A DNA stretch of 38,564 nt from UHGV virus genome UHGV-1336581. The stretch is one strand, 5' to 3'. The translations under genes were made by a program, and so were the position numbers. This stretch comes from a virus. Positions 1 through 38,564 of this stretch are shown here, one piece after another (within the stretch, counting starts at the first letter, position 1; each line of letters begins with the position of its first letter). The notes under the pieces are model-generated. The model saw only the letters and a program-made list of their open reading frames with translations. It was not told the origin of the DNA and made no database searches.

Positions 1-25
1 GCAAGCGCGCTGCATCGGGTGAAGA

Positions 26-385
26 GTGGTATCTGTCAGGGAATTACGTGGGGGCGTAATGACGACGTTAACTCAATGCCAGCAGCAGGTGCTGGGTATG
101 CTGATTTCTTATCAGAAAGAGCGTGGCTTTCCGCCAACCAATCAGGAGGTGGCAACCATGCTGGGATACCGTTCGGTGAATGCAGCGGTGGAGCATCTTC
201 GCGCACTGGAGAAAAAAGGCCTCATCACGATAAAGCGTGGCGTGGCACGGGGGATAACGCTTCATACCGCTGTGAAGGACGACGACAGCGAGGCGGTCGG
301 GATTATCCGCGCACTGCTTGCCGGTGAGGAAAACGCCAGGCTGCGTGCAGCCCACTGGTTACATGAGAGGGGCCTGAAAGTATGA
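26..385 (+). CDS. LexA-like DNA-binding domain protein (winged-HTH only, no peptidase domain)
   Basis: Translation TQCQQQVLGMLISYQKERGFPPTNQEVATMLGYRSVNAAVEHLRALEKKGLITIKRGVARGITL resembles the LexA N-terminal DNA-binding domain; only 119 aa, so no S24 peptidase domain. True start may be the internal Met (MTTLTQ, about 59). Confidence 0.5.
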   Translation: MVSVRELRGGVMTTLTQCQQQVLGMLISYQKERGFPPTNQEVATMLGYRSVNAAVEHLRALEKKGLITIKRGVARGITLHTAVKDDDSEAVGIIRALLAGEENARLRAAHWLHERGLKV

Positions 386-771
386 AGCTGATTCTGCCTT
401 TTCCGCCCAGCGTGAACACGTACTGGCGACACCCCAACAAAGGGGCGTTTGCTGGTAAGAGCCTGATAAGCGCGGCGGGGCGCAAATTCCAGAGCGCGGC
501 GTGTGCAGCAATAGTTGAGCAGTTACGTCGTCTGCCAAAACCAACGTCGGCACCTGCTTCAGTGGAGATCGTGTTGTTTCCACCGGATAACCGGATCCGC
601 GATCTGGACAACTATAACAAGGCGCTGTTTGACGCCCTGACCCACGCGGGTGTGTGGGAGGACGACAGTCAGGTGAAAAGAATGCTGGTGGAGTGGGGGC
701 CGGTTATCCCGGAAGGGAAGGTCGAGATCACTATCAGTAAGTACGAGAAAACGGCGGGTGCAGCCGCCTGA
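382..771 (+). CDS. rusA: RusA-family Holliday junction resolvase
   Basis: N-terminal LPFPPSVNTYWRH and the RDLDNYNKALFDALTHAGVWEDDSQV acidic motif are typical of RusA; start overlaps the upstream stop; lambdoid ninR context. Confidence 0.85.
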   Translation: MKLILPFPPSVNTYWRHPNKGAFAGKSLISAAGRKFQSAACAAIVEQLRRLPKPTSAPASVEIVLFPPDNRIRDLDNYNKALFDALTHAGVWEDDSQVKRMLVEWGPVIPEGKVEITISKYEKTAGAAA

Positions 772-790
772 TTAAGAGGAGAAACGAAGT

Positions 791-1588
791 ATGAATAATC
801 TGATGGTCATTGATGGTATTGAAGTTCGTCGTGATGCTTATGGGCGTTACAGCCTGAACGATCTGCACAGGGCTGCCGGTTCTCAGGATAAGCATAAGCC
901 TGCATTTTGGCTCCGCAATGAGCAAACCGAACGTTTAATAAGCGAGTTGCAGATTTGCAACTCGGTCAATATAGAGCCAGTTAACGTTAGTCGTGGCGGA
1001 AATAACCAGGGGACGTATGTCTGCAAAGAACTGGTGTATGCCTATGCAATGTGGATCAGCCCGTCATTCCATCTGAAGGTGATCCGTACTTTCGATATGG
1101 TAACCAGCGCACCGGAAAAATTATCCGGGCAGGCTGCTGACAAGATGCAGGCTGGTGTGATTCTGCTGGACTTTATGCGTCGGGAGTTAAACCTGTCTAA
1201 CTCATCTGTGCTTGGTGCCTGTCAGAAACTCCAGGAGGCTGTTGGCTTACCGAATCTGGCACCGCGCTATGCCATTGATGCTCCTGCTGACGCGCCTGAT
1301 GGCTCAAGTCGCCCCACGCTGTCGCTGAGTGCACTGCTGAAACAGTATGGTATCCGCCTTACGGCTAATCAGGCATATCACCAGATGGTGAAGCTGGGGA
1401 TCGTCGAGCAGCGCGAACGATACAGCCGTACCTCGATTAACAACATCAAAAAATTCTGGTCGCTGACAGCGAAAGGCTGCATGTTCGGCAAGAACATCAC
1501 CAGTCCCGCAAATCCGCGCGAGACGCAGCCGCATTTCTTCGAATCCCGATTCCCTGAGCTGTTAAAGCTGCTCGATACCGTTCATTGA
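791..1588 (+). CDS. KilA-N domain protein
   Basis: N-terminal region (IDGIEVRRDAYGRYSLNDLHRAAG...AFWLRNEQTERLI...GTYVCKELVYAYAMWISPSFHLKVI) matches the KilA-N DNA-binding fold; RBS AGGAG upstream. Confidence 0.6.
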   Translation: MNNLMVIDGIEVRRDAYGRYSLNDLHRAAGSQDKHKPAFWLRNEQTERLISELQICNSVNIEPVNVSRGGNNQGTYVCKELVYAYAMWISPSFHLKVIRTFDMVTSAPEKLSGQAADKMQAGVILLDFMRRELNLSNSSVLGACQKLQEAVGLPNLAPRYAIDAPADAPDGSSRPTLSLSALLKQYGIRLTANQAYHQMVKLGIVEQRERYSRTSINNIKKFWSLTAKGCMFGKNITSPANPRETQPHFFESRFPELLKLLDTVH

Positions 1589-1589
1589 G

Positions 1590-2585
1590 GTGACTGTGAG
1601 AGCACTACTGACCCCTGAAATTGCCCCGCGTATGGGGATCGTATTGTTCAGACCAGGTTCAGAGCTGATGCCCCTGTTTATGCAGGGGCGTGTCCTGCTG
1701 GAGCCTGAGCCGGAACGTTATTCATCTTTCGCCAGTGGTGCCGTTCCGGCGGCATCACAACCGCTGGCGGATGATCCTGCCGTTCGGGCCGTGTTCCGCA
1801 ATGAGGCAGTGATCCGTCGTGCTGGTGGCGTGGAATGTCTTGAAAGCTGGTTACTTCGTGAAAAAAGCTGTCAGTGGCCTCATTCCGACTGGCATAGCGA
1901 GAACATGACAACAATGCGACACGCGCCGGGCGCAATCCGTCTGTGCTGGCACTGTGATAATCAGCTGCGCGATCAGTTCACGGAACGGCTGGAATCAATG
2001 GCAACGGATAACTGTGCCCGCTGGGTGTTGTCTGTTGTGCGTCGGGATCTCGGTTTTGATGATAGTCACGTTGTGACAATGCCGGAACTGTGCTGGTGGC
2101 TGATTCGTAATGACCTGGCGGATGCCTTACCGGAAAGTGCAGCCCGTAAGGCACTGAGATTACCGAAGCCTGTTGTGCCGTCTGTTACCCGGGAAGGTGA
2201 CCTTGTGCCTTCGGTTCCTGCCACCAGCATCATCCAGGATAAAGCGAAAAAGGTGCTGGCGCTGAAAGTGGATCCGGAGTCGCCGGAGTCTTTTATGTTA
2301 CGCCCTAAACGTCGCCGCTGGGTTAACGAAAAGTACACGCGCTGGGTTAAGACGCAGCCGTGTGCATGTTGTGGAAAGCCTGCTGATGATCCCCACCACC
2401 TGATAGGTCACGGTCAGGGTGGAATGGGTACAAAAGCGCATGACCTCTTTGTGTTGCCTTTGTGCAGAAAGCATCACGACGAGCTGCATGCGGATACCGT
2501 GGCATTTGAAGAGAAGTATGGCTCCCAGCTGGAGCTGATATTTCGTTTTATCGATCGTGCGCTGGCAACTGGCGTGCTGGCCTGA
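1590..2585 (+). CDS. DUF968-family prophage protein (YdfU-like)
   Basis: C-terminal Cys/His-rich block [43 protein letters not shown] typical of DUF968 proteins found between rusA and Q in lambdoid prophages. Confidence 0.55.
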
Positions 2586-2587
2586 TT

Positions 2588-2974
2588 TTGTGGAGAAAGT
2601 TGATGCGTGATATTCAAATGGTTCTTGAACGTTGGGGTGCATGGGTGGCAAATAATCACGAGGATGTCACTTGGTCGTCTATTGCTGCAGGATTTAAAGG
2701 ACTAATCCCTTCAAAAGTAAAATCCCGCCCGCAATGTTGTGACGATGACGCGATGATCATTTGTGGGTGTATGGCTCGCCTGAAAAAGAACAACAGCGAT
2801 TTGCACGATTTATTAGTGGATTACTATGTAGGAGGTATGACATTTATGGCGCTTGCCCGTAAACATGGGCGTTCTGATTGCTGGGTTGGGCGTTTATTGC
2901 AAAAAGCGGAAGGAGTAGTTGATGGTATGTTGATAATGCTAGATATTGAATTGGAAATGGAACGTAAAATTTAG
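2588..2974 (+). CDS. Late-gene antitermination protein Q (phage 21/82 type)
   Basis: Size, position (after rusA, before lysis genes) and sequence ([14 protein letters not shown]...[34 protein letters not shown]) consistent with QuuD-like Q, recalled from memory; real start probably the internal Met near 2603. Confidence 0.65.
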
Positions 2975-3203
2975 TTATGTTATGAATAAATAAATGCTAA
3001 TGATTTTTGTAAGATAGCTCATTTTATGTCCATAGGTGATGTATGCATTAATATGATTAATTTGTCTCCTTATAAAAATAAGATTATGTAAATAATAACA
3101 AAGGGTGACATTATTAAGTGTTGCTTTTTCTTAGTAAGTTGTTATCCTACTTAAGGTTGAATGATATTGTATCGAATAAAGTTGCTTATATAGAATTATT
3201 TTT

Positions 3204-3731
3204 ATGTTATGGCTTATTGAGTTAGTTAATAGGATGATTGAATCAATGCTTTCAAATGTAATTTTAAGTGGAGCTATGTCCACGTTATTGGCTGCATTTC
3301 TAATTTTTGTGTTTAAGGAGTATATAAAAAGGCCACCTAATTTTTCAGGGGTGTTTGAGATCGAGTGTAAAACGCTAAAATCATCATATAATTCATATGT
3401 AAACCTAACTACATTCTATACATTAGTGTTGATTTGTGATAATAACACTATAGAAGGACATATTGAAAAAATAAAAGATATCGAAAATGATGGGAATGAA
3501 AGAAAATATATTGGCGTGCATCGCAATATTGGCGATGTCAATGGTGTAATTAAAAGAAATTACTTAAGACCTAACCATGCTTCGTTGAATATAAAAATGC
3601 ATGGTGATAAGAGGGATTATACTATTATGCTATATTTTAAGAAGGTGAATACGAAAAATATGAAAGGAACTTTTTTATCTACTGCTGCAGATTCTTCTGG
3701 AGATGTTAAGTGGCAGCGAAAAAATTTTTAA
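3204..3731 (+). CDS. Hypothetical membrane-anchored protein (AT-rich moron, gene 1)
   Basis: Uninterrupted 175-codon ORF in a strongly AT-rich block; predicted N-terminal transmembrane helix (LSNVILSGAMSTLLAAFLIFVF); no recognisable family. Confidence 0.5.
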   Translation: MLWLIELVNRMIESMLSNVILSGAMSTLLAAFLIFVFKEYIKRPPNFSGVFEIECKTLKSSYNSYVNLTTFYTLVLICDNNTIEGHIEKIKDIENDGNERKYIGVHRNIGDVNGVIKRNYLRPNHASLNIKMHGDKRDYTIMLYFKKVNTKNMKGTFLSTAADSSGDVKWQRKNF

Positions 3732-4354
3732 TTTATTTACTGTCGTTGCCATATTTAATAATGGCTTCGATTATCATAAAGCTTAAAGTTAAAAGTATAA
3801 TTGATGATTATGAGAAATGTACTACTTATATTTACTGTAACTCGAAGAAATATAATAACATTTCTCCTGTTATGATTGATATATTAAGGTTAGCAGAGGA
3901 TCATCGACAATTATTGCATAGAGGGATTGACCCCATTGCAATCATTAGAACTTTTTATCTGAGGATATTTAAAAATATACACCAAGGAGCGAGCACTATA
4001 GAACAGCAGTTTGTGAGAACTATAACTAAAAGATACGAAAAAACAATACGTAGAAAGATAAGAGAGCAGATATTGGCTATATTGATTAGAAATGTATCAA
4101 CTCCAGATGATATATGTAAGTGTTATCTTTCTTGTTGTTACTATGGCTATGGAACTTATGGGATAGATAATCTTTTAAAAAAGAAACAAAATATCAGTGA
4201 TTTTGATATTGTTGCAATGATTAAATATCCATTCAGGGGAGAAGTTGTTTCAGTTACAGAGGAACGATTTAAACATAGGTCGCTCTATCTTTCCACTTTA
4301 TATAAATTAAATGCACAAAGGGATATGATTTTTTTGCGAAAATATAGTGGGTGA
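3710..4354 (+). CDS. Peptidoglycan glycosyltransferase (GT51 / MtgA-like transglycosylase domain) protein (moron gene 2)
   Basis: Four GT51 motifs in canonical order: AEDHRQLLHRGIDP (EDxxFxxHxG), GASTIEQQFVR (GxSTxTQQ), RRKIREQILAILI (RKxxE) and DDICKCYLSCCYYGYG (ILELYLNxVYxG-like); N-terminal hydrophobic anchor as in MtgA. Overlaps gene 1 by about 20 nt. Confidence 0.6.
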   Translation: MAAKKFLIYLLSLPYLIMASIIIKLKVKSIIDDYEKCTTYIYCNSKKYNNISPVMIDILRLAEDHRQLLHRGIDPIAIIRTFYLRIFKNIHQGASTIEQQFVRTITKRYEKTIRRKIREQILAILIRNVSTPDDICKCYLSCCYYGYGTYGIDNLLKKKQNISDFDIVAMIKYPFRGEVVSVTEERFKHRSLYLSTLYKLNAQRDMIFLRKYSG

Positions 4355-4552
4355 TTATGTTAAGTGTATTTTATTATGTGTCAAAAAGTTTAGTCATCTC
4401 TGCTTAATGTATAATCGTGAATGTTTTTATTCAGATTTTATGCATGTCAAGTTGATGAGTGCCGTCGACATAAGATATGGGGATAATGAATAGTTTACAA
4501 TCGTAAATAATAGAATATCCTGTTAAAAGTGGTTACTTCTCCACGCAGCTTA

Positions 4553-4580
4553 AACCCGCCGTCGAGCGGGTTTTGTCGTT
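4553..4580 (+). terminator. Rho-independent terminator-like hairpin (possible tR' or moron terminator)
   Basis: Perfect 7-bp stem AACCCGC/GCGGGTT with 6-nt loop followed by TTGTCGTTT; located between the moron and the holin gene. Confidence 0.4.
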
Positions 4581-4725
4581 TCTGGGTCTGGGGATTCCTT
4601 GGTCCTAGCCTATCCCGCAGTTATCCATTAACTCGGCTTCTTTGACGTTTCCGCTTCTGATTTGCGGTACATGATGTTTCCTCAATTTGCACCTGCTGTA
4701 TCAGCGAGGTGAGAGATAACTACAA

Positions 4726-5052
4726 ATGCCTCATAACCCAAATACCTGGCTGGAGTTGGTCCAGAGCTGGTGGCGTGGAGACACACCGCTGGGCGCAGTG
4801 ATTATGTCGATCGTTATGGCTGGTTTACGTATTGCCTATTTTGGCGGCGGTGGCGGCTGGAAACGAAAAACACTCGAAATTTTGCTCTGTGGCGCTCTGA
4901 CGCTGACATTTGCATCCGCTCTTGAGTATGTCGGATGGCCTAAATCACTTTCTGTTGCCATTGGTGGTGGTGTTGGGCTGATCGGTGTCGATGCTATTCG
5001 TGGGGCAGCAATGCGAGTAATCGGTAACAAATTTGGTAGCTCGAAGGAGTAA
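4726..5052 (+). CDS. Holin (lysis module)
   Basis: Small protein with several hydrophobic helices and a charged C-terminus, immediately upstream of the endolysin with a 3-nt gap; start may be further in. Confidence 0.55.
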   Translation: MPHNPNTWLELVQSWWRGDTPLGAVIMSIVMAGLRIAYFGGGGGWKRKTLEILLCGALTLTFASALEYVGWPKSLSVAIGGGVGLIGVDAIRGAAMRVIGNKFGSSKE

Positions 5053-5055
5053 TTT

Positions 5056-5532
5056 ATGCAGGCACTAAATTCCCAGCGTAAAGCTTTCCTTGATATGGTG
5101 GCATGGTCAGAAGGAACGGATAACGGGCGACAACCGACACGTAACCACGGTTATGACGTTATTGTTGGTGGTGAACTGTTTACTGATTACTCCGATCACC
5201 CTCGTAAACTTGTCACGCTAAACCCAAAACTCAAATCAACAGCAGCCGGGCGCTACCAGCTTCTTTCCCGTTGGTGGGATTCCTATCGTAAGCAGCTTGG
5301 CCTGAAAGACTTCTCTCCGAAAAGCCAGGACGCTGTGGCATTGCAGCAGATTAAAGAGCGTGGCGCTTTACCGATGATTGATCGCGGTGATATTCGTCAG
5401 GCAATTGACCGTTGCAGCAATATCTGGGCTTCACTGCCGGGCGCTGGTTATGGTCAGTTCGAGCATAAGGCTGACAGCCTGATTGCAAAATTCAAAGAAG
5501 CAGGCGGAACGGTCAGAGAGATTGAGGTATGA
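5056..5532 (+). CDS. R: Endolysin, lambda R-type lytic transglycosylase
   Basis: Near-identity over the whole length to lambda R as I recall it (NSQRKAFLDMVAWSEGTDNGRQPTRNHGYDVIVGGELFTDYSDHPRKLVTLNPKLKS...). Confidence 0.9.
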   Translation: MQALNSQRKAFLDMVAWSEGTDNGRQPTRNHGYDVIVGGELFTDYSDHPRKLVTLNPKLKSTAAGRYQLLSRWWDSYRKQLGLKDFSPKSQDAVALQQIKERGALPMIDRGDIRQAIDRCSNIWASLPGAGYGQFEHKADSLIAKFKEAGGTVREIEV

Positions 5533-6790
5533 GCAGAGTAACCGCGATTATTTCCGCTCTGGTTACCCGAACCGCGACAAACCCTATACCGAAGACCTGG
5601 GGAAAATCACTTTCCGCCCGTCCATCACAGCTTATGTGGTGGGAGATGACTGCTTTGACCAGCGCGATCGCCTGATTGACGCGCTGAATAAACCCGGTCC
5701 CGGCACGCTTGTCCATCCGACTTACGGTGAGCTGAAAGTCTGTGTTGACGGGGAAGTTCGGGTCAGCACATCGAAGAGTGAAGGGCGTATTGTCCGCTTT
5801 GACCTGAAGTTTGTCGAAGCGGGAGAACTCTCTTACCCCACTTCAGGTGCGGCGACGGCGCAGACGCTGATGTCATCCTGTTCTGCACTGGATGACTGCA
5901 TCAGTGACAGCTTCAGTGGTTTCAGTATCGATGGCGTGGCAGATTTTGTGCAGAACGACGTCGTCGGTAATGCCAGCACAATGCTTGGGTATGTTTCTGA
6001 TGCGATGAAAGTGGTGGATTCTGCCGTATCGGATGCCGCCAGACTGTTGCAGGGGGATATCTCGGTACTTCTGCCGCCGCCATCGTCAGGCAAAAATTTC
6101 GTTGAGCAGGTGCAGAAAATGTGGCGTACCGGGAAACGCCTTTATGGTAACGCCAGCGACCTGGTCACCATGATCAAAACGCTTTCCGGTGTCAGCCTCG
6201 GCAGCGATCTGCAACCGCGCGGCGTCTGGAAAACGGACAGTAAAACCACCGCCACGGCGACGCAGCAGCGTAACGTGGTTGCCAGCACCCTTCGTACGAC
6301 CGCAATCAGCGAAGCGGCGTATGCCGTCACCCGATTGCCTGCGCCAACAACTTCCGCGGTGATGCAGAATGCCGCAGTGGGGCAGGCAACAACACCCGCG
6401 CAGAGCACTGGCTGGCCTTCCGTCACGCATCCGGCACTGAACAATGCACCGGCGGTGAAAAGCACGGTTGACCTGCCGACGTGGGAAGAACTGACTGACA
6501 TTCGCGACACACTGAATACGGCAATTGATAAGGAGTTGTCCCGAACAACCAGTGATGCGCTGTTTCTGGCGCTGCGCCGGGTGAAAGCAGATCTGAATGC
6601 GGATATCAACACGCGCCTTGAACAGTCTGCACGGATCATTCAGCGCACGCCGGATGAGGTTTTACCCGCGCTGGTGCTGGCGGCGACCTGGTTTGATAAC
6701 GCGGCGCGTGACGCGGACATTATCCGGCGTAATGCCATTACGCATCCCGGCTTTGTGCCGGTGATCCCTCTGAAGGTGCCAGTGCAATGA
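5483..6790 (+). CDS. Mu gpN-like tail DNA circulation protein, 5'-truncated at a deletion junction
   Basis: Tail-protein-like sequence begins about 5564 (YPNRDKPYTEDLGKITF...GPGTLVHPTYGEL) in a different frame from the Rz remnant; the ORF's first ~25 codons overlap R and Rz and are unlikely to be native. Followed by the tightly coupled baseplate genes. Confidence 0.5.
   Translation: MQNSKKQAERSERLRYEQSNRDYFRSGYPNRDKPYTEDLGKITFRPSITAYVVGDDCFDQRDRLIDALNKPGPGTLVHPTYGELKVCVDGEVRVSTSKSEGRIVRFDLKFVEAGELSYPTSGAATAQTLMSSCSALDDCISDSFSGFSIDGVADFVQNDVVGNASTMLGYVSDAMKVVDSAVSDAARLLQGDISVLLPPPSSGKNFVEQVQKMWRTGKRLYGNASDLVTMIKTLSGVSLGSDLQPRGVWKTDSKTTATATQQRNVVASTLRTTAISEAAYAVTRLPAPTTSAVMQNAAVGQATTPAQSTGWPSVTHPALNNAPAVKSTVDLPTWEELTDIRDTLNTAIDKELSRTTSDALFLALRRVKADLNADINTRLEQSARIIQRTPDEVLPALVLAATWFDNAARDADIIRRNAITHPGFVPVIPLKVPVQ
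5529..5566 (+). pseudogene. Rz spanin 5' remnant (first ~12 codons only)
   Basis: ATGAGCAGAGTAACCGCGATTATTTCCGCTCTGGTTA encodes MSRVTAIISALV, the start of lambda Rz (ATGA overlap with R stop); similarity ends abruptly near 5566. From memory of lambda Rz, not aligned. Confidence 0.5.
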
Positions 6791-7866
6791 ACGATAACGT
6801 CACGCTACGGGTAAATGGCCGGGAGTGGAATGGCTGGACATCGGTGCGCATCGGTGCCGGTGTTGAACGGCTGGCGCGGGATTTCAGTGTGGAGATCACC
6901 CGCCAGTGGCCGGGAGATGAGGGTATTACCACGCTTCAGTCGCGCATTAAAAACGGTTCAAAAGTGGAGGTGCTGATTGGTGATGAGCTGGTGATCACCG
7001 GCTGGGTGGAGGCGACGCCCGTTCGTTACGATGCCCGTTCGGTCAGCACCGGTATTGCCGGACGTAGTCTGACCGCTGACCTGATTGACTGTGCAGCCGA
7101 ACCGACACAGTTTAACGGACGATCGCTGGTACAGATTGCGCAGGCGCTTGCTGCGCCTTTCGGCATTGAGGTGGTGAACAGCGGTGCGCCGTCGGGTGTT
7201 ATTCCTGATGTCCAGTCTGATCACGGTGAAACGGTGATTGAGGTGATCAACAAAATACTCGGTCAGCAGCAGGCGCTGGCTTACGACGACCCGCACGGCA
7301 GGCTGGTGATTGGTGGTATTGGCTCAACGCGGGCACATACCGCGCTGGTACTTGGGGAAAACATCCTTTCCTGCGATACGGAGAAGAGTATCCGGGAGCG
7401 GTTTTCTGTTTACCAGGTGGCGGGGCAGCGTGCCGGAAACGACGATGATTTCGGTGAGGCCACCACCACCGCGCTGCGGGCCCGCACAGAGGACGCATTT
7501 ATTGCCCGTTACCGTCCGATGTATATCAGGCAGACAGGGCAGGCCACGGGGGCTGGCTGTATTGCGCGTGCTGACTTTGAAGCCCGGCAACGGGCGGCGC
7601 GGACGGATGAAACCACCTATGTGATGCAGGGCTGGCGACAGGGTAACGGTACGCTGTGGCAGCCCAACCAGCGGGTGATTGTCTTCGATCCGGTCTGTGG
7701 TTTCGACAATACCGAACTGCTTGTTTCGGAAGTCACGTTTACTCAGGACCAGAACGGCACCCTGACGGAAATCCGTGTCGGCCCACCTGATGCTTATCTG
7801 CCTGAACCCGAAGCCCCCGGCGCGCGGAAAAAGAAAAAAGCCAGAGTACAGGAGGACCCGTTCTGA
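6787..7866 (+). CDS. Baseplate/tail protein (Mu gp44 P-like)
   Basis: Position and size in a Mu/e14-type baseplate cluster; ATGA start/stop overlap with the upstream gene. Confidence 0.65.
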   Translation: MNDNVTLRVNGREWNGWTSVRIGAGVERLARDFSVEITRQWPGDEGITTLQSRIKNGSKVEVLIGDELVITGWVEATPVRYDARSVSTGIAGRSLTADLIDCAAEPTQFNGRSLVQIAQALAAPFGIEVVNSGAPSGVIPDVQSDHGETVIEVINKILGQQQALAYDDPHGRLVIGGIGSTRAHTALVLGENILSCDTEKSIRERFSVYQVAGQRAGNDDDFGEATTTALRARTEDAFIARYRPMYIRQTGQATGAGCIARADFEARQRAARTDETTYVMQGWRQGNGTLWQPNQRVIVFDPVCGFDNTELLVSEVTFTQDQNGTLTEIRVGPPDAYLPEPEAPGARKKKKARVQEDPF

Positions 7867-8414
7867 TGAGGACGATTGAAGCCATGCAGCGACAACTCCT
7901 CGGCCTGATTGGGCGGGCCGTGGTGAAAAGCATCAGTGCCGCCACGAAATGTCAGACCGTGGATGTGTCTCTGATTGCCGGTGAACCCAAAGCTGGGGTT
8001 GAACATCTTGAACCCTACGGTTTTACCGCAAGGGCAAACAGCGGTGCGGAAGCGGTGGTGTTGTTTCCGGATGGCGACCGTTCTCATGCGGTGGTTGTTA
8101 CGGTGTCGGACCGACGCTACCGCCTAAAAGGGCTGCAGACGGGTGAGGTGGCTGTCTATGACGATCAGGGGCAGTCTGTGACGCTGACCCGGGAGGGGAT
8201 CGTGGTGGACGGTGCAGGTAAAACGATCACGTTTCGCAATGCGCCCAGAGCACGTTTTGAAATGGACCTGGAAGTGACCGGACAGGTGAAAGACCTGTGC
8301 GACTCCGGCGGCACCACCATGTCAGCGATGCGGCTTGCCTATAACGGGCATCGTCACAGAGAGAACGGTCAGGGCAGTAACACCGACAAACCTGATAAAG
8401 CGATGGAGGCATGA
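7866..8414 (+). CDS. Baseplate assembly protein V-like spike (Mu gp45-like)
   Basis: 182-aa protein in the gpV position of the cluster; overlapping stop/start with neighbours. Confidence 0.65.
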   Translation: MRTIEAMQRQLLGLIGRAVVKSISAATKCQTVDVSLIAGEPKAGVEHLEPYGFTARANSGAEAVVLFPDGDRSHAVVVTVSDRRYRLKGLQTGEVAVYDDQGQSVTLTREGIVVDGAGKTITFRNAPRARFEMDLEVTGQVKDLCDSGGTTMSAMRLAYNGHRHRENGQGSNTDKPDKAMEA

Positions 8415-8839
8415 TGGAACTGTGGCTGACGGTGAACGGTAAACGCACCTGCGCCAGCGCACCGCTGGATCCGCTGACCCGCGCCGTGGTGATTTCCCTG
8501 TTTACCTGGCGGCGGGCGGAGCCTGATGACAACGCCGACGTCCCGATGGGATGGTGGGGGGATACCTGGCCTGCGGTACAGAATGACCGTTACGGCTCCC
8601 GGCTGTGGCTGCTTCAGCGCAGCAAACTGACCAATCAACTGGTGCAGACGGTAAAGGGGTATATCCGCGAATGCCTGCAATGGATGATTGATGACGGCGT
8701 GGTGTCCCGTATTGATCTGGATATCCGCCGCACCGGGATTAATGAACTGGGTAACAGTATCACTCTCTGGCGTCGTGACGGACCGGTAATGATTTCTTTT
8801 GATGATCTGTGGAGTGCGATAACGCATGGCGGACAGTGA
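8411..8839 (+). CDS. GP46-family baseplate protein (gpW-like)
   Basis: 142-aa protein between the V-like and J-like genes, translationally coupled to both. Confidence 0.6.
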   Translation: MMELWLTVNGKRTCASAPLDPLTRAVVISLFTWRRAEPDDNADVPMGWWGDTWPAVQNDRYGSRLWLLQRSKLTNQLVQTVKGYIRECLQWMIDDGVVSRIDLDIRRTGINELGNSITLWRRDGPVMISFDDLWSAITHGGQ

Positions 8840-9884
8840 ATTTCAGCGCCCGACGCTGGCAGAAAATATCAGTATGCTCCGTAACGATTTATTCGCCAGG
8901 CTGGACGTCAGCGACACGCTCCGGCGCATGGATGAAGACGTGCGGGCAAAGGTGTATGCGGCGGTGCTGCATACGGTTTACGGTTACATCGATTATCTGG
9001 CAATGAACATGCTGCCTGACCTGTGCGATGAGTCCTGGCTGGCGCGACATGCTGCGATGAAACGGTGTCCGCGCAAGGGGGCCACGGCTGCCAGCGGGTA
9101 TATGCGCTGGGAAGGTGTCAGCGATGGCCTGAAGGTGACCGCCGGGAGTGTTATTCAGCGCGATGACCTGGTGCAGTACACGGCAACTGCCGATGCAACC
9201 AGCTCCGGTGGTGTCCTGCGCGTGCCGATCGCCTGCTCAAGTGCAGGCGCGGTCGGTAACGCTGACGACGGTACGTCATTAATCCTGGTCACGCCGGTCA
9301 ATGGTCTGCCGTCTTCCGGCGTGGCAGATACACTGACAGGCGGATTTGATACTGAAGAGCTGGAAACGTGGCGCGCCCGCGTCATTGAGCGGTATTACTG
9401 GACGCCGCAGGGCGGGGCTGACGGGGACTATGTCGTCTGGGCTAAAGAAGTGCCCGGCATTACCCGCGCATGGGCATACCGTCACTGGATGGGAACGGGG
9501 ACAGTCGGTGTGATGATTGCCAGCAGTGACCTGATTAATCCCATTCCGGAAGAATCAACGGAAACGGCGGCAAGACAACATATCTGGCCACTGGCCCCGG
9601 TGGCAGGCTCTGATTTGTATGTGTTCAGGCCGGTGGCACATACGGTGGATTTTCATATCCGCGTGACGCCGGACACACCAGAAATACGGGCTGCCATTAC
9701 CGCGGAGTTGCGTTCGTTCCTGCTGCGTGATGGTTATCCGCAGGGAGAACTGAAGGTATCGCGTATCAGTGAGGCGATTTCCGGTGCGAACGGGGAATAC
9801 AGCCATCAGTTGCTTGCACCGGTGGACAATATCTCCATTGCGAAAAACGAACTGGCGGTACTGGGGACGATTTCATGGACGTGA
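8826..9884 (+). CDS. Baseplate J-like protein (Mu gp47 / JayE-like)
   Basis: 352-aa protein with the size and position of baseplate J; followed by a YmfQ-like gene and tail fibre genes as in e14. Confidence 0.7.
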
Positions 9885-10459
9885 CAAACGATGATTACAT
9901 CCGCCTGTTATCGGCACTGTTGCCGCCCGGTCCGGCGTGGTCAGCCAGCGATCCGGCGATTGCCGGTGCGGCACCGTCATTAACCCGTGTTCATCAGCGT
10001 GCGGATGCCCTGATGCGGGAGCTGGATCCGCGCACCACCACTGAACTGATAAACCGCTGGGAGCGTCTGTGCGGTCTGCCGGATGAATGTATTCCGGCGG
10101 GAACGCAGACCCTTCGCCAGCGTCAGCAACGGCTGGATGCGAAGGTTAACCTGGCGGGCGGCATCAACGAGGATTTTTACCTTGCACAGCTTGCTGCCCT
10201 GGGGAGACCAGACGCCACCATCACGCGATACGACAAAAGCACGTTCACCTGCTCATCTGCATGTACTGACGCTGTGAACGCGCCGGAATGGCGGTATTAC
10301 TGGCAGGTCAACATGCCAGTCGCCACCAACACCACCTGGATGACATGTGGCGATCCCTGTGATTCCGCACTGCGTATCTGGGGCGACACAGTTGTCGAGT
10401 GTGTGCTTAACAAACTCTGCCCGTCGCATACCTACGTAATTTTTAAATATCCGGAGTAA
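9875..10459 (+). CDS. Tail protein, YmfQ / Mu gp48-like
   Basis: 194-aa protein directly upstream of the tail fibre gene, overlapping the J-like gene stop. Confidence 0.6.
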
Positions 10460-10462
10460 TCC

Positions 10463-11113
10463 ATGCATCGTATAGACACGAAAACCGCGCAGAAGGATAA
10501 GTTCGGCGCGGGTAAGAACGGTTTTACCCGTGGTAACCCCCAGACCGGCACGCCTGCCACCGTTCTGGATGATGACTACTTTGACATGTTGCAGGAAGAA
10601 CTTTGTAGCGTTGTTGAGGCATCCGGTGCCAGTCTGGAGAAGGCGCAGCACGACCAGCTGCTTACCGCGCTTCGTGCGCTGCTGTTAAGCCGCAAGAATC
10701 CGTTTGGCGATATCAAATCGGATGGCACCGTGAAAACGGCTCTCGAAAACCTTGGTTTGGGAGAAGCGGCGAAAAGGGATGTAGGCACAGGAGAAAATCA
10801 GATACCGGATATGTCAGCCTGGAAAAGAAATCCGAGTTCTAATCGCTGGAGAAAATTGCCTGATGGAACCATCATTCAAATGGGAATATCAGCATCAGGG
10901 CCATTAGGCTCACCTGTAAATATCACCCTGCCGATATCTTTCAGCAATACCAATTATTGTGTTGTTGCATCGTACGATAATGCACGGTCAGATGTGTCAA
11001 CAATGGTTAGTTTTGCAGCGTTACCTGTTTCACCATCGCAATTTTCCCTGATGTCATCTGTGACTGAGCAAGGAATAAATCCTTTTGCTTACTGGATTGC
11101 TTTTGGAGATTAA
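10463..11113 (+). CDS. Tail fibre protein: constant N-terminal part fused to variable C-terminal segment (current orientation of the invertible region)
   Basis: The ORF crosses the left recombination site near 10741-10766 (...[10 protein letters not shown]...); the part downstream lies inside the invertible segment. Confidence 0.7.
10741..10766. repeat. Invertase crossover site, left (gix/pix-like, inside tail fibre gene)
   Basis: TCTCGAAAACCTTGGTTTGGGAGAA is an imperfect inverted copy of the site at 12636-12661; 14 contiguous bases identical (TTGGTTTGGGAGAA). Confidence 0.65.
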
Positions 11114-11116
11114 TAA

Positions 11117-11536
11117 ATGGACAGATACTTCTATTCACAAAAAGAAAATGGTTTTTTTACCGATTTAAATAAAGCACCTTCAGATGTTGTTGAGATAACC
11201 ACGGATGAATGGCTGTTACTACTGGATGGTCAGGATAATGGCATGAAAATAGTCAGCAATCAGGAGGGATATCCGGTTTTGACAGAGCAACCACCTTTAT
11301 CAAAAGAAAACCTTATTGCATTGGCGGATTTGAAAAAAAGAAAACTTATTAATGAAGCCAACGAGCACATGAACAGCAGACAATGGCCTGGTAAAGCGGC
11401 TATTGGTCGTCTGAAAAGTGAGGAACTGGCGCAATATAATTTGTGGCTGGATTATCTGGACGCACTGGAACTGGTTGATACCTCCAGTGCTCCAGATATT
11501 GAATGGCCTACGCCTCCGGCAGTTCAGGCCAGATGA
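11117..11536 (+). CDS. Tail fibre assembly protein (Tfa, active-orientation copy)
   Basis: C-terminal ...VDTSSAPDIEWPTPP motif typical of Tfa chaperones; directly follows the fibre gene. Confidence 0.7.
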   Translation: MDRYFYSQKENGFFTDLNKAPSDVVEITTDEWLLLLDGQDNGMKIVSNQEGYPVLTEQPPLSKENLIALADLKKRKLINEANEHMNSRQWPGKAAIGRLKSEELAQYNLWLDYLDALELVDTSSAPDIEWPTPPAVQAR

Positions 11537-12113
11537 CATCCGGCGCGGTGCTGGTATCTGTTGCCGTCACCGCGTCAATGTAATCCAGCACAGCGTTAAG
11601 TCTGGTTGTTTCTGCCTGCGTCAGTTTACGTCCGGCCTGTAATTTCAGCTGAATCAGACTAATGGAAGCCATTGCTGCATCAATCAGTGACTGGCGCTGT
11701 GCTTCTGCCGCGTCTACTGCGGCATTATGCTGTGCCTCAGTATCTGTCACCCATTTCTCACCATCCCATTTATCGTATGGCGTTAACGGGACGATAGTTG
11801 TTGTATTTTCAGGGTAATCACCCGGAGTTGTGATTTCTTTTGATTCTCCCGTTTCGGTGTTATAGACAACTTCACCGCGATGGTCTGGCACATATTCCCA
11901 TGAGTTTAAATCTGCCGAACGGCAGATTGCATAACCAGCCTTATGTGTTCCAGGAGCATCTAAACAGGAATATGCAGGGATACCGACACCCACAGCAAGA
12001 TATTCAGTTGATGCAGAAATATACTCCCGTATCTCACTGTCATAGTTATAAACGGTAATCTCTCCTGCCTTTGTGGCAATAAATTTACTATTTAAGATGG
12101 CGTTATACATCAT
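11508..12113 (-). CDS. Tail fibre assembly protein (alternate Tfa inside the invertible segment)
   Basis: C-terminal ...TDTSTAPDVIWPELPEA; 3' end overlaps the plus-strand tfa convergently, as in Gin/Pin/Cin invertible regions. Confidence 0.7.
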   Translation of the reverse strand: MMYNAILNSKFIATKAGEITVYNYDSEIREYISASTEYLAVGVGIPAYSCLDAPGTHKAGYAICRSADLNSWEYVPDHRGEVVYNTETGESKEITTPGDYPENTTTIVPLTPYDKWDGEKWVTDTEAQHNAAVDAAEAQRQSLIDAAMASISLIQLKLQAGRKLTQAETTRLNAVLDYIDAVTATDTSTAPDVIWPELPEA

Positions 12114-12688
12114 GCAGCCCTCACAATGTAATTAAATGAAATATTACGTGGGCGTGTCTCTGCTGCACCGACAATACTGGTACTCAACCCCGTCGCTGTT
12201 CGTTTGTTATTTTTATTTCCTTCAATCAGACAGTTGTAATCATCATTACCAATTAACGAATTAGTGGCATCAATACCGTCCGGGGACAAGGCATTAGTTG
12301 TAGAACTTAAAGTCAGCATCTCGTCTGAACTTGGAAGATTTTTTAATGGTGTTTCATTGCGAGAAATACCCGCGTAAAAAAAGGACTCATGCCTGTGCGC
12401 TTCAAAAGAGTCATCCTGAAGACTTAGCAAGGTACGTCCCGCATCCACTCCACGCCCGTCATCCCAGCCACGAATAAACTCACCACGTAAATCAGGCAAT
12501 TTATTTGTCGGATAAGCCTTTGCCAGTTCCGGGTATTCTTCAGCAGAAAAAGCGGCACCGTTGCATTTCAGCCAGCCTGTTGGCGGAGTGGCGGAAGGCC
12601 ACGGAACAGGCACGCCAACGGGTAATGCCGAACCTTCTCCCAAACCAACGTTTATGAAAATGCAGAAATAACGAGCAAATGGCATCAT
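12110..12688 (-). CDS. Alternate tail fibre C-terminal segment (silent in this orientation)
   Basis: Minus-strand ORF whose 5' end abuts the right recombination site; the GLGEG junction mirrors GLGEA of the expressed fibre. Codons upstream of the crossover site are not a real N-terminus. Confidence 0.6.
   Translation of the reverse strand: MMPFARYFCIFINVGLGEGSALPVGVPVPWPSATPPTGWLKCNGAAFSAEEYPELAKAYPTNKLPDLRGEFIRGWDDGRGVDAGRTLLSLQDDSFEAHRHESFFYAGISRNETPLKNLPSSDEMLTLSSTTNALSPDGIDATNSLIGNDDYNCLIEGNKNNKRTATGLSTSIVGAAETRPRNISFNYIVRAA
12636..12661. repeat. Invertase crossover site, right (gix/pix-like, just upstream of pin)
   Basis: TTCTCCCAAACCAACGTTTATGAAAA; its reverse complement matches the left site; lies immediately 5' of the invertase gene. 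Confidence 0.65.
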
Positions 12689-13269
12689 TCCTGCTTTTGT
12701 CAGGGATATCTACCATGCTTATTGGCTATGTACGTGTGTCAACAAATTACCAGAACACAGATCTACAACGTAATGCGCTGAACTGTGCAGGATGCGAGCT
12801 GATTTTTGAAGACAAGATAAGCGGTACAAAGTCCGAAAGGCCGGGACTGAAAAAACTGCTCAGGACATTATCGGCAGGTGACACGCTGGTGGTCTGGAAA
12901 CTGGACCGACTGGGGCGCAGTATGCGGCATCTTGTCGTGCTGGTGGAGGAGTTGCGCGAACGAGGCATCAACTTTCGTAGTCTGACGGATTCAATTGATA
13001 CCAGTACCCCAATGGGGCGCTTTTTCTTTCATGTGATGGGGGCCCTGGCTGAAATGGAACGAGAACTGATTGTTGAACGAACAAAAGCTGGACTGGAAGC
13101 TGCTCGCGCACAGGGACGAATTGGTGGACGTCGTCCCAAACTTACACCAGAACAATGGGCGCAGGCCGGACGATTAATTGCAGCAGGAATTCCTCGCCAG
13201 AAGGTGGCGATCATCTATGATGTTGGTGTATCGACACTGTATAAGAAGTTTCCGGTCGGAGATAAATGA
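12679..13269 (+). CDS. pin: Serine recombinase, DNA invertase Pin/Gin/Hin family
   Basis: MLIGYVRVSTNYQNTDLQRNAL...GDTLVVWKLDRLGRSM...HTH C-terminus; near-identical to e14 Pin as I recall it. Real start probably the MLIGY Met about 12 codons in. Confidence 0.9.
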   Translation: MASFLLLSGISTMLIGYVRVSTNYQNTDLQRNALNCAGCELIFEDKISGTKSERPGLKKLLRTLSAGDTLVVWKLDRLGRSMRHLVVLVEELRERGINFRSLTDSIDTSTPMGRFFFHVMGALAEMERELIVERTKAGLEAARAQGRIGGRRPKLTPEQWAQAGRLIAAGIPRQKVAIIYDVGVSTLYKKFPVGDK

Positions 13270-13450
13270 AACCGTAGCATGTCGTATGCAAGATCGTGCG
13301 CGGTTGGCTGGTGAATGTTCGATAGTTCGAGCAATTAATAATTTCCAACCGTTATTGATTTTACGTGTTTTTGTATGAGAGGATTTGCACCTTCTGTAAC
13401 CGACCTTCCATGGCGGCACACTACTGTCTCTAGCACTACTATGTGCAAAA
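13267..13450 (+). repeat. Cassette-boundary repeat, copy A (about 180 bp, starts at the pin stop codon)
   Basis: GAAACCGTAGCATGTCGTATGCAAGATCGTGC...GGCTGGTGAA...GATAG...TTCCAACCGTTAT...GATTTT...TGAGAGGATTT...CCATGGC...GTCTCT...CTATGTGC; aligns along its length with copy C. Confidence 0.7.
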
Positions 13451-13519
13451 AGCTGACGTTTCTATTTTTTTGATTAATGCTCAAGTTTATTTTTCAACGT
13501 TAGCAGGAGCTATCTTAAA

Positions 13520-15856
13520 TTAATCAAAAAGGTCATCCTCCCTCAATCCAAGCCACTTTTCGAGATGCATAAGCAGTATTTTCAGGGCTTCTTCATACTC
13601 TGGGAATTCGTTTAGGTTAATCGAGTCAATTCTAGCTTTGGCAACATCTATGCCAATAAAATCGGCAATTGTTTCTTTGTTGAAACTGTTGTGAGGGGTG
13701 GATACCCTGTCACCATATGTGTAGCTGGTACCTCGGTGCATCAAGCGAGAGATCACGGCTGCGAAACCTTGGTTGGTTTGAATTACTTTCATCACCCACT
13801 CACGCGGTTCATCTATTGAATTCGTATAATCTTTCCAGCGATAAAGCTGATATATGAGATTAGGCTCGGTGAGCAGTGTGTTACCGTCTGCTGCGCGGCC
13901 CCTAATCAATCGCAACCATTCAGCCTTCATTTCCGTAATGGTGTTTAGATCTAACGCTGGCTCGAAGACACCGCTATCCCTATTTTCTCGATCGTCTGGA
14001 TCGCTCAGGTGAATAAGGAGCGAGGAGACAGATAACGCTTTAGTTTTACGGAGAGCGTCGAGAGCCAAATCATTTCGAACATCCTCAGGAAGCCGCTTCA
14101 GGAATTTATTTGTCGCTCGCCATGCTGCCACATATGACGGGTCAAAAGCACCATTTTTCGAGCTTGCAAGTTTTTCAGCAAGTATGAACATCCCCGGTAG
14201 CAAAATAGATGCGTTCTCAGTTGGTAATCGATCGACGGATTCGTCGAGCCTGGCTACGAGCGAGTTCAGTAGGCCATCAGCTTCGACGGTAGTGATTTCC
14301 TCATAGAGTTCTCTCTCTGTTGCTGTTGCATCGAGAAAATCAACAAAGCGACGCTCAGACATTTCTCCGATTGTCGTCTGAAGTTCGAAGTAACGAGGAA
14401 AGTAACGTGATGTGCATACTCGTTTCTCCGCCAGCCACTGGAGATGGAAGCCGTCTGCATAATGTGTTCCTCCATATGCCCATTCGAGAGGAGGAAATAA
14501 GTCTTTGAGCGTGTCACGAACGATATCGCGGCGTTTCTCCGGCACGATCTCAAGAAGCTTCTTAGCTGCTTCTTGGTCTAACTTCTGCCGGTTATTAAAT
14601 GAGTAATGTCTTTCTTGGAGAACCAATTCCCGCTCACGGAACAGTGTAGCGTGGAGATCTGGCTCAAAGACCCGGAGTGTCTCAAGAAGTAAGAAATCAA
14701 CAATGTTTACCTCGAATACATTGCCAATAACATGTAGTGGCATATTTATAGCAATAGACGAGATGAGGCGACGTGCATCGCGCATGTTTTTAAGCCAAGG
14801 CTGGATGCAACCAATGTAAGCGTTACCCCAGCGTGTCTGAGAGAACCCGTTTGCCTCGATTGCGTAAGGGTCTGCAATTTTAGCGAGTTCCTCCTCAAAC
14901 ATACGATGCACGAGCGATGCCGGGACTGCAGGAAGATCAAAACTAGCTTGCACGATTTTCTCAAGGAAGGCTCGACCATCACCGTCAGCAACTGGATCGA
15001 GTGCCCTCTCTACGATACTGGTCTGGAACAGTAGCACAAAAACAATGTTTGGCAGATTAGCATTCGCTTTTACTTGACGAAGTAGCATCCTGATCTGCTC
15101 TGGCTCGAGTCGGTCAATGTCGTCGACGAAGACGACCAGCGGACGCTCAAGTTCTCGAAGACGAGCCTCCAGCGATCTGCGTACCTTGTCGAGTGGCTCG
15201 CCACTATGGTCACGCCCGAGATATGTGAGTATGCGTCCAACAAGAGGAATTCCGACTGAGAGTAGTGAAAGAACAGCCGCAACCCCTGCGGCTGTGGGAA
15301 GGTCAAAGCCAATAGCTGACGCGATCGCTACAACGGAAGCATTAGTTAGCACTGTAGAGACTAGGAAGCTTGAACTACCGACCTCTTTAAGAGGTTTGCC
15401 GACCCCTATGAGGATTGCTCCGTAGCGTCGTAGTGCTTCGGCACGGTCAAGCTCAGCCTTCGAATGTTCACCTCTTAGGGAATTTGCTATCTGACCAAAT
15501 AGCGCGCCAGTGATGGCATCACCGTCTCCCCATTGCCATGGATTGAAATCGAGCCAGTTCGCCCCGTTGTTCTTGGCATCGAGCTGTTCGGTAATGAGAT
15601 TTTTTAGTGATGATTTGCCAAAGCCCCATCCTCCTCGGATAGCAAACACTCGGCCTTCGCGCAAACTAAGCTCTGAAAGCACATCAGCTATGCGAGCTGC
15701 AAATTCGGTCCTTCTAAGGCGATCTTCGGATGCTCGCCGAATTGGGGCCTCCGCCCCGATCCCCTCGTCCGGTCGCTCGTTCTTTATCACGTCAGCATTA
15801 GGCTTCGCGCGACGATGAGCGCGCCATGCCGTCAAGCGGAACAATAGCTTATTCAT
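13520..15856 (-). CDS. KAP-family P-loop NTPase with membrane insertion (Tmn-like candidate defence protein)
   Basis: Walker A GGWGFGKSS about 80 aa from the N-terminus, followed by hydrophobic helices inserted in the NTPase domain (VLTNASVVAIASAIGF...VLSLLSVGIPLVGRIL), a KAP hallmark; 778 aa. Confidence 0.7.
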   Translation of the reverse strand: MNKLLFRLTAWRAHRRAKPNADVIKNERPDEGIGAEAPIRRASEDRLRRTEFAARIADVLSELSLREGRVFAIRGGWGFGKSSLKNLITEQLDAKNNGANWLDFNPWQWGDGDAITGALFGQIANSLRGEHSKAELDRAEALRRYGAILIGVGKPLKEVGSSSFLVSTVLTNASVVAIASAIGFDLPTAAGVAAVLSLLSVGIPLVGRILTYLGRDHSGEPLDKVRRSLEARLRELERPLVVFVDDIDRLEPEQIRMLLRQVKANANLPNIVFVLLFQTSIVERALDPVADGDGRAFLEKIVQASFDLPAVPASLVHRMFEEELAKIADPYAIEANGFSQTRWGNAYIGCIQPWLKNMRDARRLISSIAINMPLHVIGNVFEVNIVDFLLLETLRVFEPDLHATLFRERELVLQERHYSFNNRQKLDQEAAKKLLEIVPEKRRDIVRDTLKDLFPPLEWAYGGTHYADGFHLQWLAEKRVCTSRYFPRYFELQTTIGEMSERRFVDFLDATATERELYEEITTVEADGLLNSLVARLDESVDRLPTENASILLPGMFILAEKLASSKNGAFDPSYVAAWRATNKFLKRLPEDVRNDLALDALRKTKALSVSSLLIHLSDPDDRENRDSGVFEPALDLNTITEMKAEWLRLIRGRAADGNTLLTEPNLIYQLYRWKDYTNSIDEPREWVMKVIQTNQGFAAVISRLMHRGTSYTYGDRVSTPHNSFNKETIADFIGIDVAKARIDSINLNEFPEYEEALKILLMHLEKWLGLREDDLFD

Positions 15857-16427
15857 CCCACAACATCTCCAAAAGTATATGTTTCAAGCGTTCTATTGTT
15901 AGAAGCCTCACCGATTGGACTTTGTCTACGACAGCTAACTGAAAACAGCTCGTTGCTGAAATTGCAGGCCAGTATAGCGGTTCTGCCTACTCAACGTGAA
16001 ATGGCTCGTGGGCAACTACATCAACTGAGCGAGAATACTAAGGTGAAACTGGGTGTGTGAATTGGTGCAAGAGAAATGCTTCCCATAATTCAAGATATCC
16101 CAATATAAGTACATTCCGAATGTCTGCTTCATACCTTGAGATATTCGACAAACTTTTTATGGAAGAAAGGCATTTGTGTCTTGTTGGTATATGGATGCTG
16201 TGAAAGAGCAGAATGCCACTTGTTGAGGGAGATAGATGATGCACAGCAAATTAAGCTGATGAAAAAAACAAAAAGCTACATCTTCTGTGGACTTTCATGT
16301 CACCAAGAGTAGCAACTCCCTAGCGTCTCATCACCGTCTGGTTGGTGTCCTGCTGAGACTGCTAACTTCCTGTTTTTTGATGTTGTATTTACACTGTCCA
16401 ATCATGATTGGCGGGCTGGCGGGAGTT

Positions 16428-16465
16428 GAAACCGTAGCACGTCGTATGCAAGATCGTGCTGCGGT
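16428..16465 (+). repeat. Cassette-boundary repeat, copy B (truncated, about 38 bp core)
   Basis: GAAACCGTAGCACGTCGTATGCAAGATCGTGCTGCGG matches the first ~35 bp of copies A and C, then diverges; lies just 3' of the minus-strand GIY-YIG gene. Confidence 0.6.
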
Positions 16466-16486
16466 TTATGTTTATCACTTGAAGAT

Positions 16487-17356
<870 letters not shown>

Positions 17357-17446
17357 CTAACCCTTTGAATTTACATAGCGCAAAAAGATACCTTTCCTCA
17401 TAATGTGAGCTAATTTTATGTTTCGTTTGATGATCGGGTCGGTCTC

Positions 17447-17630
17447 GAAACCCGTAGCCACGTCGTATGCAAGAACGTGCTACGACTGGCTGGTGAACTT
17501 CCGATAGTGCGAGTATTGAATGATTTCCAACTGTTATCGATTTTGCGTATTTTTTGCATGAGAGGATTTTTACCTCCTCCCACCGATCCTCCATGGCTTT
17601 ACGCCAGTGTCTCTGGTCTGCTATGTGCCA
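17447..17630 (+). repeat. Cassette-boundary repeat, copy C (about 180 bp)
   Basis: GAAACCCGTAGCCACGTCGTATGCAAGAACGTGCTACG...GGCTGGTGAAC...GATAG...TTCCAACTGTTAT...TGAGAGGATTT...CCATGGC...GTCTCT...CTATGTGCC; same orientation as copy A. Confidence 0.7.
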
Positions 17631-17676
17631 AGAGCGGACTTTGCAAAATGGGGGTTATTTCAATCAAAACGTAACG

Positions 17677-18621
17677 TCACAACCAGCCGACGCTCTCTCG
17701 CCATTTATAATTAGTAACTTTATCATTTTCGCTTATTTTTTTAGATATAGAGCGCGGCTCTCTTCCTAGATACTCAGATATTTCTGTCGGGGACAAATCA
17801 AAATCGACAAGCATGACTCTAAGTTTTTCCATTTCCTTTAAAGTCCAAGGCTTGCCATAATTTTCATAAAGAGATACCTTATGCTCCCTAATAGTTCGCT
17901 TTCTCTGAGTTTCACTTTCCCTCTGAAAAATCTCGCTTTTAAATTGTGAACGGAACTCTTTACAGAAGTTGTTATCAGTTTTTTTGTTATATAGATTGCT
18001 AAAAATAAGCTGGGATGCCGGGTCTAAATCAGGTGTGTTAATAATGAAAACTTTGACCTTTTCCATATAGGGATATTCAATTTTACCCAATATGCTTAAT
18101 TGCTTTATATTAAAAAAACCTCTCAAATCAAAAGATTTAATGAGCTTTGATTGGATTACACTTTCAATCCTGCTTGCATTTGAATAACAGTACTTTGCCA
18201 TTGGAAGGGCCCATACTACCAGTTGAGGAATATATTTTTCTAATGCAATGCTCTGCCAATCAGTATCAAAGGTTTGGCTTTTTGCTAGCATGTTTTTCGG
18301 CAAATCAGAATACATTGTGGTAGATGCCCATATCTTATAATCATTCGCCAAGGCTTGATAGTATTTTGTGTGGTTATGAATTTTATAAGCTGACATGAAG
18401 CGATAAACGTCTTCGTCGTGACCAGCGTCGTAAATTGTTCGATTTCCTCTAAGATAACCGTCGTAATGTTCGGTTATCCTTCTACCTACATTACAACTTA
18501 CCCCAACGTAAACCACACGACTGAAAAGTCCTTTATGGACAATAAGATAAACTCCGCTACAGCCAGATTTCCTGGCCTCTGATAGAGAACCTAAAAATCT
18601 CCATTCCATAATTAAATCCAT
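17677..18621 (-). CDS. GIY-YIG nuclease domain protein with C-terminal HTH-like region (AT-rich)
   Basis: GVYLIVHKGLFSRVVYVGVSCNVGRRITEH (GIY-YIG-like with R and E); C-terminal WTLKEMEKLRVMLVDFDLSPTEISEYLGREPRSISKKI looks like a helix-turn-helix; visibly AT-rich. Confidence 0.55.
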   Translation of the reverse strand: MDLIMEWRFLGSLSEARKSGCSGVYLIVHKGLFSRVVYVGVSCNVGRRITEHYDGYLRGNRTIYDAGHDEDVYRFMSAYKIHNHTKYYQALANDYKIWASTTMYSDLPKNMLAKSQTFDTDWQSIALEKYIPQLVVWALPMAKYCYSNASRIESVIQSKLIKSFDLRGFFNIKQLSILGKIEYPYMEKVKVFIINTPDLDPASQLIFSNLYNKKTDNNFCKEFRSQFKSEIFQRESETQRKRTIREHKVSLYENYGKPWTLKEMEKLRVMLVDFDLSPTEISEYLGREPRSISKKISENDKVTNYKWRESVGWL

Positions 18622-19061
18622 TATTATTGCTACTTTTTTTGTTTATCATTATTTTCGTGAAACTTCAACAATTTTATCCAAAAGCTAAGGGCAAAGACTT
18701 ATATAATTATACTTGTCATCGTTAGCGATTATATAGAGTAGTGGCGCTGACCTGCTCCCTAGTGATTCACACAGAATGCTGTTAGTAATGTCCGTTCCTC
18801 GCTCATAACAGACATAAACTTCAGTTATGGCATAAAGGTATGCATGCTGGGTGGGGAAAGTATGAAGGAAAAGAAGACTGCTGCGCCGTTTGTCGTCACG
18901 TTTATCTTCATTGGCTATGCAAGTCGTAATACAGGGTGGGACAAAACTGAGACACATAAGGCCTCGCAATGGCTTGCAAGGCTTTACATGTTTTGATGTG
19001 GTGGGACGTGTGAGCGCAGTGTTGATGGGATAATACTTTGAATTAGAAGCGGATTCTTATA

Positions 19062-19107
19062 ATTCGTAATGCGAAGGTCGTAGGTTCGACTCCTATTATC
19101 GGCACCA
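19062..19107 (+). other. 3' fragment of a tRNA-Thr gene (about 46 nt, ends ...GGTTCGACTCCTATTATCGGCACCA); attachment-site core
   Basis: T-arm GTAGG/TTCGACT/CCTAT, acceptor 3' strand and CCA present, anticodon-loop CGTAATG partly present, but no 5' acceptor strand (GCCGATA) upstream, so not an intact tRNA. Match to thrW is from memory. Confidence 0.6.
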
Positions 19108-19220
19108 TTCTAACGTCTCCCCAAGTCTACTCAAGTATTTAAAAACCTCTTATAATCCGCATGTTAGCGCCCCTTTTAGTCTTTTGACGTCTACTTAAGT
19201 ACCCCAAAATCTACAGTCAA

Positions 19221-19242
19221 TTGGGGGTACTTTTGGGGGTAT
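19221..19242 (+). repeat. TTGGGGGTACTTTTGGGGGTAT tandem motif (candidate integrase arm-type site)
   Basis: Identical 22-mer recurs at 38399-38420; inverted copies of TGGGGGTAC near 19197 and 19263 flank it; lies directly upstream of int. Confidence 0.5.
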
Positions 19243-19273
19243 TTGCTGTTCGGTTTAGTGGAGGTACCCCCAA

Positions 19274-20488
19274 GTGAAACTCAATGCCCGTCAAATAGAC
19301 ACTGCCAAGCCAAAAGAGAAGGCTTACAAGCTGGCTGATGGTGGTGGTCTGTATCTCCTGGTAAAACCTAGTGGAGGAAAATACTGGCGCTTTAAATATC
19401 GTGTAGCTGGTAAAGAGAAGCTGTTAGCACTAGGTGTGTATCCTGAAGTTACCTTGGCTGATGCTCGTGCAAAACGTGAAGAAGCTAAAAGGGGTATCGC
19501 TGGGGGTATCGATCCGATGGAAGCGAAACGAGAGGAAAAGATTGCCCGGGAAACGCAGTTAAACAATACCTTCAAAGATATTGCCCTTGAGTGGCACAGC
19601 AGCAAATTAAAAAAATGGTCTGCTGGTTATGCTTCAGATATCCTCGAAGCCTTCAACAAAGATGTGTTCCCTTACATTGGCAAAAAACCAATTGCCGAAA
19701 TCAAACCACTTGAACTTCTGAATGTGCTGCGACGCATCGAGGGGCGCGGTGCTACAGAAAAAGCCAAAAAAGTGAGGCAGCGGTGCGGGGAAGTTTTCCG
19801 CTATGCAATAGTCACTGGTCGCGCAGAGTATAACCCTGCCCCAGATCTTACTAGCGCGATGCAAGGCCATGAATCTAATCATTATCCTTTCCTCACAGCC
19901 AAAGAATTGCCTGATTTTTTCAAGGCATTGTCCAGTTACTCAGGAAGTGCATTGGTTGTTATGGCGGCTCGTCTACTGATTATCACTGGTTTGCGAACTG
20001 GCGAACTGCGCGGTGCATTATGGGATGAAATCGATCTCAACAAGGCTATCTGGGAGATACCTGCTTCACGGATGAAAATGCGTCGCCCTCATGTGGTGCC
20101 TTTGTCTAAGCAGGCTCTTTCTCTTATTGGGCAGATTAAAGAATTAACTGGTAATTATCCGCTTATGTTTCCCGGCCGTAATGATCCAAGGAAAACAATG
20201 AGCGAGGCTAGCATAAACCAAGTATTTAAACGCATCGGCTATAACGGAAAGGTTACTGGTCATGGATTCCGGCACACCATGAGCACGATTTTACATGAGC
20301 AGGGCTATAACACCGCGTGGATAGAAACGCAGCTTGCACACGTTGATAAGAACTCAATTCGTGGCACGTACAATCATGCGCAATATCTGGACGGGCGGCG
20401 CGAGATGCTCCAGTGGTACGCCGACTATATGGATTCGCTCGAACATGGCGGTAACGTGGTGCATGGCAAGTTCGGAAAATGTGGATGA
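19274..20488 (+). CDS. int: Tyrosine integrase, P4-type (N-terminal arm-binding domain)
   Basis: LNARQIDTAKPKEKAYKLADGGGLYLLVKPSGGKYWRFKYRVAGKEKLLALGVYPEVTLADARAKREEAK is the P4-integrase N-terminal signature; C-terminal HxxR...Y catalytic region (GHGFRHTMSTIL...HV...RGTYNH); GTG start, adjacent to the tRNA fragment. Confidence 0.9.
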   Translation: MKLNARQIDTAKPKEKAYKLADGGGLYLLVKPSGGKYWRFKYRVAGKEKLLALGVYPEVTLADARAKREEAKRGIAGGIDPMEAKREEKIARETQLNNTFKDIALEWHSSKLKKWSAGYASDILEAFNKDVFPYIGKKPIAEIKPLELLNVLRRIEGRGATEKAKKVRQRCGEVFRYAIVTGRAEYNPAPDLTSAMQGHESNHYPFLTAKELPDFFKALSSYSGSALVVMAARLLIITGLRTGELRGALWDEIDLNKAIWEIPASRMKMRRPHVVPLSKQALSLIGQIKELTGNYPLMFPGRNDPRKTMSEASINQVFKRIGYNGKVTGHGFRHTMSTILHEQGYNTAWIETQLAHVDKNSIRGTYNHAQYLDGRREMLQWYADYMDSLEHGGNVVHGKFGKCG

Positions 20489-20610
20489 CTGGTTGCGTAT
20501 ACAGTAGTAGACTTTGAGCGACGAAAGAAAAGGCTGTGTCTAGGGTCGCTCCCGAAAATCCGTACACCTCGACGGACTGGTACAGCCACTACAGTAGAGG
20601 ACGCTGAGGT

Positions 20611-21414
20611 GTGCGTATGATTGATATTCATGCCGAATTAAACGAATACAAAAAAGATTTTATTTCTTTACGTGAATTTCTTGAGGTCGTGCTTAAGGTC
20701 GCTGGTGATGATTATGATGTTTCAGATGTCATAACTTGGATACTCAGGAGAATAAGCGGAGAACATATCCGCCTGTACACAGTAAATGAATTTAAGCTGT
20801 TGGAATCTTTTTGTAACCCGTATCGGGATGAATTTGATTATGATGTTCTTTATAGAAATCTGAATGCGGTTCGGAAACGTGGTTGTTTACCTGGTGAGAG
20901 GGATGAAAATGGTTTTCTGGTGTCCGGTTATTGGGAAGATCCCGAATTTGAGAACATTGGATTTATAAGGGGTGAAATTTTCGCAATTTTTCCCGATGTC
21001 CTTGACGCGTTAACGAAGCTGGAAGGCGCTAACTCTTCTGAAAATGACGAGGCACAAGGACGCGATATTGAAAAGAAAGAGTTGCGTACAGAGGATGATT
21101 TATTATCCCAAATCGCAATGCTGGAAAAAGAAAACGCAGAGTTAAGGGCAAGGATAGAGCAGTTAGAGCAAGAGCGCCCGATACACTTATATAAATACTG
21201 GGATAAAGACCCATTAGCTAAGGCTATTGAGATTAGAAACAGAGAGTGGGCCAATTACGATCCAGAAAATGATTTTGCCACCAGGGGAAATCAAGAAGCG
21301 ATAACCAGGGAGCTTAAGCAGTGGGGGGCAAGTAATGCACTTGCAACGCTCATAGAGAGGACTGCCTGCCCTATTAACCGAGACAACAGCCAAAAGAACG
21401 CAAAGCCGGATTAA
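20611..21414 (+). CDS. Hypothetical protein (coiled-coil segment)
   Basis: 267-codon ORF between int and alpA with a heptad-like stretch (LSQIAMLEKENAELRARIEQLEQE); no family recognised. Confidence 0.5.
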   Translation: MRMIDIHAELNEYKKDFISLREFLEVVLKVAGDDYDVSDVITWILRRISGEHIRLYTVNEFKLLESFCNPYRDEFDYDVLYRNLNAVRKRGCLPGERDENGFLVSGYWEDPEFENIGFIRGEIFAIFPDVLDALTKLEGANSSENDEAQGRDIEKKELRTEDDLLSQIAMLEKENAELRARIEQLEQERPIHLYKYWDKDPLAKAIEIRNREWANYDPENDFATRGNQEAITRELKQWGASNALATLIERTACPINRDNSQKNAKPD

Positions 21415-21428
21415 CGCACCATACCGCA

Positions 21429-21572
21429 TACCCTGAGGGTGATTTACTGTTACCCTGAGGGTATTTTTTTATCTTCCCCGTCAATTTTACCATCACCCTT
21501 AGGGTAGATTTCCTCCCGATTACCATCACCCTTAGGGTTAATTTCCTTCCGGTAACCATTAGGCCTGAGGGT
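21429..21572. promoter_or_regulatory. Five copies of interrupted palindrome (A)CCCT(G/T)AGGG(T) upstream of alpA; candidate operator array
   Basis: TACCCTGAGGGT at about 21429 and 21451, CACCCTTAGGGT at about 21494 and 21527, GCCTGAGGGT at about 21562. Confidence 0.45.
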
Positions 21573-21641
21573 ATGAAAATATTCGTTATTTCTGTGCCAT
21601 GATTACCTCGTCAAATTGAGTAGACGTTATGAGGTAAATAT

Positions 21642-21839
21642 ATGTCAAATACGCTTATTCGTTTAACAGAAGTTCAGCGTAGAACTGGATATAGCAAGGC
21701 ATGGATTTATCACCTTATGGGGCAAGGTAAATTTCCTGCATCAGTTAAAATTGGCTCGCGAGCTATTGCTTTCGTTGAGAGTGAAATTGACGAGTGGATT
21801 AATCAGCGTATTGCGGAATCACGCGGAACAGCTACCTGA
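21642..21839 (+). CDS. alpA: AlpA-family transcriptional regulator
   Basis: 65-aa HTH protein, LIRLTEVQRRTGYSKAWIYHLMGQGKFPASVKIGSRAIAFVESEIDEWI matches the AlpA/prophage CP4-57 regulator family. Confidence 0.85.
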   Translation: MSNTLIRLTEVQRRTGYSKAWIYHLMGQGKFPASVKIGSRAIAFVESEIDEWINQRIAESRGTAT

Positions 21840-21916
21840 TTAAATGGCTACGGGGCTATTGCCCCCAGCTATCCACCAGCAAATAAAAGTAACTTAATTC
21901 GATAGCAGGAGTTTTT

Positions 21917-22717
21917 ATGAAATTTCCAAAAACGCCCGTACAGGGGCGGGGCTTCGTTCGGCCTGAAAACCAGAATCTGCAAAATTTCGGCGAAATTATC
22001 CCGATTATTTCCGGCGTTATTGGCGGGAGTGAAACCACTATTGTTAGCGCCAGAGCGTTACATAAGGCGTTAGGTGTAGGGCGCGTTTTCCGTTCGTGGA
22101 TCAAGGGGCGCATTGAAGAATACGGGTTCACGGAAGGCGTGGATTATGAGGTTGTTGAATATTTGAGCCGACCCGATCCGGTGAGCGCAAAATCTCGCCA
22201 GCAAACCGCTCTTGAGTACATCATCACAGTGAACATGGCGAAAGAACTGGCGATGGTCGAACGTACCGAACAGGGCCGCGCCGTTCGCCAGTACTTTATC
22301 AAATGCGAGGAGGAGCTACACAAGGTTGCGCCTGTTCGTTCCGCAGCGTTACGCCGGGAACTGAAAGCCCGTATCACAGTTGCCAGCTACTTTAAGCCAA
22401 TGTGTGCCGCGCTGGAGGCGTACCGGGCTGAACTGGGTAAAAACACACTCCAGCACCACTACACCACGGAAGCGAGCATGCTGGCGCGTATCGTGCTGGG
22501 TGGCATGACTGCAAAACAGTGGGCACTGGCGAACGGCATTACAGGCGAACCACGCGACCACATGAGCACGTTGCAGCTTGAGCACCTTTCTTACCTTGAG
22601 CAGAGCAATATCACGCTGATTGAGTTAGGCCAGGACTACCACCAGCGGAAGGCTGAATTAATTCGTCTTTCGCAGCGTTGGTTAGCCCGTCGCATGGAGG
22701 AAAACAGCCATGTGTAA
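21917..22717 (+). CDS. Phage antirepressor-like DNA-binding protein (Ant/Rha/KilA-N-type N-terminal domain)
   Basis: N-terminal TIVSARALHKALGVGRVFRSWIKGRIEEYGFTEGVDYEV resembles antirepressor-type DNA-binding domains; domain assignment is tentative. Confidence 0.45.
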   Translation: MKFPKTPVQGRGFVRPENQNLQNFGEIIPIISGVIGGSETTIVSARALHKALGVGRVFRSWIKGRIEEYGFTEGVDYEVVEYLSRPDPVSAKSRQQTALEYIITVNMAKELAMVERTEQGRAVRQYFIKCEEELHKVAPVRSAALRRELKARITVASYFKPMCAALEAYRAELGKNTLQHHYTTEASMLARIVLGGMTAKQWALANGITGEPRDHMSTLQLEHLSYLEQSNITLIELGQDYHQRKAELIRLSQRWLARRMEENSHV

Positions 22718-23430
22718 CGCTCTGACCGTTACAAAAAGAGAAAGCGCCCCGTTGCCGGAGCGCCTTTGTGAACGAATAGCCTACTGCGCCATATTGCTTA
22801 CTGTCTACGAGGCAGATTATAGCGTTGTGGTCGCACAGAGTGAAGGCGCTGATCACCGTTACTACAGCACGCCAGAAATGCAGAATATTTTGCTGCAAAA
22901 TGTCGTTGATCACACTGTCCGAAAAGCAAAAAATTTTGCTGGTGGCGCGACTGATGCGATTTTGTCAGGTCGCCAGGTGCTGATCAATCTGATGTCTGAT
23001 TTCGTTCTGGATAAAACAAAGGCGACCGCAGAGGGCCGCCAGTGGGAAAGCTACATACTTGAACGCATCGCCAACAATGCCAGATTTGCGGCTGGTGGGC
23101 AATGTGTCAGCTTTGCACCAATGACTCTATGTTTAACTGAGGGTCATTATGGTGAATATGCTGGCTTGCTGGTGGGCTATTCCTGCTCTTTAACATCGCC
23201 ATGCCGCGATGTTTTCCAGGTATGCGATCCCATTTTTGTGCGCCTGTACTCTTTAAGGAATTTCTCAAGGATAAACGCACAGGGCGCGAATCTGTTTGAC
23301 TCATGCTCGTACGCTATCTTTCTGCGCTGTCTTTTCCGTGCCGGTGATGGTGTATTGGTTGATTCTTTGTTGGTCATGGCGCTGCCCTGTAAAACGATGC
23401 ACCGTAGTCCCTCACACCACGGCGCTGGTG
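22710..23430 (+). CDS. Hypothetical protein, probably disrupted (5' part of a 485-codon open frame)
   Basis: First ~150 codons look protein-like; downstream the same frame becomes Cys/Ser/Arg-rich and runs through a convergent minus-strand gene and a divergent promoter region without a stop. End coordinate is arbitrary. Confidence 0.3.
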
Positions 23431-23434
23431 ATGG

Positions 23435-23614
23435 TTACTCCTGTTCTTTGGCCTTGCGGCGCTGGCGGCGTTTGATCTCGCCTTTTGCAGCAGTAACTAA
23501 AAAACCAGCGGTACTTTCGCCAGGTTCTTTAAGTTGCTCAATATCATCCATTACTTCATGTGGGATTCTGACAGTTGTCATTTGTGATTTTGCGTTCTTT
23601 GCACCAGTTGCCAT
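23435..23614 (-). CDS. Small ribbon-helix-helix-like DNA-binding protein
   Basis: MATGAKNAKSQMTTVRIPHEVMDDIEQLKEPGESTAGFLVTAAKGEIKRRQRRKAKEQE has a beta-strand/helix pattern like CopG/Arc; divergent from the gene starting at 23802. Confidence 0.4.
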   Translation of the reverse strand: MATGAKNAKSQMTTVRIPHEVMDDIEQLKEPGESTAGFLVTAAKGEIKRRQRRKAKEQE

Positions 23615-23801
23615 TTCTGGATCTCCTAAAAATTGGTGTATGTCAGTATACGCAAAAAAAATGATAAAAAAAGGCTTGAAGTGTATTTCACCAGTAAGTA
23701 AATTAAAAAGCAAAGGTGAAATACACCTAAAAGAGCAACGCCCCGCAGTGCTCGCAACACATGCAGGGCGTCTAACCAAACCGTTAAATGAGGTAACGAT
23801 T

Positions 23802-24167
23802 ATGGCTGGAACACAGCATACTCAAACTCACCCTAAATTTATATACACCTTCCTGGCGGTGCACCGTGATTGCATGGCTGACGGTAAAAACACTGTACAC
23901 GTAGCCGCCGATACGCTGGTTGATGCCTGCAAGATGCTCAATGACATGGGCTATATCTCGGCAACATGGAAAGGGCGCGAAGAAAACACGCTGTTTATTC
24001 AGAAATGCGAAAACAATTTTATATGGCGTTTTATCGCCCTGAGTACGGCACAACCGCGCGTGATTCACATCGAGGCCACCAGCGAACAGGAAGCACGCCA
24101 GCAATCTCCTGATGGCTGCGTGATGGTATTCACTGCCCGTATTCGCCAGGAGGTGGAGCATGTGTAA
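23802..24167 (+). CDS. Hypothetical protein
   Basis: Internal ATG of the long open frame, preceded by GAGGTAACGATT (RBS-like) and a divergent AT-rich promoter region; 122 codons; stop overlaps next start. Confidence 0.5.
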   Translation: MAGTQHTQTHPKFIYTFLAVHRDCMADGKNTVHVAADTLVDACKMLNDMGYISATWKGREENTLFIQKCENNFIWRFIALSTAQPRVIHIEATSEQEARQQSPDGCVMVFTARIRQEVEHV

Positions 24168-24384
24168 TGCAACATGGCCTGATGCAGCGGTAGACACTAT
24201 CAAAACGCTGATGGATTCACTTATTGAGATTTCTGCTATCGCTGGTGTGGCGCATAAACACGCAGCCAGAGAATCAGAATGCATCTTCCATTATTTAGCA
24301 TTTGTGCAGCTAAAAGCCGATCAGGCACTGGATAAGGCCGGAAAAATTATCATGGCTGATGTGCAGGAGGTGCACTATGCATAA
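24160..24384 (+). CDS. Hypothetical small protein
   Basis: 74 codons, start overlaps upstream stop, stop overlaps downstream start. Confidence 0.45.
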   Translation: MCNATWPDAAVDTIKTLMDSLIEISAIAGVAHKHAARESECIFHYLAFVQLKADQALDKAGKIIMADVQEVHYA

Positions 24385-24742
24385 CCTGTCAATTTCTGAC
24401 CTTAACAGCATTCAGTTTGACGAGAAATTTACCGGGCAGTTGCTGGTCAATGTGGAGAACGGGCGCATAGTGCGTAATTATCACCTGCCGGATGGTGCAA
24501 TTGCCGGAAGCGTTGAAGCATTGCTGGAACTGGCGGAACGTGCGCGACTGATTAAGCCGTCAACGAGTCATCACGATGATGATCTGCATTTTACCGGACG
24601 TATGGTGAGTCACTACGAAAACGGCGTCGAGGTATCCTGCGAACGGCTGCGTGATGATTGCTGTTTCGGCACACTGCCGGAATTTATCGAGTTGCTGACC
24701 AGTTGCGGTTATCAGGTCATTCAGGGGGGTAAACATGCGTGA
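24377..24742 (+). CDS. Hypothetical protein (paralogue of the 24961 gene)
   Basis: ATG preceded by AGGAGG; N-terminus MHNLSISDLNSIQFDEKFTGQLLVNVENGRIV resembles the 24961 protein. Confidence 0.5.
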   Translation: MHNLSISDLNSIQFDEKFTGQLLVNVENGRIVRNYHLPDGAIAGSVEALLELAERARLIKPSTSHHDDDLHFTGRMVSHYENGVEVSCERLRDDCCFGTLPEFIELLTSCGYQVIQGGKHA

Positions 24743-24968
24743 TGATCGTTTTAATTCCCTGAAACGGGAATTTGATGGCGCACAGGAAGATGCAGCGGGC
24801 GCATTGTTGAGCGTTGCTGACATGATGAAAGCTGCATATTTTCTTATCAATACCAGTGGCTACAAGTCAGAGGGTGAAATGATTCTTAGTATTGCGTCAG
24901 ACTATGCGGAATATGTGGCAGAGACGCGTTACAGAAGAAAATTCACGGAGGATGTAAGCCATGCATAA
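24735..24968 (+). CDS. Hypothetical small protein
   Basis: 77 codons, overlapping stops and starts in the operon. Confidence 0.45.
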   Translation: MRDDRFNSLKREFDGAQEDAAGALLSVADMMKAAYFLINTSGYKSEGEMILSIASDYAEYVAETRYRRKFTEDVSHA

Positions 24969-25161
24969 TCATGAAGCGCATGTACCCGTAGTGCTTAATG
25001 TGCCAGATGATTTCACCGGACGCGTACTGGTTTACCTAGATAAAGGGAAAGTGAAATCACAATGCCGACTGAAAAGTAATGAGATTGTTGGTTCTCCTGA
25101 ATTTTTTTCTGAACTTTGTATTCGTGCGGAAATAAAACCGGAACTGCTGACAGGAAAATAA
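24961..25161 (+). CDS. Hypothetical small protein (paralogue of the 24377 gene N-terminus)
   Basis: MHNHEAHVPVVLNVPDDFTGRVLVYLDKGKV shows the same MHN...DxFTGxxLVxxxxGxV pattern as the 24377 protein. Confidence 0.45.
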   Translation: MHNHEAHVPVVLNVPDDFTGRVLVYLDKGKVKSQCRLKSNEIVGSPEFFSELCIRAEIKPELLTGK

Positions 25162-25165
25162 AACC

Positions 25166-25456
25166 ATGAAAAAGAAAAATTCTGGCTTTACTGCCAGCGG
25201 TCTCTCTCGGCCTGAAATCAGACACGGAGATATTTACCGCGACACCAGACGTGGGGGACGAGTGGTTATTCGTCACGTTACGCCAGGCAATATCACCTAC
25301 CGCCGTGAGGCTTACGAATATGACTGCGTAATGCCGCGCCGTCAGTTTGAGCGTGATTTTATTCTGGTTGAAAACAAACAACAGGCGGTGGCGAGACGTG
25401 CAGCCACGAATATTAAAAAAATCCGGGCAATGTTGGTTGCGGGAGGTAAGAAGTGA
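25166..25456 (+). CDS. Hypothetical small basic protein
   Basis: 96 codons; stop overlaps the start of the helicase-like gene. Confidence 0.45.
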   Translation: MKKKNSGFTASGLSRPEIRHGDIYRDTRRGGRVVIRHVTPGNITYRREAYEYDCVMPRRQFERDFILVENKQQAVARRAATNIKKIRAMLVAGGKK

Positions 25457-26865
25457 AAAACGCACCGAATTTAAAATATCAGCCGAAGGATAAATTCACC
25501 GAGGTAATCATTTTTGCCGGGACGGATGCTTACGCCCATGCTCAACACTGGATTGAAAGCGAAGGACGAAAACACGGCGATAACGTACCACCTGTTTACC
25601 TGGGGCCAAAGCAACTGGCAGACCTGGCGAATATCCGCATTGTCGACGATGAACGCCGCTTTGCGCGTGTCTATCTCGCGGGGGAGATCGAACCAATCCA
25701 GATCAATGCTATCGCTGAAAAGCTGGCGCTGGCTGGCGTACAGGAGGCGAAATTATACAAAGGTATCACCGACGGGGAGCCGGAGAACTGGCACGACTAC
25801 CTGCAACGGATCCGCGAACAGGCTGAGCGCGGGGAAATACTTACTGACGAGCAATACAGCCAGCGAAAAACCACGCTACCAATGAGCATTGGATCGGAAG
25901 GATATGATTCACAGCTTAGCTATGTAGTTAAGGGCGTGATTCCGGCTAATTCGCTATGTAGCACATACGGTGCGAGCGGTTCTTATAAGTCGTTCCTTGC
26001 GTGTTCGTGGGCGTGTCATGTTGCTACCGGTATCCCGTGGGGAGGTCGCAGGGTTGTACATGGTGCGGTGATGTATGTCGTTGGTGAGGGCGGGATCGGT
26101 GTTCCTCGTCGTATCAAGGCATGGGAACTGGTGAACAGTGAGCAGGTGAAAAATCTATACCTGGTAAATCGTCCAATTTTTCCGGCCGCACCGGGTGATG
26201 TTGATGAAATGGTTATTGCTGCCCGACAGGTTGAGCAGGAAACGGGTAAACCTGTACGCATGATTATTCTGGATACTCTGGCGCGTTGCTTTGGTGGCAG
26301 CGATGAAAATGATGCGCGGGATATGGGGGCATTTGTCCATGGATGTGACGAACTGAAACGACGTACAGGCGCTACAGTGCTGGTAATTCACCATTCCGGC
26401 AAGGATGAAACAAAGGGTGCGCGCGGTTCCAGTGCGTTTCGTGCAGCACTGGATGCAGAATACCGGATACGCCGTGAAGGTGCAGGCAGTGAAGCCCTGG
26501 TTATCGCATGTACCAAGATGAAGGATGCGGAGGAACTGAAAGAAATGGCTTGCGATTTGCGCGAGGTTGAGCTTTTCAAGGATGAGGGCGGGGAGTTAAT
26601 CACGTCGCTGGTGCTGGAGGATAAGCCCCGTCCGCCGGTTGAACTGGAGCGCATCGAGGAAGCTGGGAACAAGACGGAGAATCACGCCGCACTATGGGGT
26701 TGTATTCGTTCACGCACGCAACGCGGAGATAAATGTACTATTCCGTTGTTGCGCGATGACATGAAAAAGCTGGGGTATGAGATGAAAAACTTCCGGCGCT
26801 GGCTGTACAAGCTGGAAGGTGACGGCGTAATCGCTATTGACGGTGATGATGTGCGCCCACTGTAA
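25453..26865 (+). CDS. RecA-fold AAA ATPase, replicative helicase-like (RepA/DnaB-type)
   Basis: Walker A GASGSYKS, Walker B-like MIILDTLARCFGG, and VIHHSGKDETKGARGSSA typical of RepA/AAA_25-type helicase-ATPases of integrative elements. Confidence 0.7.
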   Translation: MKNAPNLKYQPKDKFTEVIIFAGTDAYAHAQHWIESEGRKHGDNVPPVYLGPKQLADLANIRIVDDERRFARVYLAGEIEPIQINAIAEKLALAGVQEAKLYKGITDGEPENWHDYLQRIREQAERGEILTDEQYSQRKTTLPMSIGSEGYDSQLSYVVKGVIPANSLCSTYGASGSYKSFLACSWACHVATGIPWGGRRVVHGAVMYVVGEGGIGVPRRIKAWELVNSEQVKNLYLVNRPIFPAAPGDVDEMVIAARQVEQETGKPVRMIILDTLARCFGGSDENDARDMGAFVHGCDELKRRTGATVLVIHHSGKDETKGARGSSAFRAALDAEYRIRREGAGSEALVIACTKMKDAEELKEMACDLREVELFKDEGGELITSLVLEDKPRPPVELERIEEAGNKTENHAALWGCIRSRTQRGDKCTIPLLRDDMKKLGYEMKNFRRWLYKLEGDGVIAIDGDDVRPL

Positions 26866-27266
26866 AAAGTGAAGCGTAAAAGTGAGGGGGGAAGGGAATA
26901 TTTAAAAATCATCCCTGTTTTCCTCACTTTCTCACCTGTATATAGATCAAAAAATGAGGAATTAAAAAAACATTGCAAAACAACATATTACAACAATAAA
27001 GAAAACGACTGAGGAGCAGAACAAGAATAACAAAAAGTGAGGAACAAAAGTGAGGAATGGTGAGTTAATAGAAATGAGGTAATAAAAATAACAGGTAGGT
27101 TAAAAAACATACCATGCAAGATATTAACTAAAACTTAACTATTTACCTCACTTTTGCGTATATATAAGGATTAAAAAGTGAGTGCTTAAAAATATATTTA
27201 AAATCATATTGTTATTAACTTCATAAATTCTCACTGCGCAGCAGGTGAGGAATTAAAAAATCAGGA
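26866..27266. repeat. AT-rich iteron region (many copies of AGTGAGG / TGAGGAA in both orientations); candidate replication origin
   Basis: Repeated AAAGTGAGG(G/A/T), GGTGAGGAATT, AATGAGGAATT, and inverted CCTCACTTT within about 400 bp directly downstream of the helicase-like gene. Confidence 0.4.
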
Positions 27267-27917
27267 ATGTTAAAAATGAAAACAGAACGTTACATACCTC
27301 AGGGTATGACTTACATAGAGCGTGAAGAGCTGAAAAGTTTTGCGACATCATGTGGACTATGCGGCGATATTCACCGCTTTACCAGAACTCTGATCATGAT
27401 TGCGCACTGGATGCGACAGGGACAGAGCGTAAGTTTTACAGAATATGCCGGGCGGTGGTTGTGGCCACGAATAATACGCCGATGATTTTTACCGAACACG
27501 CCGGAAGCGTTGCCCGTCGCCGTGTTATTTTCCAGTTTAACTGTCGCGTCAGTGAGGAAGATAAGGACCCCGGAAAAAGAGCGGGCGCTGCTGCTGAGGA
27601 AACGGAACAGCAAAGAGGCACTGGAGGTAAAGCTGTACGCCTTCTGTGACCACCTGAAGCGGCTAGCTGATTGCGTGGGAATGCTGGTGGATTATGCCGG
27701 TAAGGTTGCTGCGCCAAATACTCAGATGGATGCTTTATTCTGCGGCATGGTCGGCGAACTGACTAACCTACGCGTCATGGCGCAGCGGGCAGAAGTAGAG
27801 GCAGAATTGCTTGACGTTATCCGCAACGATCCGGATTTTAACGAACAGGCAAAAAACCGCAGAGCGGGTGGAATCTGGACACGCTTAAATCCTTTACTCG
27901 TGGTGTGTCTGCCGTAA
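27267..27917 (+). pseudogene. Decayed P4-alpha/D5-type primase-helicase C-terminal remnant (fragments in three frames)
   Basis: Three overlapping partial ORFs in different frames; one carries VVVATNNTPMIFTEHAGSVARRRVIFQFN, resembling the conserved C-terminal motif of D5/P4-alpha helicases. Tentative. Confidence 0.35.
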
Positions 27918-28304
27918 GCAAGCAGACTGCAAACATTCTCGATTATCTGATGAACAGATTCTCACCGGTTAAACCACTGGCATCTGATGATGTTCAGGCA
28001 TTCGGTAGGTTCGAGCGCAGCAGTCAGGAAAATGCTGCTGTCGATGTACAGCGGAAAGTAGCAGGAACTGTCTGATGCATTACTACGGGCTCCTGGACTC
28101 GATATGGAGCAGCTGAAACGTCTCGCATTTTCACGAATCATGTCTGAGAACGGGCAGGTTATTAGTGCAGTTGCCGCTCTTAAAACATGACTTAGCTTGA
28201 GAACGAATCAACAAGTTAGAGAAAAATCACCCCTAACAGCTTAAAATTTACATAAAAAGACTTTGACTTCTTATAATTGCTGCTATTATCAGCATAAGAA
28301 AAAT

Positions 28305-28334
28305 AAAACCTCGCCAGACAGCGGGGTTTTTCTG
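28305..28334 (+). terminator. Rho-independent terminator
   Basis: AAAACCTCGC-CAGACA-GCGGGGTTTT hairpin (10-bp stem, one mismatch) followed by a T run. Confidence 0.5.
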
Positions 28335-28408
28335 TCTAAAAAGAACTATAAAAACAACATGTAGTGTCGAAGCATTGACGCAAGCACTACATTTAGCGGA
28401 GTACTAAC

Positions 28409-28633
28409 ATGGCTGAAATCAATTACGAAAAAATTCTCTTGGAAACGGGACTTGTGGCATCAAATACTTCAGGTATCCAGTTCCCACAACAATTTGGCGC
28501 AATGAGCCATGAGTTCGGCGGCTTAAGCGGTGTTGCAAGTTTTTCTCATCAACATGAGATGACTAAGCTTAAGTGTTCTACCAGAACAACTGGCTACTCA
28601 ACTTTGCATGTAAGCACCACTACAAAAGCTTAA
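28409..28633 (+). CDS. Hypothetical small protein (upstream partner of the protease gene)
   Basis: 74 codons, 18-nt gap before the protease gene; no family recognised. Confidence 0.4.
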   Translation: MAEINYEKILLETGLVASNTSGIQFPQQFGAMSHEFGGLSGVASFSHQHEMTKLKCSTRTTGYSTLHVSTTTKA

Positions 28634-28651
28634 CAAGGACGTTACCATCCC

Positions 28652-29548
28652 ATGCCCAATCTGGCCCAAGTCTTGGAGGAAATCCAAAGCCTCCAAGACG
28701 ATTCTCGCTTTGATATTGTCCGCCGTAAATACATAAAAGCTTTGAGCGACAGTACTGATAGAAACGTAATATGTTACTACACAGACTTTTTACATAACGG
28801 TAATCATCAGCATGTCAGCATCAATGATGATGACAAAAATGGTTTCATGGCTGTTGTTAACGGAATGGATAGAACGAAAGGCTTAGACCTTTTCTTGCAT
28901 ACCCCTGGTGGTTCTATAACTGCGGCTGAGTCTCTGGTTTACTACCTTAAAAAGCTTTTTAATGGTGATATTCGGGCCATTGTTCCTCAAATGAGCATGT
29001 CTGCAGGAACAATGATTGCGTGTGCCTGCAAAGAAATTGTAATGGGGCATCATTCAAGTATCGGACCTTTTGATCCTCATATCTTTGGTGGTCTTTCAGC
29101 TTATGGTATTTTGGAAGAGTTAAAAAATGCTATTGATAGCATTCAAAAAGAACCTTCCAGCCTCCCGATTTGGCAAACAATCATCTCGCGCTACCCACCT
29201 ACCATTTTTGATACAGCTAGCAAAGCTATTCAGCTTGCCGATGATTTGGTTACTGAATGGTTAAAAAATGGAATGCTTAAAGATTTACCTGAACCTCGGC
29301 GTAGCGAACTCGCCACTGCGATTGTCAAAAGCTTAAACAATCGTACGGATACGAAGGATCATTCTCGGCATATCCACGCAGAGAGAGCCATTGAATTAGG
29401 TTTGCGGATCACTCAGCTTGAAGACCATCCCCAGTTTCAGGACGCAGTTCTTACAGTACATCACTGTTGTACACAAACCCTTTTCAACACTCCTACAGTT
29501 AAGCTTATTGAAGGCTCTAATAACCAATCCTTTATTCGGCATATCTAA
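28652..29548 (+). CDS. SDH-family / ClpP-SppA-like Clp-fold serine protease
   Basis: [20 protein letters not shown] and [19 protein letters not shown] resemble the catalytic-serine region of ClpP/S49-type peptidases. Confidence 0.6.
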
Positions 29549-29866
29549 AAGTTTGGGGGTACTTAAGCGCCCCCTTCTCGATTATGCGTAAAATAATATT
29601 AATAATTAATCACTTACATAGTGCAAGCCATGTCATGTATGAATCGAAAAACTGAAACTCATTGTTAACTTAGATTATCATCGGTACTTTCGATAAAGTT
29701 ATCCGGGGTCATCATAACTCTTTATGTGAAGTATCCCCAATATAACCTCATAATTTAACTTATTGTAGTGTATGTATTTTTATTATTTAAATATCAATTG
29801 TTTTGTTGAGATGCAAGCGGCTCGCCAAAACCGTTTTGATATTTATTGCCCGGTTAGATCGGCTTT

Positions 29867-30180
29867 CTAGGACAACAGATCACGTACCCGGTTTGCCGTC
29901 CAGTCCGGGATATGCTCAATGACGTAACGCAACCATTTTTCTGGCTCCTCCTTGTTCAGACGGCACGTGCCGATCAGCAAGTACAGCACCGCAGTATGTT
30001 CGCCACCGCTGTTGGAACCTGCGAACAACCAGTTTTTCCGGCCCACTGCCACACCACGTTAGGCGTTTTCGGCGATGTTTTTGTCGATTTCCACCCAGCC
30101 ATTATTGCAGTATACGTTCAGCGCATCTATATGAATGCATCCCGTTTCGTAGTTTTGACGTTGATGGTAGATGAAAGTAC
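29867..30180 (-). mobile_element. IS66-family transposase 3' remnant (frameshifted C-terminal ~100 codons only)
   Basis: Minus-strand translation gives ...ALNVYCNNGWVEIDKNIAENA and, after a frameshift, VGRKNWLFAGSNSGGEHTAVLYLLIGTCRLNKEEPEKWLRYV, matching the conserved IS66 TnpC C-terminus; no N-terminal transposase sequence. Confidence 0.6.
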
Positions 30181-30749
30181 CGGGCATGAAACAATCAGTA
30201 AAAACGATGGGGCAAAGCATGACTAAGCTGACCATTAACAGAAAACCGAAAGGCATTTACGGCACGCCGCAGAAAACGACGCAGGCGGCACAGGAGCAGG
30301 ATAAAACCCCATCGGCGCATAAAGTGATGCTCGGTAACCAGAAAGCGCAGCAGAAGCTCACAGGGGCGACATCGTGGCGGCATATGACCAAACGCCAGCG
30401 CAAAAATCGCAGGCGCGTTAACCGCCTTACTGAGTTGTGGCCTGAATTATTCAACCGGGAAGCACCGAAGCCGCTTAAGGTGGGAATATTTGACGACCTG
30501 ATGCAGAATCTCGCCGTCAGGGGGCTGGCATTCGGGCCAGGGGCATTACGTGCGACGCTGGCATCTTATGCGCAGTGTCCGCGCTATTACCGCGCCTTAA
30601 TGGCTGGTGGGGTACGCTACGACCTGAAAGGCCAGCCGTGCGGCGAGGTGACACCACAGGAACAACAGGACGCAGAAACGCGGCTGGTGGCGCTGAATGA
30701 GAAGCGCAAACGTCAGCGCCGGGCAGCAAAGGAGAAAACAGGCGCATGA
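30171..30749 (+). CDS. FinO/ProQ-family RNA chaperone-like protein
   Basis: WPELFNREAPKPLKVGIFDDLMQ and ALRATLASYAQCPRYYRALMAGGVRYDLKGQPCGEV match the ProQ/FinO domain; real start probably an internal Met, since the 5' end overlaps the IS66 remnant. Confidence 0.65.
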   Translation: MKVPGMKQSVKTMGQSMTKLTINRKPKGIYGTPQKTTQAAQEQDKTPSAHKVMLGNQKAQQKLTGATSWRHMTKRQRKNRRRVNRLTELWPELFNREAPKPLKVGIFDDLMQNLAVRGLAFGPGALRATLASYAQCPRYYRALMAGGVRYDLKGQPCGEVTPQEQQDAETRLVALNEKRKRQRRAAKEKTGA

Positions 30750-31033
30750 TTCACGACAGCAAAGCGGAAGCACTGGAAGCGCGTGGTCTGTACCGGAGAG
30801 CGGCGGCTCGGTGGGCTGAGGTCATCATGCTGGCGAATGATGACAAGGCACGGGAACAGGCGGCAAAACGTCGCGCGGAATGTATCCACAAGGCAGCACG
30901 CCCACCAGCAAGGCAGGATAATTTCGGGGAGATGCGCAAAACCATCAGCCGGGCACATGTCGGGATGGGATTACATCAGCCCAATGGTGAGGCATTCAGG
31001 AAATACCAAAAAAAGAACAATTGTAGTCAGTAA
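30746..31033 (+). CDS. PerC-like transcriptional activator family protein
   Basis: DSKAEALEARGLYRRAAARWAEVIM resembles the PerC N-terminal signature; ATGA overlap with the upstream gene. Confidence 0.5.
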   Translation: MIHDSKAEALEARGLYRRAAARWAEVIMLANDDKAREQAAKRRAECIHKAARPPARQDNFGEMRKTISRAHVGMGLHQPNGEAFRKYQKKNNCSQ

Positions 31034-31167
31034 CAGAGGATGGGATTCTCTTGGTTTTTTGTTGATGCTTTCTGAGGAAATCTACTACGTTGCTGAGCAG
31101 ATGAATATTCAATTGCATCTGGGTTCCTGATACGATTAATCTGAATATTTTCATTTGGAATAGGGAT

Positions 31168-32310
31168 ATGAATAAAACTTTAATTGCAACATTAGTCGGT
31201 ATAGTAATGTTAACCGGATGTGGGCCAGAAGAGTTAACTCCAGAACAGAAACAGGAAGTAGCGGCTCTTAAAGCTGAACTGTCGCAAACGGAAGGTGAAA
31301 TATCAGCAGCTAAGGAAGTTGACCAGCAGTTTTCTGGTGGGTTGATAAAAAATCTGACAACAGCAAGACTGGAAATATTAGGAACTAATAAAGCGCTTTT
31401 GGAACAGCGTATTAATGCTATTGAATCAGGCGCCAAAATTGATGTTGTTGTATCTGGAGTAAAACCTGATCCTGAGCTTGCGGCTTCAATTAAAACTGAA
31501 ATTGACAGCTTAGATGCAAAAATCAACGAAGCCAAAGCTGATGCTCGTCAGTATAGTGGTGGTCTGATAAAGGTACTAAAATTATCTACTGTTGCCACTG
31601 AAGAGCAGACCATGGCAATGTTGCAGCAAAAGTACCTCACAGCCAAGTATGGCCTCGCTGAAGTTAAGCTGGCATCAGTACAAGATAATGACGCAAAAAA
31701 CAGTACTGAAACGGAAGTAACAGCCAAAAATTCCCAAGAGCAACTTCCTTTACTCCCGCCAGCGGATGGTCCGTTTGGCTTAGAAGCCGGTCTTACACAG
31801 AAAAACATCGAAGATATGATCGGTGCTAAGCTCAAGCCACTACCAGACAGTGTGAATCTGTATACTTCTGATAAATTACCGAAGCAAAACGCAGATTTTG
31901 AAATGTATGGTTTGTTGATCTCCCCGAAAGCTGGTTTATGTCAAATACGGGCTTTAGGAAAAAATATTGATACTGATAGCTATGGATTGGCTCTTAAATC
32001 CAAGTTTGAAGAATTGAGTAATTCTTTAAGTTCTCTGTATGGAAAGGCTGATACTACAGACTTTTTGCTGGCTGGTTCAATTTGGAAAGATCCTCAGGAC
32101 TGGATGAGGGGGCTAAACAAAAAAGAACGCTTCTTATCTGCCACATGGAAGGGAACAAAAGAAATACCATTAAAAAACAATATTGATACTATATATATTG
32201 AGGCCAGAGCGAACAATTCCACTCAGGGATATGTCTATTTGCAGTACTCATTTGCAAATGACGAAATTTGTCAGGCAGAAATTGAAGGGGCGAAAAAAAG
32301 TTCCCTTTAA
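31168..32310 (+). CDS. Lipoprotein of unknown function
   Basis: Signal peptide with lipobox (LVGIVMLTGCG); 380 aa with internally repeated segments (QQFSGGLIKNL / RQYSGGLIKVL). Confidence 0.6.
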   Translation: MNKTLIATLVGIVMLTGCGPEELTPEQKQEVAALKAELSQTEGEISAAKEVDQQFSGGLIKNLTTARLEILGTNKALLEQRINAIESGAKIDVVVSGVKPDPELAASIKTEIDSLDAKINEAKADARQYSGGLIKVLKLSTVATEEQTMAMLQQKYLTAKYGLAEVKLASVQDNDAKNSTETEVTAKNSQEQLPLLPPADGPFGLEAGLTQKNIEDMIGAKLKPLPDSVNLYTSDKLPKQNADFEMYGLLISPKAGLCQIRALGKNIDTDSYGLALKSKFEELSNSLSSLYGKADTTDFLLAGSIWKDPQDWMRGLNKKERFLSATWKGTKEIPLKNNIDTIYIEARANNSTQGYVYLQYSFANDEICQAEIEGAKKSSL

Positions 32311-32321
32311 ACAATCCGTGC

Positions 32322-32348
32322 AAAGCCCCTTAGTAAGGGGCTTTTATA
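32322..32348 (+). terminator. Rho-independent terminator
   Basis: AAGCCCCTT-AGTA-AGGGGCTT hairpin followed by TTATATAT, just after the lipoprotein stop. Confidence 0.5.
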
Positions 32349-32374
32349 TATTAATGTTCAACGGGGGGGATTAG

Positions 32375-32698
32375 ATGAAAGATAATCTAGAAAAACTAAT
32401 TGAAAATACTTTAAAAGATATTCTATTAGCTAATGCTGCTCTAACATTCATTTTTGCAATACCAATGGCTATTATCAGTAGGTATGGGATGGGCATCACA
32501 ATCTGGTTTATAACTGTGCTCATTGCACCTGCTCTGTGTGCAGTAGGTGCATGGCTTGTATCTCGAACATCCGGCCATGCTGAGGAGTTCTTTCATCGTC
32601 GGTGGGCTAAGCGAATTTATGTTTTTTATACTCTTGCGGCTGCCGAGTTTTTGCTTGTGTACTCAATCGCGCAAATAATGAAAAATCTGATGAAATAA
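32375..32698 (+). CDS. Small inner-membrane protein
   Basis: 107 aa with two or three hydrophobic helices; GGGGG-type RBS upstream. Confidence 0.5.
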   Translation: MKDNLEKLIENTLKDILLANAALTFIFAIPMAIISRYGMGITIWFITVLIAPALCAVGAWLVSRTSGHAEEFFHRRWAKRIYVFYTLAAAEFLLVYSIAQIMKNLMK

Positions 32699-32985
32699 TT
32701 AACAAGTTATTATCATGGAGCTTGTGGCTGTTAACCTGCAGTGAGGCGACAATCGTGTATTTATAAAAACTTCCCCTTTTCACTCCCCGCTGTTTCTTCT
32801 GCTATTGCCTTTATGTTTGCATGCACCAACATCTGCCATACCTTTGCAGAAAAATCAGAGCATTCAGTGCCGAAGGTTGGTTTATTGATGCTTTTCGTTT
32901 CATTTATTGCAATTGTCTCTGGTATCATTTCAATTTGTGCAATAATTGCAATAATTGCAATTATTGTCATTCAGAAGGGATCATC

Positions 32986-33153
32986 ATGAAAAATCACGGA
33001 GTAAAGCCAGTTTTACTTTCCCGGAGGCAGATCGAAGCCCTGCAACGCATCCAGGACGAAGAGCGTCAGAAATCTGTGCTTGGTGTGGCACCGTCGATTC
33101 ATGTTATCGCTCGGCAACTGATGGATAAGGCACTTAAAGAGGTGAGACTGTGA
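32986..33153 (+). CDS. Hypothetical small protein (55 aa)
   Basis: ATG preceded by GAAGGGA; stop overlaps the next gene's start (ATGA). The longer track ORF from 32821 runs through a tandem repeat and is probably not coding upstream. Confidence 0.4.
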   Translation: MKNHGVKPVLLSRRQIEALQRIQDEERQKSVLGVAPSIHVIARQLMDKALKEVRL

Positions 33154-33422
33154 AATTAAATATCAGAGTGGATAAACGCCAGCTATGGCAGAAAAAAGAG
33201 AACAGCGAGGCATTCAGGGCGTTGCTGGTGGAAAATCTTCAGCACCGGTTCAGTGGAGAGTTGCCTGATGCTCTAGGGAAGAAACTGGAATCCCTGACGG
33301 TGGAAATTGGCGATTATGGCTTTGTTGATGTTGAAAGCACGACTGCCAACACAGAAATCGTAAAACAGGTCGTCAATGATGTAATGAAAACCACGCTTAG
33401 CCAGCCATCCTGGCGCAACTGA
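33150..33422 (+). CDS. Hypothetical protein (90 aa)
   Basis: Translationally coupled to the preceding small gene; followed by a terminator hairpin. Confidence 0.5.
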   Translation: MKLNIRVDKRQLWQKKENSEAFRALLVENLQHRFSGELPDALGKKLESLTVEIGDYGFVDVESTTANTEIVKQVVNDVMKTTLSQPSWRN

Positions 33423-33427
33423 ATCAG

Positions 33428-33452
33428 TAAGGGGCGGTTATTGCCCCTTTCC
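33428..33452 (+). terminator. Rho-independent terminator
   Basis: AAGGGGC-GGTTATT-GCCCCTTT hairpin immediately after the stop codon. Confidence 0.5.
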
Positions 33453-33504
33453 TCCATACCCACAACGCATTCCCTTTCCGCATGAAATTATTTTTTTATC
33501 GTAT

Positions 33505-34050
33505 ATGCATGAGGTGAGCTACATGTTGATGAGTAAAGCCGAATACGCCAAATACAAAGGCGTAAGCCGCCAGACAGTTTACGACTGGATCGAGAAAGGC
33601 GAAGTGATCATGTCTGGCAAAAAAATTGATGTGGATGCGACAGATCAGCGGAACAGCCCACCAGCACAGGGGAAAGACACCGTTTCTGAAATGTGGCCAG
33701 AGAGAACGCTGGAAATGACGTGGGGCGAGTTCTGGAAAGCAGTTAAGGCCAGAGACGGTAAAATCCCTGCGCCAGTAACGGACGATGACATACGGCAGCG
33801 TGTGCTGAATGCAGCCGGGGAATTAGGCTGGGAAGTGCACTTTCTTGATGATGGTGCTATCTGCCTTGAGGATGATGAAGGACAGCATTACTTTGAACAA
33901 TACAATTTGCGGGGTAATGCCTGGCTGGCAATTCATATGCTGCGTTGTGAACTATGCTATGTTGCCAGCGATTGTCCCGATGAACAGGACACATGGAGTG
34001 AGGCAGGACTAAACGCCCTGGCTGAATGGGAAAAATCAGGCCATCAATGA
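33505..34050 (+). CDS. HTH DNA-binding protein (N-terminal MerR/terminase-small-subunit-like helix-turn-helix)
   Basis: SKAEYAKYKGVSRQTVYDWIEKGEV is a classic HTH; the rest is acidic and unassigned. Confidence 0.5.
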   Translation: MHEVSYMLMSKAEYAKYKGVSRQTVYDWIEKGEVIMSGKKIDVDATDQRNSPPAQGKDTVSEMWPERTLEMTWGEFWKAVKARDGKIPAPVTDDDIRQRVLNAAGELGWEVHFLDDGAICLEDDEGQHYFEQYNLRGNAWLAIHMLRCELCYVASDCPDEQDTWSEAGLNALAEWEKSGHQ

Positions 34051-34054
34051 CCTC

Positions 34055-34330
34055 AAAAAGTGTCAAGTTGAGCAGCTTGCCAGGTTGACACTTTACACTC
34101 TGAACGCGAAAAAGTGTCAACCTTGCTGGAAGCCGCGCCATTACTGGCCTTGTACCATATTCACCACGTCAAAAAACCGAAAAAATCGCGAAAAGTGTCA
34201 AGTTGCCATGCTTAGAAATGCCAGGGATGGTTAAGTTTTGTTAAGGTTTTTCCCGAAAAAGTGTCAAGTGTGTCAATCTGCGATATTAAGATTTATTAAG
34301 GTCTTAAGCCGGAAAGTGTCAACCAGCCCC
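34055..34330. repeat. Array of at least six AAAGTGTCAA(G/C) repeats interleaved with TTAAG-type motifs (candidate binding-site array)
   Basis: Copies near 34055, 34108, 34190, 34255, 34312, plus an inverted copy (TTGACACTTT) near 34084; each later copy is followed by TTAAG(T/A)TTT...TAAGGT. Confidence 0.5.
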
Positions 34331-34443
34331 CTAAGATTTCCTAAGGTGTGATTGAACGTGCTGTAACCTTCTTGTCGCAATGTGGATGAATGACTATAGT
34401 GCTGGTAACTTTGACAGCAGAATCAGATTACTGAAGGAAATGT

Positions 34444-35028
34444 GTGATGAGTTTTTTTAATCTTTATGGGAAAGAACTATTTTCTTTTTTTATAGCGATT
34501 TTAACATGGATACTGAATAACAGATTTAAAAGCAAGGCAAAGTTATCCTATGGTTATCAGCATGGATTTACTTTTCTTCTCAATGAACCCTTACGGAATG
34601 CTAATGGTGAGGTAATATCTAATTCACAGTTGGTGTATACACGATCTATTATTCTTGTTAATGAAGGGCGAGAAAGTGCTACTAATATATCATTGGTTTT
34701 TAACTATAAGCCAATGCATATTAATTTTTGGCCTGTCCACCATTTTGAAGAAAATATTGAACAGGATGGTCGCTATATTATCAAGTTTGAAAGCCTTGCA
34801 CCTAGTGAGTCTATTCAATGTGAAATATTATCAATAAATAGAGAAGTTCCAAGTATTCTATCGATAAGATCTAAAGAGTGTGTGGCTGAGCCAGTGAATA
34901 TCGTGATGCAAAAATCGATTAGTAATATTGCCCTACGTTGCTATCAATTATTAATACTTCTTGGAACTGGCACATTAACATATTTAATTATCGTTATTCT
35001 GCAATGGTTAGTCACTAAAACGGGATAA
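34444..35028 (+). CDS. Hypothetical membrane protein (AT-rich cargo)
   Basis: 194 aa; hydrophobic helices at both ends (FFIAILTWIL; LLILLGTGTLTYLIIVILQWLV); visibly AT-rich. Confidence 0.5.
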   Translation: MMSFFNLYGKELFSFFIAILTWILNNRFKSKAKLSYGYQHGFTFLLNEPLRNANGEVISNSQLVYTRSIILVNEGRESATNISLVFNYKPMHINFWPVHHFEENIEQDGRYIIKFESLAPSESIQCEILSINREVPSILSIRSKECVAEPVNIVMQKSISNIALRCYQLLILLGTGTLTYLIIVILQWLVTKTG

Positions 35029-35294
35029 TCCATTGTATTGAACTTATTAATTGGATATGAGTGCTGATAGGAAACCTATGACCATCACCGAAGCCGATAT
35101 GCTGGAGATGATCCGCAGCATTGCCGGAATCAAACAACCAGCAAGCAAAATTAACAGGTGTTCAGCGCCTGTTTCCGTTGTGCTGCAACAGGAACGCCAC
35201 CAGCGGCGGGAAAACGAAAAGGCGTACCAATGGACGAAGCCAAACAAGTTACGGCGTTAATTAGGGATGCGGGCTGGGATAGCCCGCATTTTGC

Positions 35295-35552
35295 TCACAG
35301 CTTGTTATAAATTTTTCCAGCGAAGTCATGAACCGCCTGAGGAATATCCGACGGCGTACCTAGCATTGTCGGCGCATCGGAAACAAAGAACATGATCGCT
35401 TCTTTGATTTCTTCGAAAGATGGGGTAGGGGTAATGCGCTTGAGATTTGAAACAGCCCGTCGGAACTCCGCCGTATCCATTGGATGCCTGCTAAACCACG
35501 TTGGACTAGAAGCCCAACATTTTACTGCTTCTTTCACCTTAGTGTTCATCAT
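35295..35552 (-). CDS. Hypothetical small protein
   Basis: 85-codon minus-strand ORF with ordinary composition; no family recognised. Confidence 0.3.
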   Translation of the reverse strand: MMNTKVKEAVKCWASSPTWFSRHPMDTAEFRRAVSNLKRITPTPSFEEIKEAIMFFVSDAPTMLGTPSDIPQAVHDFAGKIYNKL

Positions 35553-36108
35553 TTTTCCTTTTGCTTATTACCATACAAAGCATGTGGAAAGAGAAGATTA
35601 ACATGGAAAATATGGGGTTGGTGAGCAAATGGTACTGGTAGCCCGTCGACATCTATCAGCATGATGATGTGAGGCCGTATAGTAAGCCAACAGCCAAGCC
35701 AAACATTAAGCCTAAGGGTAGGGCTTTTTTGTGGCTGGTGGCGTAATGCCAACATTGTTACATGATGTTTTGAGGTATTATCTGCATGTTCGTGGTGAGG
35801 AACCACCAGAACTGATGAGCTTTTGTTTATGCATGTACTGCATGAAAACTGTCCTATAAAGTGGGGGTAGGTGTGCTGAGGAGAACATTGTGAGCTACGC
35901 CAAATTAAATTGTGTCGGGGGTGAACAAGTTTCTTGATAGGTATCAGTAGGCACCTATAGTTATAGGCTTCTTCAATTTTGTGTGCACAATATTTTGTAT
36001 TGATTGGGGATAGGGTTGCACGCAAAATTAAAAAATGTATATTTATTAACGTGTATTTGATAATTTTTAAATAAAATATTTCTCTATGTTTATCATAAAA
36101 GGTTTTTT

Positions 36109-37707
36109 ATGAGCGTGGCAATAAAAACAATGACACCAGTGTCATATTCTATAAAAGTTGATGCGATTAAGAAAAGATTATCATATTTTAGTGATGTTTC
36201 TTTTTTGAGAAATTTTTATGAACACTTCCAAAAAGTAAGGGATGTCGAGGTGGGTATTGTTTCCAATTTCCCTTGGTGTTGCTATCTGGCAATGAAATGG
36301 AAGTTTTGCATGAAGGAAAAAAAGCCTGCAAAAGAAATGAGTAAAAATGATTTTATTGATATTATCAACTTAATCTATAACTTGCAACTAGAAGCATCTA
36401 ATTTAATCGTTGATGATAAAGTTATGCTAAGCCTTAGACGAATGGTGATAAATCAGTTGCTTTATCAATCAACTGATAAATTTAATGCCAATTCATTAAC
36501 AAGACAGTATATTTGGTATTGCTTGAATGATGAATCATATTATAAAGATAAGTTTTTAGAATGTACTGGTTTACATTTGGAAAGCTATTACAAAATGGCA
36601 TGTTATTTTACCGCTATTTCATGTATTAATCCTGATATAGAATCAGAGGTTATTCCATTTAAACACTTGATAATAAACTTGGTTCCGATATTTGGTCCGG
36701 AACAAGTGAAAAGATTTTTGGAATTAACATGCTTAAAAATTGATGGTGTGAGAGATTTTATTGCCCCATATAAATTGGATAAAAACATTACCGCTGAGTA
36801 TTATGAAGATACACCATTCCTCAGTAAACCAATGTTTTTAGATGGCGATGGTGTAGTGATATTATGCAAAAGAATCATGAAGTCAGGGTTTGTCAACCTA
36901 GTTCCAGAATTGTTCAAGCAGGTCTATAAGGAATCTTATAAAGAAAAATTTGGTAAGACGATGGAACTTTATATTTCTCGCTTTCTTGATAAGTACAATT
37001 ATAACTTTAAGACTGAAAGTGAGGTTAAGAAGATTTATAGTGATAATGCAATAAAAAATTGCAAGTCCGTAGATTTTGTTATTTCAGAGGGAGATTCAAT
37101 AGTTTATATTGACTCGAAGGCAATAGAGCCTGCAAAGTTCGTTAAAACATCTAATAATGCTCAGTTGCTAAAGGAAAGGTTGAATAAGAGTTTTATTAAA
37201 GGGATTTATCAAGGTCAGGAATGTGCTTTTAACTTAAATAAAATAGAGATGAGAAAACCATCTTCGAAAGATTCAATGTTAATTGTGGTGCATCGGGATC
37301 ATCATATATCAAATGCAATGCTTGTGCAGGATTTTATTAACCCTGATTTATCAACTGAGTTATCTGAAAAATATCATAGTATCCCCATTGATCTAAAAAG
37401 AATTTACTATATAACAATTGATGAGTTCGAATTATTACTTATGATGTGTAAACAGAAAGAACTATCTATTAATGAGTTTATTGATATGTGTGTGGAAAAA
37501 GATTCATTCCCTCATACTCAGAAGTCTAATCTAAGCATGCACATATATGAATTTGCACCAGAGGGTATTGATGATGATCAATTGATTGTAAAAGGAAGAG
37601 ACTTACTGATTGATGATGTTATTGAAAATATGAAAGAGAGTGCATCAAAATGGTCTGGGAAAGTTGATATGTATCTTAAAATAAAAGATTATATTTTTAA
37701 TTGGTAA
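36109..37707 (+). CDS. Large hypothetical protein (AT-rich cargo); possible PD-(D/E)xK nuclease core
   Basis: 532-codon ORF in a very AT-rich block with an AT-rich upstream region; central SVDFVISEGDSIVYIDSKAIE fits an hhhD...(D/E)xK pattern. The nuclease assignment is an inference only. Confidence 0.55.
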   Translation: MSVAIKTMTPVSYSIKVDAIKKRLSYFSDVSFLRNFYEHFQKVRDVEVGIVSNFPWCCYLAMKWKFCMKEKKPAKEMSKNDFIDIINLIYNLQLEASNLIVDDKVMLSLRRMVINQLLYQSTDKFNANSLTRQYIWYCLNDESYYKDKFLECTGLHLESYYKMACYFTAISCINPDIESEVIPFKHLIINLVPIFGPEQVKRFLELTCLKIDGVRDFIAPYKLDKNITAEYYEDTPFLSKPMFLDGDGVVILCKRIMKSGFVNLVPELFKQVYKESYKEKFGKTMELYISRFLDKYNYNFKTESEVKKIYSDNAIKNCKSVDFVISEGDSIVYIDSKAIEPAKFVKTSNNAQLLKERLNKSFIKGIYQGQECAFNLNKIEMRKPSSKDSMLIVVHRDHHISNAMLVQDFINPDLSTELSEKYHSIPIDLKRIYYITIDEFELLLMMCKQKELSINEFIDMCVEKDSFPHTQKSNLSMHIYEFAPEGIDDDQLIVKGRDLLIDDVIENMKESASKWSGKVDMYLKIKDYIFNW

Positions 37708-38398
37708 TTAAGCAAGGGTGTTATTATCAACACCCTTGCTCATAGTCTTACAATATTAAATGTTGTGTTTTTTATTTATATATTTTATTGCCCATCAAGC
37801 TATTAATTCATCTCGTTGTTTGAGATAGGTTGAGCATTTGTATTTTTTTATCAATTTTATCTGTATGAGCTTAAGCAGCTTCAATAATATCTGCGTTAAA
37901 TTACGCTTCATTCAGAGACGTGCTTGCTATTGACATGTAATCCATGTGCAACAAGATTCCTGCCATAACTTATGCGTTTCAGAGCCGAATCATGGACTGC
38001 TTTAAGTCATTTTTGTAGGGAAAACATGTTCACATGTCAGCACTGATTTGTTTCATCATATCCACTATCTCGAATTTCTGTGTCGATAGATGAATGCAGA
38101 CGGAAATATGTGAATTTTGTGCACGCTCTGCTATTAAGCGAAAACGAGCGTGGGTATATCAACTAATAATTGCCCTCATTAACATAGGTGGTGGCGGGTA
38201 TAATCTCTGTAACCCAGTTGTTCGTGACTACCTACCTCGTCAAATTTTCACACCCGCGAAATAAAAAATACTTCACGCTAGTGGTTATCCTTGGGCATCC
38301 ACCAGCCCTTCATCATTGCCAGCCTGTGAGGCTGAGGCTCGAAGAAAAAGAGTGCTAGATAGTCGATTTTTGCCTGGTTTGGGATAAGGGAAAATTTA

Positions 38399-38420
38399 TT
38401 GGGGGTACTTTTGGGGGTAT
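38399..38420 (+). repeat. TTGGGGGTACTTTTGGGGGTAT, second copy (candidate integrase arm-type site at the distal island end)
   Basis: Exact 22-mer also at 19221-19242. Confidence 0.5.
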
Positions 38421-38480
38421 CTATAAAAATGAAATATGAAAATGTCATTAAATATCAATGTATTTGTTGTTTATGTTTTG

Positions 38481-38500
38481 TTCCTATTATCGCACCATTT
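38481..38500 (+). other. Degenerate copy of the tRNA 3' att core (TCCTATTATCG-CACCATT)
   Basis: Matches TCCTATTATCGGCACCATT at 19091-19109 with one missing G; no tRNA body upstream. Confidence 0.5.
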
Positions 38501-38564
38501 AAATCAAGTAGTTACCCCATATTTAAATACACCACGTTTCCTCCTGTGCCGTATTTGTGCCATT

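Follow-up and report, generated by a model that had tools for sequence, protein, structure and literature searches.

The stretch of DNA analysed here, hereafter the window, is the 38,564-nucleotide virus genome UHGV-1336581, in which a set of lambda-type lysis genes passes directly into a Mu-like tail module. The features on which the analysis rests are as follows.

1 to 5565, plus strand: left flank, holding a nin-like region, Q, a moron and the lysis genes; colinearity with the intact siblings extends as far as the breakpoint
2603 to 2974, plus strand: antiterminator Q, 123 aa, apparently intact (Pfam Phage_antitermQ, positions 1-118 of 118, E = 2.9e-51)
4726 to 5052, plus strand: holin S of the lambda family (Pfam Phage_holin_3_1, E = 5.7e-25)
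5056 to 5532, plus strand: endolysin R, a lambda-type transglycosylase, 158 aa, intact (PDB 1AM7, E = 2.7e-101, residues 3-158)
5529 to 5565, plus strand: Rz stump, 12 codons and one base
5564 to 6790, plus strand: 5'-truncated DNA-circulation or baseplate gene (Mu N, gp43-like), codons 35-442, from alignment, Pfam and PDB
6787 to 7866, plus strand: baseplate hub protein (Mu P, gp44-like), 359 aa (Pfam GpP-like_1st, Gp44-like_2nd and GpP_4th)
7866 to 10459, plus strand: gp45-, gp46-, gp47 (J)- and gp48-like baseplate genes of 182, 141, 352 and 194 aa (Pfam)
10463 to 12685, no strand assigned: invertible segment with a tail-fibre gene, two tail-fibre-assembly genes and an alternative fibre C-terminus (Pfam Gp53-like_C, Caudo_TAP and Collar)
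12715 to 13269, plus strand: Pin-type serine DNA invertase (Pfam Resolvase and HTH_7)
13520 to 18969, minus strand: cargo between the invertase and attR (PADLOC, Pfam)
18937 to 19109, plus strand: attR, 97.1% identical to SfV 20467-20639 (attP region)

The lambda-type lysis cassette is incomplete, with holin and endolysin intact, Rz reduced to 12 codons, and Rz1 absent. R gave no Pfam match at E ≤ 0.001, and its identity was settled by a PDB sequence search, which returned lambda lysozyme (1AM7). The ATG of Rz at 5529 overlaps the stop codon of R, which ends at 5532, in an ATGA, and the first 12 residues of Rz, MSRVTAIISALV, are identical at all 12 positions to RzpD of an intact relative, with no similarity thereafter, much as an earlier note on this DNA had described the gene (about 12 codons, with the ATGA overlap). 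Beyond this point the Rz reading frame continues through N DNA, out of register with the N gene, and yields a meaningless ORF of 48 aa (5529-5675). An annotation of an internal stop in the Q gene of a sibling hinted that Q might also be defective; this was rejected, since Q of the window spans the whole Pfam model.

The loss of Rz similarity falls at a TA dinucleotide, positions 5564-5565, which is the deletion junction and which, in a three-row alignment of the window with the Rz side and the N side, is common to both parental sequences (2 bp of microhomology). Nucleotide similarity to the left flank and its lambdoid lysis cassette stops at 5565, and similarity to the right flank and its DNA-circulation gene starts at 5564; the earlier note, which had similarity ending near 5566, was correct to within one base. 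Aligning the junction region to lysis cassettes and to N genes pinned the breakpoint, revealing no intact Rz and a clear match to a tail gene. The sequence past the junction begins at codon 35 of the Mu-N-like gene, in a frame other than that of Rz (5564 - 5529 = 35, not a multiple of 3).

The N remnant lies in the frame of an ORF spanning 5483-6790, and 398 of its 408 residues (98%) are identical to residues 35-442 of an intact 442-aa DNA circularization protein. Pfam DNA_circ_N is matched at profile positions 20-88 only, positions 1-19 being unmatched, and the alignment to Mu protein N (PDB 9ki1, E = 7.4e-7) starts at residue 52, in agreement with the prior reading of a Mu gpN-like gene without its 5' end. 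Both the complete N-terminal DNA_circ_N domain and the own start codon of a full-length Mu N or DNA circulation protein (PF07157) are absent, and the sole in-frame upstream starts are TTG codons inside R. Gene callers stretch the remnant to one of these, at 5483, and the 435-aa "DNA circularization protein" called here is an artefact: its N-terminal 27 residues come from the end of R and the Rz stump, translated in the wrong frame. Two pseudogenes, an Rz stump and a start-less N, would be the correct annotation of the locus.

Downstream of N, the tail module adjoins the fibre genes and comprises a Mu-like set by Pfam (DNA_circ_N, GpP-like, Phage_Mu_Gp45, GP46, Baseplate_J and Phage_Mu_Gp48). 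The hub protein has the same length (359 aa) as SfV orf16, and the gp45- to gp48-like genes match those of SfV, SfIV and the E. coli siblings at 97-98% without gaps, and hence are free of frameshifts. Inverted repeats of 20 nt (10747-10766 and 12634-12653, 95% complementary) bound the fibre segment, and the invertase region is 92.6% identical in nucleotide sequence to stfE-pinE of e14. The cargo includes a PifA-like KAP NTPase (13520-15856; PADLOC PifA, E = 7.3e-79; Pfam KAP_NTPase), a PD-T4-3 GIY-YIG protein (16487-17311; PADLOC, E = 6.9e-140; Pfam LEM-3_GIY-YIG) and three unknown ORFs. Within attR, positions 19062-19109 are the 3' 48 nt of the tRNA-Thr gene thrW, identical at 48 of 48 positions to thrW of E. 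coli FDAARGOS_1277; no complete tRNA gene was found in the window. Integration at thrW is also seen in a 57-kb scaffold that bears the same deletion (L012), where proA and then int stand at the left end. The view that the baseplate, fibre and invertase block is complete needs some correction: the block is retained as in e14, but it falls short of strict completeness, since N, which is truncated here, belongs to the baseplate in the solved Mu structure (PDB 9ki1).

What was lost can be read from intact relatives. Positions 1-5565 correspond to 15302-20866 of the thrW prophage of E. coli FDAARGOS_1277 (L008) at 99.5% identity, and positions 5564-10764 to 35096-40296 of the same prophage at 97.0%, both without gaps and in the same order and orientation, with 14,231 bp between the two breakpoints in this intact sibling. 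In a second intact sibling (L011, NCBI GCA_043415355.1) the left flank is 99.87% identical and the match stops at the same base, 5565. According to the annotation of FDAARGOS_1277 and of TOE3, the missing segment carries the rest of Rz/Rz1, a bor/iss-like gene, an HNH endonuclease gene, terS, terL, the genes for portal, protease, major capsid, connectors, sheath and tube, the tail-assembly genes, the tape measure gene and the 5' end of N. When the 14,231-bp segment was compared with the window, neither blastn nor tblastx returned a single match, and the claim that the packaging, capsid, sheath, tube and tape-measure genes are missing stands on both this search and the comparison with intact relatives. 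The intact sibling's gene map suggests that the interval where SfV/e14-like phages carry cos went with the deleted segment. The exact length and content of the DNA deleted in the true ancestor may differ from these figures, since no single sequenced relative is the exact parent, as indicated by the unequal identity of the two flanks to the same reference (99.5% versus 97.0%).

We consider it very probable that the scar at 5564/5565 represents one internal deletion of ∼14.2 kb in an SfV/e14-like prophage that an E. coli lineage carries at thrW, beside proA. Prophages of this type combine lambdoid control and lysis functions with a head of the HK97 type and a contractile tail like that of Mu, and the deletion extends from Rz codon 13 to codon 35 of the Mu-N-like gene.

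Because the ends share TA only, and no mobile element or recombinase site lies at them, the mechanism is likely to have been illegitimate, by microhomology-level end joining or replication slippage, as far as the scar itself can tell, rather than homologous or site-specific recombination. Recombination between homologous repeats was rejected, as the parental sites, compared over 300 bp around each, have no significant local similarity and share only chance 7-9-mers. An enzymatic deletion, by the Pin invertase of the element itself at pseudo-sites or by an IS element that has since departed, would be suggested by the active-looking pin and its inverted-repeat sites, and by the IS elements that interrupt sibling prophages (IS3 in FDAARGOS_1277, an IS in SfIV). 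However, the breakpoints match the 27-nt invertase site of the element at 13 of 27 positions, which is the random level (mean 12.7, 95th percentile 15), and alignment detects no IS sequence, target duplication or terminal repeat at the scar, where Rz passes straight into N. Both the Pin-mediated and the IS-mediated versions were rejected on these grounds, and we regard an enzymatic origin of the deletion as exceedingly improbable.

A junction of this kind might also have been produced by a misjoin of two prophage fragments, in which case it would be present in no cell. Short-read assemblies are often broken or misjoined at prophage repeats, and no genome spanning the junction was found by megablast and blastn among 5,426 complete RefSeq E. 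coli genomes, nor did an exact 34-mer over the junction match the species-representative genome contigs, a collection that is uninformative on this point since it holds one genome per species. Against this, carriers of the junction (k-mer ATTTCCGCTCTGGTTACCCGAACCGCGACAAACC) were found by exact-protein look-ups: the same 51-mer junction, with flanks 99.94-100% identical, is present in four datasets (ENA ERZ28623008, ENA ERZ1311641, JGI 3300056514 and Logan SRR15732320), which were sequenced independently and assembled with different assemblers at different centres. The 435-aa chimeric ORF is recorded, exactly, from an NCBI source as well. One carrier, the 57-kb scaffold mentioned above, runs from proA across the junction and holds proA, int (387 aa), cI, Q, S, R, the truncated N and the baseplate genes together, and an overlap of 2 bp is too short for a reproducible graph misjoin. 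There is next to no chance that the junction is chimeric; it is real, neither a chance event nor an assembly artefact, and its absence from complete E. coli genomes, considered for a time as a hint of an artefact or of a source other than E. coli, was dropped as an argument in view of the four independent assemblies. The carrier lineage is known from draft or metagenome assemblies only, and the deletion is inherited in several samples. Since the carriers differ by at most 6 substitutions across 10-17 kb, the deletion is recent.

The juxtaposition of lambda-type lysis genes and Mu-like baseplate genes invites the idea, present in the earlier note, that the deletion itself fused the two into a hybrid. 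The junction is as described there, but the hybrid architecture is ancestral and was not made by the deletion. The lambdoid regulatory and late gene order (cI/cro, replication genes, nin-like genes, Q, S, R, Rz), assembled by gene order and Pfam from the window and the contigs L003 and L012, is colinear with SfV, SfIV and the E. coli siblings, and the tail module has 96-97.6% nucleotide identity to SfV, SfII, SfIV and SfI (97.6% to SfV orf15-21, of which orf15-20 are described in the SfV record as resembling Mu N, P and gp45-48). A combination of lambdoid and Mu-like genes is natural to SfV-like phages, which have been described as lambdoid Myoviridae (PMC3603311), and both flanks are colinear parts of one such prophage. 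Recombination between two separate resident elements, one a lambdoid prophage and the other Mu-like or tailocin-like, would fit the high mosaicism of lambdoid phages and would predict flanks of different histories, such as the 99.5% and 97.0% identities to the best single reference might reflect. Yet SfV, SfIV, SKA5, FDAARGOS_1277 and TOE3 all hold the lysis cassette and the N-baseplate module within a single phage, in the same order and orientation and ∼14 kb apart, att sites at thrW of the kind typical for the SfV-like family flank the element, and ordinary exchange of modules among SfV-like phages, before the deletion took place, would be expected to leave flanks of unequal identity. A two-element origin is consequently very unlikely, and we retain a single deletion within one SfV-like prophage. 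An R-type tailocin, which would pair a lysis cassette with sheath, tube, tape-measure and baseplate genes but have no head genes, was likewise rejected, as the window contains no sheath, tube or tape-measure gene.

The outcome of the deletion would be a defective, "grounded" prophage, unable to package DNA or to build heads or tails. The complete virion gene set (terminase, portal, HK97-type capsid, sheath, tube and tape measure) has no member in the window, and the prophage is predicted to yield no virions and to lyse cells without a spanin. Q, holin, endolysin, five intact baseplate genes, the invertible fibre segment with pin, and the anti-phage cargo are retained, and integrase and repressor are present in sibling contigs with the same deletion. 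The case is one of ordinary prophage decay, and the element is not of a new kind.

Whether the remnant has been domesticated is a separate matter, compatible with the deletion and no competitor to it. Selection might have kept a derivative in which killing by virion production had ended while immunity, defence genes, a Q-S-R switch and a fibre reservoir were retained. The retained ORFs are all intact and free of frameshifts, defence cargo is present, the derivative occurs in several samples, and e14, with Lit and McrA, offers a precedent. The carriers, however, are at most 6 substitutions apart, and because the deletion is recent, intact ORFs are uninformative on selection; any benefit is putative, and we think domestication unlikely, if appreciably less so than the alternatives above. 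A fuller version, to which we would give somewhat less credence still, holds that the Rz-to-N derivative is a selected grounded form rather than mere decaying DNA, which, having shed just its virion genes, would make no phage but might provide repressor immunity, a Q-controlled holin-endolysin switch for suicide or release, PifA-like and PD-T4-3 defence, and a switchable fibre/baseplate cassette open to recombination with incoming SfV-like phages, and that the slot between pin and attR might be a general hotspot for defence genes (gtr in the Shigella phages, mcrA in e14, PifA-like and PD-T4-3 here).

Beyond annotation, the significance of the junction is slight; it provides a clean, base-resolved case of a prophage disabled by a single illegitimate deletion, in the phage family that also gave rise to e14 of E. 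coli K-12. Prophage-prediction tools may score the region as phage on the strength of its lysis and baseplate genes, though no particles could be expected to form. The defence cargo still present, like the tandem island at thrW, is biologically more interesting than the junction.

With none of the virion genes present, the element is best described as a defective derivative of the SfV-like "lambdoid Myoviridae" and not as a functional member. The Shigella flexneri serotype-converting phages SfV, SfII, SfIV and SfI have the same gene order, a thrW att region identical at 97.1% and a tail module identical at 97-97.6% from N to the fibre, and the lambda-type S/R lysis cassette of SfV and SfIV is 89.5-93% identical to that of the window. 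Unlike the element, these phages are inducible and complete, with genes for terminase, head, sheath, tube and tape measure, and they carry gtrA/B/type O-antigen genes (gtrABV in SfV) in the slot that holds defence-type cargo here. The intact thrW siblings (FDAARGOS_1277, TOE3 and GCA_043415355.1) occupy the same site by proA, are 99.5-99.9% identical in the left flank, and share the gene order as far as the lysis genes and once more downstream from N, but they keep the ∼14.2-kb Rz-to-N segment. With the S-R-Rz/Rz1 cassette of phage lambda, the element shares the S-family holin, the R endolysin and the overlap of the Rz start with the R stop, whereas its spanin genes are destroyed.

A close parallel is the cryptic prophage e14, located in icd of E. 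coli K-12. Relatedness among SfI, SfV and e14 has been reported, together with thrW integration (PMC3636060). The likeness drawn earlier to e14 proved closer than claimed: the immunity region of e14 (ymfK-ymfT-ymfL-ymfM) is 99.3% identical to the upstream part of the deletion-bearing contig L003, and its distal baseplate region, jayE-ymfQ-stfP, is 97.3% identical to 9097-10774 of the window. On an SfV-like backbone, both elements have lost morphogenesis genes by internal deletion and have kept the distal baseplate, the invertible fibre segment, pin and a pin-adjacent defence gene, with different breakpoints. Whereas e14 has two scars elsewhere, the oweE'-'aaaE chimera ymfN and a join of beeE (portal) to jayE (baseplate J), the element has one, at Rz/N, and its baseplate J is intact (352 aa); it lies at thrW and has neither the location nor the scars specific to e14. 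The cargo also differs, being mcrA and lit in e14, with mcrA in the pin-attR slot, and PifA-like and PD-T4-3 here. Finally, Q, the lysis genes and the stretch from N to gp46 are gone from e14, whereas Q, S, R and the whole P-to-gp48 set are kept here, and by these comparisons the element is a sibling of e14 and not e14 itself.

In megablast searches of 5,426 complete E. coli genomes, matches to the lysis cassette stopped at window position 5565, and matches to the DNA-circulation gene started at 5564. The best single reference was the intact prophage at thrW of E. coli FDAARGOS_1277 (L008), to which window 1-5565 aligned gapless at 99.5% identity (L008 15302-20866), and window 5564-10764 aligned gapless at 97.0% (L008 35096-40296). 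The segment missing from the window is L008 20867-35097, 14,231 bp. In a three-row alignment (the slash marks the breakpoint), the Rz side read ...CTGGTTA/TCTGC, the side of N, the Mu N-like DNA-circulation gene, read ...ATGAATA/CCCGAACC, and the window row read ...CTGGTTACCCGAACC; only the bases TA (5564-5565) were common to both parental sides. A still closer intact sibling (NCBI GCA_043415355.1) matched the left flank at 99.87%, with the match ending at the same base, beyond which it runs on into Rz1, Bor, HNH, terminase and portal. The earlier note had placed here a deletion joining lambdoid lysis genes to a Mu-like baseplate module, and its observation of the junction was right in every detail, as judged by alignments to L008, RzpD, a 442-aa N protein and Mu N.

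Two lysis genes precede the Rz start:

4726-5052, holin of the lambda family (Pfam Phage_holin_3_1, E 5.7e-25)
5056-5532, endolysin R, 158 aa (lambda lysozyme 1AM7, E 2.7e-101, whole length)

Both S and R are intact, and the Pfam model of Q was covered fully. The Rz start codon, ATG 5529, shares bases with the stop codon of R (ATGA), and the ORF from this ATG encodes MSRVTAIISALV, followed by unrelated sequence up to a stop at 5675. The first 12 Rz residues were all identical (12/12) to the start of RzpD of an intact relative, and the RzpD alignment gave no match beyond residue 12, in agreement with the proposal that Rz is cut to its first ~12 codons. The predicted product would be a 48-aa nonsense fusion.

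Past the junction lies, as had been proposed, an N-like gene in another frame and without its 5' end. A 435-aa ORF at 5483-6790, in a different frame from the Rz ORF, aligned from its residue 28 (window 5564) onward with residues 35-442 of a 'DNA circularization protein' of 442 aa (398 of 408 positions identical), matched Pfam DNA_circ_N from profile position 20 only, and gave an end-to-end alignment with Mu protein N (PDB 9ki1) from Mu residue 52 (E 7.4e-7). The truncated gene lacks its own start codon; upstream, the sole in-frame candidates, TTG 5483 and TTG 5522, both lie inside R, and no convincing ribosome-binding site was found for either. Gene callers start the 435-aa protein at TTG 5483. 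Exactly this sequence is recorded from NCBI, ENA and Logan, and 'DNA circularization protein' is among the names given to members of its cluster. The 435-aa protein of the databases is a gene-caller artefact, its first 27 residues coming from out-of-frame R and Rz DNA, and this annotation point is the most useful by-product of the analysis.

That megablast found no genome spanning the join among the 5,426 complete E. coli genomes could favor an assembly chimera. However, the same 2-bp junction was present in four independently produced assemblies, which excludes an artefact, and we assign the chimera a negligible probability. The 51-nt junction was found in 4 datasets with flanks 99.94-100% identical:

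ENA ERZ28623008, 57-kb scaffold
ENA ERZ1311641, 100% identical over 16,566 bp
JGI 3300056514
Logan SRR15732320

The exact 435-aa chimeric ORF was also found in public assemblies. Carriers differ by 0-6 substitutions in 10-17 kb, and this near-identity indicates one recent event, inherited within a lineage. One end of the independent 16,566-bp metagenome contig (ERZ1311641 NODE_760, 100% identical) falls on the very base at which the window starts; a shared repeat boundary, in the nin-like region common to many lambdoid prophages, seems to have interrupted both assemblies.

A recombinase- or IS-mediated deletion is highly improbable, since the three-row alignment revealed neither IS sequence nor duplication at the scar, and the parental sites resemble the Pin site only at random level. 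When these sites were compared with the 27-nt site at the invertible-segment ends, 13 positions matched (random mean 12.7, 95th percentile 15), and action of the Pin invertase on pseudo-sites was thus not supported. In the 300 bp around the two parental sites, nothing was common beyond chance 7-9-mers. The remaining ordinary explanation is illegitimate recombination, in which end joining or slipped replication would have acted at the 2-bp microhomology.

The window's relatives in the phage collection are the Shigella serotype-converting phages SfV, SfII, SfIV and SfI, and E. coli relatives such as SKA5, and across the N-to-fibre module its identity to SfV and SfIV is 97-97.6%. On the 57-kb scaffold, the left arm comprises proA, integrase (387 aa), early genes, a cI-type repressor, a cro-like gene, replication genes, RusA, KilA-N, DUF968, Q, S, R, truncated N and baseplate genes. 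The right end lies in the window:

18937-19109, SfV attP-like stretch
19062-19109, thrW 3' 48 nt, ending that stretch

Complete linear SfV and SfIV genomes carry the lysis cassette at the right end and N ~12 kb from the left end, so that in the circularly permuted integrated prophage the two are separated by ~14 kb and point the same way; L008 and the TOE3 prophage show exactly this spacing and orientation. In the SfV record, orf15-20 carry notes of similarity to Mu N, P and gp45-48, SfV-like phages have been defined as 'lambdoid Myoviridae' (Bobay et al., PMC3603311), and Sun et al. (PMC3636060) report a close relationship among SfI, SfV and e14 and describe thrW, beside proA, as the site where these phages integrate. 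Thus, although the deletion junction proposed earlier is supported by colinear intact relatives, the lambdoid and Mu-like combination is the family's ancestral architecture and was not made by this junction; only here could the heading of the earlier note mislead. Fusion of two separate elements is very unlikely, since the element is colinear with every intact relative and has att ends at thrW. The unequal flank identities (99.5% and 97.0%) show ordinary module exchange, and imply that the exact parent is not yet among sequenced prophages. At the left edge (window 1-62 against 59-385), the dam-type methyltransferase gene found between yfdN/PerC and a LexA-like gene in SfV, SKA5 and TOE3 is absent, leaving only a 62-nt stretch matching the gene's flank; FDAARGOS_1277 is arranged likewise, which marks this as a module difference separate from the deletion.

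The lost genes were read from the annotations of L008 and TOE3:

remainder of Rz, with embedded Rz1
iss/bor-like lipoprotein gene; HNH endonuclease gene
terS, terL, ymfR, portal, prohead protease, major capsid
head-tail connector and closure genes, tail terminator
sheath, tube, tail assembly protein, tape measure, small OB-fold gene
N 5' part (first 34 codons and 2 nt)

Neither blastn nor tblastx matched the 14.2-kb segment to any part of the window, so the genes are missing rather than moved, bearing out the claimed loss between lysis and baseplate. Because the segment includes the Rz-to-terS interval, where the linear SfV and SfIV records end, and cos packaging is reported for SfV and SfI (PMC3636060), the packaging site was presumably lost with it. 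Judging from lambda and Mu, an element without terminase, portal, capsid and presumably cos should be unable to package DNA, and one without sheath, tube and tape measure should be unable to build a tail or tailocin. On induction, Q-dependent transcription would give holin-endolysin lysis without spanin; lambda Rz mutants are known not to lyse when divalent cations are high. The retained baseplate block had been called complete. Its five baseplate genes align gapless to functional phages, but in the solved Mu structure (PDB 9ki1) N forms part of the baseplate, and with N truncated the set is not strictly complete. A selected, 'domesticated' remnant would be compatible with the deletion, not a rival to it, and we consider it rather unlikely; the carriers differ too little for intact ORFs to inform on selection.

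Other features lie on either side of the baseplate genes:

3204-4354, two-gene moron between Q and the holin gene
10747-10766 and 12634-12653, inverted repeats (20 nt, 95% complementary) bounding a 1.9-kb invertible segment
12715-13269, pin
within 13520-18969, minus strand, PifA-like KAP-family NTPase, 778 aa (PADLOC PifA E 7e-79)
within 13520-18969, minus strand, PD-T4-3 GIY-YIG protein, 274 aa (E 7e-140)
17322-17594, 17677-18621 and 18685-18969, minus strand, three ORFs without family match
19110-38564, second integrative island, tandem at the same thrW site
19274-20488, its P4-type integrase
21917-22717, its AntA-domain protein
25453-26865, its RepA-like AAA_25 helicase

The moron, which sits where Stx phages carry stx, encodes an unknown protein (161-175 aa) and a second one of 214 aa that has a peptidoglycan glycosyltransferase domain (Pfam Transgly, PF00912), with a strong terminator-like hairpin 3' of it (4552-4573). 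The invertible segment holds alternative fibre C-termini and two tail-fibre-assembly genes, like the e14 P segment and the Mu G segment. The tandem island is 99.9% identical to an E. coli UTAK-5 island directly beside thrW-proA without a prophage, its matching record has GapS1 and SDH-family serine proteinase genes annotated, and TOE3 has a P4-like satellite at the equivalent position. The pin-to-attR slot, with the PifA-like and PD-T4-3 genes here, gtrABV in SfV and mcrA in e14, seems to be a hotspot for cargo and defence genes in SfV/e14-like prophages.

In the K-12 annotation, e14 reads ymfK, ymfT, ymfL, ymfM, ymfN, ymfR, beeE, jayE, ymfQ, stfP, tfaP, tfaE, stfE, pinE, mcrA, where ymfN is a chimeric replication-protein/terminase ORF, beeE a portal fragment and jayE a baseplate J fragment; e14 is an SfV-like prophage carrying two internal deletion scars. 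The analogy with e14 drawn earlier is apt and can be made exact: identity to e14 is 99.3% in the immunity region (on a deletion-bearing public contig) and 97.3% between window 9097-10774 and jayE-ymfQ-stfP. This makes the present element a sibling of e14 that decayed via a different, smaller, single deletion. It uses another att site, and keeps Q, S, R and genes P through gp48, which are all gone from e14. The element is a base-resolved new instance of a well-known phenomenon, the defective SfV/e14-like prophage.

What the first reader, a model, noticed from the sequence alone, without database searches (positions are those of the whole stretch)
10741..12661. Pin-type invertible tail-fibre segment; the orientation present expresses the plus-strand variable domain
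Two imperfect inverted 26-bp sites (TCTCGAAAACCTTGGTTTGGGAGAA inside the fibre gene; TTCTCCCAAACCAACGTTTATGAAAA upstream of pin) bracket about 1.9 kb holding two convergent fibre-C-terminus plus tfa sets. The minus-strand set is silent in this orientation. This is a host-range switch retained in a prophage that has lost its heads.
Basis: partly seen in the sequence, partly recalled or inferred. Interest (0 to 1): 0.45.

Follow-up and report, generated by a model that had tools for sequence, protein, structure and literature searches.

The report
e14-type Pin invertible tail-fibre switch
This is the well-known Pin/P-segment DNA inversion switch of the E. coli e14 prophage family, sitting in a prophage remnant that can no longer build virions; it is real and still flips, but it is ordinary.

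Summary
Two 26-bp sites in inverted orientation (10740-10765 and 12635-12660) bracket 1,895 bp. That segment holds two convergent sets, each a tail-fibre C-terminus plus a tail-fibre assembly (tfa) gene. A serine invertase gene (pin, 12715-13269) lies next to it.

Both sites are identical to the pix sites of the E. coli K-12 e14 P segment and fit the gix (Mu) and cix (P1) consensus. Pin is 97% identical to K-12 PinE. Inverting the segment in silico gives an in-frame 275-aa fibre, and that exact gene exists in public assemblies.

Four pairs or groups of near-isogenic sequences differ only by an exact inversion with breakpoints inside these sites. Two of them carry this window's exact Pin allele and have 100% identical flanks. 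So the switch still flips.

The prophage lacks terminase, head, sheath, tube and tape-measure genes, so the switch cannot change the host range of any particle made here.

One window-specific oddity is Pin D12Y, three residues after the catalytic serine. None of the 120 closest cluster representatives has Tyr there.

The parts
10463..11113 (+). Tail-fibre gene as expressed in the present orientation (216 aa): a constant N-terminus fused to variable C-terminus A
   Evidence: ORF. Pfam Gp53-like_C at residues 131-215, E 5.9e-13. 97.7% identical to the 'gp53-like domain-containing protein' of the intact M37H prophage and 57.5% to K-12 StfP.
10463..10752 (+). Constant part of the fibre gene (about 97 codons), outside the invertible segment
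   Evidence: It is shared by both fusion products: 216 aa in the present state and 275 aa after in-silico inversion. It is identical in loci of both orientations.
10740..10765 (.). Left crossover site (pixL), CTCTCGAAAACC TT GGTTTGGGAGAA, encoding ..LENLGLGE..
   Evidence: Identical to the K-12 e14 left site. Inversion breakpoints in isogenic pairs fall inside it.
10753..12647 (.). Invertible P-type segment (1,895 bp between the central dinucleotides)
   Evidence: Exact reverse complement in L007 and L013 compared with the window, and in L008 compared with L010 and L011, with 100% identical flanks.
10766..11113 (+). Variable fibre C-terminus A (Gp53-like), currently expressed
11117..11536 (+). 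Tail-fibre assembly chaperone gene A (139 aa), co-oriented with cassette A
   Evidence: Pfam Caudo_TAP, E 2.8e-26. 54% identical to K-12 TfaP.
11508..12113 (-). Tail-fibre assembly chaperone gene B (200-201 aa). It overlaps chaperone gene A by 29 nt, tail to tail.
   Evidence: Pfam Caudo_TAP, E 8.8e-32. 90% identical to K-12 TfaE.
12110..12634 (-). Variable fibre C-terminus B (Collar domain), currently not joined to the constant part
   Evidence: Pfam Collar, E 1.4e-15; S_tail_recep_bd, E 4.6e-4, below its cut-off. After inversion it fuses in frame to give a 275-aa fibre. That product is a called gene in L007 and L008.
12635..12660 (.). Right crossover site (pixR), TTCTCCCAAACC AA CGTTTATGAAAA
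   Evidence: Identical to the K-12 e14 right site.
12661..12688 (-). Short leader outside the segment (ATG at 12688 or 12685). It gives the minus-strand cassette a free-standing ORF (192 aa now, 132 aa after inversion).
   Evidence: the ORF listing. PGAP annotates the equivalent 191-aa CDS in M37H. The 132-aa Gp53-like_C gene is called in the inverted loci L007 and L013. It corresponds to StfE/StfE2 of PMC12529663.
12715..13269 (+). pin, a serine DNA invertase (184 aa) carrying D12Y (codon TAC at 12748-12750)
   Evidence: Pfam Resolvase E 1.1e-50 and HTH_7 E 3.6e-15. Identity is 97% to K-12 PinE, 78% to Gin (Mu) and 83% to Cin (P1). D12Y.
12733..12804 (.). Presumed Fis-dependent recombinational enhancer inside the 5' end of pin (assigned by position and sequence only)
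   Evidence: It aligns with the enhancer annotated at nt 19-90 of cin in P1 AF234172. Identity is 54/72 to cin, 53/72 to gin and 69/72 to K-12 pinE.

Best explanation
This is an allelic copy of the e14 P-segment inversion system, a member of the Hin/Gin/Cin/Pin ('Din') family.

Mechanism, inferred from the family. Pin dimers bind the two 26-bp pix sites. With a Fis-bound enhancer in the first ~90 bp of pin they form an invertasome. They cut both sites at the central TT/AA dinucleotide, rotate 180 degrees and religate, which flips 1,895 bp.

What the sequence shows. The constant 97 codons of the fibre gene stay put. In the present orientation they are fused to a Gp53-like C-terminus and followed by its Tfa chaperone gene. 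In the other orientation they are fused in frame to a Collar-domain C-terminus followed by the second Tfa gene.

What public assemblies show. The segment has flipped recently in lineages that carry this exact element.

Present role, inferred. In intact relatives such as the M37H prophage this is a host-range bet-hedging switch. Here the prophage has lost packaging, head, sheath, tube and tape-measure genes, so the switch cannot alter any virion. It persists either neutrally or because its products benefit the host, as one 2025 study reports for K-12.
For: Sites: identical to K-12 e14, fit the gix/cix consensus TTnTCnnAAACC-nn-GGTTTnnGAnAA, and only two occur in the window. Enzyme: Resolvase plus HTH_7, with Ser9, Arg7, the helix-B basic trio K46/K47/R50 and Q150/R153/L154 conserved. 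The last six are the invertase-specific residues named in PMC3798978. Gene order ymfQ-stf-tfa-tfa-stf'-pin is the same as in K-12 e14. In-frame alternative fusion. Inversion in nature: CX07 versus CX15 and JE86-ST05 versus JE86-ST02 differ only by an exact inversion with breakpoints in the shared core. The window, L009 and L012 versus L007 and L013, and L010 and L011 versus L008, have 100% identical flanks and opposite orientation, and all carry the same Pin allele. Among 5,426 complete E. coli genomes, 20 match the present arrangement and 29 the synthetic inverted one at 80% coverage or more. Experimental inversion of the K-12 segment is reported in PMC4272514 and PMC12529663. Defective prophage.
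Against: Pin carries D12Y at a position that is D, E, H or N in all 119 of the 120 closest cluster representatives that could be scored. The same G-to-T change lies in the presumed enhancer. This Pin may therefore be weakened, and the observed flips might be catalysed in trans by another prophage invertase, as PinQ does in K-12. No sigma-70-like promoter for pin was found by the crude scan. Fis dependence and enhancer function are inferred from homology only. No read-level data for this sample were available.
Confidence: 0.9

Rival explanations
1. Domesticated defence switch. In this virion-less remnant the inversion is kept because it changes which free-standing Stf-derived proteins the host makes. 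After inversion, a 132-aa protein (leader plus Gp53-like domain, the counterpart of K-12 StfE2) would block adsorption of lytic phages. This adds to the mechanism above and does not replace it.
For: PMC12529663 reports that inversion of the K-12 e14 P segment by PinQ or PinE creates StfE2, which blocks T2 adsorption. The window has the same architecture, including the leader ATG outside the segment. The 132-aa ORF is called in inverted copies. The switch is flanked by defence genes: PifA-like at 7.3e-79 and PD-T4-3 at 6.9e-140. It is still flipping although it is useless for a virion.
Against: A single study, based mostly on overexpression. The Gp53-like cassette here is only about 57% identical to K-12 StfP, so any target specificity would differ. 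No promoter was found for the minus-strand ORF, and the AGGA motif abuts the ATG, which is poor spacing for a ribosome-binding site. Recent prophage decay with neutral persistence explains the data equally well.
Confidence: 0.2
2. Frozen relic. The sites and pin are recognisable, but D12Y has inactivated Pin, and in this strain the segment is locked in the present orientation.
For: D12Y is a non-conservative change three residues after the catalytic Ser9. Tyr is absent from the 119 of the 120 closest cluster representatives that could be scored. It also alters the presumed enhancer.
Against: Two separate backgrounds carrying exactly this allele occur in both orientations with 100% identical flanks. 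So inversion happened after the allele arose, though possibly through an invertase acting in trans.
Confidence: 0.08
3. The orientation differences between assemblies come from RecA-dependent recombination between the short inverted repeats, or from assembly artefacts, and not from site-specific inversion.
For: Short-read assemblers can pick either orientation across inverted repeats.
Against: The shared core is only 15-20 nt, too short for efficient homologous recombination. Breakpoints coincide with canonical invertase sites next to an invertase gene. Complete long-read genomes (the CX and JE86 series) show the same exact inversion. A mixed population that assembles either way would itself imply inversion. 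PCR and qPCR evidence exists for K-12.
Confidence: 0.02

Closest known systems
P segment and PinE of the E. coli K-12 cryptic prophage e14 (stfP-tfaP-tfaE-stfE-pinE; Plasterk and van de Putte 1985, cited)
   Same: Both 26-bp crossover sites are identical. Pin is 97% identical. The gene order ymfQ-stf-tfa-tfa-stf'-pin is the same, as is the 29-nt overlap of the tfa genes. The constant fibre N-terminus is nearly identical and TfaE is 90% identical. The orientation matches the MG1655 reference (Gp53-like tip fused, Collar tip unfused).
   Different: Both receptor-binding tips and TfaP are diverged, at 54-57% identity. The segment is about 100 bp longer. The rest of the prophage differs: a lambdoid left arm, a different deletion joint, no icd sequence, and PifA-like plus PD-T4-3 genes in place of mcrA downstream of pin. 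Pin carries D12Y.
G segment and Gin of phage Mu; C segment and Cin of phage P1
   Same: The logic is the same: a constant fibre N-terminus outside the segment, two convergent variable C-terminus plus chaperone sets inside it, and the invertase gene adjacent with the enhancer in its 5' end. Pin is 78% identical to Gin and 83% to Cin. The sites share the consensus.
   Different: The segment is smaller (1.9 kb against 3.0 and 4.2 kb). The fibre is much shorter (216 or 275 aa against about 500 to 1000 aa). The variable domains are unrelated (Gp53-like and Collar). The element sits in a defective prophage, not an infectious phage.
Intact prophages and phages with the same module (E. coli M37H prophage, L001; related fibre modules in Shigella phage SfIV, Escherichia phage SKA5 and the P2-like phage pro483)
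   Same: M37H carries the whole stf-tfa-tfa-stf'-pin block at 96.7% identity in the same orientation, with all four cassette proteins 97-98% identical.
   Different: M37H retains capsid, connector, sheath, tube and tape-measure genes. The window has none of them. The isolated phages cover only 43-50% of the query.
Hin/hix flagellar phase variation in Salmonella
   Same: Same enzyme subfamily, and the invertase-specific residues are conserved.
   Different: Hin flips a promoter. This system swaps coding 3' ends by gene fusion.

Membership tests
Din family of Fis-dependent DNA invertase systems (Hin/Gin/Cin/Pin) | Small serine recombinase with an N-terminal resolvase catalytic domain and a C-terminal HTH, about 185-195 aa | tested here: met
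   Pfam Resolvase 1.1e-50 and HTH_7 3.6e-15; 184 aa.
Din family of Fis-dependent DNA invertase systems (Hin/Gin/Cin/Pin) | Catalytic Ser (Gin/Pin Ser9) and the surrounding YxRVST motif intact | tested here: met
   MLIGYVRVST is invariant against PinE, Gin and Cin. The adjacent residue 12 is Tyr where 116 of the 119 scored close relatives have Asp or Glu; the effect is unknown.
Din family of Fis-dependent DNA invertase systems (Hin/Gin/Cin/Pin) | Residues specific to enhancer-dependent invertases (Hin K47/R48/K51 on helix B; Q151/R154/L155 in the DNA-binding domain; PMC3798978) | tested here: met
   Pin K46, K47, R50 and Q150, R153, L154 are conserved with Gin and Cin. The one-residue offset from Hin numbering rests on my recollection of the Hin N-terminus.
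Din family of Fis-dependent DNA invertase systems (Hin/Gin/Cin/Pin) | Two 26-bp imperfectly dyad-symmetric crossover sites in inverted orientation, with matching central dinucleotides | tested here: met
   Sites at 10740-10765 and 12635-12660, with central TT and AA. They match gix from Mu and cix from P1, both retrieved here.
Din family of Fis-dependent DNA invertase systems (Hin/Gin/Cin/Pin) | Recombinational enhancer with two Fis sites in cis, located in the 5' part of the invertase gene | tested here: inconclusive
   The stretch that aligns with the annotated cin enhancer is 54/72 identical to cin and 69/72 to K-12 pinE. Fis sites were not mapped and function cannot be tested here. One of the three differences from K-12 is the G-to-T change that gives D12Y.
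Din family of Fis-dependent DNA invertase systems (Hin/Gin/Cin/Pin) | The segment actually inverts, with both orientations recoverable | tested here: met
   Exact inversions between isogenic sequences, breakpoints inside the sites. Not tested on reads from this sample.
Phage tail-fibre host-range inversion modules (Mu G, P1 C, e14 P) | Constant fibre N-terminus outside the segment; two alternative C-termini, each with a cognate Tfa chaperone gene, both fusing in frame | tested here: met
   216-aa and 275-aa in-frame products. Two Caudo_TAP genes, with Gp53-like_C and Collar tips. Both products are called genes in public contigs.
Prophage e14 itself (the K-12 element integrated in icd) | The same prophage backbone and the icd integration site | tested here: not met
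   Similarity to the K-12 locus, which includes icd and icdC, is limited to window 9097-13270. The left arm is a different lambdoid module and the cargo downstream of pin differs. Only the baseplate-end, P-segment and pin module is shared.
Shufflons (Rci tyrosine recombinase with multiple sfx sites) | Tyrosine recombinase and more than two crossover sites giving multiple arrangements | tested here: not met
   The recombinase is a serine type, and only two sites are present in the window.

The most novel reading that the evidence does not exclude
Pin D12Y is catalytically impaired or enhancer-defective, and the flips seen in this lineage are driven in trans by another prophage's invertase. On this reading the remnant's P segment is a host-controlled, recombinase-activated anti-phage device. 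The 132-aa leader plus Gp53-like product made after inversion would block adsorption, as reported for StfE2 in K-12. It would sit in a defence hot spot beside PifA-like and PD-T4-3 genes.
Probability: 0.12. Interest if true: 0.4.

Novelty: already known. Interest (0 to 1): 0.1.

Why it matters
It matters little beyond correct annotation. The locus should be labelled as an e14-type P segment with pinE. The fibre gene changes length and C-terminus between assemblies of the same strain, which can be mistaken for misassembly or strain difference. Two minor points may interest specialists. First, there is a natural Pin allele (D12Y) at a near-invariant acidic position that nevertheless coexists with orientation polymorphism. 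Second, this is another example of an active fibre switch kept in a prophage that has no virion, next to defence genes, which bears on the recent claim that such switches have been co-opted for phage defence.

Tried and rejected
1. I tried to read Plasterk and van de Putte 1985 (PMC554175), Mehta et al. 2004 (PMC331406) and Johnson 2015 (PMC4384473). None is held. They are cited only through the reference lists of held papers.

2. I looked for data on the Hin residue equivalent to Pin D12 (Asp13) in PMC3798978 and found no mention. The effect of D12Y remains unknown.

3. The promoter and terminator scan of 10300-13500 gave no convincing promoter for pin or for the minus-strand ORF (2 found against 5.2 expected). 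It is uninformative.

4. I searched for extra crossover sites that would make a multi-state, Min- or shufflon-like system. None exist.

5. No tRNA or tmRNA gene is present in the window, so the integration site was not identified.

6. PHROGs and Pfam on the 19-38 kb island found an integrase, a primase-helicase, an AntA domain, a protease-like protein and a weak small-terminase hit, but no clear capsid. My idea that it is a capsid-forming satellite is not supported.

7. I considered and rejected homologous recombination or assembly artefact as the source of the orientation differences (see rival explanations).
Full report
**1. What is in the sequence**

The fibre ORF runs from 10463 to 11113 (216 aa). 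It contains the site CTCTCGAAAACC-TT-GGTTTGGGAGAA at 10740-10765. A second site, TTCTCCCAAACC-AA-CGTTTATGAAAA, lies at 12635-12660, 54 nt upstream of the ATG of a 184-aa ORF at 12715-13269.

Read in inverted orientation the two 26-mers agree at 21 of 26 positions and share a perfect 15-nt core. The repeat finder lists them as the best inverted pair in the region (20 nt, 95%).

A 26-mer consensus with up to 3 mismatches is expected 0.00 times in shuffled sequence. The family half-consensus TTNTCNNAAACCNNGGTTT hits only these two places in the whole 38.5-kb window. The system therefore has two sites and two states.

Between the sites lie four coding pieces:
- a Gp53-like_C fibre tip on the plus strand;
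- a Caudo_TAP chaperone gene on the plus strand (11117-11536);
- a second Caudo_TAP gene on the minus strand (11508-12113);
- a Collar-domain fibre tip on the minus strand (12110-12634).

The adjacent ORF has Resolvase and HTH_7 domains.

**2. Does the geometry work as a switch?**

I cut at the central dinucleotides (10752/53 and 12647/48) and reverse-complemented the 1,895 bp between them. This joins the constant 97 codons in frame to the Collar-domain tip. The result is a 275-aa protein reading ...[10 protein letters not shown]|GSALPVGVPVPW....

That protein is not hypothetical. It is a called 275-aa Collar gene in the public contigs L007 and L008.

**3. Identity with the known system**

The gene order ymfQ-stf-tfa-tfa-stf'-pin matches the annotated e14 prophage of E. 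coli K-12: ymfQ, ycfK/stfP, tfaP, tfaE, stfE, pinE. Both crossover sites are base-for-base identical to the K-12 sites. The core is the repeat TTGGTTTGGGAGAAGG reported as the e14 P-segment boundary in PMC12529663.

Pin is 97% identical to K-12 PinE, 78% to Gin of Mu and 83% to Cin of P1. I retrieved the gix sites from the Mu record and the cix sites from the P1 record. They give the same design, TTnTCnnAAACC-nn-GGTTTnnGAnAA.

Residues that PMC3798978 names as specific to enhancer-dependent invertases are conserved: the basic trio on helix B and Q/R/L in helix 1 of the DNA-binding domain. The first 126 nt of pin differ from K-12 pinE at four positions. The stretch that aligns with the annotated cin enhancer is 69/72 identical to pinE and 54/72 to cin.

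The variable parts are diverged from K-12: StfP 57.5%, TfaP 54%, StfE 57% and TfaE 90% identity. They are 97-98% identical to those of an intact prophage in E. coli M37H. This is the usual cassette shuffling of fibre tips.

**4. Does it invert?**

*Complete E. coli genomes.* Of 5,426 genomes, 20 match the present arrangement and 29 match my synthetic inverted arrangement over at least 80% of a 2.9-kb query. That coverage is possible only if the segment is colinear with a flank.

*Near-isogenic E. coli strains.* CX07 and CX15 have the same chromosome length and the same coordinates. JE86-ST05 and JE86-ST02 form a second pair. Within each pair the 5.8-kb loci differ by nothing except an exact reverse complement, and the breakpoints lie inside the shared core of the two sites.

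*Contigs with this window's exact Pin protein.* It is encoded on at least 15 public contigs.
- L009 and L012 are 100% identical to the window. L007 and L013 have 100% identical flanks (4,052 and 6,636 nt in L007) with the segment inverted.
- A second background, about 1-2.5% diverged, shows the same thing: L010 and L011 against L008.

The element in this window has therefore flipped recently, in two lineages.

Experimental inversion of the K-12 segment is documented by whole-genome sequencing and PCR (PMC4272514) and by qPCR (PMC12529663).

**5. Context**

The window starts with lambdoid early-late genes: RusA, KilA-N, DUF968, the Q antiterminator, a transglycosylase, a holin and an endolysin. 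This stretch is 99.5% identical to an E. coli prophage up to position 5565.

Homology to the M37H Mu-like tail module starts at 5564, about 100 nt inside the DNA-circularisation gene. So a single joint has removed terminase, portal, capsid, connectors, sheath, tube and tape measure, all of which M37H retains. What remains is the baseplate, the fibre switch and pin.

No particle can be built from this, so the switch cannot alter host range here. 'Lost its heads' is correct but understates the loss.

**6. Points that qualify the interpretation**

*The minus-strand set may not be silent.* The minus-strand tip is part of a free-standing ORF (12110-12688) whose ATG lies outside the segment, between pixR and pin. 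After inversion the same leader heads a 132-aa Gp53-like ORF, which is called in L007 and L013. These correspond to StfE and StfE2 of K-12.

Kirigo et al. report that StfE2 blocks T2 adsorption and that PinQ from another prophage drives the inversion. I found no promoter for this ORF. So 'silent' is plausible but unproven.

*Pin carries D12Y.* The codon is TAC at 12748-12750, three residues after the catalytic Ser9. Among the 120 closest cluster representatives, 119 could be scored: the position is D in 107, E in 9, H in 2 and N in 1, and never Y. The same G-to-T change lies in the presumed enhancer.

Both orientations occur among carriers of this allele, so inversion has happened since it arose. 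I cannot tell whether this Pin or an invertase acting in trans did it.

**7. Verdict**

The system is a textbook one, first described in 1985, and NCBI's annotation pipeline labels it pinE. It is not prophage e14 itself: the backbone and the cargo next to pin differ and no icd sequence is present. The module is the e14 P segment with new fibre-tip alleles.

Novelty: already known. Interest: low. The only leads worth a bench test are the D12Y allele and whether the switch serves phage defence in this remnant.

Noticed in passing
window 12748-12750 (pin codon 12): Pin has Tyr where PinE and Gin have Asp and Cin has Glu, three residues after the catalytic Ser9. Of the 119 closest cluster representatives that could be scored, none has Tyr (D 107, E 9, H 2, N 1). 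The same base change falls in the presumed Fis enhancer. The exact allele is on at least 15 public contigs, in both segment orientations.
   Followed up: yes
window 5483-5600 (joint at 5564/5565): A deletion or recombination joint. Lambdoid lysis genes, 99.5% identical to an E. coli prophage up to 5565, abut a DNA-circularisation gene that lacks about its first 100 nt. All packaging, head, sheath, tube and tape-measure genes are missing. The 435-aa ORF at 5483-6790 is a fusion with a TTG start.
   Followed up: partly
window 13520-15856 (-) and 16487-17311 (-): Two anti-phage defence genes lie directly downstream of pin: a KAP-family NTPase matching PADLOC PifA (7.3e-79) and a GIY-YIG protein matching PD-T4-3 (6.9e-140). 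In K-12 the same position holds mcrA. In M37H it holds PD-T4-3 plus a restriction-modification pair. The end of the prophage next to pin looks like a defence-cargo hot spot.
   Followed up: partly
window 13306-16434: The roughly 3-kb PifA-like block is an insertion relative to M37H. It ends with 109 nt (16326-16434) that are 90% identical to the sequence around the 3' end of ssrA in the M37H locus (L001 18934-19045), which suggests an att-like repeat.
   Followed up: no
window 19110-38481: A 19.4-kb block that is absent from the otherwise matching contigs L008 and L010, where position 19109 joins directly to 38482. It begins with a P4-type tyrosine integrase (19274-20488). It also carries an AntA-domain protein, a primase-helicase-like AAA_25 protein, an SDH/ClpP-like protease and a weak small-terminase hit. 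It is probably a separate integrative element or satellite; no clear capsid gene was found.
   Followed up: partly
window 11508-11536, and 11446-11463 / 11572-11589: The two tfa genes converge and overlap by 29 nt, as in K-12. An 18-nt inverted repeat (83%) reflects the conserved C-terminal Tfa motif (LDYLDAL / LDYIDAV) encoded on opposite strands.
   Followed up: no
L014 1-972: One contig with the same Pin allele and the same minus-strand cassette carries a different plus-strand cassette (146-aa Tfa; only 126 nt around pixL match the window at 93%). This looks like cassette replacement within the lineage.
   Followed up: no

Follow-up and report, generated by a model that had tools for sequence, protein, structure and literature searches.

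The repeats that separate the genes of a prophage cargo stack are copies of a very common prophage sequence of 100-200 bp that is part of a phage attachment site. We analyzed a stretch of 38,564 nucleotides (the virus genome UHGV-1336581, hereafter the window) in which three copies of this element alternate with three cargo genes downstream of the invertase gene pin. We consider it quite likely that the stack was built by recombination at relic copies of the attachment site, with the hairpin of the element probably marking transcript 3' ends and with no integron involved. Overall, this is a largely known process, in which related phages swap and stack accessory genes at the edges of the element.

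The window contains three direct copies of the element, as an earlier note on this DNA had claimed, and they were recovered by a repeat search, blastn, and a profile search. The element has three parts: a hairpin (H), a centre of ~65 nt (C), and a tail of ~100 nt (T). Copies across the family are 38, ~116, or ~200 nt long. The features of the region are as follows.

10747-12653, no strand assigned: tail-fibre segment invertible by Pin, with inverted crossover sites of 20 nt at 10747-10766 and 12634-12653
12679-13269, + strand: pin, serine DNA invertase, last gene of the structural/late block (Resolvase 1e-50 and HTH_7)
13267-13466, + strand: c1, a whole copy (13254-13466 by profile search)
13267-13305, + strand: hairpin of c1, beginning on the pin stop codon
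13306-13466, + strand: centre (to about 13369) and tail (to 13466) of c1; profile columns 2-217
13520-15856, - strand: cargo gene 1, PifA-like KAP-family P-loop NTPase (KAP_NTPase 4e-41; PADLOC PifA 7e-79, near full length)
16325-16426, + strand: X', a remnant equal to the right ~100 nt of a ~190-nt unit, from comparison with other loci
16427-16466, + strand: c2, a hairpin-only copy with a 13-bp stem and then TTTATGTTTAT on the + strand (16415-16466 by profile search)
16487-17311, - strand: cargo gene 2, PD-T4-3, LEM-3-like GIY-YIG nuclease (PADLOC PD-T4-3 7e-140)
17448-17649, + strand: c3, a full copy (17440-17649 by profile search) comprising H (17448-17485), C (up to about 17551), and T (up to 17649)
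17677-18621, - strand: cargo gene 3, ORF314, with a weak N-terminal GIY-YIG signal only
18780-18855, - strand: T', a fourth copy (diverged, inverted, and partial, of the distal tail) at the right edge of the variable 'slot 3'
18937-19109, + strand: right end of the prophage (attR), made up of an SfIV-type attP arm and a 3' portion of the tRNA-Thr gene thrW (19062-19109)
19274-20488, + strand: P4-type tyrosine integrase of a second element in tandem, outside the cargo stack

The repeat search gave a core common to the three copies (13267-13299, 16427-16459, and 17448-17480) and two longer blocks shared by c1 and c3 (68 nt at 82% and 64 nt at 77%). By blastn, c1 was 77% identical to c3 over 195 nt (E 1e-35) and 95% identical to c2 over 40 nt. 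The H+C block is whole in c1 and c3, and c2 retains the hairpin alone. The first copy does begin at the pin stop codon, whose TGA (13267-13269) is the first triplet of c1, and each copy lies 3' of a minus-strand cargo gene as described, at a spacing of 21-54 nt: 54 nt from c1 to the KAP stop (13520), 21 nt from c2 to the GIY-YIG stop (16487), and 28 nt from c3 to the ORF314 stop (17677). All three copies are on the + strand, and all three cargo genes share the minus orientation. At other loci the X' unit starts with a strong terminator and finishes with 28 nt identical to the 3' end of ssrA; in the window the ssrA-like stretch (16399-16426) is degenerate. An ssrA-type att fragment adjoins some copies of the element.

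The stack is carried by what is, from its gene content and ends, an SfV-like prophage that integrates at thrW. The tail genes are ~97% identical to those of SfIV/SfV, and 18937-19109 matches the SfIV attP region at 97% over 173 nt. There is no complete tRNA in the window, the thrW piece being a 3' fragment. In Sf phages, including SfIV, gtrABC is found in the slot taken here by the cargo. The second element to the right has an int-alpA RNA at 20533-20600. On the left, pin is annotated pinE in an identical locus (PGAP start at 12715). Its crossover sites form an inverted repeat that is 95% complementary, with tail-fibre and Caudo_TAP genes on both strands of the segment between them, and two contigs that are identical apart from this segment (L156 vs L157) carry it in opposite orientations. 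We rejected the Pin recombination site as an identity for the element: the sites at 10747-10766 and 12634-12653 (TTCTCCCAAACCAACGTTT) have only AAACC in common with the hairpin.

The element is not confined to this genome. Direct searches found homologues in 5392 of 5426 complete E. coli genomes, with a median of 3 and up to 9 places per genome, and in 180 phage records, among them phage lambda (24169-24339). The element is also in Stx phages and in prophages of Citrobacter, Kluyvera, and Raoultella, and the H+C block is found more widely in prophages, across several genera, than at the chromosomal locus ykgJ-ecpE. With few exceptions, copies share a single orientation and position: they follow pin or tfa immediately or lie at ykgJ-ecpE. 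In lambda, two copies flank ea47 in the layout tfa, short hairpin, ea47, long copy; a related prophage with the same left flank has tfa, long copy, and Avs2. The repeat thus borders variable cargo consistently, downstream of pin or tfa, in both E. coli and lambda, the association that the earlier note had proposed for pin.

We consider it very improbable that the element is a non-autonomous mobile repeat (MITE, REP/BIME, ERIC, or IS remnant) spread by a transposase. Genomes do contain many copies, and one cargo gene does lie between an inverted pair of partial tails. However, the near-uniform orientation and the restriction to pin, tfa, and ykgJ-ecpE argue against it, as do the lack of terminal inverted repeats or target duplications at the unit ends and of any associated transposase. 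By inspection the element is also unlike the REP and ERIC consensus sequences, and it does not correspond to any known IS or REP element.

The hairpin and centre together are the identity block of an attachment site, as judged by comparing loci. This H+C block is ~105 nt long and extends from GAAACCG... to ...CCGATTTTAC. In a four-way comparison, assembled across separate loci and not from a single phage-host pair, attP, attB, attL, and attR align on one identity block with flanks exchanged reciprocally. We observed all four combinations of left flank (pin or ykgJ) and right flank (F or E) directly.

attP type: pin, block, F-flank, int (loci L075 and L123)
attB type: ykgJ, block, E-flank (K-12, L063, and L112)
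attL type: ykgJ, block, F, int (L046 and L090)
attR type: pin, block, E (L062, L068, and L109)

A P4-type integrase of 397 aa lies 84-101 nt from the block in six loci (L034, L046, L049, L075, L090, and L131), and the 46-nt motif of the attP arm at the right end of the prophage is present after the block at attP-type loci too. The chromosomal partner, attB, is the ykgJ-ecpE spacer, which in K-12 carries the block at 3986-4088 of locus L001. Hairpin variants travel with the left flank in these comparisons, which places the crossover on the right-hand side of the hairpin. Based on these alignments, we conclude that H+C serves as the identity block for P4-type tyrosine integrases, with attB at ykgJ-ecpE, and that the ~100-nt tail is one among many alternative right flanks. 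The earlier note had suggested that the core could be a recombination site or an RNA 3' structure. The core is indeed a recombination-related sequence with a conserved hairpin, but the crossover is to the right of that hairpin and not within it. Because the prophage in the window integrates at thrW, the block here is a relic or secondary att site, and the gene content of the window includes no cognate integrase beside its copies.

From its published description and its homology to ykgJ-ecpE, the block appears to correspond to 'attB-in-PP_2', a 96-bp att homologous to ykgJ/ecpE that is used by lambda-like phages integrating into prophages (Nakamura et al. 2021, PLoS Pathog, PMC8112680). In the literature on ea47/ea31 and prophage hotspots, we found no description of the element beyond that of Nakamura et al.

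These properties of the block weigh against the integron-like organisation claimed in the earlier note, which did not hold. In its general form, the idea is that cis-mobilisable cassettes use the hairpin as a folded recombination site: a recombinase supplied in trans would excise single-gene modules as circles and place them at a resident hairpin, so that every insertion adds a further hairpin. We regard this as distinctly unlikely, even though single-gene modules are bounded by hairpins in the window and in lambda (ea47), all copies and cargo genes keep one orientation, the fold itself is selected (see below), and the KAP module is bracketed by direct repeats of 40 nt, 95% identical and each with a rare AAGAT loop, like a duplicated target. 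No IntI-type integrase, attI, or Pc is beside the array; the nearest tyrosine integrase (19274), of the P4 type, comes from the adjacent island. The att site that contains the repeat is of the ordinary tyrosine-integrase kind, repeat length varies (38, 116, or 200 nt), a module can comprise several genes, and the crossover made by the known integrase falls rightward of the hairpin. Inspection of the copies found no R''/L''-L'/R' boxes (RYYYAAC...GTTRRRY), and Pin has unrelated crossover sites.

There is a related reading, to which we attach a similarly small probability, in which the block is a docking site that passes integrase-less defence modules between prophages, with P4-type integrases acting in trans. 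The modules would then be small circles that contain either a single block or a hairpin alone, integron-like in function without being an integron.

Cargo changes at fixed junctions around the element. At least nine unrelated right flanks, aligned directly, all diverge right after GATTTTAC; other cargo boundaries are at the hairpin edges and the end of the tail. The insertion point of DinI/UmuD-like and EAL modules is precisely the junction of block and tail, and in five strains the slot-3 cargo is swapped, with limits at 17638-17647 and 18785-18791. The common allele is the 'empty' site (pin, H, PD-T4-3), and the window represents the 'filled' site; the exact KAP protein was found only in this same arrangement, on 14 contigs. 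Among related prophages, content varies between pin and the same right end: in other E. coli strains the alternatives are restriction enzymes, methylase and restriction enzyme pairs, retron Ec67, and AbiTii, and further cargo there includes an AAA ATPase, an ImmA/HTH/BRO-N module, an S1 peptidase, and flxA. Some of these modules are multi-gene.

Two of the three cargo genes in the window match known defence genes. Direct matches identify them as PifA-like and PD-T4-3; a PGAP homologue of the latter is 257 aa and corresponds to 16487-17260. Defence activity has been reported for PD-T4-3 (PMC12409345). The third gene, ORF314, had been labelled a second GIY-YIG nuclease, a label that we withdraw: its Pfam match is sub-threshold (E 0.017, 15.8 bits vs a cut-off of 22.6), and its comparison with the first GIY-YIG protein gave no similarity. 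The varied cargo across strains, together with the two defence genes here, bears out the proposal that this position is a defence and cargo hotspot.

Selection acts on the fold of the hairpin and not only on its sequence, as indicated by covariation among copies. The imperfect inverted repeat that had been noticed in the core is real: as RNA, c2 and c3 fold into stable hairpins (-23.6 kcal/mol, z -4.5, and -20.8 kcal/mol, z -3.3, respectively), and c1 is degraded (-15.4 kcal/mol, z -1.5), with one mismatch and one deletion. The c1 loop is the rare AAGAT variant found in both hairpins flanking the KAP module. RNAalifold on the first hairpin alignment, which included flanks, gave no structure, and pairing was instead counted against a named structure. 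Of the cells, 84.7% were paired vs 78.5% in shuffles, with 0 of 500 shuffles reaching 84.7%; double changes occurred in 10 of 12 pairs, and the covariation score was 0.204 vs at most 0.107 for slid controls. RNAalifold recovered the hairpin on trimmed and on long alignments. Compensatory pairs were confined to it; RNAalifold also predicted pairs in the centre and tail, but no compensatory changes supported these. Folding and covariation of the core thus point directly to a conserved hairpin.

The hairpin probably marks transcript 3' ends, and we infer a terminator role for it. Of the three copies, c2 has a U-tract behind it on the + strand, c1 has one on the - strand, and c3 has none. Across the family, plus-strand U-tracts occur in short copies only, and minus-strand U-tracts occur in only about one-third of unique hairpins, those after the stem belonging to pin- or tfa-adjacent copies. 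The loop (11-13 nt) is unusually long for an intrinsic terminator, and a simple terminator scan flagged none of the hairpins, in part owing to its loop limit of 8 nt. Consensus promoter and terminator scans did no better than on shuffles, and promoter-like matches upstream of KAP were not more common than in shuffled sequence. There is also a sub-threshold match between the hairpin and the one at the 3' terminus of CssrB, a Shigella sRNA (Rfam RF02799); when matches were taken at the E-value threshold, no other Rfam family appeared. We rejected membership in that family (24-26 bits vs a gathering threshold of 76), the 3' hairpin alone being alignable, and no Rfam family reached its gathering score at the element.

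A purely regulatory role, in which each gene carries a terminator or 3'-UTR of one family, or an sRNA such as CssrB, and the element had no part in gene arrival, would account for the covariation, the partial CssrB match, the U-tracts in short and in pin/tfa-adjacent copies, and the position of a copy 21-54 nt from the stop of each minus-strand cargo gene. We nevertheless consider it unlikely. About two-thirds of unique hairpins have no U-tract, C and T are conserved without covariation-supported structure, no match to an Rfam family is at gathering score, and a terminator alone does not explain the reciprocal exchange of att flanks or the fixed points at which flanks change.

Conservation of the centre and tail might also reflect a small protein, fragments of which PGAP calls 'capsid protein'. 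An open frame on the + strand would give a peptide (VLRLAGELPIVRVLNDFQLL...) that looks conserved among c3, lambda, and numerous further copies; databases contain hypothetical ORFs of 43-104 aa from here, some named 'capsid' or 'nucleocapsid', and lambda differs from c3 by roughly 9 synonymous to 5 non-synonymous changes. However, among 128 unique copies substitutions were even over the three codon positions and none of the six frames differed from the others in its ratio of synonymous to non-synonymous changes. Indels of 1 nt (c1) and stops a little way upstream interrupt the frames, and there is no longer homologue. We give this explanation almost no credence.

Based on the att comparison, the junctions, and the distribution, we infer that recombination at copies of the element built the stack. 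The element sits between the last late gene (pin or tfa) and an accessory-gene slot beside attP, and modules from different phages, each with its own copy at the left end, would be joined at those copies. In the simplest history, the starting layout would have been the common one (pin, H, PD-T4-3, HCT, cargo), and a 3.16-kb segment (C-T, the PifA-like gene, and X') would then have been gained at the hairpin, leaving a hairpin on each side. Joining may have occurred by homologous exchange between prophages, by integrase-mediated integration with deletion or aberrant excision, or by both. A crossover at GATTTTAC leaves a different product from hairpin-only duplications such as c2 and the short copy in lambda, which therefore need a second process. 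The shared AAGAT loops are not predicted by a single crossover with a foreign donor, and later gene conversion or a related donor must be assumed. The hairpin probably insulates pin from the convergent, leftward-transcribed cargo genes.

If this account is correct, a relic att site, and not conserved genes, is the fixed joint at which E. coli prophages exchange and stack cargo, including defence genes, effectors, SOS genes, and similar functions. The block ending in GATTTTAC, together with the hairpin, would then be a simple sequence handle with which to locate cargo slots in prophages and discover new defence genes. It would also extend the 'prophage-in-prophage' att idea from STEC effector loci to commensal prophages and lambda, account for the spurious PGAP 'capsid protein' fragments at these loci, and predict that the hairpin insulates the late operon from cargo expressed in the lysogen.

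The closest known system is attB-in-PP_2, which shares with the element its homology to ykgJ-ecpE, its position at the cargo end of lambda-like prophages, its use as an att by other phages, and its link to exchangeable accessory loci (PMC8112680). That work concerned T3SS-effector loci in EPEC/STEC and did not include the hairpin, the tail, the copies in the lambda b region, or the stacking of defence genes in one prophage; it inferred a chromosomal origin, whereas the block here is more widespread in prophages. The serotype-converting Shigella phages SfV, SfII, SfIV, and SfI resemble the host prophage in the tail module (~97%), in the thrW attP arm and core (97%), and in having minus-strand cargo between tail fibres and attP. 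They differ in carrying gtrABC, and SfIV has no copy of the element, whereas the phage in the window has pin, three copies, and defence genes. Integron attC sites are likewise imperfect inverted repeats selected for folding, placed between single-gene units in one orientation. Here, in contrast, there is no IntI, attI, Pc, or R/L box, repeat length varies, the known crossover is outside the hairpin, and the cargo genes probably have their own promoters.

Morons, including those of the lambda b region described by Hendrix, Juhala, and colleagues, are independently transcribed accessory genes that usually have their own terminator. Insertion between tail-fibre genes and attP, presence or absence among relatives, and hairpin ends are all seen here, and lambda ea47, ea31, and ea59 occupy the same slot and orientation as the cargo in the window; the difference is that module boundaries here reuse one homologous sequence family with fixed junctions and not unrelated terminators. 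In the CIME/ICE model of Streptococcus thermophilus, elements accrete in tandem by site-specific integration beside a resident element. The resulting arrays of integrase-less modules separated by att copies resemble the stack, although homologous exchange between prophages explains the present data equally well. Finally, P2-like prophages and P4-like satellites reportedly contain defence hotspots (work of Rousset et al.), in which, as here, variable defence genes occupy a fixed prophage position with conserved flanks. Those hotspots are in another phage family and their flanks are core genes, whereas the flank here is an att-derived non-coding repeat.

The window contains three copies of a repeat, each next to a minus-strand gene. 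The earlier note had described these copies from the sequence alone, and they were borne out by a repeat search and by a profile search with a profile made from long copies of the element. The repeat search found a three-copy core starting at 13267, 16427 and 17448, and two longer blocks that the first and third copies have in common. The first copy is 77% identical to the third over 195 nt and 95% identical to the second over 40 nt. Its first base falls on the stop codon of pin, the serine DNA invertase gene, and every copy lies on the 3' side of a minus-strand gene, at a gap of 21-54 nt (three copies, three genes).

13254-13466, plus strand, first copy (c1; profile search)
16415-16466, plus strand, second copy, hairpin only (c2; profile search)
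17440-17649, plus strand, third copy (c3; profile search)
18780-18855, minus strand, diverged inverted copy of the distal tail (T')

Of the three genes, the KAP NTPase matches the PADLOC PifA model nearly end to end (7e-79), and the LEM-3-like GIY-YIG protein is PD-T4-3 (PADLOC, 7e-140), a single-gene defence validated experimentally against T-even phages (PMC12409345). In ORF314 the GIY-YIG signal is sub-threshold. Upstream of the PifA-like gene, 15857-16324 comprises about 470 bp without ORFs; its minus strand has three weak promoter-like matches.

The element has a hairpin, a centre and a tail with fixed junctions. The 173 copies compared (128 of them unique) were drawn from the window, from 16 annotated loci and from 120 IMG/VR loci; 102 are hairpin plus centre (hereafter the block; profile columns about 15-119), 31 are full copies including the tail, and 20 are hairpin only. 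Four boundaries recur: the two feet of the hairpin (the right one at about column 55), the centre end (about 118) and the tail end (about 215). At least nine unrelated right flanks all diverge directly past ...CCGATTTTAC, and in several phages a DinI-like and UmuD-like pair, or an EAL-domain gene, sits exactly at the centre/tail joint. The element does not behave like a transposable repeat, and a codon test showed no coding signal, so we rejected both identities. PGAP places 81-nt "capsid protein" pseudogene fragments within the element (L004 3136-3216; about 17470-17550 in c3), and deposited short ORFs from it are named "capsid" or "nucleocapsid protein". Given the codon test, these annotations are likely artefacts, spread through thousands of genomes.

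The block aligns across four types of locus that differ in their flanks, the right flank being one of two alternatives (F or E).

attP: pin, block, F-flank, then a 397-aa P4-type integrase within about 90 nt (L075, L123)
attB: ykgJ, block, E-flank (K-12, L063, L112)
attL: ykgJ, block, F-flank, integrase (L046, L090)
attR: pin, block, E-flank (L062, L068, L109)

A P4-type integrase adjoins the block in six loci. These alignments show that the block is an attachment site. It matches by description the 96-bp "attB-in-PP_2" (published as figures), a prophage-borne att sequence that shares homology with the ykgJ/ecpE spacer and serves lambda-like phages as an integration target (Nakamura et al. 2021, PMC8112680). 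The hairpin variant goes with the left flank in every case, so the crossover must fall on the hairpin's right-hand side; the most plausible position is the GATTTTAC boundary, at which every flank switches. An integron-like organisation, as the earlier note had proposed, does not agree with this crossover position and was rejected. A Pin site was also rejected as the identity of the element.

The block is a relic or secondary site in the window's phage, and not its own att, because the phage has a thrW-type attP arm and core: the stretch 18937-19109 matches the attP arm of SfIV together with the thrW 3' core at 97% identity. The tail genes are about 97% identical to those of SfIV, SfV, SfII and SfI, Shigella serotype-converting phages that integrate at thrW. 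ARAGORN found no whole tRNA in the window, as an attR fragment would predict. A third, ssrA-type att fragment is present besides the ykgJ-ecpE and thrW types. Many full copies are preceded by a unit of about 190 nt (L007 5595-5788) that opens with a strong bidirectional terminator (AAAAAAGCCCGCATAAGCGGGCTTTTTT) and closes with 28 nt that match the ssrA (tmRNA) 3' end exactly. The unit is thus an att fragment of the ssrA type that abuts the hairpin. The somewhat degenerate last 100 nt or so of this unit lie left of c2, at 16325-16426.

The tail-fibre segment invertible by Pin (10747-12653) is flanked by 20-nt inverted sites and is oppositely oriented in two otherwise identical contigs from different samples (L156, L157); Pin is therefore active in the window's lineage. 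A second integrative element (19274-38564) lies in tandem at the thrW fragment, with a P4-type integrase, an int-alpA RNA (Rfam) at 20533-20600, genes for an AntA antirepressor, an AAA_25 protein, an SDH-type protease and a ProQ/FinO protein, and many ORFs without a Pfam match. This island is absent from strains in which the cargo end is fused directly to chromosomal paoD-paoC, near ykgJ (L008 10235-11610, L010 8815-10193), junctions suggesting that deletions have occurred between the prophage and the chromosome close by.

Cargo after c3 varies by strain. In the window's locus family, homology ends at 17638-17647 (the tail end) and restarts at 18785-18791 (T'). The slot holds ORF314, a restriction enzyme, retron Ec67, flxA, an S1 peptidase, an AAA ATPase, or a methylase with a restriction enzyme. 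These results support the earlier claim of a defence hotspot with a recurring flank. The c3 tail and T' bracket ORF314, and the same pair brackets the slot's cargo in other strains.

The stack could have grown by recombination within the hairpin. The common allele reads pin, hairpin, PD-T4-3, full copy, cargo. The window and 14 other contigs have an extra 3.16 kb (centre and tail, the PifA-like gene with 570 bp upstream of it, and the remnant of the 190-nt unit) with a hairpin at either end, and recombination within the hairpin would yield exactly this gain. The donor might have been a circle, or a second prophage with the remnant and a hairpin behind a PifA module. Both flanking hairpins have a rare AAGAT loop, found elsewhere only in pin-adjacent short copies; such twin loops require that the donor was related, that gene conversion followed, or that the process duplicates its target. 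Candidate mechanisms are homologous exchange between phages that reside in one cell or infect it together; integration by an integrase into relic att copies, with a later deletion; and aberrant excision taking a neighbour's cargo plus a hybrid att. An ecpE-side flank does occur inside phages, and is the residue expected of such a lambda-bio-like event. The sequence data are compatible with all three.

The hairpin is conserved as a structure. In an alignment of 64 distinct hairpins, with the structure named beforehand, 84.7% of cells were paired, versus 78.5% in shuffles (0 of 500 attained the observed value), 10 of 12 pairs had both-sided changes, and the covariation score was 0.204, versus at most 0.107 in slid controls. 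RNAalifold gave no structure on the alignment including flanks; it regained the hairpin once the sequences were trimmed, and also on full-length copies, in which compensatory pairs fell only within the hairpin. The c2 and c3 hairpins fold far below shuffled controls, and c1 is decayed. The hairpin aligns to the 3' terminal hairpin of CssrB, a Shigella sRNA (Rfam), below threshold, a hint that transcripts can end there. No Rfam family reached its gathering score, and we rejected membership of a known one. Hairpin-only copies have a U-tract after the stem on the plus strand, pin- and tfa-adjacent copies have one on the minus strand, and about two thirds of unique copies lack one. A role in helping to define transcript ends is plausible.

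The element is widespread in E. coli. A 194-nt query found homologues in 5392 of 5426 complete genomes (median three places per genome) and in 180 phage records, among them those of Stx phages and lambda. One of the K-12 copies is in the ykgJ-ecpE spacer. In a one-genome-per-species scan the genera with the element were Escherichia, Citrobacter (several species), Kluyvera and Raoultella, and each occurrence was in a prophage context. Three low-coverage contigs of 262-401 bp with the element (L146, L148, L150) are filed under Alkalicoccobacillus, Lysobacter and Chryseobacterium, and one encodes a YkgJ 100% identical to that of K-12; these are probably contamination by E. coli (K-12) or lambda.

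We found no earlier description of the covarying hairpin, the fixed positions of the junctions, the pair of copies on either side of lambda ea47, or ykgJ-ecpE-, ssrA- and thrW-type att fragments together in one cargo region. The lambda copies are:

L002 1404-1446 (about lambda 22572-22614), hairpin-only copy, 15 nt past the tfa stop (profile search)
L002 2987-3191 (about lambda 24155-24359), full copy, between ea47 and ea31

The lambda layout is thus tfa, hairpin, ea47 (minus strand), full copy, then ea31 and ea59, with ea47 bracketed by the two copies, between whose hairpins the differences are compensatory (C-G to A-T). A related prophage has tfa, the identical 17-nt linker, a long copy and then Avs2, and is therefore an "empty" site with respect to ea47. 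The order tfa, hairpin, ea47, full copy is the same as pin, hairpin, PD-T4-3 (minus strand), full copy in the window. Phage phi458 (pin, full copy, one minus-strand gene, T', thrW attP) has the window's layout with one cargo, and SfIV carries minus-strand gtrA, gtrB and gtrIV in the equivalent slot, from tail fibres to attP. Known biology accounts for most of the element: prophage att sites, morons beside attP, and the cargo slot of Sf phages.

Follow-up and report, generated by a model that had tools for sequence, protein, structure and literature searches.

KAP NTPases and related membrane-directed defences

PifA, the 'P' of the KAP name, is a protein of the F plasmid that aborts infection by phage T7. 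Some 50 years after it became known there is, to our knowledge, no structure of it. A role of KAP NTPases in defence is said to have been predicted in 2004, with validation reportedly starting only in 2025–2026, and Tmn, a further single-gene P-loop NTPase, is said to have been reported by Gao in 2020.

PifA acts at the membrane, where it brings about depolarisation and nucleotide leakage (PMC8594841; summarized in PMC13001434), and its triggers are the T7 proteins gp1.2 and gp10 (PMC13552941; PMC13001434; PMC8594841). Its phage range is very narrow, and it has been questioned whether it serves primarily in defence (PMC13552941; PMC8594841). The mechanism of Tmn comprises RIIB sensing, ATP burning, Mg2+ export, plasmolysis and decameric assembly and, unlike that of PifA, proceeds without membrane depolarisation or leakage (PMC13001434). 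A third group was studied in Enterococcus, which EF_KAP and three other KAP NTPases encoded beside small serine recombinases protect from phages in a Walker-B-dependent manner; protection in this class is seen at low and high MOI, needs the C-terminal region as well as Walker B, and is reported for EF_KAP as non-abortive (PMC13552941).

Here we compare with these systems a gene from a defective lambdoid–Mu hybrid prophage, carried in the viral genome UHGV-1336581 (the window, that is, the whole stretch of 38,564 nucleotides that was analysed). We think it probable that the product is a stand-alone KAP NTPase anchored in the inner membrane, a distant full-length homologue of PifA that serves as accessory defence cargo of the prophage and acts by a membrane-hairpin sensor-switch mechanism.

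A KAP-family NTPase with an intact P-loop core

The gene is an intact minus-strand ORF that starts with ATG and whose coordinates coincide exactly with 13520–15856. The parts of the gene and its product referred to below are as follows.

13520–15856, minus strand: PifA-like KAP-family NTPase gene, 778 aa, stop codon included, ORF intact
14747–15712, minus strand: KAP NTPase domain (Pfam match), aa 49–370
15611–15634, minus strand: Walker A motif (P-loop) GGWGFGKS, aa 75–82
15215–15370, minus strand: hydrophobic hairpin, aa 163–214 (52 aa), with putative transmembrane helices TM1 (aa 164–182) and TM2 (aa 192–210)
15119–15139, minus strand: Walker B motif LVVFVDD, aa 240–246, followed by the invariant DRLEP
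13523–14611, minus strand: all-alpha middle and C-terminal region, aa 416–778, putative sensor or partner-binding domain

The initial annotation had placed this protein among the KAP-family P-loop NTPases, and the profile check agrees: Pfam KAP_NTPase (PF07693, curated cut-off 20 bits) matches aa 49–370 over profile positions 1–288 of 293 with 141.5 bits (E 4.4e-41), which, by that score, is far beyond chance. Walker A (GxxGxGK[ST]) and Walker B (hhhhDD) are both intact, and in an alignment of 100 sequences from three clades W77, G78, G80 and K81 of the former are invariant, as are D246, D248, R249 and L250 at the latter.

An AF2 model built on the three-clade alignment reached pLDDT 81.8 and pTM 0.74, where a shallow alignment had given pLDDT 63. 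The region from aa 416 to 778 is helical in this model, with pLDDT mostly 88–97, and the Pfam search gave no domain match there. Within the window clade this region varies more than the NTPase core, which is the best conserved part of the protein; such a pattern is expected of a sensor. A sequence search for a solved structure found none, and a search of a viral fold library returned no close structure. The structurally closest ATPases are the RdrA rings, Cdc6/ORC and the STAND proteins.

A hydrophobic hairpin between Walker A and Walker B

That hydrophobic segments are inserted in the P-loop domain had also been proposed from the sequence, and this stood up to closer inspection. Two Kyte–Doolittle peaks, with 19-residue means of 1.9 and 2.1, lie at aa 163–214, so that the hydrophobic block sits between Walker A and Walker B. 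Every full-length homologue analysed at 42% identity or more has the same block and a Walker A-to-B spacing of about 165 aa, as do 88 of the 119 best representatives analysed, which are 650 aa or longer and have recognizable Walker A and B motifs. This exhaustive representative search overturned the notion that the hairpin is a peculiarity of one narrow clade.

The flanks of the block are rich in K and R, and the loop joining the two putative helices (FDLPTAAGV) is short and uncharged; these properties fit a helical hairpin, and we infer a topology with both ends in the cytoplasm, by which aa 150 and 220 are predicted to be cytoplasmic and the loop at about aa 187 periplasmic. The transmembrane segments are putative, read from hydropathy and its conservation, and the AF2 model is unreliable across the insert (pLDDT < 50).

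PifA is the nearest characterized relative

PifA was not named in the initial annotation. The PADLOC PifA profile (PDLC02361) matches the protein in one single stretch from end to end (aa 32–758 against profile positions 4–708 of 720; E 7.3e-79, 264 bits). True PifA proteins score 963–982 bits on the same model, so the KAP protein is a distant PifA relative and not an ortholog. Alignment of the window clade with the PifA clade by hhalign gave 99.7% probability (E 7.6e-26) over 681 columns at 22% identity, spanning window-clade positions 27–764 and PifA-clade positions 9–744 and thus including the C-terminal region. BLASTP gave 25% identity to F PifA (E 2e-21) and, over the full length, 23% identity to a Serratia PifA (E 2e-25). 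On these sequence comparisons F-plasmid PifA is the nearest characterized relative, a distant full-length homologue at 22–25% identity. Transfer of function from PifA is nonetheless weak, because of this low identity and the gap between 264 and 963–982 bits.

The two proteins are alike in their KAP NTPase fold, in size (741 aa for F PifA, 778 aa here), in homology that runs from end to end, C-terminal region included, in carriage by mobile elements and, putatively for the KAP protein, in action at or with the membrane. They differ in the region of the insert. In F PifA, 145 aa separate Walker A from Walker B, hydropathy does not exceed 1.27 and no segment reaches transmembrane hydropathy, whereas the KAP protein has a spacer of 165 aa, the two hydropathy peaks and the hairpin. 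Genetic context sets them apart too: pifC, a repressor gene, lies directly upstream of pifA in five out of five plasmid loci, while tblastn found no PifC in the window or at 76 homologous loci. PifA thus belongs to a pifC–pifA operon on a conjugative plasmid, and the KAP gene to a prophage or chromosomal island without pifC.

Other NTPase systems were compared as well. PADLOC returned weak matches to QatA (E 1.6e-9) and PDC-S20 (E 1.2e-11), confined to the N-terminal KAP-type NTPase domain; for QatABCD, the NCBIfam QatA model scored 37 bits, its cut-off being 600, and QatBCD neighbours are absent. RdrA of RADAR is about 10% identical with no sequence-level match, and the RADAR arrangement of RdrA with RdrB beside it is not present. 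RdrA is also soluble and has a partner, the adenosine deaminase RdrB, whereas the KAP gene has no conserved partner.

Where the gene stands beside Tmn

The initial annotation had filed the gene as Tmn-like, and as a family assignment this label does not hold. No Tmn or YobI model was matched at E ≤ 1 in the PADLOC, Pfam and NCBIfam libraries, in a search run without a Tmn sequence as positive control, and the full-length match is to PifA. Papers of 2023–2025 termed Tmn a KAP NTPase, so that the label reflects older usage; a 2026 study of Tmn assigns it to the YobI family, described there as 'phylogenetically distinct' from KAP (PMC13001434). PADLOC-type detectors seem to treat 'tmn' and 'PifA' separately, to judge from their separate listing in a 2023 preprint. 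Distant plasmid matches named 'P-loop NTPase', considered as Tmn candidates, all proved to be pifC–pifA operons.

In gross layout the likeness to Tmn is real, since both are products of single genes, P-loop NTPases with two transmembrane helices (putative in the KAP protein) inserted after Walker A and with helical sensor regions. However, helices in the P-loop domain and single-gene organization do not discriminate between the two, because KAP proteins share them. The spacing of the Walker motifs differs, at about 210 aa in Tmn (from the published residue numbers of Tmn-25; PMC13001434) against 165 aa here.

Genomic setting and boundaries of the cargo

At the tail-fibre/pin end of the prophage, the KAP gene is flanked by pin and PD-T4-3/CMoRE. 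Its surroundings comprise the following features.

12679–13269, plus strand: pin-type small serine recombinase (invertase), Pfam Resolvase and HTH_7, annotated pinE in relatives
13267–13460, strand not assigned: boundary repeat R1, made up of a degenerate hairpin core beginning at the pin stop codon and some 160 bp of linker that resembles the lambdoid b-region
15857–16426, minus strand: 5' non-coding region of the KAP gene, with a GGAG ribosome-binding site about 10 nt before the ATG
16325–16466, strand not assigned: boundary repeat R2, consisting of 100 bp and a strong hairpin (16427–16466) that is terminator-like on both strands

The pin-adjacent position had been called a hotspot, and it is indeed a genuine variable cargo slot. 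In other E. coli strains the place after pin is taken by McrA, by PD-T4-3, by a type II R-M module, or by a protein with a RES domain or a TrlF-like ATPase. McrA occupies the slot downstream of pin in e14, and PD-T4-3 follows pin directly in O157:H7 and B20127, where the KAP gene is absent. Annotated pin homologues start at 12715.

R1 is located between the convergent pin and KAP genes, and the 100 bp of R2 also occur at the boundary of the type II R-M module in strain B20127. The R2 hairpin has a folding energy of –23.6 kcal/mol on the plus strand (z –4.7) and –17.4 kcal/mol on the minus strand (z –5.4). Two readings of these bracketing repeats, as structured RNA and as a Pin recombination site, were rejected: Rfam gave only a sub-threshold match to CssrB (E 0.21), and the element is lambdoid b-region sequence found in nearly all E. 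coli genomes, with a terminator-like hairpin core.

Upstream of the gene, nucleotide similarity to Enterobacterales homologues reaches only to about 16130, and the 5' region (15857–16426) contains no regulator ORF. A promoter-like site, CTAACA-17-TATACT, is present at 15874–15902; such sites are no commoner in this region than in shuffled sequence.

Distribution and neighbourhoods of homologues

Among 5,426 complete E. coli genomes only 2 carry the gene, and it was absent from 50,697 phage records. Relatives at 70–80% identity are found in Serratia, Pectobacterium, Burkholderia and Ralstonia, and the top 120 matches, from Gamma- and Betaproteobacteria, are all at least 67% identical. This patchy distribution looks like the outcome of horizontal transfer.

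Clustering of the flanking ORFs at 43 homologous loci revealed no conserved partner gene, no cluster being present in more than four loci, which bears out the earlier view of the gene as single-gene cargo. Neighbours at these loci include Gabija and Zorya genes (GajA, in two loci, and ZorD), retron-type and defence reverse transcriptases, PtuA/AriA-type ATPases, AbiJ/AbiLi, type I R-M genes, integrases and transposases. Many homologous loci have ordinary metabolic neighbours. A pin-like gene is near only one or two of the 43 homologues (L022 and L045), and the idea of a general serine-recombinase linkage of the family was discarded on that count.

Competing explanations

If the gene worked together with its neighbours, the adjacent GIY-YIG genes (PD-T4-3 and a 314-aa ORF) or pin would be the partners. 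The KAP gene, PD-T4-3 and the 314-aa ORF do follow one another as three minus-strand cargo genes at 13520–18621, and a GIY-YIG gene is present on every contig that encodes an identical protein and reaches past its 5' flank. However, none of the 43 homologues in other species has either GIY-YIG gene less than 10 kb away, PD-T4-3/CMoRE is a type IV restriction enzyme already validated alone as a single-gene system (PMC12923530) and follows pin without the KAP gene in the two strains named above, and the strong bidirectional hairpin separates the KAP gene from the GIY-YIG gene. A multi-gene system is thus largely refuted and very improbable. Of more weight, though still unlikely, is a non-abortive defence of the EF_KAP kind, in which the NTPase would regulate a fused C-terminal region that blocks phage replication without killing the cell. 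The protein shares with the EF_KAP/RADS class a KAP NTPase, transmembrane helices (putative here), a long C-terminal region, in this case without a known domain, and a small serine recombinase as neighbour, and the protection conferred by four such proteins at both low and high MOI gives the idea substance (PMC13552941). Against it, the C-terminal region is homologous to that of PifA, an abortive-infection protein, the linkage to a serine recombinase is confined to the one or two loci mentioned, and pin (ending at 13269) and the KAP gene (ending at 13520) are adjacent but convergent and therefore not co-transcribed. The likeness to EF_KAP is moreover one of description and not of sequence comparison, and by description the RADS KAP proteins are also set apart, as their sources are Firmicutes or metagenomes and their C-terminal regions differ; of the transmembrane helices of EF_KAP, one is N-terminal and the other lies within the domain, in contrast to the putative intra-P-loop hairpin seen here.

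Two further explanations strike us as rather improbable, each a little more so than the EF_KAP-like one. The protein might act as Tmn does without belonging to its family, sensing a phage protein and forming a large ring of protomers that burns ATP and exports Mg2+, with plasmolysis but no depolarisation or leakage. The shared layout of a single gene, two helices after Walker A and helical sensor arms (PMC13001434; 2023 preprint) speaks for this, with the putative hairpin at the corresponding place, as does the occurrence of GajA beside two homologues, given that Tmn synergizes with Gabija (2023 preprint). Yet the Tmn and YobI models went unmatched, the whole-length homology is to a protein that depolarises and leaks nucleotides as Tmn does not, and the Tmn layout is known here from published description and not from direct comparison of sequences or atomic models. 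Alternatively, the protein might not be primarily anti-phage, but rather a membrane NTPase switch that serves the mobile element itself (exclusion of other elements, addiction) or a host membrane complex, any effect on phages being incidental. The doubts voiced over PifA itself and its very narrow range (PMC13552941; PMC8594841) lend this some force, as do the metabolic neighbours at many loci and the high conservation of the family, which at 67% identity or more in the top 120 matches is unusual for fast-evolving sensors. However, homologues are found repeatedly beside validated defence genes and in variable cargo slots of mobile elements, the gene is patchy in E. coli while relatives at 70–80% identity occur in other genera, and a defence function has been validated for other KAP NTPases (PMC13552941).

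A proposed sensor-switch mechanism at the membrane

As a PifA relative sitting among known anti-phage genes at a prophage end, the gene is a credible, if fairly ordinary, candidate for a defence function. The reading we prefer, a single-gene sensor-switch NTPase that would perturb the membrane upon infection, is the most likely one, with a mechanism that we infer from its homologues and architecture. The two-helix hairpin would anchor the protein in the inner membrane, leaving the NTPase core in the cytoplasm together with the C-terminal region of about 360 residues. The variable C-terminal region may then recognize a phage-encoded protein, in the way that PifA responds to gp1.2 and gp10 of T7, and recognition would flip the NTPase switch and lead to oligomerization, comparable to that of RdrA rings, Cdc6/ORC and STAND proteins. 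The transmembrane hairpins gathered in this manner could impair membrane integrity or ion balance, so that phage development stops through abortive infection or growth arrest; since EF_KAP is reported to be non-abortive, the abortive step may not apply to the KAP protein.

Possible implications for PifA-type immunity

With the hairpin present in 88 of the 119 best representatives, the KAP protein falls in a much larger, membrane-inserted branch of PifA-like proteins. We tentatively raise the possibility, which we hold to be doubtful but worth stating, that membrane-hairpin PifA-like KAP NTPases form a large self-contained class of sensor-effectors, amounting to hundreds of clusters at 50% identity, in which NTP-driven oligomerization would gather the hairpins into a pore or ion conduit, and that PifA may descend from, or be the counterpart of, these integral-membrane proteins, which would link PifA mechanistically with Tmn. 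If this is true, the class might explain how PifA, having lost the hairpin, came to depend on a membrane partner.

Because the gene is compact, free of partners, equipped with its own upstream region and found in E. coli, it is directly testable in the best host for phage genetics. Should it have no defence activity, it would be an ordinary accessory gene with a generic annotation. If defence is confirmed, the range of PifA-type immunity would be wider, the protein would be a convenient system in which to study the coupling of a P-loop switch to the membrane, and the locus, in the order pin, KAP gene, CMoRE, would be a further example of a prophage accessory region in which defences are stacked.

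KAP-family NTPase gene and its motifs

The gene at 13520–15856 on the minus strand is an uninterrupted ORF of 778 aa, with an ATG start and a GGAG ribosome-binding site ~10 nt 5' of it. The initial annotation had described its product as a KAP-family NTPase with a Walker A motif and inserted transmembrane segments. A Pfam profile search bore out the family (KAP_NTPase, E 4.4e-41; the score of 141 bits clears the cut-off of 20), and both of the other elements were likewise confirmed at the annotated coordinates: Walker A lies at aa 75–82 (GGWGFGKS) and Walker B at aa 240–246 (LVVFVDD), and between them is a hydrophobic block (aa 163–214) with two Kyte–Doolittle peaks of 1.9 and 2.1 (19-residue means), K/R-rich flanks and a short, uncharged loop (FDLPTAAGV), here termed the putative hairpin. 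Given its hydropathy and its conservation, this block is probably transmembrane, with AlphaFold2 confidence in the insert being low.

Relationship to PifA and Tmn

The same annotation had likened the protein to Tmn, a label that did not hold: no Tmn- or YobI-named model matched at E ≤ 1 in PADLOC, Pfam or NCBIfam, and the best PADLOC match was PifA (PDLC02361, E 7.3e-79). The PifA match runs in one stretch, from aa 32–758 of the protein to positions 4–708 of the 720 in the profile. PADLOC models PDC-S20 and QatA matched far more weakly and in the NTPase domain only, and NCBIfam returned only QatA, below threshold (37 bits; cut-off 600).

For direct comparison we used the F-plasmid pifC-pifA and Serratia pifA loci. 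By BLASTP, F PifA is 25% identical over aa 34–402 (E 2e-21), with an additional weak C-terminal piece, and Serratia PifA is 23% identical over the full length (E 2e-25). On the PADLOC PifA model, true PifA proteins scored 963–982 bits versus 264 for the KAP protein. When an alignment of 46 window-clade sequences was compared, profile to profile, with one of 34 PifA sequences, the probability was 99.7% (E 7.6e-26) over 681 aligned columns, with clade positions 27–764 matched to PifA positions 9–744. Because both the profile and the profile–profile matches are full length, the KAP protein shares the whole PifA architecture, including the C-terminal region that no Pfam model covers. Judged by these sequence comparisons, it is a distant, paralog-level relative of PifA rather than an ortholog; a PifA label is appropriate only if it denotes a distant relative lacking PifC, and a Tmn label should be avoided. 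Papers of 2023–2025 termed Tmn a KAP NTPase, while a 2026 mechanistic study placed it in the YobI family, 'phylogenetically distinct' from KAP, and described RIIB sensing, Mg2+ export and plasmolysis without depolarisation, in contrast to PifA, which causes depolarisation and nucleotide leakage (PMC13001434). The phage range of PifA is very narrow (PMC8594841).

Two features separate the KAP protein from PifA. The Walker A-to-B spacer of F PifA is 145 aa with a maximum hydropathy of 1.27, whereas the spacer in the KAP-protein clade, represented by all analysed full-length homologs of at least 42% identity, is 162–167 aa (mostly 165) and holds a double hydrophobic block. As well, the pifC repressor gene lies directly upstream of pifA in all five plasmid loci examined, whereas tblastn searches of the window and of 76 homologous loci detected no PifC. 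The ≥ 42% identity sample had made the hairpin look like a peculiarity of the window clade, a reading overturned by an exhaustive search. From 1.84 billion cluster representatives it yielded 14,303 relatives with E ≤ 1e-3, of which 2,432 reached E ≤ 1e-30; of the 119 best representatives analysed (27–62% identity; length ≥ 650 aa, with both Walker motifs recognisable), 88 combined a spacer of 161–192 aa with a hydrophobic block no shorter than 35 aa. The membrane-hairpin form is thus the common state, and the variants predicted to lack it are PifA and a Paraburkholderia-centred clade.

Predicted structure

With a shallow alignment, AlphaFold2 modelled the protein poorly (pLDDT 63), while a 100-sequence, three-clade alignment raised pLDDT to 81.8 (pTM 0.74), with values below 50 confined to aa 15–35 and the hairpin insert (aa 152–219). 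In the model, an all-alpha region follows an NTPase core of AAA+/STAND-like fold; within the clade, conservation is highest in the core, and the N-terminal tail and C-terminal region are the most variable. Sequence searches detected no solved structure, and predicted viral structures included nothing close to the model. Its structural neighbours include Cdc6/ORC, followed by BrxC, TnsC, MalT, CED-4/Apaf-1, an NLR and Avs3, all of them oligomerising nucleotide-dependent switches.

Distribution and neighbours of homologs

The identical protein occurs on 14 contigs and in two of 5,426 complete E. coli genomes, in both of which it lies after pinE, at the end of a prophage that combines an HK97-type head with a Mu-type tail; the gene was absent from 50,697 phage records. 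Relatives of 67–88% identity are scattered over Serratia, Pectobacterium, Klebsiella, Enterobacter, Burkholderia, Ralstonia and Pseudomonas, a pattern that points to horizontal spread. Nucleotide similarity to the enterobacterial homologs ends ~50 bp past the 3' end of the ORF and extends only 150–270 bp upstream of its 5' end.

A genome scan yielded the 76 homologous loci, 43 of which carry a homolog that is full length and at least 42% identical and formed the context set. When all flanking ORFs were clustered, no family occurred in more than four of these 43; the gene therefore stands alone, in keeping with its earlier description as single-gene cargo. The GIY-YIG genes neighbouring it in the window co-occurred in none of the 43, a pin-like gene was nearby in only two, and P4-type integrases lay within 10 kb in ~10. 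Among the three nearest neighbours per locus (129 proteins) are GajA, ZorD, defence-type reverse transcriptases, PtuA/AriA-type ATPases, AbiJ/AbiLi, type I R-M, OLD-TOPRIM proteins, integrases and transposases, along with some ordinary metabolic genes. Gabija (GajA) and Zorya (ZorD) each appear twice, in loci L012–L053; Tmn synergises with Gabija (2023 preprint). The homolog in Pseudomonas jinjuensis (66% identity) has a pin-like serine recombinase directly after it (L022:12360–12938; 39% identity to the window Pin), the only clear case of recombinase adjacency outside E. coli. Three homologs with split or partial matches (L037, Providencia sp. PAZ2; L045, Massilia sp. Mn16-1_5; L049, Halomonas sulfidaeris) appear interrupted or truncated and may be pseudogenes.

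The slot after pin and its boundary repeats

Closely related pin (serine recombinase) genes are followed by McrA in e14/K-12 and one other strain, by the GIY-YIG gene alone in O157:H7 86-24, and in further E. coli strains by GIY-YIG plus type II R-M, by hypothetical genes plus a RES-domain protein, or by a hypothetical gene plus a TrlF-like ATPase. With cargo this varied, the pin-adjacent hotspot proposed initially is real. In the window, the cargo genes are bracketed by three repeat copies:

13267–13460, boundary repeat
16325–16466, boundary repeat
17448–17640, boundary repeat

The repeat core is a hairpin with a ~12-bp stem that begins at the pin stop codon. At 16427–16466 the hairpin is very stable on both strands (dG −23.6 and −17.4 kcal/mol, z about −5) and looks like a bidirectional terminator. 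The ~160-bp flank is an 85% match to the phage lambda b region (24162–24357) and matches 192 lambdoid or Stx phage records. Repeat sequence was found in 5,379 of 5,426 E. coli genomes, at a median of two places per genome; in K-12, 67 bp of it lie between ykgJ and ecpE and carry the annotation 'capsid protein' pseudogene. The repeat probably serves as a conserved linker where homologous recombination swaps accessory cassettes.

A ~3.16-kb segment that includes the KAP gene is enclosed by two copies of the hairpin-containing repeat in the window; in O157:H7 and B20127 the GIY-YIG gene directly follows pin. The window's GIY-YIG gene next to the KAP gene (16487–17311, minus strand) is a full-length PADLOC match to PD-T4-3 (E 6.9e-140), since characterised as the GIY-YIG enzyme CMoRE, which belongs to the type IV restriction enzymes and cuts 5hmC or glucosyl-5hmC DNA (PMC12923530). 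McrA, in the e14 slot, is likewise an enzyme cutting modified cytosine. Between the third repeat and the integrase of the next island is a 314-aa ORF (17677–18621, minus strand) of low GC (0.36) with a GIY-YIG-like motif (VYVGVS...GRRITEH) and no Pfam or PADLOC match, possibly a cargo or defence gene yet to be characterised; other strains have a HEPN-domain protein or a different hypothetical gene at this position.

Prophage remnant and second island

Positions 1–10459 encode RusA, KilA-N, DUF968/HNH, antiterminator Q, holin and a 158-aa ORF that is directly followed by Mu-type DNA-circulation and baseplate genes. Terminase, portal, capsid, sheath and tube genes are all missing from this interval, and the L001 relative has the complete set. 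This prophage, a hybrid that has undergone deletion, is a cryptic remnant like e14 and retains its cargo. The tail-fibre segment beside pin (~10770–12653) is in opposite orientations in the window and L001, and also differs between metagenomic contigs with identical KAP proteins (L004 versus L005); Pin-mediated inversion therefore appears active in these populations.

Between the Q antiterminator and holin genes, the position of stx in Stx phages, is a low-GC island (0.29–0.35; 2975–4725), and 19274–38564 is a second, separate integrative island:

3204–3731, 175-aa ORF of unknown function (low-GC island)
3710–4354, 214-aa ORF with a PF00912 transglycosylase domain (low-GC island)
19274–20488, P4-type tyrosine integrase (second island)
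20533–20600, int-alpA RNA, Rfam RF02996 (second island)
36109–37707, GapS1-family protein (second island)

PADLOC had no match for either the 175-aa or the 214-aa ORF. The second island also encodes AlpA, AntA, an Icd-like protein, a RepA-family helicase, a ProQ/FinO protein and PerC, and is flanked in relatives by paoD/paoC.

Proposed function

The gene, a stand-alone unit that the prophage carries as accessory cargo in the company of validated defence genes, encodes a PifA-like KAP NTPase that is probably inserted in the membrane, and its predicted anti-phage role is likely. KAP NTPases beside small serine recombinases have been demonstrated to protect Enterococcus (2025–2026), with Walker B and the C-terminal region required and protection apparently non-abortive (PMC13552941). 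Homology and the modelled fold suggest a mechanism, which we put forward tentatively, at somewhat under even chances, in which the C-terminal region would act as sensor, the NTPase core would drive an oligomeric switch, and the hairpins would perturb the membrane. The gene offers a compact E. coli entry point to an uncharacterised membrane-hairpin branch of the PifA/KAP family.

Follow-up and report, generated by a model that had tools for sequence, protein, structure and literature searches.

How does the 3' end of a tRNA gene, without its 5' half, come to lie between a prophage and an integrase island, and does the loss of one base from the distal repeat of that end tell anything about the age of the island? 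This question is raised by a stretch of 38,564 nt from the virus genome UHGV-1336581 (hereafter, the window).

The displaced thrW end and the left-hand prophage

Positions 19062-19107 (ATTCGTAATGCGAAGGTCGTAGGTTCGACTCCTATTATCGGCACCA) are exactly the last 46 nt of the E. coli K-12 gene thrW (b0244, tRNA-Thr(CGU)), that is, thrW positions 31-76. The identity ends sharply at 46 nt and the DNA 5' of 19062 is unrelated, so there is no 5' half; ARAGORN called no intact tRNA across the whole window and hence none over 19062-19107. The initial annotation had proposed that such a fragment marked two elements inserted in tandem at one tRNA gene, with the intact gene to the left, and these proposals hold. 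The displaced thrW end (19062..19107, + strand) is the junction between the prophage, of which it is the attR core, and the island, whose attL core it also carries; the alignment of the island from UTAK-5 begins exactly at 19062. The APEC20/16 genome runs from proA to an intact thrW, followed by the phage int, the prophage, the fragment and the island. Since the intact gene is outside the window, its presence rests on related genomes, according to which a rebuilt thrW should lie about 7-8 kb to the left.

The left-hand element (1..19061, unstranded) is the right-hand part of a defective thrW-integrating prophage, as indicated by domain matches (KilA-N, DUF968, resolvase and KAP NTPase) and by the alignment to the APEC20/16 prophage (97% identity at 1-2613, 90% at 4502-5507 and 97% at 5564-10766). 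Its early and Q genes, moron, holin and lysozyme are directly followed by baseplate and tail-fibre genes, an invertase and defence cargo with PifA-like and PD-T4-3 matches. About 14 kb of APEC20/16 head and tail genes are absent between 5507 and 5564, and no terminase, portal, capsid, sheath, tube or tape-measure genes are present in 1..19061. The last ~276 nt before the fragment (18786..19061, + strand) correspond to the phage-side arm of the prophage attachment site, which is common to differing thrW-integrating prophages: it precedes the fragment in EC20 (lambda-like tail), in APEC20/16 (sheathed tail) and in phage-only sites (L096 and L097), and its identity to phage phi458 is 90%, with 97% of the query covered. 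The prophage would have recombined in the anticodon loop of thrW, over an identity of 46 nt, before becoming defective, and this exchange would have left the displaced thrW end at its right end.

The gene thrW is known as a hotspot of integration (PMC7545054). The cryptic prophage CP4-6 of E. coli K-12 shares both the tRNA gene and the right flank (yagP'/paoD) of the window array, and the left prophage uses the same long class of core, beginning in the anticodon loop, as CP4-6 and the thrW occupants grouped with it (P22/SfV-type phages and PAIs at thrW). The island differs from CP4-6 in that it uses only the last ~19 nt of the gene, compared to a 49-nt repeat with GG, and in that its int is on the tRNA side, whereas intF is at the tRNA-distal end in reverse orientation.

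Attachment sites of the island and the single-G core

The fragment is followed by the gene of a P4-family tyrosine integrase of 404 aa (19274..20488, + strand) with Arm-DNA-bind_3, Phage_int_M and Phage_integrase domains. The P4 type assigned to it from the letters alone is confirmed by a full-length identity of 43% to P4 Int (E 2e-117). The satellite phage P4, the target of which is leuX instead of thrW, shares with the island this three-domain layout, the arm motif GGGGG(C/T)A, two tandem arms flanking the core on either side, and one arm in inverted orientation at the start codon of int. The motif TGGGGGTA occurs eight times in the window (0.74 expected). Four of the arm-type sites are on the int side (19199-19208(-), 19221-19230(+), 19233-19242(+) and 19264-19273(-), the last abutting the int start codon; span 19199..19273) and match the annotated P4 attP arm repeats in number, orientation and spacing, the distance from the core to the tandem arms being 111 nt in the island and 112 nt in P4. 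The two tandem distal sites, TTGGGGGTAC and TTGGGGGTAT (38399..38420, + strand), are covered by one copy of a 23-nt direct repeat without mismatches (ATTGGGGGTACTTTTGGGGGTAT, copies at 19220-19242 and 38398-38420) that the initial annotation did not mention, and all 30 related island ends from other species bear two arm repeats at offsets -80 and -68 (+/-3 nt). With its GGGGGTA arm repeats, the island has an attP layout like that of P4. Each of the two cores occupies the 3' end of a tRNA gene that ends in ...TCGGCACCA, and similar sequences follow the CCA (TTCTTAC in the island, TTCTAAC in P4). The rest of the island lacks the P4 genes sid, delta, psu, epsilon and alpha.

The attL core of the island (TCCTATTATCGGCACCATT, 19091..19109, + strand) and its attR core (TCCTATTATCG-CACCATT, 38482..38499, + strand) align over 18 identical bases with one G missing from the latter; the core 18-mer (<=2 mismatches) has one occurrence in the window and none in 100 shuffles. 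The attR core is directly followed by the native chromosomal flank downstream of thrW, towards yagP'/paoD (38500..38564, + strand), which aligns with the K-12 DNA lying right of the CP4-6 attR as well as with the EC23HZZ201 empty site. Both the one-base-shorter distal copy of the last ~19 nt and the island boundaries of about 19062 to 38500 had therefore been read correctly, the latter within a few bases: the island proper, a unit of 19,390 nt, begins at about 19102/19110 and ends at about 38492/38499.

The meaning that the initial annotation gave to the missing base finds no support. It took the distal core to be starting to decay and the island to be the older insertion, a reading that would extend to an island becoming fixed and immobile. 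The distal copy does miss one base, UTAK-5 has the island without the phage, and the tRNA-distal element is often degenerate in arrays of the same family (e.g., int is truncated at aa 112 in L034 and L106). A change from GG to G was also seen once in a non-functional phage fragment: the phage-type 46-nt fragment of two viral-collection contigs (L013 and L027) has a single G, which can reflect either such a change in a tRNA-derived copy or an occasional exchange further 5'. Nevertheless, the single G is found in 24 of 30 related island right ends (the other 6 have GG), in about a dozen enterobacterial genera and next to unrelated right flanks. Within E. coli, it is carried by the right arms of five different islands on either flank allele, while the same flank bears GG at the phage attR, beside another element and at the empty site. 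In tandem arrays, GG is found in the intact thrW and a single G at each of the island-island junctions examined, even though the right partner there is not chromosomal. Independent and identical decay on this scale is implausible, and int, alpA, repA and the two sets of arm sites have stayed intact, so that the decay of the core seems highly improbable. The single G is rather a conserved feature carried by the elements of this family and, as such, it says nothing about the age or immobility of the island.

Since the intact thrW, the empty site and the flank-adjacent phage attR all keep GG, we infer that the island crossover lies 3' of the G run, within GCACCAT (19102-19108, within the attL core). 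This block, made up of the last two acceptor-stem bases, the discriminator base, CCA and one flank base, is all that is in common in the arrays L102 and L106. The P4-family Int would recombine there, at the extreme 3' end of thrW: attL would retain the chromosomal GG and attR (38482-38499) would receive the tRNA-like block of the island, with a single G in most family members. If the exchange is 3' of GG and the block is borne by the element, the "deleted" base would belong to the island attP instead of resulting from decay. The P4 core differs in that it copies the tRNA end perfectly over 20 nt and has GG, one G more than is usual in the island family. No circular single-G attP was recovered: the sole circular contig found (L040, with a 77-nt terminal overlap and an Int 92% identical) has GG, and a metagenome scan returned only tandem arrays. 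Moreover, the missing G shifts the register of the island tRNA-like block against the attB arm, relative to the overlap, which a simple core-binding model leaves unexplained.

Occupancy of thrW and order of arrival

Comparison with genomes lacking one or both elements, as had been suggested, revealed all four states of thrW among complete E. coli genomes with the same flanks: empty (EC23HZZ201), phage only (ETEC1749 and WCHEC025943), island only (UTAK-5, the island of which is 99.97% identical) and both (EC20 and APEC20/16, the latter with an island 99.8% identical to that of the window and a related prophage). The proA-thrW-island junction is found in 728 genomes and the junction of phage arm, fragment and island in 185.

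Which element came first cannot be read from the layout of the array alone, as the integrases of the two elements use different parts of thrW. A phage arriving second must adjoin the tRNA gene, and a phage arriving first could also do so, provided that the displaced fragment can serve the island Int as a target. The latter scenario, in which the island later entered the displaced 46-nt fragment rather than the rebuilt thrW, would produce an identical final arrangement; the fragment keeps its native downstream flank, the putative island target (GCACCAT and native flank) is fully kept in phage attR sites such as L096 and L097, and phage-only sites able to serve as targets exist. Yet, a nearly identical island is directly at thrW without any phage in UTAK-5, the island-at-thrW junction is four times commoner than the phage-island one, and the prophages beside near-identical islands differ (sheathed-tail in APEC20/16, lambda-like in EC20), which suggests repeated phage arrival beside a resident island. 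None of this evidence is decisive, and phage loss would yield the same population picture; the distribution of the island-only state and of the junctions mildly favors an island that was resident first, and the prior arrival of the prophage appears rather unlikely.

Gene content and satellite character of the island

Judging from its genes, the island resembles a Gram-negative PICI-type phage satellite. Its backbone is transcribed one way and comprises int, an int-alpA RNA motif (Rfam RF02996; 20533..20600, + strand; 45.5 bits, above the gathering score of 35.8), alpA, Icd, DUF4222, a replication protein, a putative iteron origin and PerC. EcCICFT073, an experimentally studied Gram-negative PICI (Fillol-Salom et al. 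2018, PMC6092414), likewise has int at the left end, unidirectional transcription and accessory and defence cargo at the distal end, and the order of the homologues is kept. They include the AlpA-family regulator or excisionase (21642..21839, + strand; PF05930, E 7e-19; 35% identity at the same position), a small reverse-strand ORF (67%), YlcI/YnfO (23435-23614, - strand; 51%), an Icd-like division inhibitor (23802-24167, + strand; NF033153; 73%), small ORFs, and then DUF4222 (52%), the N-terminal 130 aa of the replication protein (46% to the EcCICFT073 primase) and PerC (51%). YlcI/YnfO and the Icd-like gene are PGAP calls in near-identical islands, and the mechanical 485-aa ORF at 22710-24167, where they are called, is probably not a gene. 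An AntA/AntB anti-repressor-like protein is encoded at 21917..22717 (+ strand; PF08346, phrog_5817).

The replication module (25166..26865, + strand), identified by profile matches, encodes the DUF4222 protein and a RepA/AAA_25 replicative helicase, in contrast to the primase of EcCICFT073. Next to repA, seven copies of AARTGAGG cluster within 274 nt (26880..27153, unstranded), out of 12 matches in the window and with 2.75 expected for the entire window; this iteron cluster is a putative replication origin. A 3.3-kb insert (26866-30170), missing from the EC20 island, holds an IS66 remnant and, as accessory cargo, the gene of an SDH-type ClpP-fold serine protease (28652..29548, + strand; PF01972). 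It is followed by a ProQ/FinO-family protein and the PerC-family activator (30171..31033, + strand; PF04352, PF06069). A 181-aa protein with an N-terminal HTH (33505..34050, + strand; phrog_57 E 6e-7, HTH_17) weakly resembles a small terminase or an excisionase, and its gene is followed by the repeat families D2 and D7 (34056-34322); a role in packaging is a speculation. The distal cargo, in a segment of 30% GC according to the GC profile, includes a 532-aa GapS1-family protein (36109..37707, + strand; NF047931, 441.6 bits against a cut-off of 320; named gapS1 by PGAP) with a predicted anti-phage function. GAPS1 is an anti-phage system of Vibrio GMT islands (bioRxiv 10.1101/2023.03.28.534373), whereas here its relative belongs to an enterobacterial satellite-like island.

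The island also departs from EcCICFT073 in its integrase (only 25% identical, the EcCICFT073 site being between roxA and phoQ), in its size (19.4 kb, above typical PICIs, against ~11 kb) and in the lack of counterparts to the capsid and decoration genes. No gene for a capsid, packaging or helper hijacking was identified in the island; a 380-aa protein at the "capsid" position was rejected as a capsid, since it bears a lipoprotein signal and does not resemble capsid proteins. The size and the lack of a recognised hijack module, together with an extra arm-like site (TTTGGGGGTACTTAAG, 29552-29567) beside the IS66 remnant in mid-island, might suggest that the 19.4-kb segment is not one element and represents two fused former tandem islands or an immobile island with only an integrase module. 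This is quite improbable, given that there is a single int and a single pair of cores, that no core-like sequence exists within 19110-38481 even with 4 errors allowed, and that no collinear similarity to the right arm surrounds 29552. Furthermore, the backbone from int through alpA, Icd, DUF4222 and rep to PerC is continuous and matches both EcCICFT073 and the EC20 island, and 26866-30170 behaves as a simple insert.

For a single satellite-like element, we infer helper dependence and present-day mobility by analogy with EcCICFT073: a helper phage would turn on alpA, Int would then excise the island through attL x attR, RepA would replicate the excised circle, and a helper would package it for re-entry into thrW of a new host. 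Taken together, the identity of the site, the flanks, the arm architecture, the gene homologies and the comparative distribution very probably reflect a tandem array at E. coli thrW, in which two unrelated integrases use different parts of the tRNA gene and the distal single G is a feature of the island attP. Such a tandem layout of prophage and island at thrW is common and already known, and is ordinary biology.

Ends of the island and its integrase

The 46 nt at 19062-19107, ATTCGTAATGCGAAGGTCGTAGGTTCGACTCCTATTATCGGCACCA, are identical throughout (46/46 nt) to the 3' end of the K-12 gene thrW (b0244, tRNA-Thr CGU), and the identity breaks off at precisely that length. Since ARAGORN calls no tRNA anywhere in the window, only the 3' part of a tRNA gene is present here, in agreement with the initial annotation, which had described a 3' fragment with no 5' half. 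The distal copy at 38482-38499 reads TCCTATTATCG-CACCATT, and its alignment with 19091-19109 (TCCTATTATCGGCACCATT) is perfect except for one missing G, so the tRNA 3' end and the one-base-deleted repeat described from the sequence are both real. The 18-mer of the distal core occurs once in the window and in none of 100 shuffles. The DNA to the right of 38499 corresponds to the K-12 sequence beyond the attR of the cryptic prophage CP4-6, and also to the sequence directly 3' of thrW in strain EC23HZZ201, where the site is unoccupied (proA, thrW, yagP'); this match to the native flank places the distal copy exactly at the junction with the native chromosome. With a thrW fragment in the middle and the native thrW flank at the far end, the proposal of tandem elements at a tRNA-Thr gene stands, as do the island boundaries of about 19062 to 38500. 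The gene is a recognised hotspot for integration (PMC7545054).

The two elements use different parts of thrW. The phage-type identity begins with the loop-adjacent base on the 5' side of the anticodon stem and continues through CCA (46 nt; 49 nt for CP4-6 in the K-12 annotation), and the island-type identity is confined to the last ~19 nt of the gene. Various phage arms in the viral collection abut the identical 46-nt fragment, and the ~276 nt preceding the fragment are common to phage phi458 and to prophages with differing tails.

The island integrase (Int, 19274-20488, GTG start) was delineated by domain search and by its similarity to P4 Int (43% identity, E 2e-117); it comprises arm-binding (PF13356, Arm-DNA-bind_3), Phage_int_M and tyrosine-recombinase catalytic domains. 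Arm-type sites of the form TTGGGGGTA(C/T) flank the core at the tRNA 3' end on both sides: four near int, at 19199-19208 (reverse strand), 19221-19230, 19233-19242 and 19264-19273 (reverse strand, abutting the GTG start), and two on the distal side, at 38399-38408 and 38411-38420. The annotated P4 attP has the same arm motif (GGGGGCA) and, like the island, two tandem arms per side and an inverted arm at the start of int, the core lying 112 nt from the int-side arms in P4 and 111 nt in the island. The similarity of the integrases and the layout of the arms support the earlier designation of a P4-type integrase island. The surroundings of the tRNA end are also shared between P4 (NC_001609, 3900-4200) and the island attP (TCGGCACCATTCTTAC versus TCG(G)CACCATTCTAAC), which suggests that the switch of target from leuX to thrW would have needed changes solely 5' of the common GCACCAT. 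Excision and integration by Int at these sites are putative and find indirect support in the four occupancy states of thrW and in a related 12.9-kb circle.

A core shorter by one G

The missing base of the distal core had been read as decay, and the island, on that account, as the older of the two insertions. Comparison with other loci contradicts this reading. Of the matches to the pattern TTCCTATTATCG(N)CACCATT in a scan of one genome per species, 30 lie at the right end of an island, and in all 30 a pair of arm-type repeats is placed at -80 and -68 (+/-3 nt) relative to the core. The core has a single G in 24 of these 30 ends, spanning about a dozen genera (including Atlantibacter, Pseudescherichia, Leclercia, Citrobacter, Cedecea, Kluyvera, Pseudocitrobacter, Enterobacter, Buttiauxella, Scandinavium and Phytobacter), and GG in six; their right neighbours vary, being native flanks of the respective genus in some cases and another island's left end in others. 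Within E. coli, the single G is found in five different island right arms (arm motifs GGGGGTA, GGGGGCA or GTGTATAG) and on both native-flank alleles, and the same flank carries GG in the phage attR, in another element (O103 RM8385) and in the empty site. In the tandem arrays among the viral and metagenomic contigs (L008/L102, L034, L103, L105, L106), GG is found at thrW, and a single G at each of the examined junctions between the right end of one island and the left end of the next. Taken together, the sampled loci and the arrays indicate that the state of the G tracks the island right arm and not the chromosome. Individual loci were sampled instead of relying on the ~3,800 genomes that match the right end: these were rejected as sharers of the degenerate core, since in most of them the match extends over nothing but the core and the adjoining chromosomal flank. 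Judging from these comparisons, the single-G core is a conserved feature carried by the element, which is why age cannot be deduced from its apparent decay.

If the G follows the right arm, strand exchange must fall 3' of the G run. In two of the arrays (L102 and L106), attL and attR are identical over GCACCAT only. These 7 nt are the usual overlap length of tyrosine integrases, and we infer that GCACCAT is the crossover region of the thrW-specific P4-type Int. Exchange within this heptamer would leave thrW intact with no tRNA sequence supplied by the island. The excised island circle would then read ...GTTTTGTTCCTATTATCGCACCATTCTAACGTCTCCCC..., its core having a single G, and the healed chromosomal site would read ...GGTTCGACTCCTATTATCGGCACCATTTAAATCAAGTAG..., with GG. 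A circular attP with a single G was absent from the junctions of the viral scan, which are tandem arrays and one GG circle, and the metagenome scan for circular attP yielded six tandem arrays and no circles. The sole circular contig (L040, 12.9 kb, 77-nt terminal overlap) encodes an Int 92% identical and has a GG core; its right arm has no match in complete E. coli genomes.

In two IMG/VR contigs (L013 at 12863 and L027 at 11652), the 46-nt thrW fragment, of the phage type, has a single G, which is not predicted by the crossover model; after it comes an island remnant with an int cut short at aa 112. The single G of these contigs may reflect a secondary deletion or an occasional exchange farther 5'. 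The degenerate remnant is widespread in tRNA-distal position in E. coli thrW arrays (L034, L104-L106, L007, L013, L027); its int, truncated after ~112 aa and 91% identical, appears in RefSeq as 'Arm DNA-binding domain-containing protein'.

Without the G, the tRNA-like block of the island is out of register with attB. It is conceivable, albeit rather doubtful, that the shorter attP block is a selected design of the thrW-specific P4-type Int branch and not a tolerated accident. In that case, directionality could be biased; attR could become a poor target for more integration, so that newcomers would always enter at thrW and arrays would grow in order; or RecA-mediated or slippage deletion between the flanking repeats may be suppressed.

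Class and gene content of the two elements

The class of P4-like satellites has seven core components, among which are Psu, Sid, Delta, epsilon and alpha (de Sousa et al. 2023, PMC10085698). The island has the integrase and AlpA-type regulator of this class, but the 20 larger island ORFs scanned against Pfam and PHROG gave no match to Psu, Delta or Sid and contained no homologue of epsilon (Ash) or of the alpha primase-helicase. Its replication protein is of the RepA/AAA_25 type, in place of which the EC20 variant has a DUF5906 primase. On this gene content, the island does not appear to be a P4-like satellite. Gram-negative PICIs are transcribed one way and have attachment sites unused by temperate phages (Fillol-Salom et al. 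2018, PMC6092414). The island has int at one end, a single direction of transcription, an alpA activator, a replication module and no phage structural or lysis genes. The phages at thrW use the same tRNA gene with another core (the 46-nt anticodon-loop class versus the 3'-end class). The gene order is that of EcCICFT073, an experimentally studied Gram-negative PICI, with homologues of its AlpA, small reverse-strand ORF, YlcI, Icd-like protein, small ORFs, DUF4222 protein, replication protein N-terminus and PerC. A 181-aa HTH protein has a weak TerS-like match (phrog_57, E 6e-7). No packaging or capsid module was recognised in the island, so its behaviour as a satellite is presumed, as would be the helper-phage induction and high-frequency transfer that mark Gram-negative PICIs.

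A 380-aa ORF (31168-32310) occupies the position of the EcCICFT073 capsid gene; its N-terminus is coiled-coil-like, and it carries a lipoprotein signal (LTGC). It has no family match and is frameshifted in strain APEC20/16; as a capsid candidate it was rejected, given this lipobox and because neither the EcCICFT073 capsid nor any PDB sequence showed similarity to it. Similarly, a mechanically predicted 485-aa ORF (22710-24167) was discarded, as only its last ~50 residues (Icd-like) have homologues and PGAP calls smaller genes there.

An int-alpA RNA motif is present at 20533-20600, and a 33-nt unit, TTACCATCACCCTTAGGGTAAATTTCCTCCCGA, repeated 2.2 times in tandem (21487-21559) ~85 nt upstream of alpA, may be a binding site for a regulator. 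Seven AARTGAGG iterons in both orientations (26880-27153), in AT-rich DNA just after the repA stop codon, likely form an iteron-type replication origin of the island. Three AAAAGTGTCAAGTTG repeats and two 37-nt repeats (34056-34322), just downstream of the 181-aa TerS/excisionase-like HTH protein, could be an operator or a packaging site. An SDH-type Clp-fold protease is cargo within a 3.3-kb insert that also holds an IS66-family remnant (29867-30127). Directly after the protease gene and adjoining this remnant is an isolated arm-like site, TTTGGGGGTACTTAAG (29552-29567), an inverted copy of 19194-19209, which an older island end may have left behind. Collinear similarity was looked for around this site and none was found; a fusion of two islands was rejected on that ground and for want of an internal core.

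The distal end of the island encodes, in DNA of 30% GC, a GapS1-family protein (441.6 bits versus the curated NCBIfam cut-off of 320); the GAPS1 system has been described (bioRxiv 10.1101/2023.03.28.534373), and no PADLOC 2023 model matches it or the other island cargo. The prophage has its own defence cargo near attR (13520-17311, reverse strand), namely a 778-aa PifA-like KAP P-loop NTPase (PADLOC PifA, E 7e-79) and a 274-aa PD-T4-3/LEM-3-like GIY-YIG protein (E 7e-140). Both thrW elements thus bear anti-phage genes. The rest of the prophage comprises an early and Q region (1-2974) and the holin and lysozyme (4726-5532; lysozyme 5056-5532), with a moron of low GC (29-30%; 3204-4354) between the Q antiterminator and the holin. 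The moron encodes a 175-aa ORF without matches and a 214-aa protein with a transglycosylase domain (PF00912); other genes occupy this spot in APEC20/16. In the region 1-13300, the lysozyme is followed directly by DNA-circularisation and baseplate genes, with a breakpoint at about 5507-5564, and ~14 kb of the APEC20/16 prophage are absent (Rz, HNH, terminase, portal, protease, capsid, sheath, tube and tape measure). This loss of terminase, head and tail genes makes the prophage defective.

Occupancy of thrW and the order of arrival

All four occupancy states of thrW (empty, phage only, island only and both) occur among the 5,426 complete E. coli genomes, which supplies the comparison called for by the initial annotation. 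APEC20/16 has an island 99.8% identical to that of the window and a related left-hand prophage, in the order proA, intact thrW, phage int (372 aa, oriented towards the tRNA), prophage, fragment, island int ... gapS1, core and yagP'-paoDCBA. For the genome of the window, too, an intact thrW is expected, outside the window on its left. UTAK-5 has this island (99.97% over 10.8 kb) directly after an intact thrW, and its alignment with the window begins precisely at 19062; an additional IS1 lies at about 29880. ETEC1749 and WCHEC025943 have phage-only sites, where the phage arm seen in the window leads into the 46-nt fragment and on into the native flank. The proA-thrW-island arrangement is found in 728 genomes and the phage arm-fragment-island junction in 185; nearly identical islands are already present in RefSeq genomes.

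Two orders of arrival may explain the layout of the window. A phage arriving second must use the intact thrW and so ends up adjoining the tRNA. Alternatively, the target of the island (GCACCAT and native flank) is retained in the phage-displaced fragment, and an island arriving second would yield the identical final order if its Int accepts that fragment. As both orders could give the same layout, the arrangement is silent on which element came first.

This kind of arrangement is well known; what is new, to a modest degree, is the one-base offset of attP against attB across the family, together with the localisation of the crossover that it gives. In annotation, exact limits can be set for the island, and calling its ends degenerate would be a mistake; more generally, when the distal repeat of a tRNA island is imperfect, this is in itself no evidence of age or immobility. 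The locus is another example of defence genes on mobile elements at a known hotspot, where two integrases acting on different parts of one tRNA gene place the phage beside the tRNA and the satellite distally, probably in either order of arrival. For a P4-type integrase that is widespread and specific to thrW, the comparison would also confine strand exchange to GCACCAT.

Follow-up and report, generated by a model that had tools for sequence, protein, structure and literature searches.

What is the function of the A/T-rich, repeat-filled DNA that follows a helicase-like gene in virus genome UHGV-1336581? By the window we mean the whole stretch of DNA analysed, 38,564 nucleotides, in which a sequence-only reading had proposed that the ATPase gene and the repeats form a candidate replication origin of an island. 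Comparison with related elements indicates that positions 26866-27266 are probably (at a rough probability of 0.8) the vegetative origin of a ~19.4-kb PICI-type satellite at thrW, and that 25453-26865 encodes its initiator-helicase.

Judged by its ends and its gene content, the element carried by the window is a PICI-type satellite of ~19.4 kb inserted at thrW of E. coli. The features that delimit and identify it are:

19062-19107, plus strand: attL, a copy of the 3' 46 nt of tRNA-Thr (thrW), the left end of the island
19274-20488, plus strand: P4-type tyrosine integrase (NCBIfam PRK09692 integrase domain, E=1.5e-91)
20533-20600, plus strand: int-alpA RNA motif (Rfam RF02996, 45.5 bits against a gathering score of 35.8)
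21642-21839, plus strand: AlpA regulator (Pfam Phage_AlpA, E=6.9e-19)
38478-38498, plus strand: attR, a degenerate copy of the tRNA-Thr 3' end (GTTCCTATTATCGCACCATT), the right end of the island

The attL region gives a 172-nt exact match to positions 557-728 of the related locus L094, starting within an annotated tRNA-Thr, and a search of the window with ARAGORN gave no complete tRNA. The features identified in the island are integrase, the int-alpA RNA, AlpA, AntA, an Icd-like gene, DUF4222, the helicase, PerC and GapS1. The integrase lies at one end, AlpA follows int, and nearly every ORF from int through GapS1 is on the plus strand. No tail or lysis genes were found inside the element, and the tail genes of the window (1-13 kb) lie beyond its ends. 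Gram-negative PICIs and cfPICIs have the same int, AlpA, rightward operon and att sites at a size of 10-20 kb, and the accessory genes PerC, Icd-like and AntA are likewise shared; AlpA is the master activator in Gram-negative PICIs (PMC6092414). The island differs from them in its lack of capsid, terS and SSB genes, none of which was detected within it; the nearest to such a gene is one for an SDH/ClpP-like protease at 28652-29548. SatelliteFinder would class it, like EcCIMP1, as a core-poor 'Type C' PICI. Close homologues of the helicase-origin module are found in islands that do encode capsid, head-decoration, terS and SSB proteins.

The earlier description of a helicase-like ATPase holds, as 25453-26865 (plus strand) is an intact ORF for a RSF1010-RepA-like helicase (RecA-fold, AAA_25) with all motifs and a GTG start. 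The gene and its upstream neighbor are organized as follows:

25166-25456, plus strand: DUF4222 gene (Pfam DUF4222, E=1.4e-19)
25453-25842, plus strand: N-terminal ~130-aa alpha/beta module of the helicase (pLDDT ~88)
25900-26622, plus strand: RecA-fold SF4 ATPase core, RSF1010 RepA/T7 gp4-like (AAA_25, E=3e-44; 1g8y, E=3.8e-5)
26674-26862, plus strand: C-terminal winged-helix domain, residues 408-470, from structure prediction; the putative iteron reader
26788-26790, plus strand: the AAC codon of Asn446, a residue of the K-N-F-R-R-W-L motif that takes the N-cap position of helix three

The ATPase motifs are conserved (Walker A GASGSYKS, Walker B IILDT and HHSGK...RGSS), and the Walker A is atypical in that Tyr/Phe replaces the usual Gly (GxSGS[Y/F]KS), a form kept throughout the family. 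A RepA/gp4/DnaB-like RecA-fold core with Walker A/B and H3/H4 arginine-finger motifs assigns the protein to SF4 and not to the AAA+ motors of SF3 or SF6. The model predicts the C-terminal winged helix confidently, so that a hexameric-helicase-type ATPase and a winged helix are combined in a single polypeptide. Pfam gave no match at E up to 10 for the isolated pieces 1-136 and 390-470, and the assignments of the N- and C-terminal domains therefore rest on structure prediction. In the full-length AF2 model the ATPase core is poor (pLDDT <50 at residues 133-176 and 315-407), and Foldseek with this model returned generic RecA-fold matches alone, with global superpositions that are meaningless. Longer homologues carry a Zn-ribbon/Toprim primase, which the window helicase lacks. 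Over 129 aa its N-terminal module matches the beginning of the L100 Rep (D5_N/DUF5906/Pox_D5) at 92% identity, and at the nucleotide level it is 93-97% identical to DUF927/primase genes in H49-H55; by these matches the module is exchangeable, being found also on SF3-type and DUF927-type Reps of sister islands. The helicase core is present in 778 of 5426 complete E. coli genomes, and the helicase has roughly 1600 homologues.

The DUF4222 stop codon overlaps the helicase start (GTGA), a 4-nt overlap that recurs in L002-L006, L087-L099 and L103, and in relatives DUF4222 always lies before the Rep gene. The DUF4222 protein was considered as the iteron reader and rejected because none of its residues follows iteron class. 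We found nothing specific in the literature on its function, and the surroundings of the repeat block yielded no gene for a separate Rep initiator.

The 401 bp 3' of the helicase stop codon (26866-27266) have a G+C content of 30% and contain 13-14 copies of (A)AAGTGAGG(A) in both orientations, in agreement with the original report of a ~400-bp A/T-rich region with repeats in both orientations. The block and the DNA that follows it are laid out as:

26866-26889, plus strand: iteron set 1, two direct repeats from the stop codon, AAAGTGAAGC (degenerate) and AAAGTGAGGGG
26920-26945, minus strand: inverted iteron pair (TTCCTCACTTTCTCACCTG) that leads into the conserved CCTGTATATAG element
26950-26961, plus strand: lone direct iteron, AAAAATGAGGAA
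26962-27005, no strand: A-rich spacer separating the iteron sets of the canonical unit, from alignment with relatives
27006-27085, plus strand: iteron set 2, five direct repeats, CTGAGGAG, AAAGTGAGGAA (twice), GGTGAGTTA and AAATGAGGTAA
27143-27185, no strand: partial second copy of the unit, with an inverted iteron (TTACCTCACTTTTG), GCGTATATATA and a direct iteron (AAAGTGAGTGC)
27187-27226, no strand: candidate DNA-unwinding element, the least stable 40-mer of the region
27202-27214: IHF-like AATCATATTGTTA inside the candidate unwinding element, one mismatch to consensus
27226-27252: terminal iterons TTCTCACTG (minus strand) and CAGGTGAGGAA (plus strand), with the ribosome site and start codon of the following gene directly after them
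27267-27485, plus strand: 5' part of the downstream gene, with its first 183-192 nt alone in common with relatives
27452-27571, plus strand: relic of a different SF3 (DUF5906-type) Rep gene, from direct comparison with the Rep of L100

Within iteron set 2 the repeats are spaced 10-14 bp apart. Two stretches are melt-prone: the spacer at 26962-27005, with a 40-bp duplex free energy of ~-43 kcal/mol against a window mean of -53.6, and 27187-27226, which at -37.8 kcal/mol (z=3.04) is the second lowest 40-mer in the whole window and falls in a stretch that is without variation in an alignment of six relatives of the 400-bp type. The block is a 1.7-fold duplicated form of a canonical 200-bp unit, and this duplication is a further difference from other PICIs. 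The second, partial unit aligns with 26920-26961 and is kept in L094-L099, in L096 in a GTGGGG form.

If the block is an origin its repeats should be conserved with the replication gene, and failure of such conservation had been named beforehand as the result that would count against this reading. The check did not refute it: ~85 relatives across Enterobacterales have the same repeat architecture, and in every relative examined the first repeat coincides with the helicase stop codon or is only a few bases away. Window positions 26863-27070 align end to end with a ~205-bp unit of cfPICI and PICI relatives in which the order is repeats, inverted pair, CCTGTATA(T/C)A at a position kept across the relatives' blocks, one repeat, an A-rich spacer and 3-4 repeats. 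Each element uses one core, GTGAGGA, GTGGGGA, GTGGGGGA or GTGCGGC, and the cores differ among elements; where the Rep of a sister island is of the SF3 or DUF927 type, the iterons at this position are quite different. In Gram-negative PICIs, origins consist of two iteron sets around an A/T-rich region 3' of rep, and the rep-ori of EcCICFT073 drives plasmid replication (Fillol-Salom et al. 2018, PMC6092414). The proposed satellite module of a helicase followed by iterons thus agrees with a published layout, with the origin directly 3' of the replication gene and iteron sets around A/T-rich DNA; that layout is already known, and by comparison the window module is another instance of it. Fillol-Salom et al. 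list four 'Pri-Rep' variants, AAN79964, AHG11293, CBG34588 and CAR08829 (PMC6092414); the window Rep is RecA-fold and RepA-like without a primase, and the tested EcCICFT073 'pri-ori' Rep may differ from it in type.

The same block could instead be a transcriptional control region, its repeats serving as operators for the helicase winged helix or another regulator of the downstream operon and its A/T-richness reflecting a promoter or H-NS silencing. It does sit between two co-oriented gene sets, in relatives the last repeat overlaps the next gene's ribosome-binding site and start codon (...GGTGAGGAATG), and there are two weak sigma-70-like matches at 27171-27218. These matches are no more than the 2.4 expected in shuffled controls, however, and the repeats stay with the helicase gene although the gene after the block changes among relatives (SSB, a CoiA-like gene, an 83-aa ORF or a 257-aa ORF). 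Moreover, at least 13 sites in two opposed sets around melt-prone spacers form the layout of an origin and not of an operator, and the position is that of the experimentally defined ori in EcCICFT073 and the SaPIs. We therefore consider control as the sole function very improbable, though the two functions could coexist. No terminator was found in the block.

A DnaA-dependent origin of the plasmid type was also set aside, since 26866-27266 contains no DnaA box (TTATNCACA) at up to one mismatch and a separate non-helicase Rep was not detected nearby. IHF-like matches are not enriched (62 in the window against 51 expected), and the site at 27202-27214 is only a lead.

The helicase and the block also covary. 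Of the helicase residues, 446 ranks first in mutual information with iteron class (1.60 bits, over four residue states), and it predicts base 4 of the core with no exceptions in 82 loci: Asn occurs with A, His or Lys with G, and Ser or Gly with C. Sister elements accordingly have GTGGGGA, GTGGGGGA or GTGCGGC with His, Lys or Ser/Gly at 446, and at least 11 iterons of the window retain the core that matches Asn446. Motif variants from outside the first set also fit, KGF occurring with GTGCGC/GTGCGG and KHL with GTGGG, and KNM, seen earlier in L003, was again found with GTGAG. On a tree built from the ATPase core only, residue 446 changed at least 10 times and base 4 at least 9 times.

Codon 446 lies 75 nt 5' of the stop codon, and every iteron is within 500 bp of it, so co-inheritance by linkage could yield part of this association. 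The case for the residue-446 rule rests on the concerted state of all the iterons and on two near-isogenic pairs. The nearest contrast to the window, L096 (strain ETEC1748), has a helicase identical at 454 of 470 positions (96.6%) that carries N446H, and its 11 homologous iterons, whichever half of the block they are in, all read GTGGGG. In the second pair, L002 and L004, the helicases have four differences in the last 80 residues; the change from Asn to His at 446 is the sole difference in this region common to both close pairs with switched iterons. By the covariation and the two near-isogenic switches, the winged helix probably recognizes its cognate iterons. Given that the core follows a helicase residue and that the block keeps its position in ~85 relatives, the initial view of the block as an island origin gains support.

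These data also bear on whether the block could be a packaging (cos/pac) or recombination site for proteins of the helper phage or the island. PICIs do have helper cos or pac sequences somewhere (PMC6092414) and the block is non-coding and repeat-rich, but it contains no sequence resembling lambda cosN, the att sites lie elsewhere (19062-19107 and ~38478-38498), the same block is present in relatives with or without terS, and the repeat specificity tracks a helicase residue and not a terminase or an integrase. Of the readings weighed here, this is the one to which we give almost no credence.

An origin that is PICI-derived may still be a nonfunctional relic, carried passively with its helicase in a decaying, immobilized island. 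The island looks partly decayed, as judged from the broken gene after the block, the Rep relic and pseudogenes in an identical copy. The downstream gene, which encodes 257 aa and is intact in L094, L095, L096 and L099, is broken in the window at ~27450, beside an insert that is rare among genomes (6 of 5426), and Pfam found no match in the three broken reading frames of 27267-27920. The SF3 Rep relic follows (40 aa that match L100 Rep residues 405-444 at 50% identity, E=1e-11), and the identical copy of the locus is annotated with frameshifted and partial genes that include a transposase remnant. Two iterons are weaker than in strain A17 (L099): the first site, GTGAAG at 26869, is GTGAGG there, and AATGAGG at 26954, within the lone iteron 26950-26961, is AAGTGAGGAG. 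The lack of detected SSB or packaging genes points the same way. Against this, the helicase ORF is full length with every motif and is 98% identical to a cluster with 258 member sequences, 25453-27300 is 99.9-100% identical in five complete genomes, the N446-matching core persists in most iterons, and the island retains int, alpA and its two att sites. Strains such as APEC20/16 and F9792 carry the identical island. Mobilization has been demonstrated experimentally for the PICI EcCIMP1, which occupies the same site and is likewise without capsid and terS genes (PMC11773190). A relic is thus an unlikely state, though we take it more seriously than the other two alternatives.

Returning to an active origin, the following sequence of events can be proposed. 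As in PICI biology generally, a helper phage would induce AlpA and the island would excise, whereupon the rightward operon would express the translationally coupled DUF4222 and helicase. The C-terminal winged helix would bind the 13-14 iterons, a step with strong comparative support, Asn446 at the start of the third helix reading the adenine at core position 4, so that the iteron core would act as a specificity label for the replicon. By analogy with SaPI Reps, the opposed iteron sets would flank the melt-prone A/T stretches at 26962-27005 and chiefly 27187-27226; the bound protein might melt these, and its RecA-fold rings might then self-load on the single strands with no separate initiator or loader. 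Priming and synthesis would be supplied by the host or the helper, as the helicase version here is without the Zn-ribbon/Toprim primase. Because residue 446 and base 4 covary, the most likely reading is that the helicase recognizes its own iterons and self-loads like SaPI Reps, on an SF4 motor. The full proposal, that of a self-loading SF4 initiator-helicase with specificity largely via residue 446, orthogonal replicons and a bipartite origin that melts within 27143-27252, we hold with somewhat better than even confidence.

SaPI Reps offer the closest parallel in logic. Their C-terminal winged helix binds iterons directly 3' of rep and they load themselves (PMC9371898). The SaPI proteins Rep1, PriRep5 and Rep2 (Qiao et al. 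2022) resemble the window system in having a helicase-type ATPase fused to a C-terminal winged helix, short iterons just downstream of their own ORF, an A/T-rich center and no separate initiator or loader. They are, however, AAA+ motors of SF3 or SF6 with 3'-5' polarity, whereas the RecA-fold SF4-like window protein is expected to move 5'-3'; there is no sequence similarity, so the two are alike but not homologous, and SaPI iterons comprise five or six nucleotides, against ~9-11 nt for the unit conserved here.

Other systems share single elements. RSF1010 RepA (PDB 1g8y, 1nlf, 1olo) is a bare 279-aa helicase, to which the window protein adds the ~130-aa N-terminal module and the C-terminal winged helix. 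In RSF1010 a separate iteron-binding protein, RepC, recognizes the origin, and RepB' primes. T7 gp4 (Zn ribbon, Toprim and SF4 helicase) has no origin-binding domain; in the window protein, by comparison, the primase portion is lost or replaced and the winged helix is present. Satellite P4 is likewise enterobacterial, with a P4-type integrase, helicase and origin binding in one polypeptide and an iteron origin, and the two repeat-bearing halves of the window block recall its bipartite ori plus crr. P4 alpha is, unlike the window protein, a primase with an SF3 helicase, and the psu, delta and sid genes of P4 were not seen in the island. The ori and crr of P4 lie kilobases apart, and their repeat is unrelated to the iterons described here. 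Iteron plasmids (pSC101, R6K, RK2 and P1, with initiators such as RepA, pi and TrfA) have direct repeats about a helical turn apart, an A/T-rich unwinding region, winged-helix recognition and iteron identity as the determinant of incompatibility, but their initiators are non-helicases that recruit host DnaA, DnaB and DnaC, whereas the putative reader here is part of the helicase and the block has no DnaA box.

A limited literature search found no characterized self-loading SF4 helicase with an origin-binding winged helix, and nothing specific on the window helicase type as a characterized initiator. The present assignment would provide an annotated origin and initiator for a common class of enterobacterial phage satellites, turning a 'helicase RepA family protein' and an unannotated gap into a defined replicon. 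RecA-fold motors of this type normally require loaders; if the proposal is true, Gram-negative satellites reached the SaPI solution, in which the initiator is the helicase, on an unrelated motor. The rule linking residue 446 and base 4 would then be a clean natural specificity switch, co-resident satellites would have orthogonal, compatible replicons without cross-talk, and specificity could be reprogrammed by one codon and matching iteron changes, perhaps for use in orthogonal origins. The 400-bp form would be a bipartite origin with its real melting site in the invariant half, 27143-27252. Finally, in support of replicon function, an integrase-bearing cfPICI that has a helicase of the window type, with the motif KSF, and iterons of the form GTGCGGCA was deposited as a plasmid, in a circular record of 16,971 bp.

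The helicase gene of the window (25453-26865, + strand) begins with a GTG codon, overlaps the stop codon of the DUF4222 gene (25166-25456) by 4 nt and encodes 470 residues. Residues 151-319 match Pfam AAA_25 (E=3.1e-44), PHROG 2850 matches the protein end to end, a profile search finds the RSF1010 RepA hexameric helicase (1g8y, E=3.8e-5), and NCBI labels identical copies "helicase RepA family protein". Walker A (G-A/P-S-G-S-Y/F-K-S), Walker B and HHSGK...RGSS are kept family-wide; the window's Walker A reads G-A-S-G-S-Y-K-S (25966-25992, residues 172-180), and across 71 homologues the residue before the Lys is invariably Tyr or Phe rather than the usual Gly. In an AlphaFold2 model the N-terminal alpha/beta module (residues 1-130) is confident, the RecA-fold core is partly unreliable, and the C-terminal domain (residues 408-470, pLDDT 80-93) is confident with helix-helix-helix-strand-strand topology. 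A structure search with the isolated C-terminal model returned winged-helix DNA-binding domains only (probability 0.95-0.99), those of PcaR, DtxR, LexA, histone H1 and MCM. RSF1010 RepA, the nearest solved relative, differs in lacking a DNA-recognition domain of its own. The window helicase contains no recognisable primase; longer homologues carry Zn_Ribbon_Prim and Toprim_3 ahead of AAA_25 and are therefore gp4-like primase-helicases with an extra winged helix.

The sequence-only reading described a block of about 400 bp after the ATPase, AT-rich and studded with AGTGAGG and TGAGGAA repeats in both orientations, and this description holds. The block (26866-27266) spans 401 bp 3' of the helicase stop codon at 30% G+C, compared with ~50% on both flanks, and the repeats are far above chance: the window has 12 AGTGAGG (3.1 expected) and 19 TGAGGAA (5.0 expected), five of each inside the block. 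Allowing up to two mismatches, AAAGTGAGGAA occurs 22 times in the window, nine of them in 26879-27267. A degenerate core scan locates 13 repeat-core sites in the block, 9 on the + and 4 on the - strand, and one further decayed site lies at 26869.

Of 5426 complete E. coli genomes, 778 contain the helicase core, mostly at 80-90% nucleotide identity. The relatives that were opened belong to the PICIs or cfPICIs and carry genes for SSB, PerC, the major capsid protein, head decoration and the small terminase. Scanning one genome per species added 80 loci (Citrobacter, Xenorhabdus, Pectobacterium, Serratia, Morganella, Pantoea, Kosakonia and others) that are 51-70% identical to the window helicase over residues ~135-470, nearly all of which have repeats in the 200-260 bp 3' of the stop codon. 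Window positions 26863-27070 align end to end with a ~205-bp unit of the E. coli relatives, which consists of two to three direct repeats at the stop codon and a ~25-nt spacer; an inverted pair leading into CCTGTATA(T/C)A and a single direct repeat; and a ~45-nt A-rich spacer followed by three to four direct repeats up to the start codon of the next gene. In L002, L004, L005, L006 and L090 the final iteron extends over the ribosome-binding site and the start codon of that gene (...GGTGAGGAATG), the window counterpart being 27241-27270, and a bound helicase could therefore also affect downstream gene expression.

The window shares with a small sub-lineage of thrW islands (L094, L095, L096, L099 and the degraded L097) a second copy of the unit (27066-27266), which is partial and degenerate. 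A stretch between the repeats of this copy is invariant across all six sequences and includes 27187-27226, which has the lowest stability of any 40-mer in the region (-37.8 kcal/mol, z=3.04) and the second lowest window-wide. This 40-mer is a candidate unwinding element, as is the A-rich spacer at 26962-27005. No DnaA box is present in 26866-27266, and an IHF-like site at 27202-27214 is a lead only. The second half of the block also has short TTAACT(A) repeats, TTAACTAAAACTTAACTA and TATTAACT (27118-27135 and 27213-27220), which are invariant among the six relatives of the 400-bp type.

All repeats within an element have one core in common, and the cores differ among elements (GTGAGGA, GTGAGTA, GTGGGGA, GTGGGGGA and GTGCGGC). 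In the helicase alignment residue 446 predicts repeat class best, on a par with one variable linker column. Residue 446 directly precedes the third helix (447-456) of the predicted C-terminal domain and has only four states within the motif K-x-F-x-R-W-L. Among the 82 loci with a clear repeat class, residue 446 and the fourth base of the core pair as N with A, H or K with G, and S or G with C, with 0 violations. Contigs looked up after the initial alignment, for motif variants that it lacked, paired KGF with GTGCGC/GTGCGG, KHL with GTGGG and KNM again with GTGAG, the last having one earlier case in L003. These pairings fit the usual side-chain preferences of Asn for adenine and of Lys or His for guanine. 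No residue of the DUF4222 protein tracks repeat class.

On a neighbour-joining tree of the ATPase part only, residue 446 must by parsimony have changed at least 10 times and base 4 at least 9 times. The helicase of L096 (strain ETEC1748) is identical to that of the window at 454 of 470 residues, with five differences in the final 80 that include N446H, and 11/11 of its homologous repeats read GTGGGG instead of GTGAGG across both halves of the 400-bp block, those of the second unit copy likewise having switched. Between L002 and L004, four of the final 80 residues differ, and the sole change common to the two pairs is N-to-H. At the level of sequence, these near-isogenic contrasts are the strongest evidence for a putative rule relating residue 446 to base 4. 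The codon for residue 446 lies less than 500 bp from the repeats, so linkage alone would make both travel together; however, linkage leaves unexplained both the same state in every repeat of an origin and the two near-isogenic switches.

In published PICI replicons, iterons immediately follow rep and form opposed sets that flank AT-rich DNA (PMC6092414). The SaPI Rep, an SF3 or SF6 helicase, binds iterons through a C-terminal winged-helix domain and loads without helpers (PMC9371898), and the EcCICFT073 rep-ori segment drives plasmid replication in E. coli, an organisation that several E. coli PICIs are stated to have (PMC6092414). From this layout and these precedents we read the window module as a probable initiator-helicase with its cognate origin, and we put the probability that the AT block is an origin read by its own helicase at roughly 0.8. 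The earlier proposal of an island replication origin is supported. The window helicase would work in the same way as SaPI Rep; its motor is RecA-fold and SF4-like, and the two are therefore not homologous. The module joins the known PICI rep-ori modules, and what the analysis adds is the SF4-like motor and the proposed residue-446/base-4 specificity rule.

Genes of the island around the module are ordered as in Gram-negative phage-inducible chromosomal islands (PMC6092414), and the main features of the window are as follows.

Features of the window
1-13269, baseplate, tail-fibre and other tail genes of a separate prophage, left of the island
19274-20488, P4-type integrase
20533-20600, int-alpA RNA (Rfam RF02996, 45.5 bits) between the integrase and the next gene
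21642-21839, AlpA
21917-24167, AntA antirepressor and Icd-like domain
25166-27266, DUF4222, helicase (+ strand) and AT block
28652-29548, SDH/ClpP-like serine protease, within a rare insert
30171-30749, ProQ/FinO-like gene
30746-31033, PerC
36109-37707, GapS1 family defence gene (annotated copy), right end of the island

The left end (19062-19107) is a copy of the final 46 nt of the tRNA-Thr gene thrW and a degenerate tRNA-Thr copy lies at ~38478-38498, which gives an island of ~19.4 kb. The experimentally mobilised EcCIMP1 occupies the same site between proA/thrW and yagU (PMC11773190). Just within both ends is an exact 23-bp direct repeat, ATTGGGGGTACTTTTGGGGGTAT (19220-19242 and 38398-38420), a possible arm-type site for the integrase or site for AlpA. 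Positions 25453-27300 are identical at 99.9-100% in five complete E. coli chromosomes.

That the origin is non-functional in this particular copy seems improbable. The island does, however, show several signs of decay. The 257-aa gene 3' of the AT block is truncated at ~27450, and at this breakpoint, just past the origin, lies a remnant, 40 codons long, of an SF3/DUF5906-type Rep gene (27452-27571, frame +3; 50% identity with L100 Rep residues 405-444) within a segment (~27450-28660) that just 6 of the 5426 complete E. coli genomes contain. Other pseudogenes are annotated in the identical copy of the island, two repeats are weaker than their counterparts in strain A17, and the island has no SSB, capsid or terS genes.

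The module that we favour as a helicase with its own origin is replaced, in sister islands on the same backbone, by SF3 (D5_N/DUF5906/Pox_D5) or DUF927 Reps, whose iterons occupy the same position and are unrelated (GGTAGACAGTT with SF3, TATCCCGCCA with DUF927). The N-terminal ~129 residues of the window helicase are 92% identical to those of the SF3-type Rep, and the same stretch is 93-97% identical in nucleotides to the DUF927-type Reps (window 25453-25842; sister islands L100 4001-4387 and L101 4001-4385). These identities indicate one exchangeable alpha/beta module common to three unrelated replication enzymes; it has no Pfam match and possibly adopts a Toprim-like fold. With different Reps and their own iterons behind a common N-terminus, rep-ori units thus behave as exchangeable cassettes. 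E. coli PapRG-04-4 (L097, 1-2935) has a primase-type Rep followed by a RepA-type helicase pseudogene fragment (the C-terminal 135 aa, with a KHF motif) and then the old iteron block, both halves of which hold mixed GTGGGG/GTGAGG repeats. The arrangement resembles an unfinished exchange of one Rep cassette for another.

A K. pneumoniae record entered as a plasmid, pKp_Goe_795-4 (CP018459.1, circular, 16,971 bp), is a cfPICI that has an integrase along with capsid, terminase and head-tail adaptor genes. It carries a homologue of the window helicase (KSF motif) and GTGCGGCA iterons, and is probably an excised satellite in circular form, assembled as a separate circle. The sister Rep types occur on two further small "plasmids", NZ_CP148328.1 (10.8 kb) and NZ_CP069874.1 (16 kb).

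Follow-up and report, generated by a model that had tools for sequence, protein, structure and literature searches.

A mobile gene pair for a small protein and an SDH-type serine protease in a PICI-like satellite: a probable anti-phage cassette

What is a ClpP-fold serine protease doing in a mobile island, directly behind the gene for a 74-residue protein? The pair lies in a stretch of viral DNA of 38,564 nucleotides (UHGV-1336581), called the window below. The original prediction, made from the letters of this stretch, had set a protease-based abortive-infection or toxin-antitoxin-like module beside a mere remnant of a head-maturation protease. We read the region as an autonomous, horizontally mobile two-gene cassette that is accessory cargo of a PICI-like satellite and most likely serves anti-phage or superinfection defence, of the kind catalogued as FS_HP_SDH_sah; to this reading as a whole we assign a probability of about 0.6.

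Layout of the pair and identity of the protease

In the ORF list of the window, the cassette comprises two open reading frames on the + strand that share a common frame and are separated by 18 nt, which bears out the two-gene module first proposed. The upstream gene (28409-28633, + strand; GGAG 7 nt ahead of the ATG) encodes the small partner of 74 aa, and the downstream gene (28652-29548, + strand) encodes a 298-aa protein that PF01972, phrog_11747 and an AF2 model identify as an SDH-type ClpP-fold serine protease. With a leader and a 3' hairpin, the whole cassette amounts to ~1.37 kb (about 28203-29585, + strand), and its G+C content of ~40% is lower than that of the surroundings. The right end is marked by a GC hairpin with a weak U-rich tail (29555-29585, + strand; dG -11.7, z -1.5). 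A clear GC hairpin stands right 3' of the stop codon in 7/9 aligned related cassettes, with differing sequences, and is unclear in the remaining two (L101 and L102).

Profile searches of the kind suggested at the outset (PF01972, S49, ClpP) place the 298-aa protein in the Pfam family SDH_protease (PF01972; E=9e-19, residues 52-254), with 68 bits against a gathering cut-off of 31.3 bits, and give weaker matches to ClpP, S49 and NfeD. Over its full length the protein matches phrog_11747 (E=5e-85), a family of unknown function. PGAP names the product 'SDH family Clp fold serine proteinase'; the score against NCBIfam NF047768 (Clp_like_SDH) is 82.7 bits, below the equivalog cut-off of 250, and the protein is therefore taken as a divergent SDH subfamily. 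An AF2 model built with 24 homologues reached a pLDDT of 89. Foldseek comparison of this model with the PDB returned ClpP, SppA and 1510-N, all distant (E ~1e-4, TM 0.4-0.6), and no solved structure of a close relative was among the PDB matches from Foldseek or the profile search. The best matches among viral models (BFVD) are SDH proteinases, not prohead proteases. These closest viral structural relatives include several 'serine dehydrogenase proteinase' paralogues in giant viruses (Mimivirus-like, Klosneuvirus, Hyperionvirus and Marseillevirus).

Candidate catalytic residues are conserved. In a profile search against PDB sequences, Ser117 (motif MSAGT; codon at 29000-29002, + strand, located by profile alignment) aligns with the nucleophile of ClpP and 1510-N, as in other PF01972/NF047768 proteinases. 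S117, D141 (in GPxDP), H83, H237, H240, H270 and H271 are invariant in the 24 homologues, which share ~50% identity; in the sequence alignment, an invariant Asp in GPxDP followed by downstream invariant His residues is consistent with a Ser-Asp-His order. The protease shares fold and nucleophile position with ClpP, SppA (S49) and NfeD/1510-N but differs from them in having no ATPase partner, signal peptide, membrane anchor or stomatin neighbour, in scoring below the family cut-offs, and in carrying an extra C-terminal helical domain of ~150 residues that contains invariant His residues. Neither the protease nor the 74-aa protein contains a signal peptide or transmembrane segment, the maximum 19-residue hydropathy being 1.09. 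An identity as SppA/S49 was rejected on scores (PF01343, 12.5 bits against 24.9; TIGR00706, 24.5 against 155), and the SppA/NfeD reading also on the missing signal peptide and membrane anchor. As far as homology and conservation can tell, the protein looks soluble and catalytically intact, a Ser protease from the SDH branch of ClpP-fold enzymes, with activity expected on those grounds.

These comparisons bear on the proposal that the protease matures phage heads, either as a remnant or as a working prohead protease with a small scaffold-like partner, in the assembly of satellite or phage capsids. ClpP-related prohead proteases (NF045542, lambda C-type S49) do share a distant fold relation around the catalytic Ser, which appears as weak similarity to NF045542 (E=3.5e-7) and phrog_53 (E=2e-8). 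However, NF045542 yields 30.3 bits against a cut-off of 120, both matches span just ~65-75 residues around that Ser, the C-terminal domain is a different one, and both the full-length match (phrog_11747) and the best viral structural matches point elsewhere. Genomic context, taken up below, completes the case.

A conserved leader with hairpins

Upstream of the small gene lies a conserved non-coding leader (28203-28408, + strand), delimited by alignment across E. coli, Klebsiella, a P22-like prophage and other hosts. It extends over ~200 nt in closely related, enterobacterial-type cassettes and is judged non-coding because its indels are not multiples of 3. When the window is compared with P22-like or metagenomic copies, the leader is 77-81% identical, whereas identity at 4-fold degenerate sites in the protease gene is just 37-45%; the segment that contains its first hairpin reaches 81-92%. 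At this level of sequence comparison the leader is under constraint.

Two elements stand out within it. A promoter-like block (28247-28289, + strand) consists of TTTACA (28247-28252), TTGACT (28263-28268) and an extended -10 element, TGcTATTAT (28281-28289); it is 79-100% conserved among cassettes, and a consensus scan missed it because the spacer is 15 nt. Its sequence suggests promoter function. The block is followed by hairpin 1 with a U-tract (28305-28336, + strand; GC stem 28309-28326, U run 28327-28331; dG -13.2 kcal/mol, z -3.4). Of its 10 pairs, 2 remain paired in the most distant copies (L101 and L102) although both bases have changed, and the tail GGGG(T/C)TTTT is almost unchanged in 11/11 sequences. 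The original prediction had described a strong terminator upstream that insulates the pair from the replication genes. A hairpin with a U-tract does exist at 28305-28336, although it went unflagged in a consensus scan for terminators, and the insulating role assigned to it fares less well: the hairpin sits ~1.4 kb past the helicase gene and, because it is conserved along with the cassette in unrelated host elements, is part of the cassette's own leader instead of the replication module. Judged by sequence, it may be an insulator or an attenuator.

A second hairpin (28359-28392, + strand) closely precedes the Shine-Dalgarno GGAG (28398-28401). Its arms are conserved in most cassettes, with a z-score of just -1.1, a weak signal. 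With these elements in place, the cassette would be transcribed from its own conserved leader, through a promoter-like block and then a terminator-like hairpin, and the latter probably holds expression low or conditional.

An Rfam scan of the leader returned nothing above gathering scores. Below threshold, the promoter-plus-hairpin part (28237-28332, + strand) resembles istR (25.1 bits, E=0.02) and isrJ (25.6 bits, E=0.04), which are Hfq-binding sRNAs. This resemblance likely reflects a generic likeness to sRNA terminators; on the same sequence grounds, a short RNA could be made from 28237-28332.

The small partner and the spread of the pair

The 74-aa protein had been described as belonging to no recognisable family, and searches of Pfam, NCBIfam, PHROG and PADLOC indeed gave no match. 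A profile search of 1.84 billion representative proteins with an alignment of the small protein yielded 4 matches only, and its homologues form 7 clusters. Nevertheless, the evidence indicates that the small ORF is a real gene. Its dN/dS of 0.05-0.26 indicates purifying selection, and wherever a contig spans the downstream gene, homologues always lie 18-20 nt upstream of an SDH protease of 297-298 aa. Exact-sequence counts of the two genes are almost equal, at 390 against 385 contigs for the E. coli versions and 546 against 490 for those of Klebsiella. A spurious small ORF was considered and rejected on this linkage to the protease in every close relative and on the dN/dS values.

Among close relatives, the N-terminal 15 and C-terminal 25 residues of the small protein are invariant (INYEKxLLETGL at the N-terminus, KLKCSTRT..YSTLHVSTTTKA at the C-terminus), while the middle is variable and bears indels. 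The small gene also evolves faster than its neighbour, its dN being 4-5x that of the protease. AF2 modelling of the protein alone gave a pLDDT of 61 with a sole helix at residues 6-13, and the protein is predicted to be soluble and mostly disordered.

Leader, small gene and protease travel together among close relatives. In E. coli the cassette occupies an island at tRNA-Gly; in Klebsiella, a satellite with a D5-type primase that adjoins menA/hslUV; and in P22-like prophages, a site after gp7/gp20/gp16, downstream of the ejection genes. It is also present in a further phage-like element and in a prophage slot with an integrase on one side and HicAB and an O-acyltransferase on the other. Carriage is sporadic: 6/5426 complete E. 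coli genomes contain the cassette, compared with 778/5426 for the helicase backbone of the island. Mu-like, Porphyromonas and Gordonia phages contain more distant homologues of the protease (36-48% identity), and a small ORF lies upstream of each.

Beyond these elements, protease homologues number in the thousands. A scan with one genome per species gave 80 loci from most bacterial phyla and archaea, at 44-51% identity; the patchy spread, with ~47-51% identity to the query over many phyla and archaea, points to horizontal transfer. A small upstream ORF accompanies the protease at 69 of the 80 loci, compared with 23.5% of control ORFs (p=1e-27); partners were counted if they encoded 45-125 aa on the same strand and ended within -60..+30 nt of the protease start, and the controls were other large ORFs of the 80 loci. 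In most of these relatives the two frames overlap by 1, 8 or 26 nt (-1, -8, -26) or are separated by gaps of <20 nt; in 2 loci the small ORF is downstream of the protease instead of upstream. No other conserved neighbour was found across the 80 distant loci, and capsid genes were absent there too. With an 18-nt gap here and overlapping stop and start codons in most relatives, the 74-aa protein and the protease would be made together.

Two families of small ORFs, A and B, could be captured by HMMs and grew from 10 to 35 and from 7 to 10 members. Among 8750 ORFs these HMMs gave zero off-target matches, and most of their sub-threshold matches (7/7 for family A) were again protease-adjacent ORFs. 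Two further families, C and D, are not counted as independent evidence because their seed sets recovered themselves only. The partner families have a common plan, with an amphipathic helix at the N-terminus, then a variable linker, then a C-terminal strand that ends in a Ser/Thr-rich motif, and hhalign relates A to B over the N-terminal helix (E=0.002). Family membership tracks the phylogeny of the protease, with 64% identity within and 55% between families and 0/2000 permutations as extreme. Comparison of the window-type small protein with families A and B by hhalign was not significant (E=0.08 and 0.39, respectively); its tie to them is one of position, size, coupling and motif resemblance only. 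In Gordonia phage BeeGee (MW601219; L099 4825-5001) we noticed an unannotated 58-aa ORF whose stop codon overlaps the start of an SDH-protease homologue (gene 31) and which has the same pattern of helix and Ser/Thr tail as the partner families.

From these features, the small partner may bind the protease through both ends, by its N-terminal helix and its Ser/Thr-rich C-terminal segment. That it inhibits the protease is a tentative proposal drawn from architecture alone, and we hold it with less than even confidence. The variable middle would be just as compatible with a role as adaptor or sensor. In such a role, the ends would dock on the protease while the middle recognises a phage protein, or the small protein would be a substrate that yields an active peptide. 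The conserved ends, the variable and indel-prone middle, the 4-5x higher dN and a C-terminus rich in Ser, Thr and Cys, like that of a processed peptide, are all compatible with this scheme. However, genes for export, modification or a receptor were not found near the 80 distant loci, and neither protein carries a signal peptide or transmembrane segment. The present data do not separate it from the inhibitor model, and we consider it rather improbable.

The breadth of the family raises a different question, whether the protease is a housekeeping or regulatory cytoplasmic enzyme with a dedicated small substrate and no link to phage, for example a stress switch like ImmA/ImmR or CapP/CapH. Its very wide spread in bacteria and archaea, often amid housekeeping genes, would suit such a role. 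Flanks in the distant genomes are indeed mostly housekeeping genes; the commonest family there is the integrases (5/126), type I restriction-modification accounts for 2/126, and the neighbour-family counts of these genomes contain no signal of defence-island enrichment for the wider protease family. Nevertheless, the distribution is patchy in a manner that suggests horizontal transfer, the neighbourhood contains no conserved regulated operon, the partner lacks an HTH domain, and in Enterobacterales the cassette was found on satellites and prophages only. We therefore regard a regulatory protease of this sort as quite unlikely.

Context speaks still more clearly on head maturation. Related E. 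coli PICIs do carry capsid, decoration and TerS genes, and in Porphyromonas phages the protease and its small ORF lie between portal and neck genes. However, the latter copy is beside a HicAB moron, the protease homologue of a Mu-like Shewanella phage sits between a late regulator and the lysis genes, outside the head module, and the cassette keeps its leader across hosts whose virions are of quite different types. No recurring capsid, portal or terminase family stands beside the 80 relatives. The original remark that no capsid gene is nearby holds for the island part of the window, where none was found; the phage tail genes at 1-13269 are part of a neighbouring prophage distinct from the island. 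On these grounds, and with the sub-cut-off scores given above, we judge a head-maturation protease, remnant or working, to be very improbable.

The host island and a probable role in defence

The island that hosts the cassette has the make-up of a PICI: an integrase (19274-20488), a regulator or antirepressor (AntA, 21917-22717), a replication gene with an adjacent origin, and PerC, without a full set of virion genes. DUF4222 (25166-25456) runs into the gene for a RepA-type helicase (AAA_25; 25453-26865), which is directly followed by an AT-rich stretch with ~10 copies of GTGAGGAA-like iterons in both orientations (26880-27260); judged by its sequence, this stretch is probably the replication origin of the island. 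Beyond the cassette are a transposase-domain pseudogene remnant (29867-30127, - strand), directly downstream and so annotated where other E. coli genomes carry the identical region, a ProQ/FinO-family gene (30171-30749, + strand) and, overlapping it, a gene for a PerC-family regulator (30746-31033, + strand). Homology links the backbone to a small int-HTH-Icd-DUF4222-RepA-PerC island of E. coli O157:H7 that has capsid, head-decoration and TerS genes and that we take to be the published PICI EcCIEDL933. Gram-negative PICIs typically carry PerC-like genes (PMC11773190), and an immune hot spot of PICIs has been described adjacent to the pri gene (PMC11364771). The site of the cassette, ~1.3 kb beyond the helicase stop and past the iterons, roughly matches that hot spot.

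A system called FS_HP_SDH_sah is listed by DefenseFinder. We take the name to denote a hypothetical protein plus an SDH_sah protease, reportedly validated from PICI satellites, with SDH_sah presumably being the former Pfam identifier of PF01972. The FS_ systems of DefenseFinder presumably come from Fillol-Salom et al., Cell 2022, a study that reportedly cloned accessory genes from PICIs of E. coli and Klebsiella and showed anti-phage activity. Judged by its name, FS_HP_SDH_sah resembles the present cassette in pairing a hypothetical small protein with a PF01972 protease, adjacent and co-oriented, and in carriage by PICI-type satellites of Enterobacterales. The likeness is one of name and make-up; on that basis we consider the cassette to be of an already known kind. 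We know of no mechanism for FS_HP_SDH_sah, and literature searches, which did not cover Fillol-Salom et al., found no mechanistic paper on the pair; it is possible that the small partner found across phyla and the conserved leader have already been reported elsewhere. PADLOC v2, the detector applied here as the original prediction had proposed, gave no match for either protein, having no model for them. The Tai system of PICIs was considered and is a different protein from the one in this cassette.

Defence genes also lie close by in the window. A 778-aa KAP-family P-loop NTPase (13520-15856, - strand), at the end of the neighbouring prophage, matches the PADLOC PifA model (E=7e-79), and a 274-aa GIY-YIG protein (16487-17311, - strand) gives a full-length match to PADLOC PD-T4-3 (E=7e-140). 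Together with the catalogue entry and the status of the cassette as mobile cargo in satellite and prophage slots, these neighbours leave a defence or toxin-antitoxin-like role, as originally suggested, as the best-supported reading. That the cassette is a defence cassette, taken as a statement by itself, we consider likely.

How might such a cassette work? The small partner would restrain the protease as a pseudo-substrate or labile inhibitor, in an antitoxin-like manner; phage infection would remove or override it, and the freed protease could then cleave host or phage proteins and halt phage production. A more speculative version, which we think improbable, sees the pair as an ancient two-component protease switch of bacteria, archaea and their viruses, in which the disordered partner would be a pseudo-substrate 'fuse' that co-evolves with its protease, and the enterobacterial leader, with its promoter followed by a terminator, as an attenuator that would open only if an infecting phage brought antitermination or disturbed transcription. 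If true, one small cassette would unite RNA-level and protein-level triggers.

The architecture invites comparison with addiction modules, in which the protease would be the toxin and the small protein the antitoxin, stabilizing the mobile element with phage protection as a side effect. As in type II toxin-antitoxin systems, a small upstream gene is translationally coupled to a larger one through overlapping or abutting stop and start codons, and the two-gene unit is mobile, sporadically distributed and often found on prophages. The lack of any other conserved neighbour in distant genomes and the mostly housekeeping flanks there would also suit addiction, and HicAB adjoins the cassette or its homologue in two unrelated phage contexts. 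However, the small partner has no DNA-binding domain, and the FS_HP_SDH_sah entry classes the pair as anti-phage, although both roles are compatible. We deem stabilization by addiction to be possible yet improbable as the primary function. ImmA/ImmR and CapP/CapH switches and Lit abortive infection are likewise mobile, often prophage-borne systems with a small coupled upstream partner and an enzyme; they and type II toxin-antitoxin systems differ from the cassette in that its partner has no recognisable DNA-binding domain and its protease belongs to a different fold family. Taken together, we rank first a defence cassette in which the protease is the effector and the partner an inhibitor-like regulator, followed by an addiction module, an adaptor or substrate role of the partner, a regulatory protease unrelated to phage and, last, a head-maturation protease.

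Read as a defence cassette, the pair is among the smallest modules of its sort at a time when protease effectors are increasingly recognised in bacterial immunity. It offers several handles for mechanistic work, namely a tiny, fast-evolving and disordered partner, a match between partner and protease phylogenies, and a constrained leader with a built-in terminator. For annotation, the 74-aa 'hypothetical protein' and the 'SDH family Clp fold serine proteinase' are better treated as one mobile defence-type unit than as a phage head protease.

The rest of the window contains further genes that are open to the same question. Between the AntA and replication genes is an ORF of 485 aa that falls into no Pfam or PADLOC family (22710-24167, + strand), in place of which the related islands L001 and L111 have other small genes. 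A 314-aa ORF beside the PD-T4-3 gene (17677-18621, - strand) has no match. Near the far end of the island, a 532-aa ORF with no Pfam or PADLOC family (36109-37707, + strand) lies in a stretch of 29-32% GC and is a candidate for more accessory or defence cargo. The far end of the same island differs among other strains, with DUF4747 and a hypothetical gene in F9792 but SieB in WGI31CT; such variable cargo occupies 22604-24096 in L111 and 25321-25866 in L001, and the far end looks like a second variable hot spot. Within the tail region of the neighbouring prophage, an insert of 28-30% GC (3001-4354, + strand) with two ORFs (3204-3731 and 3710-4354), neither with a PADLOC match, looks like a moron.
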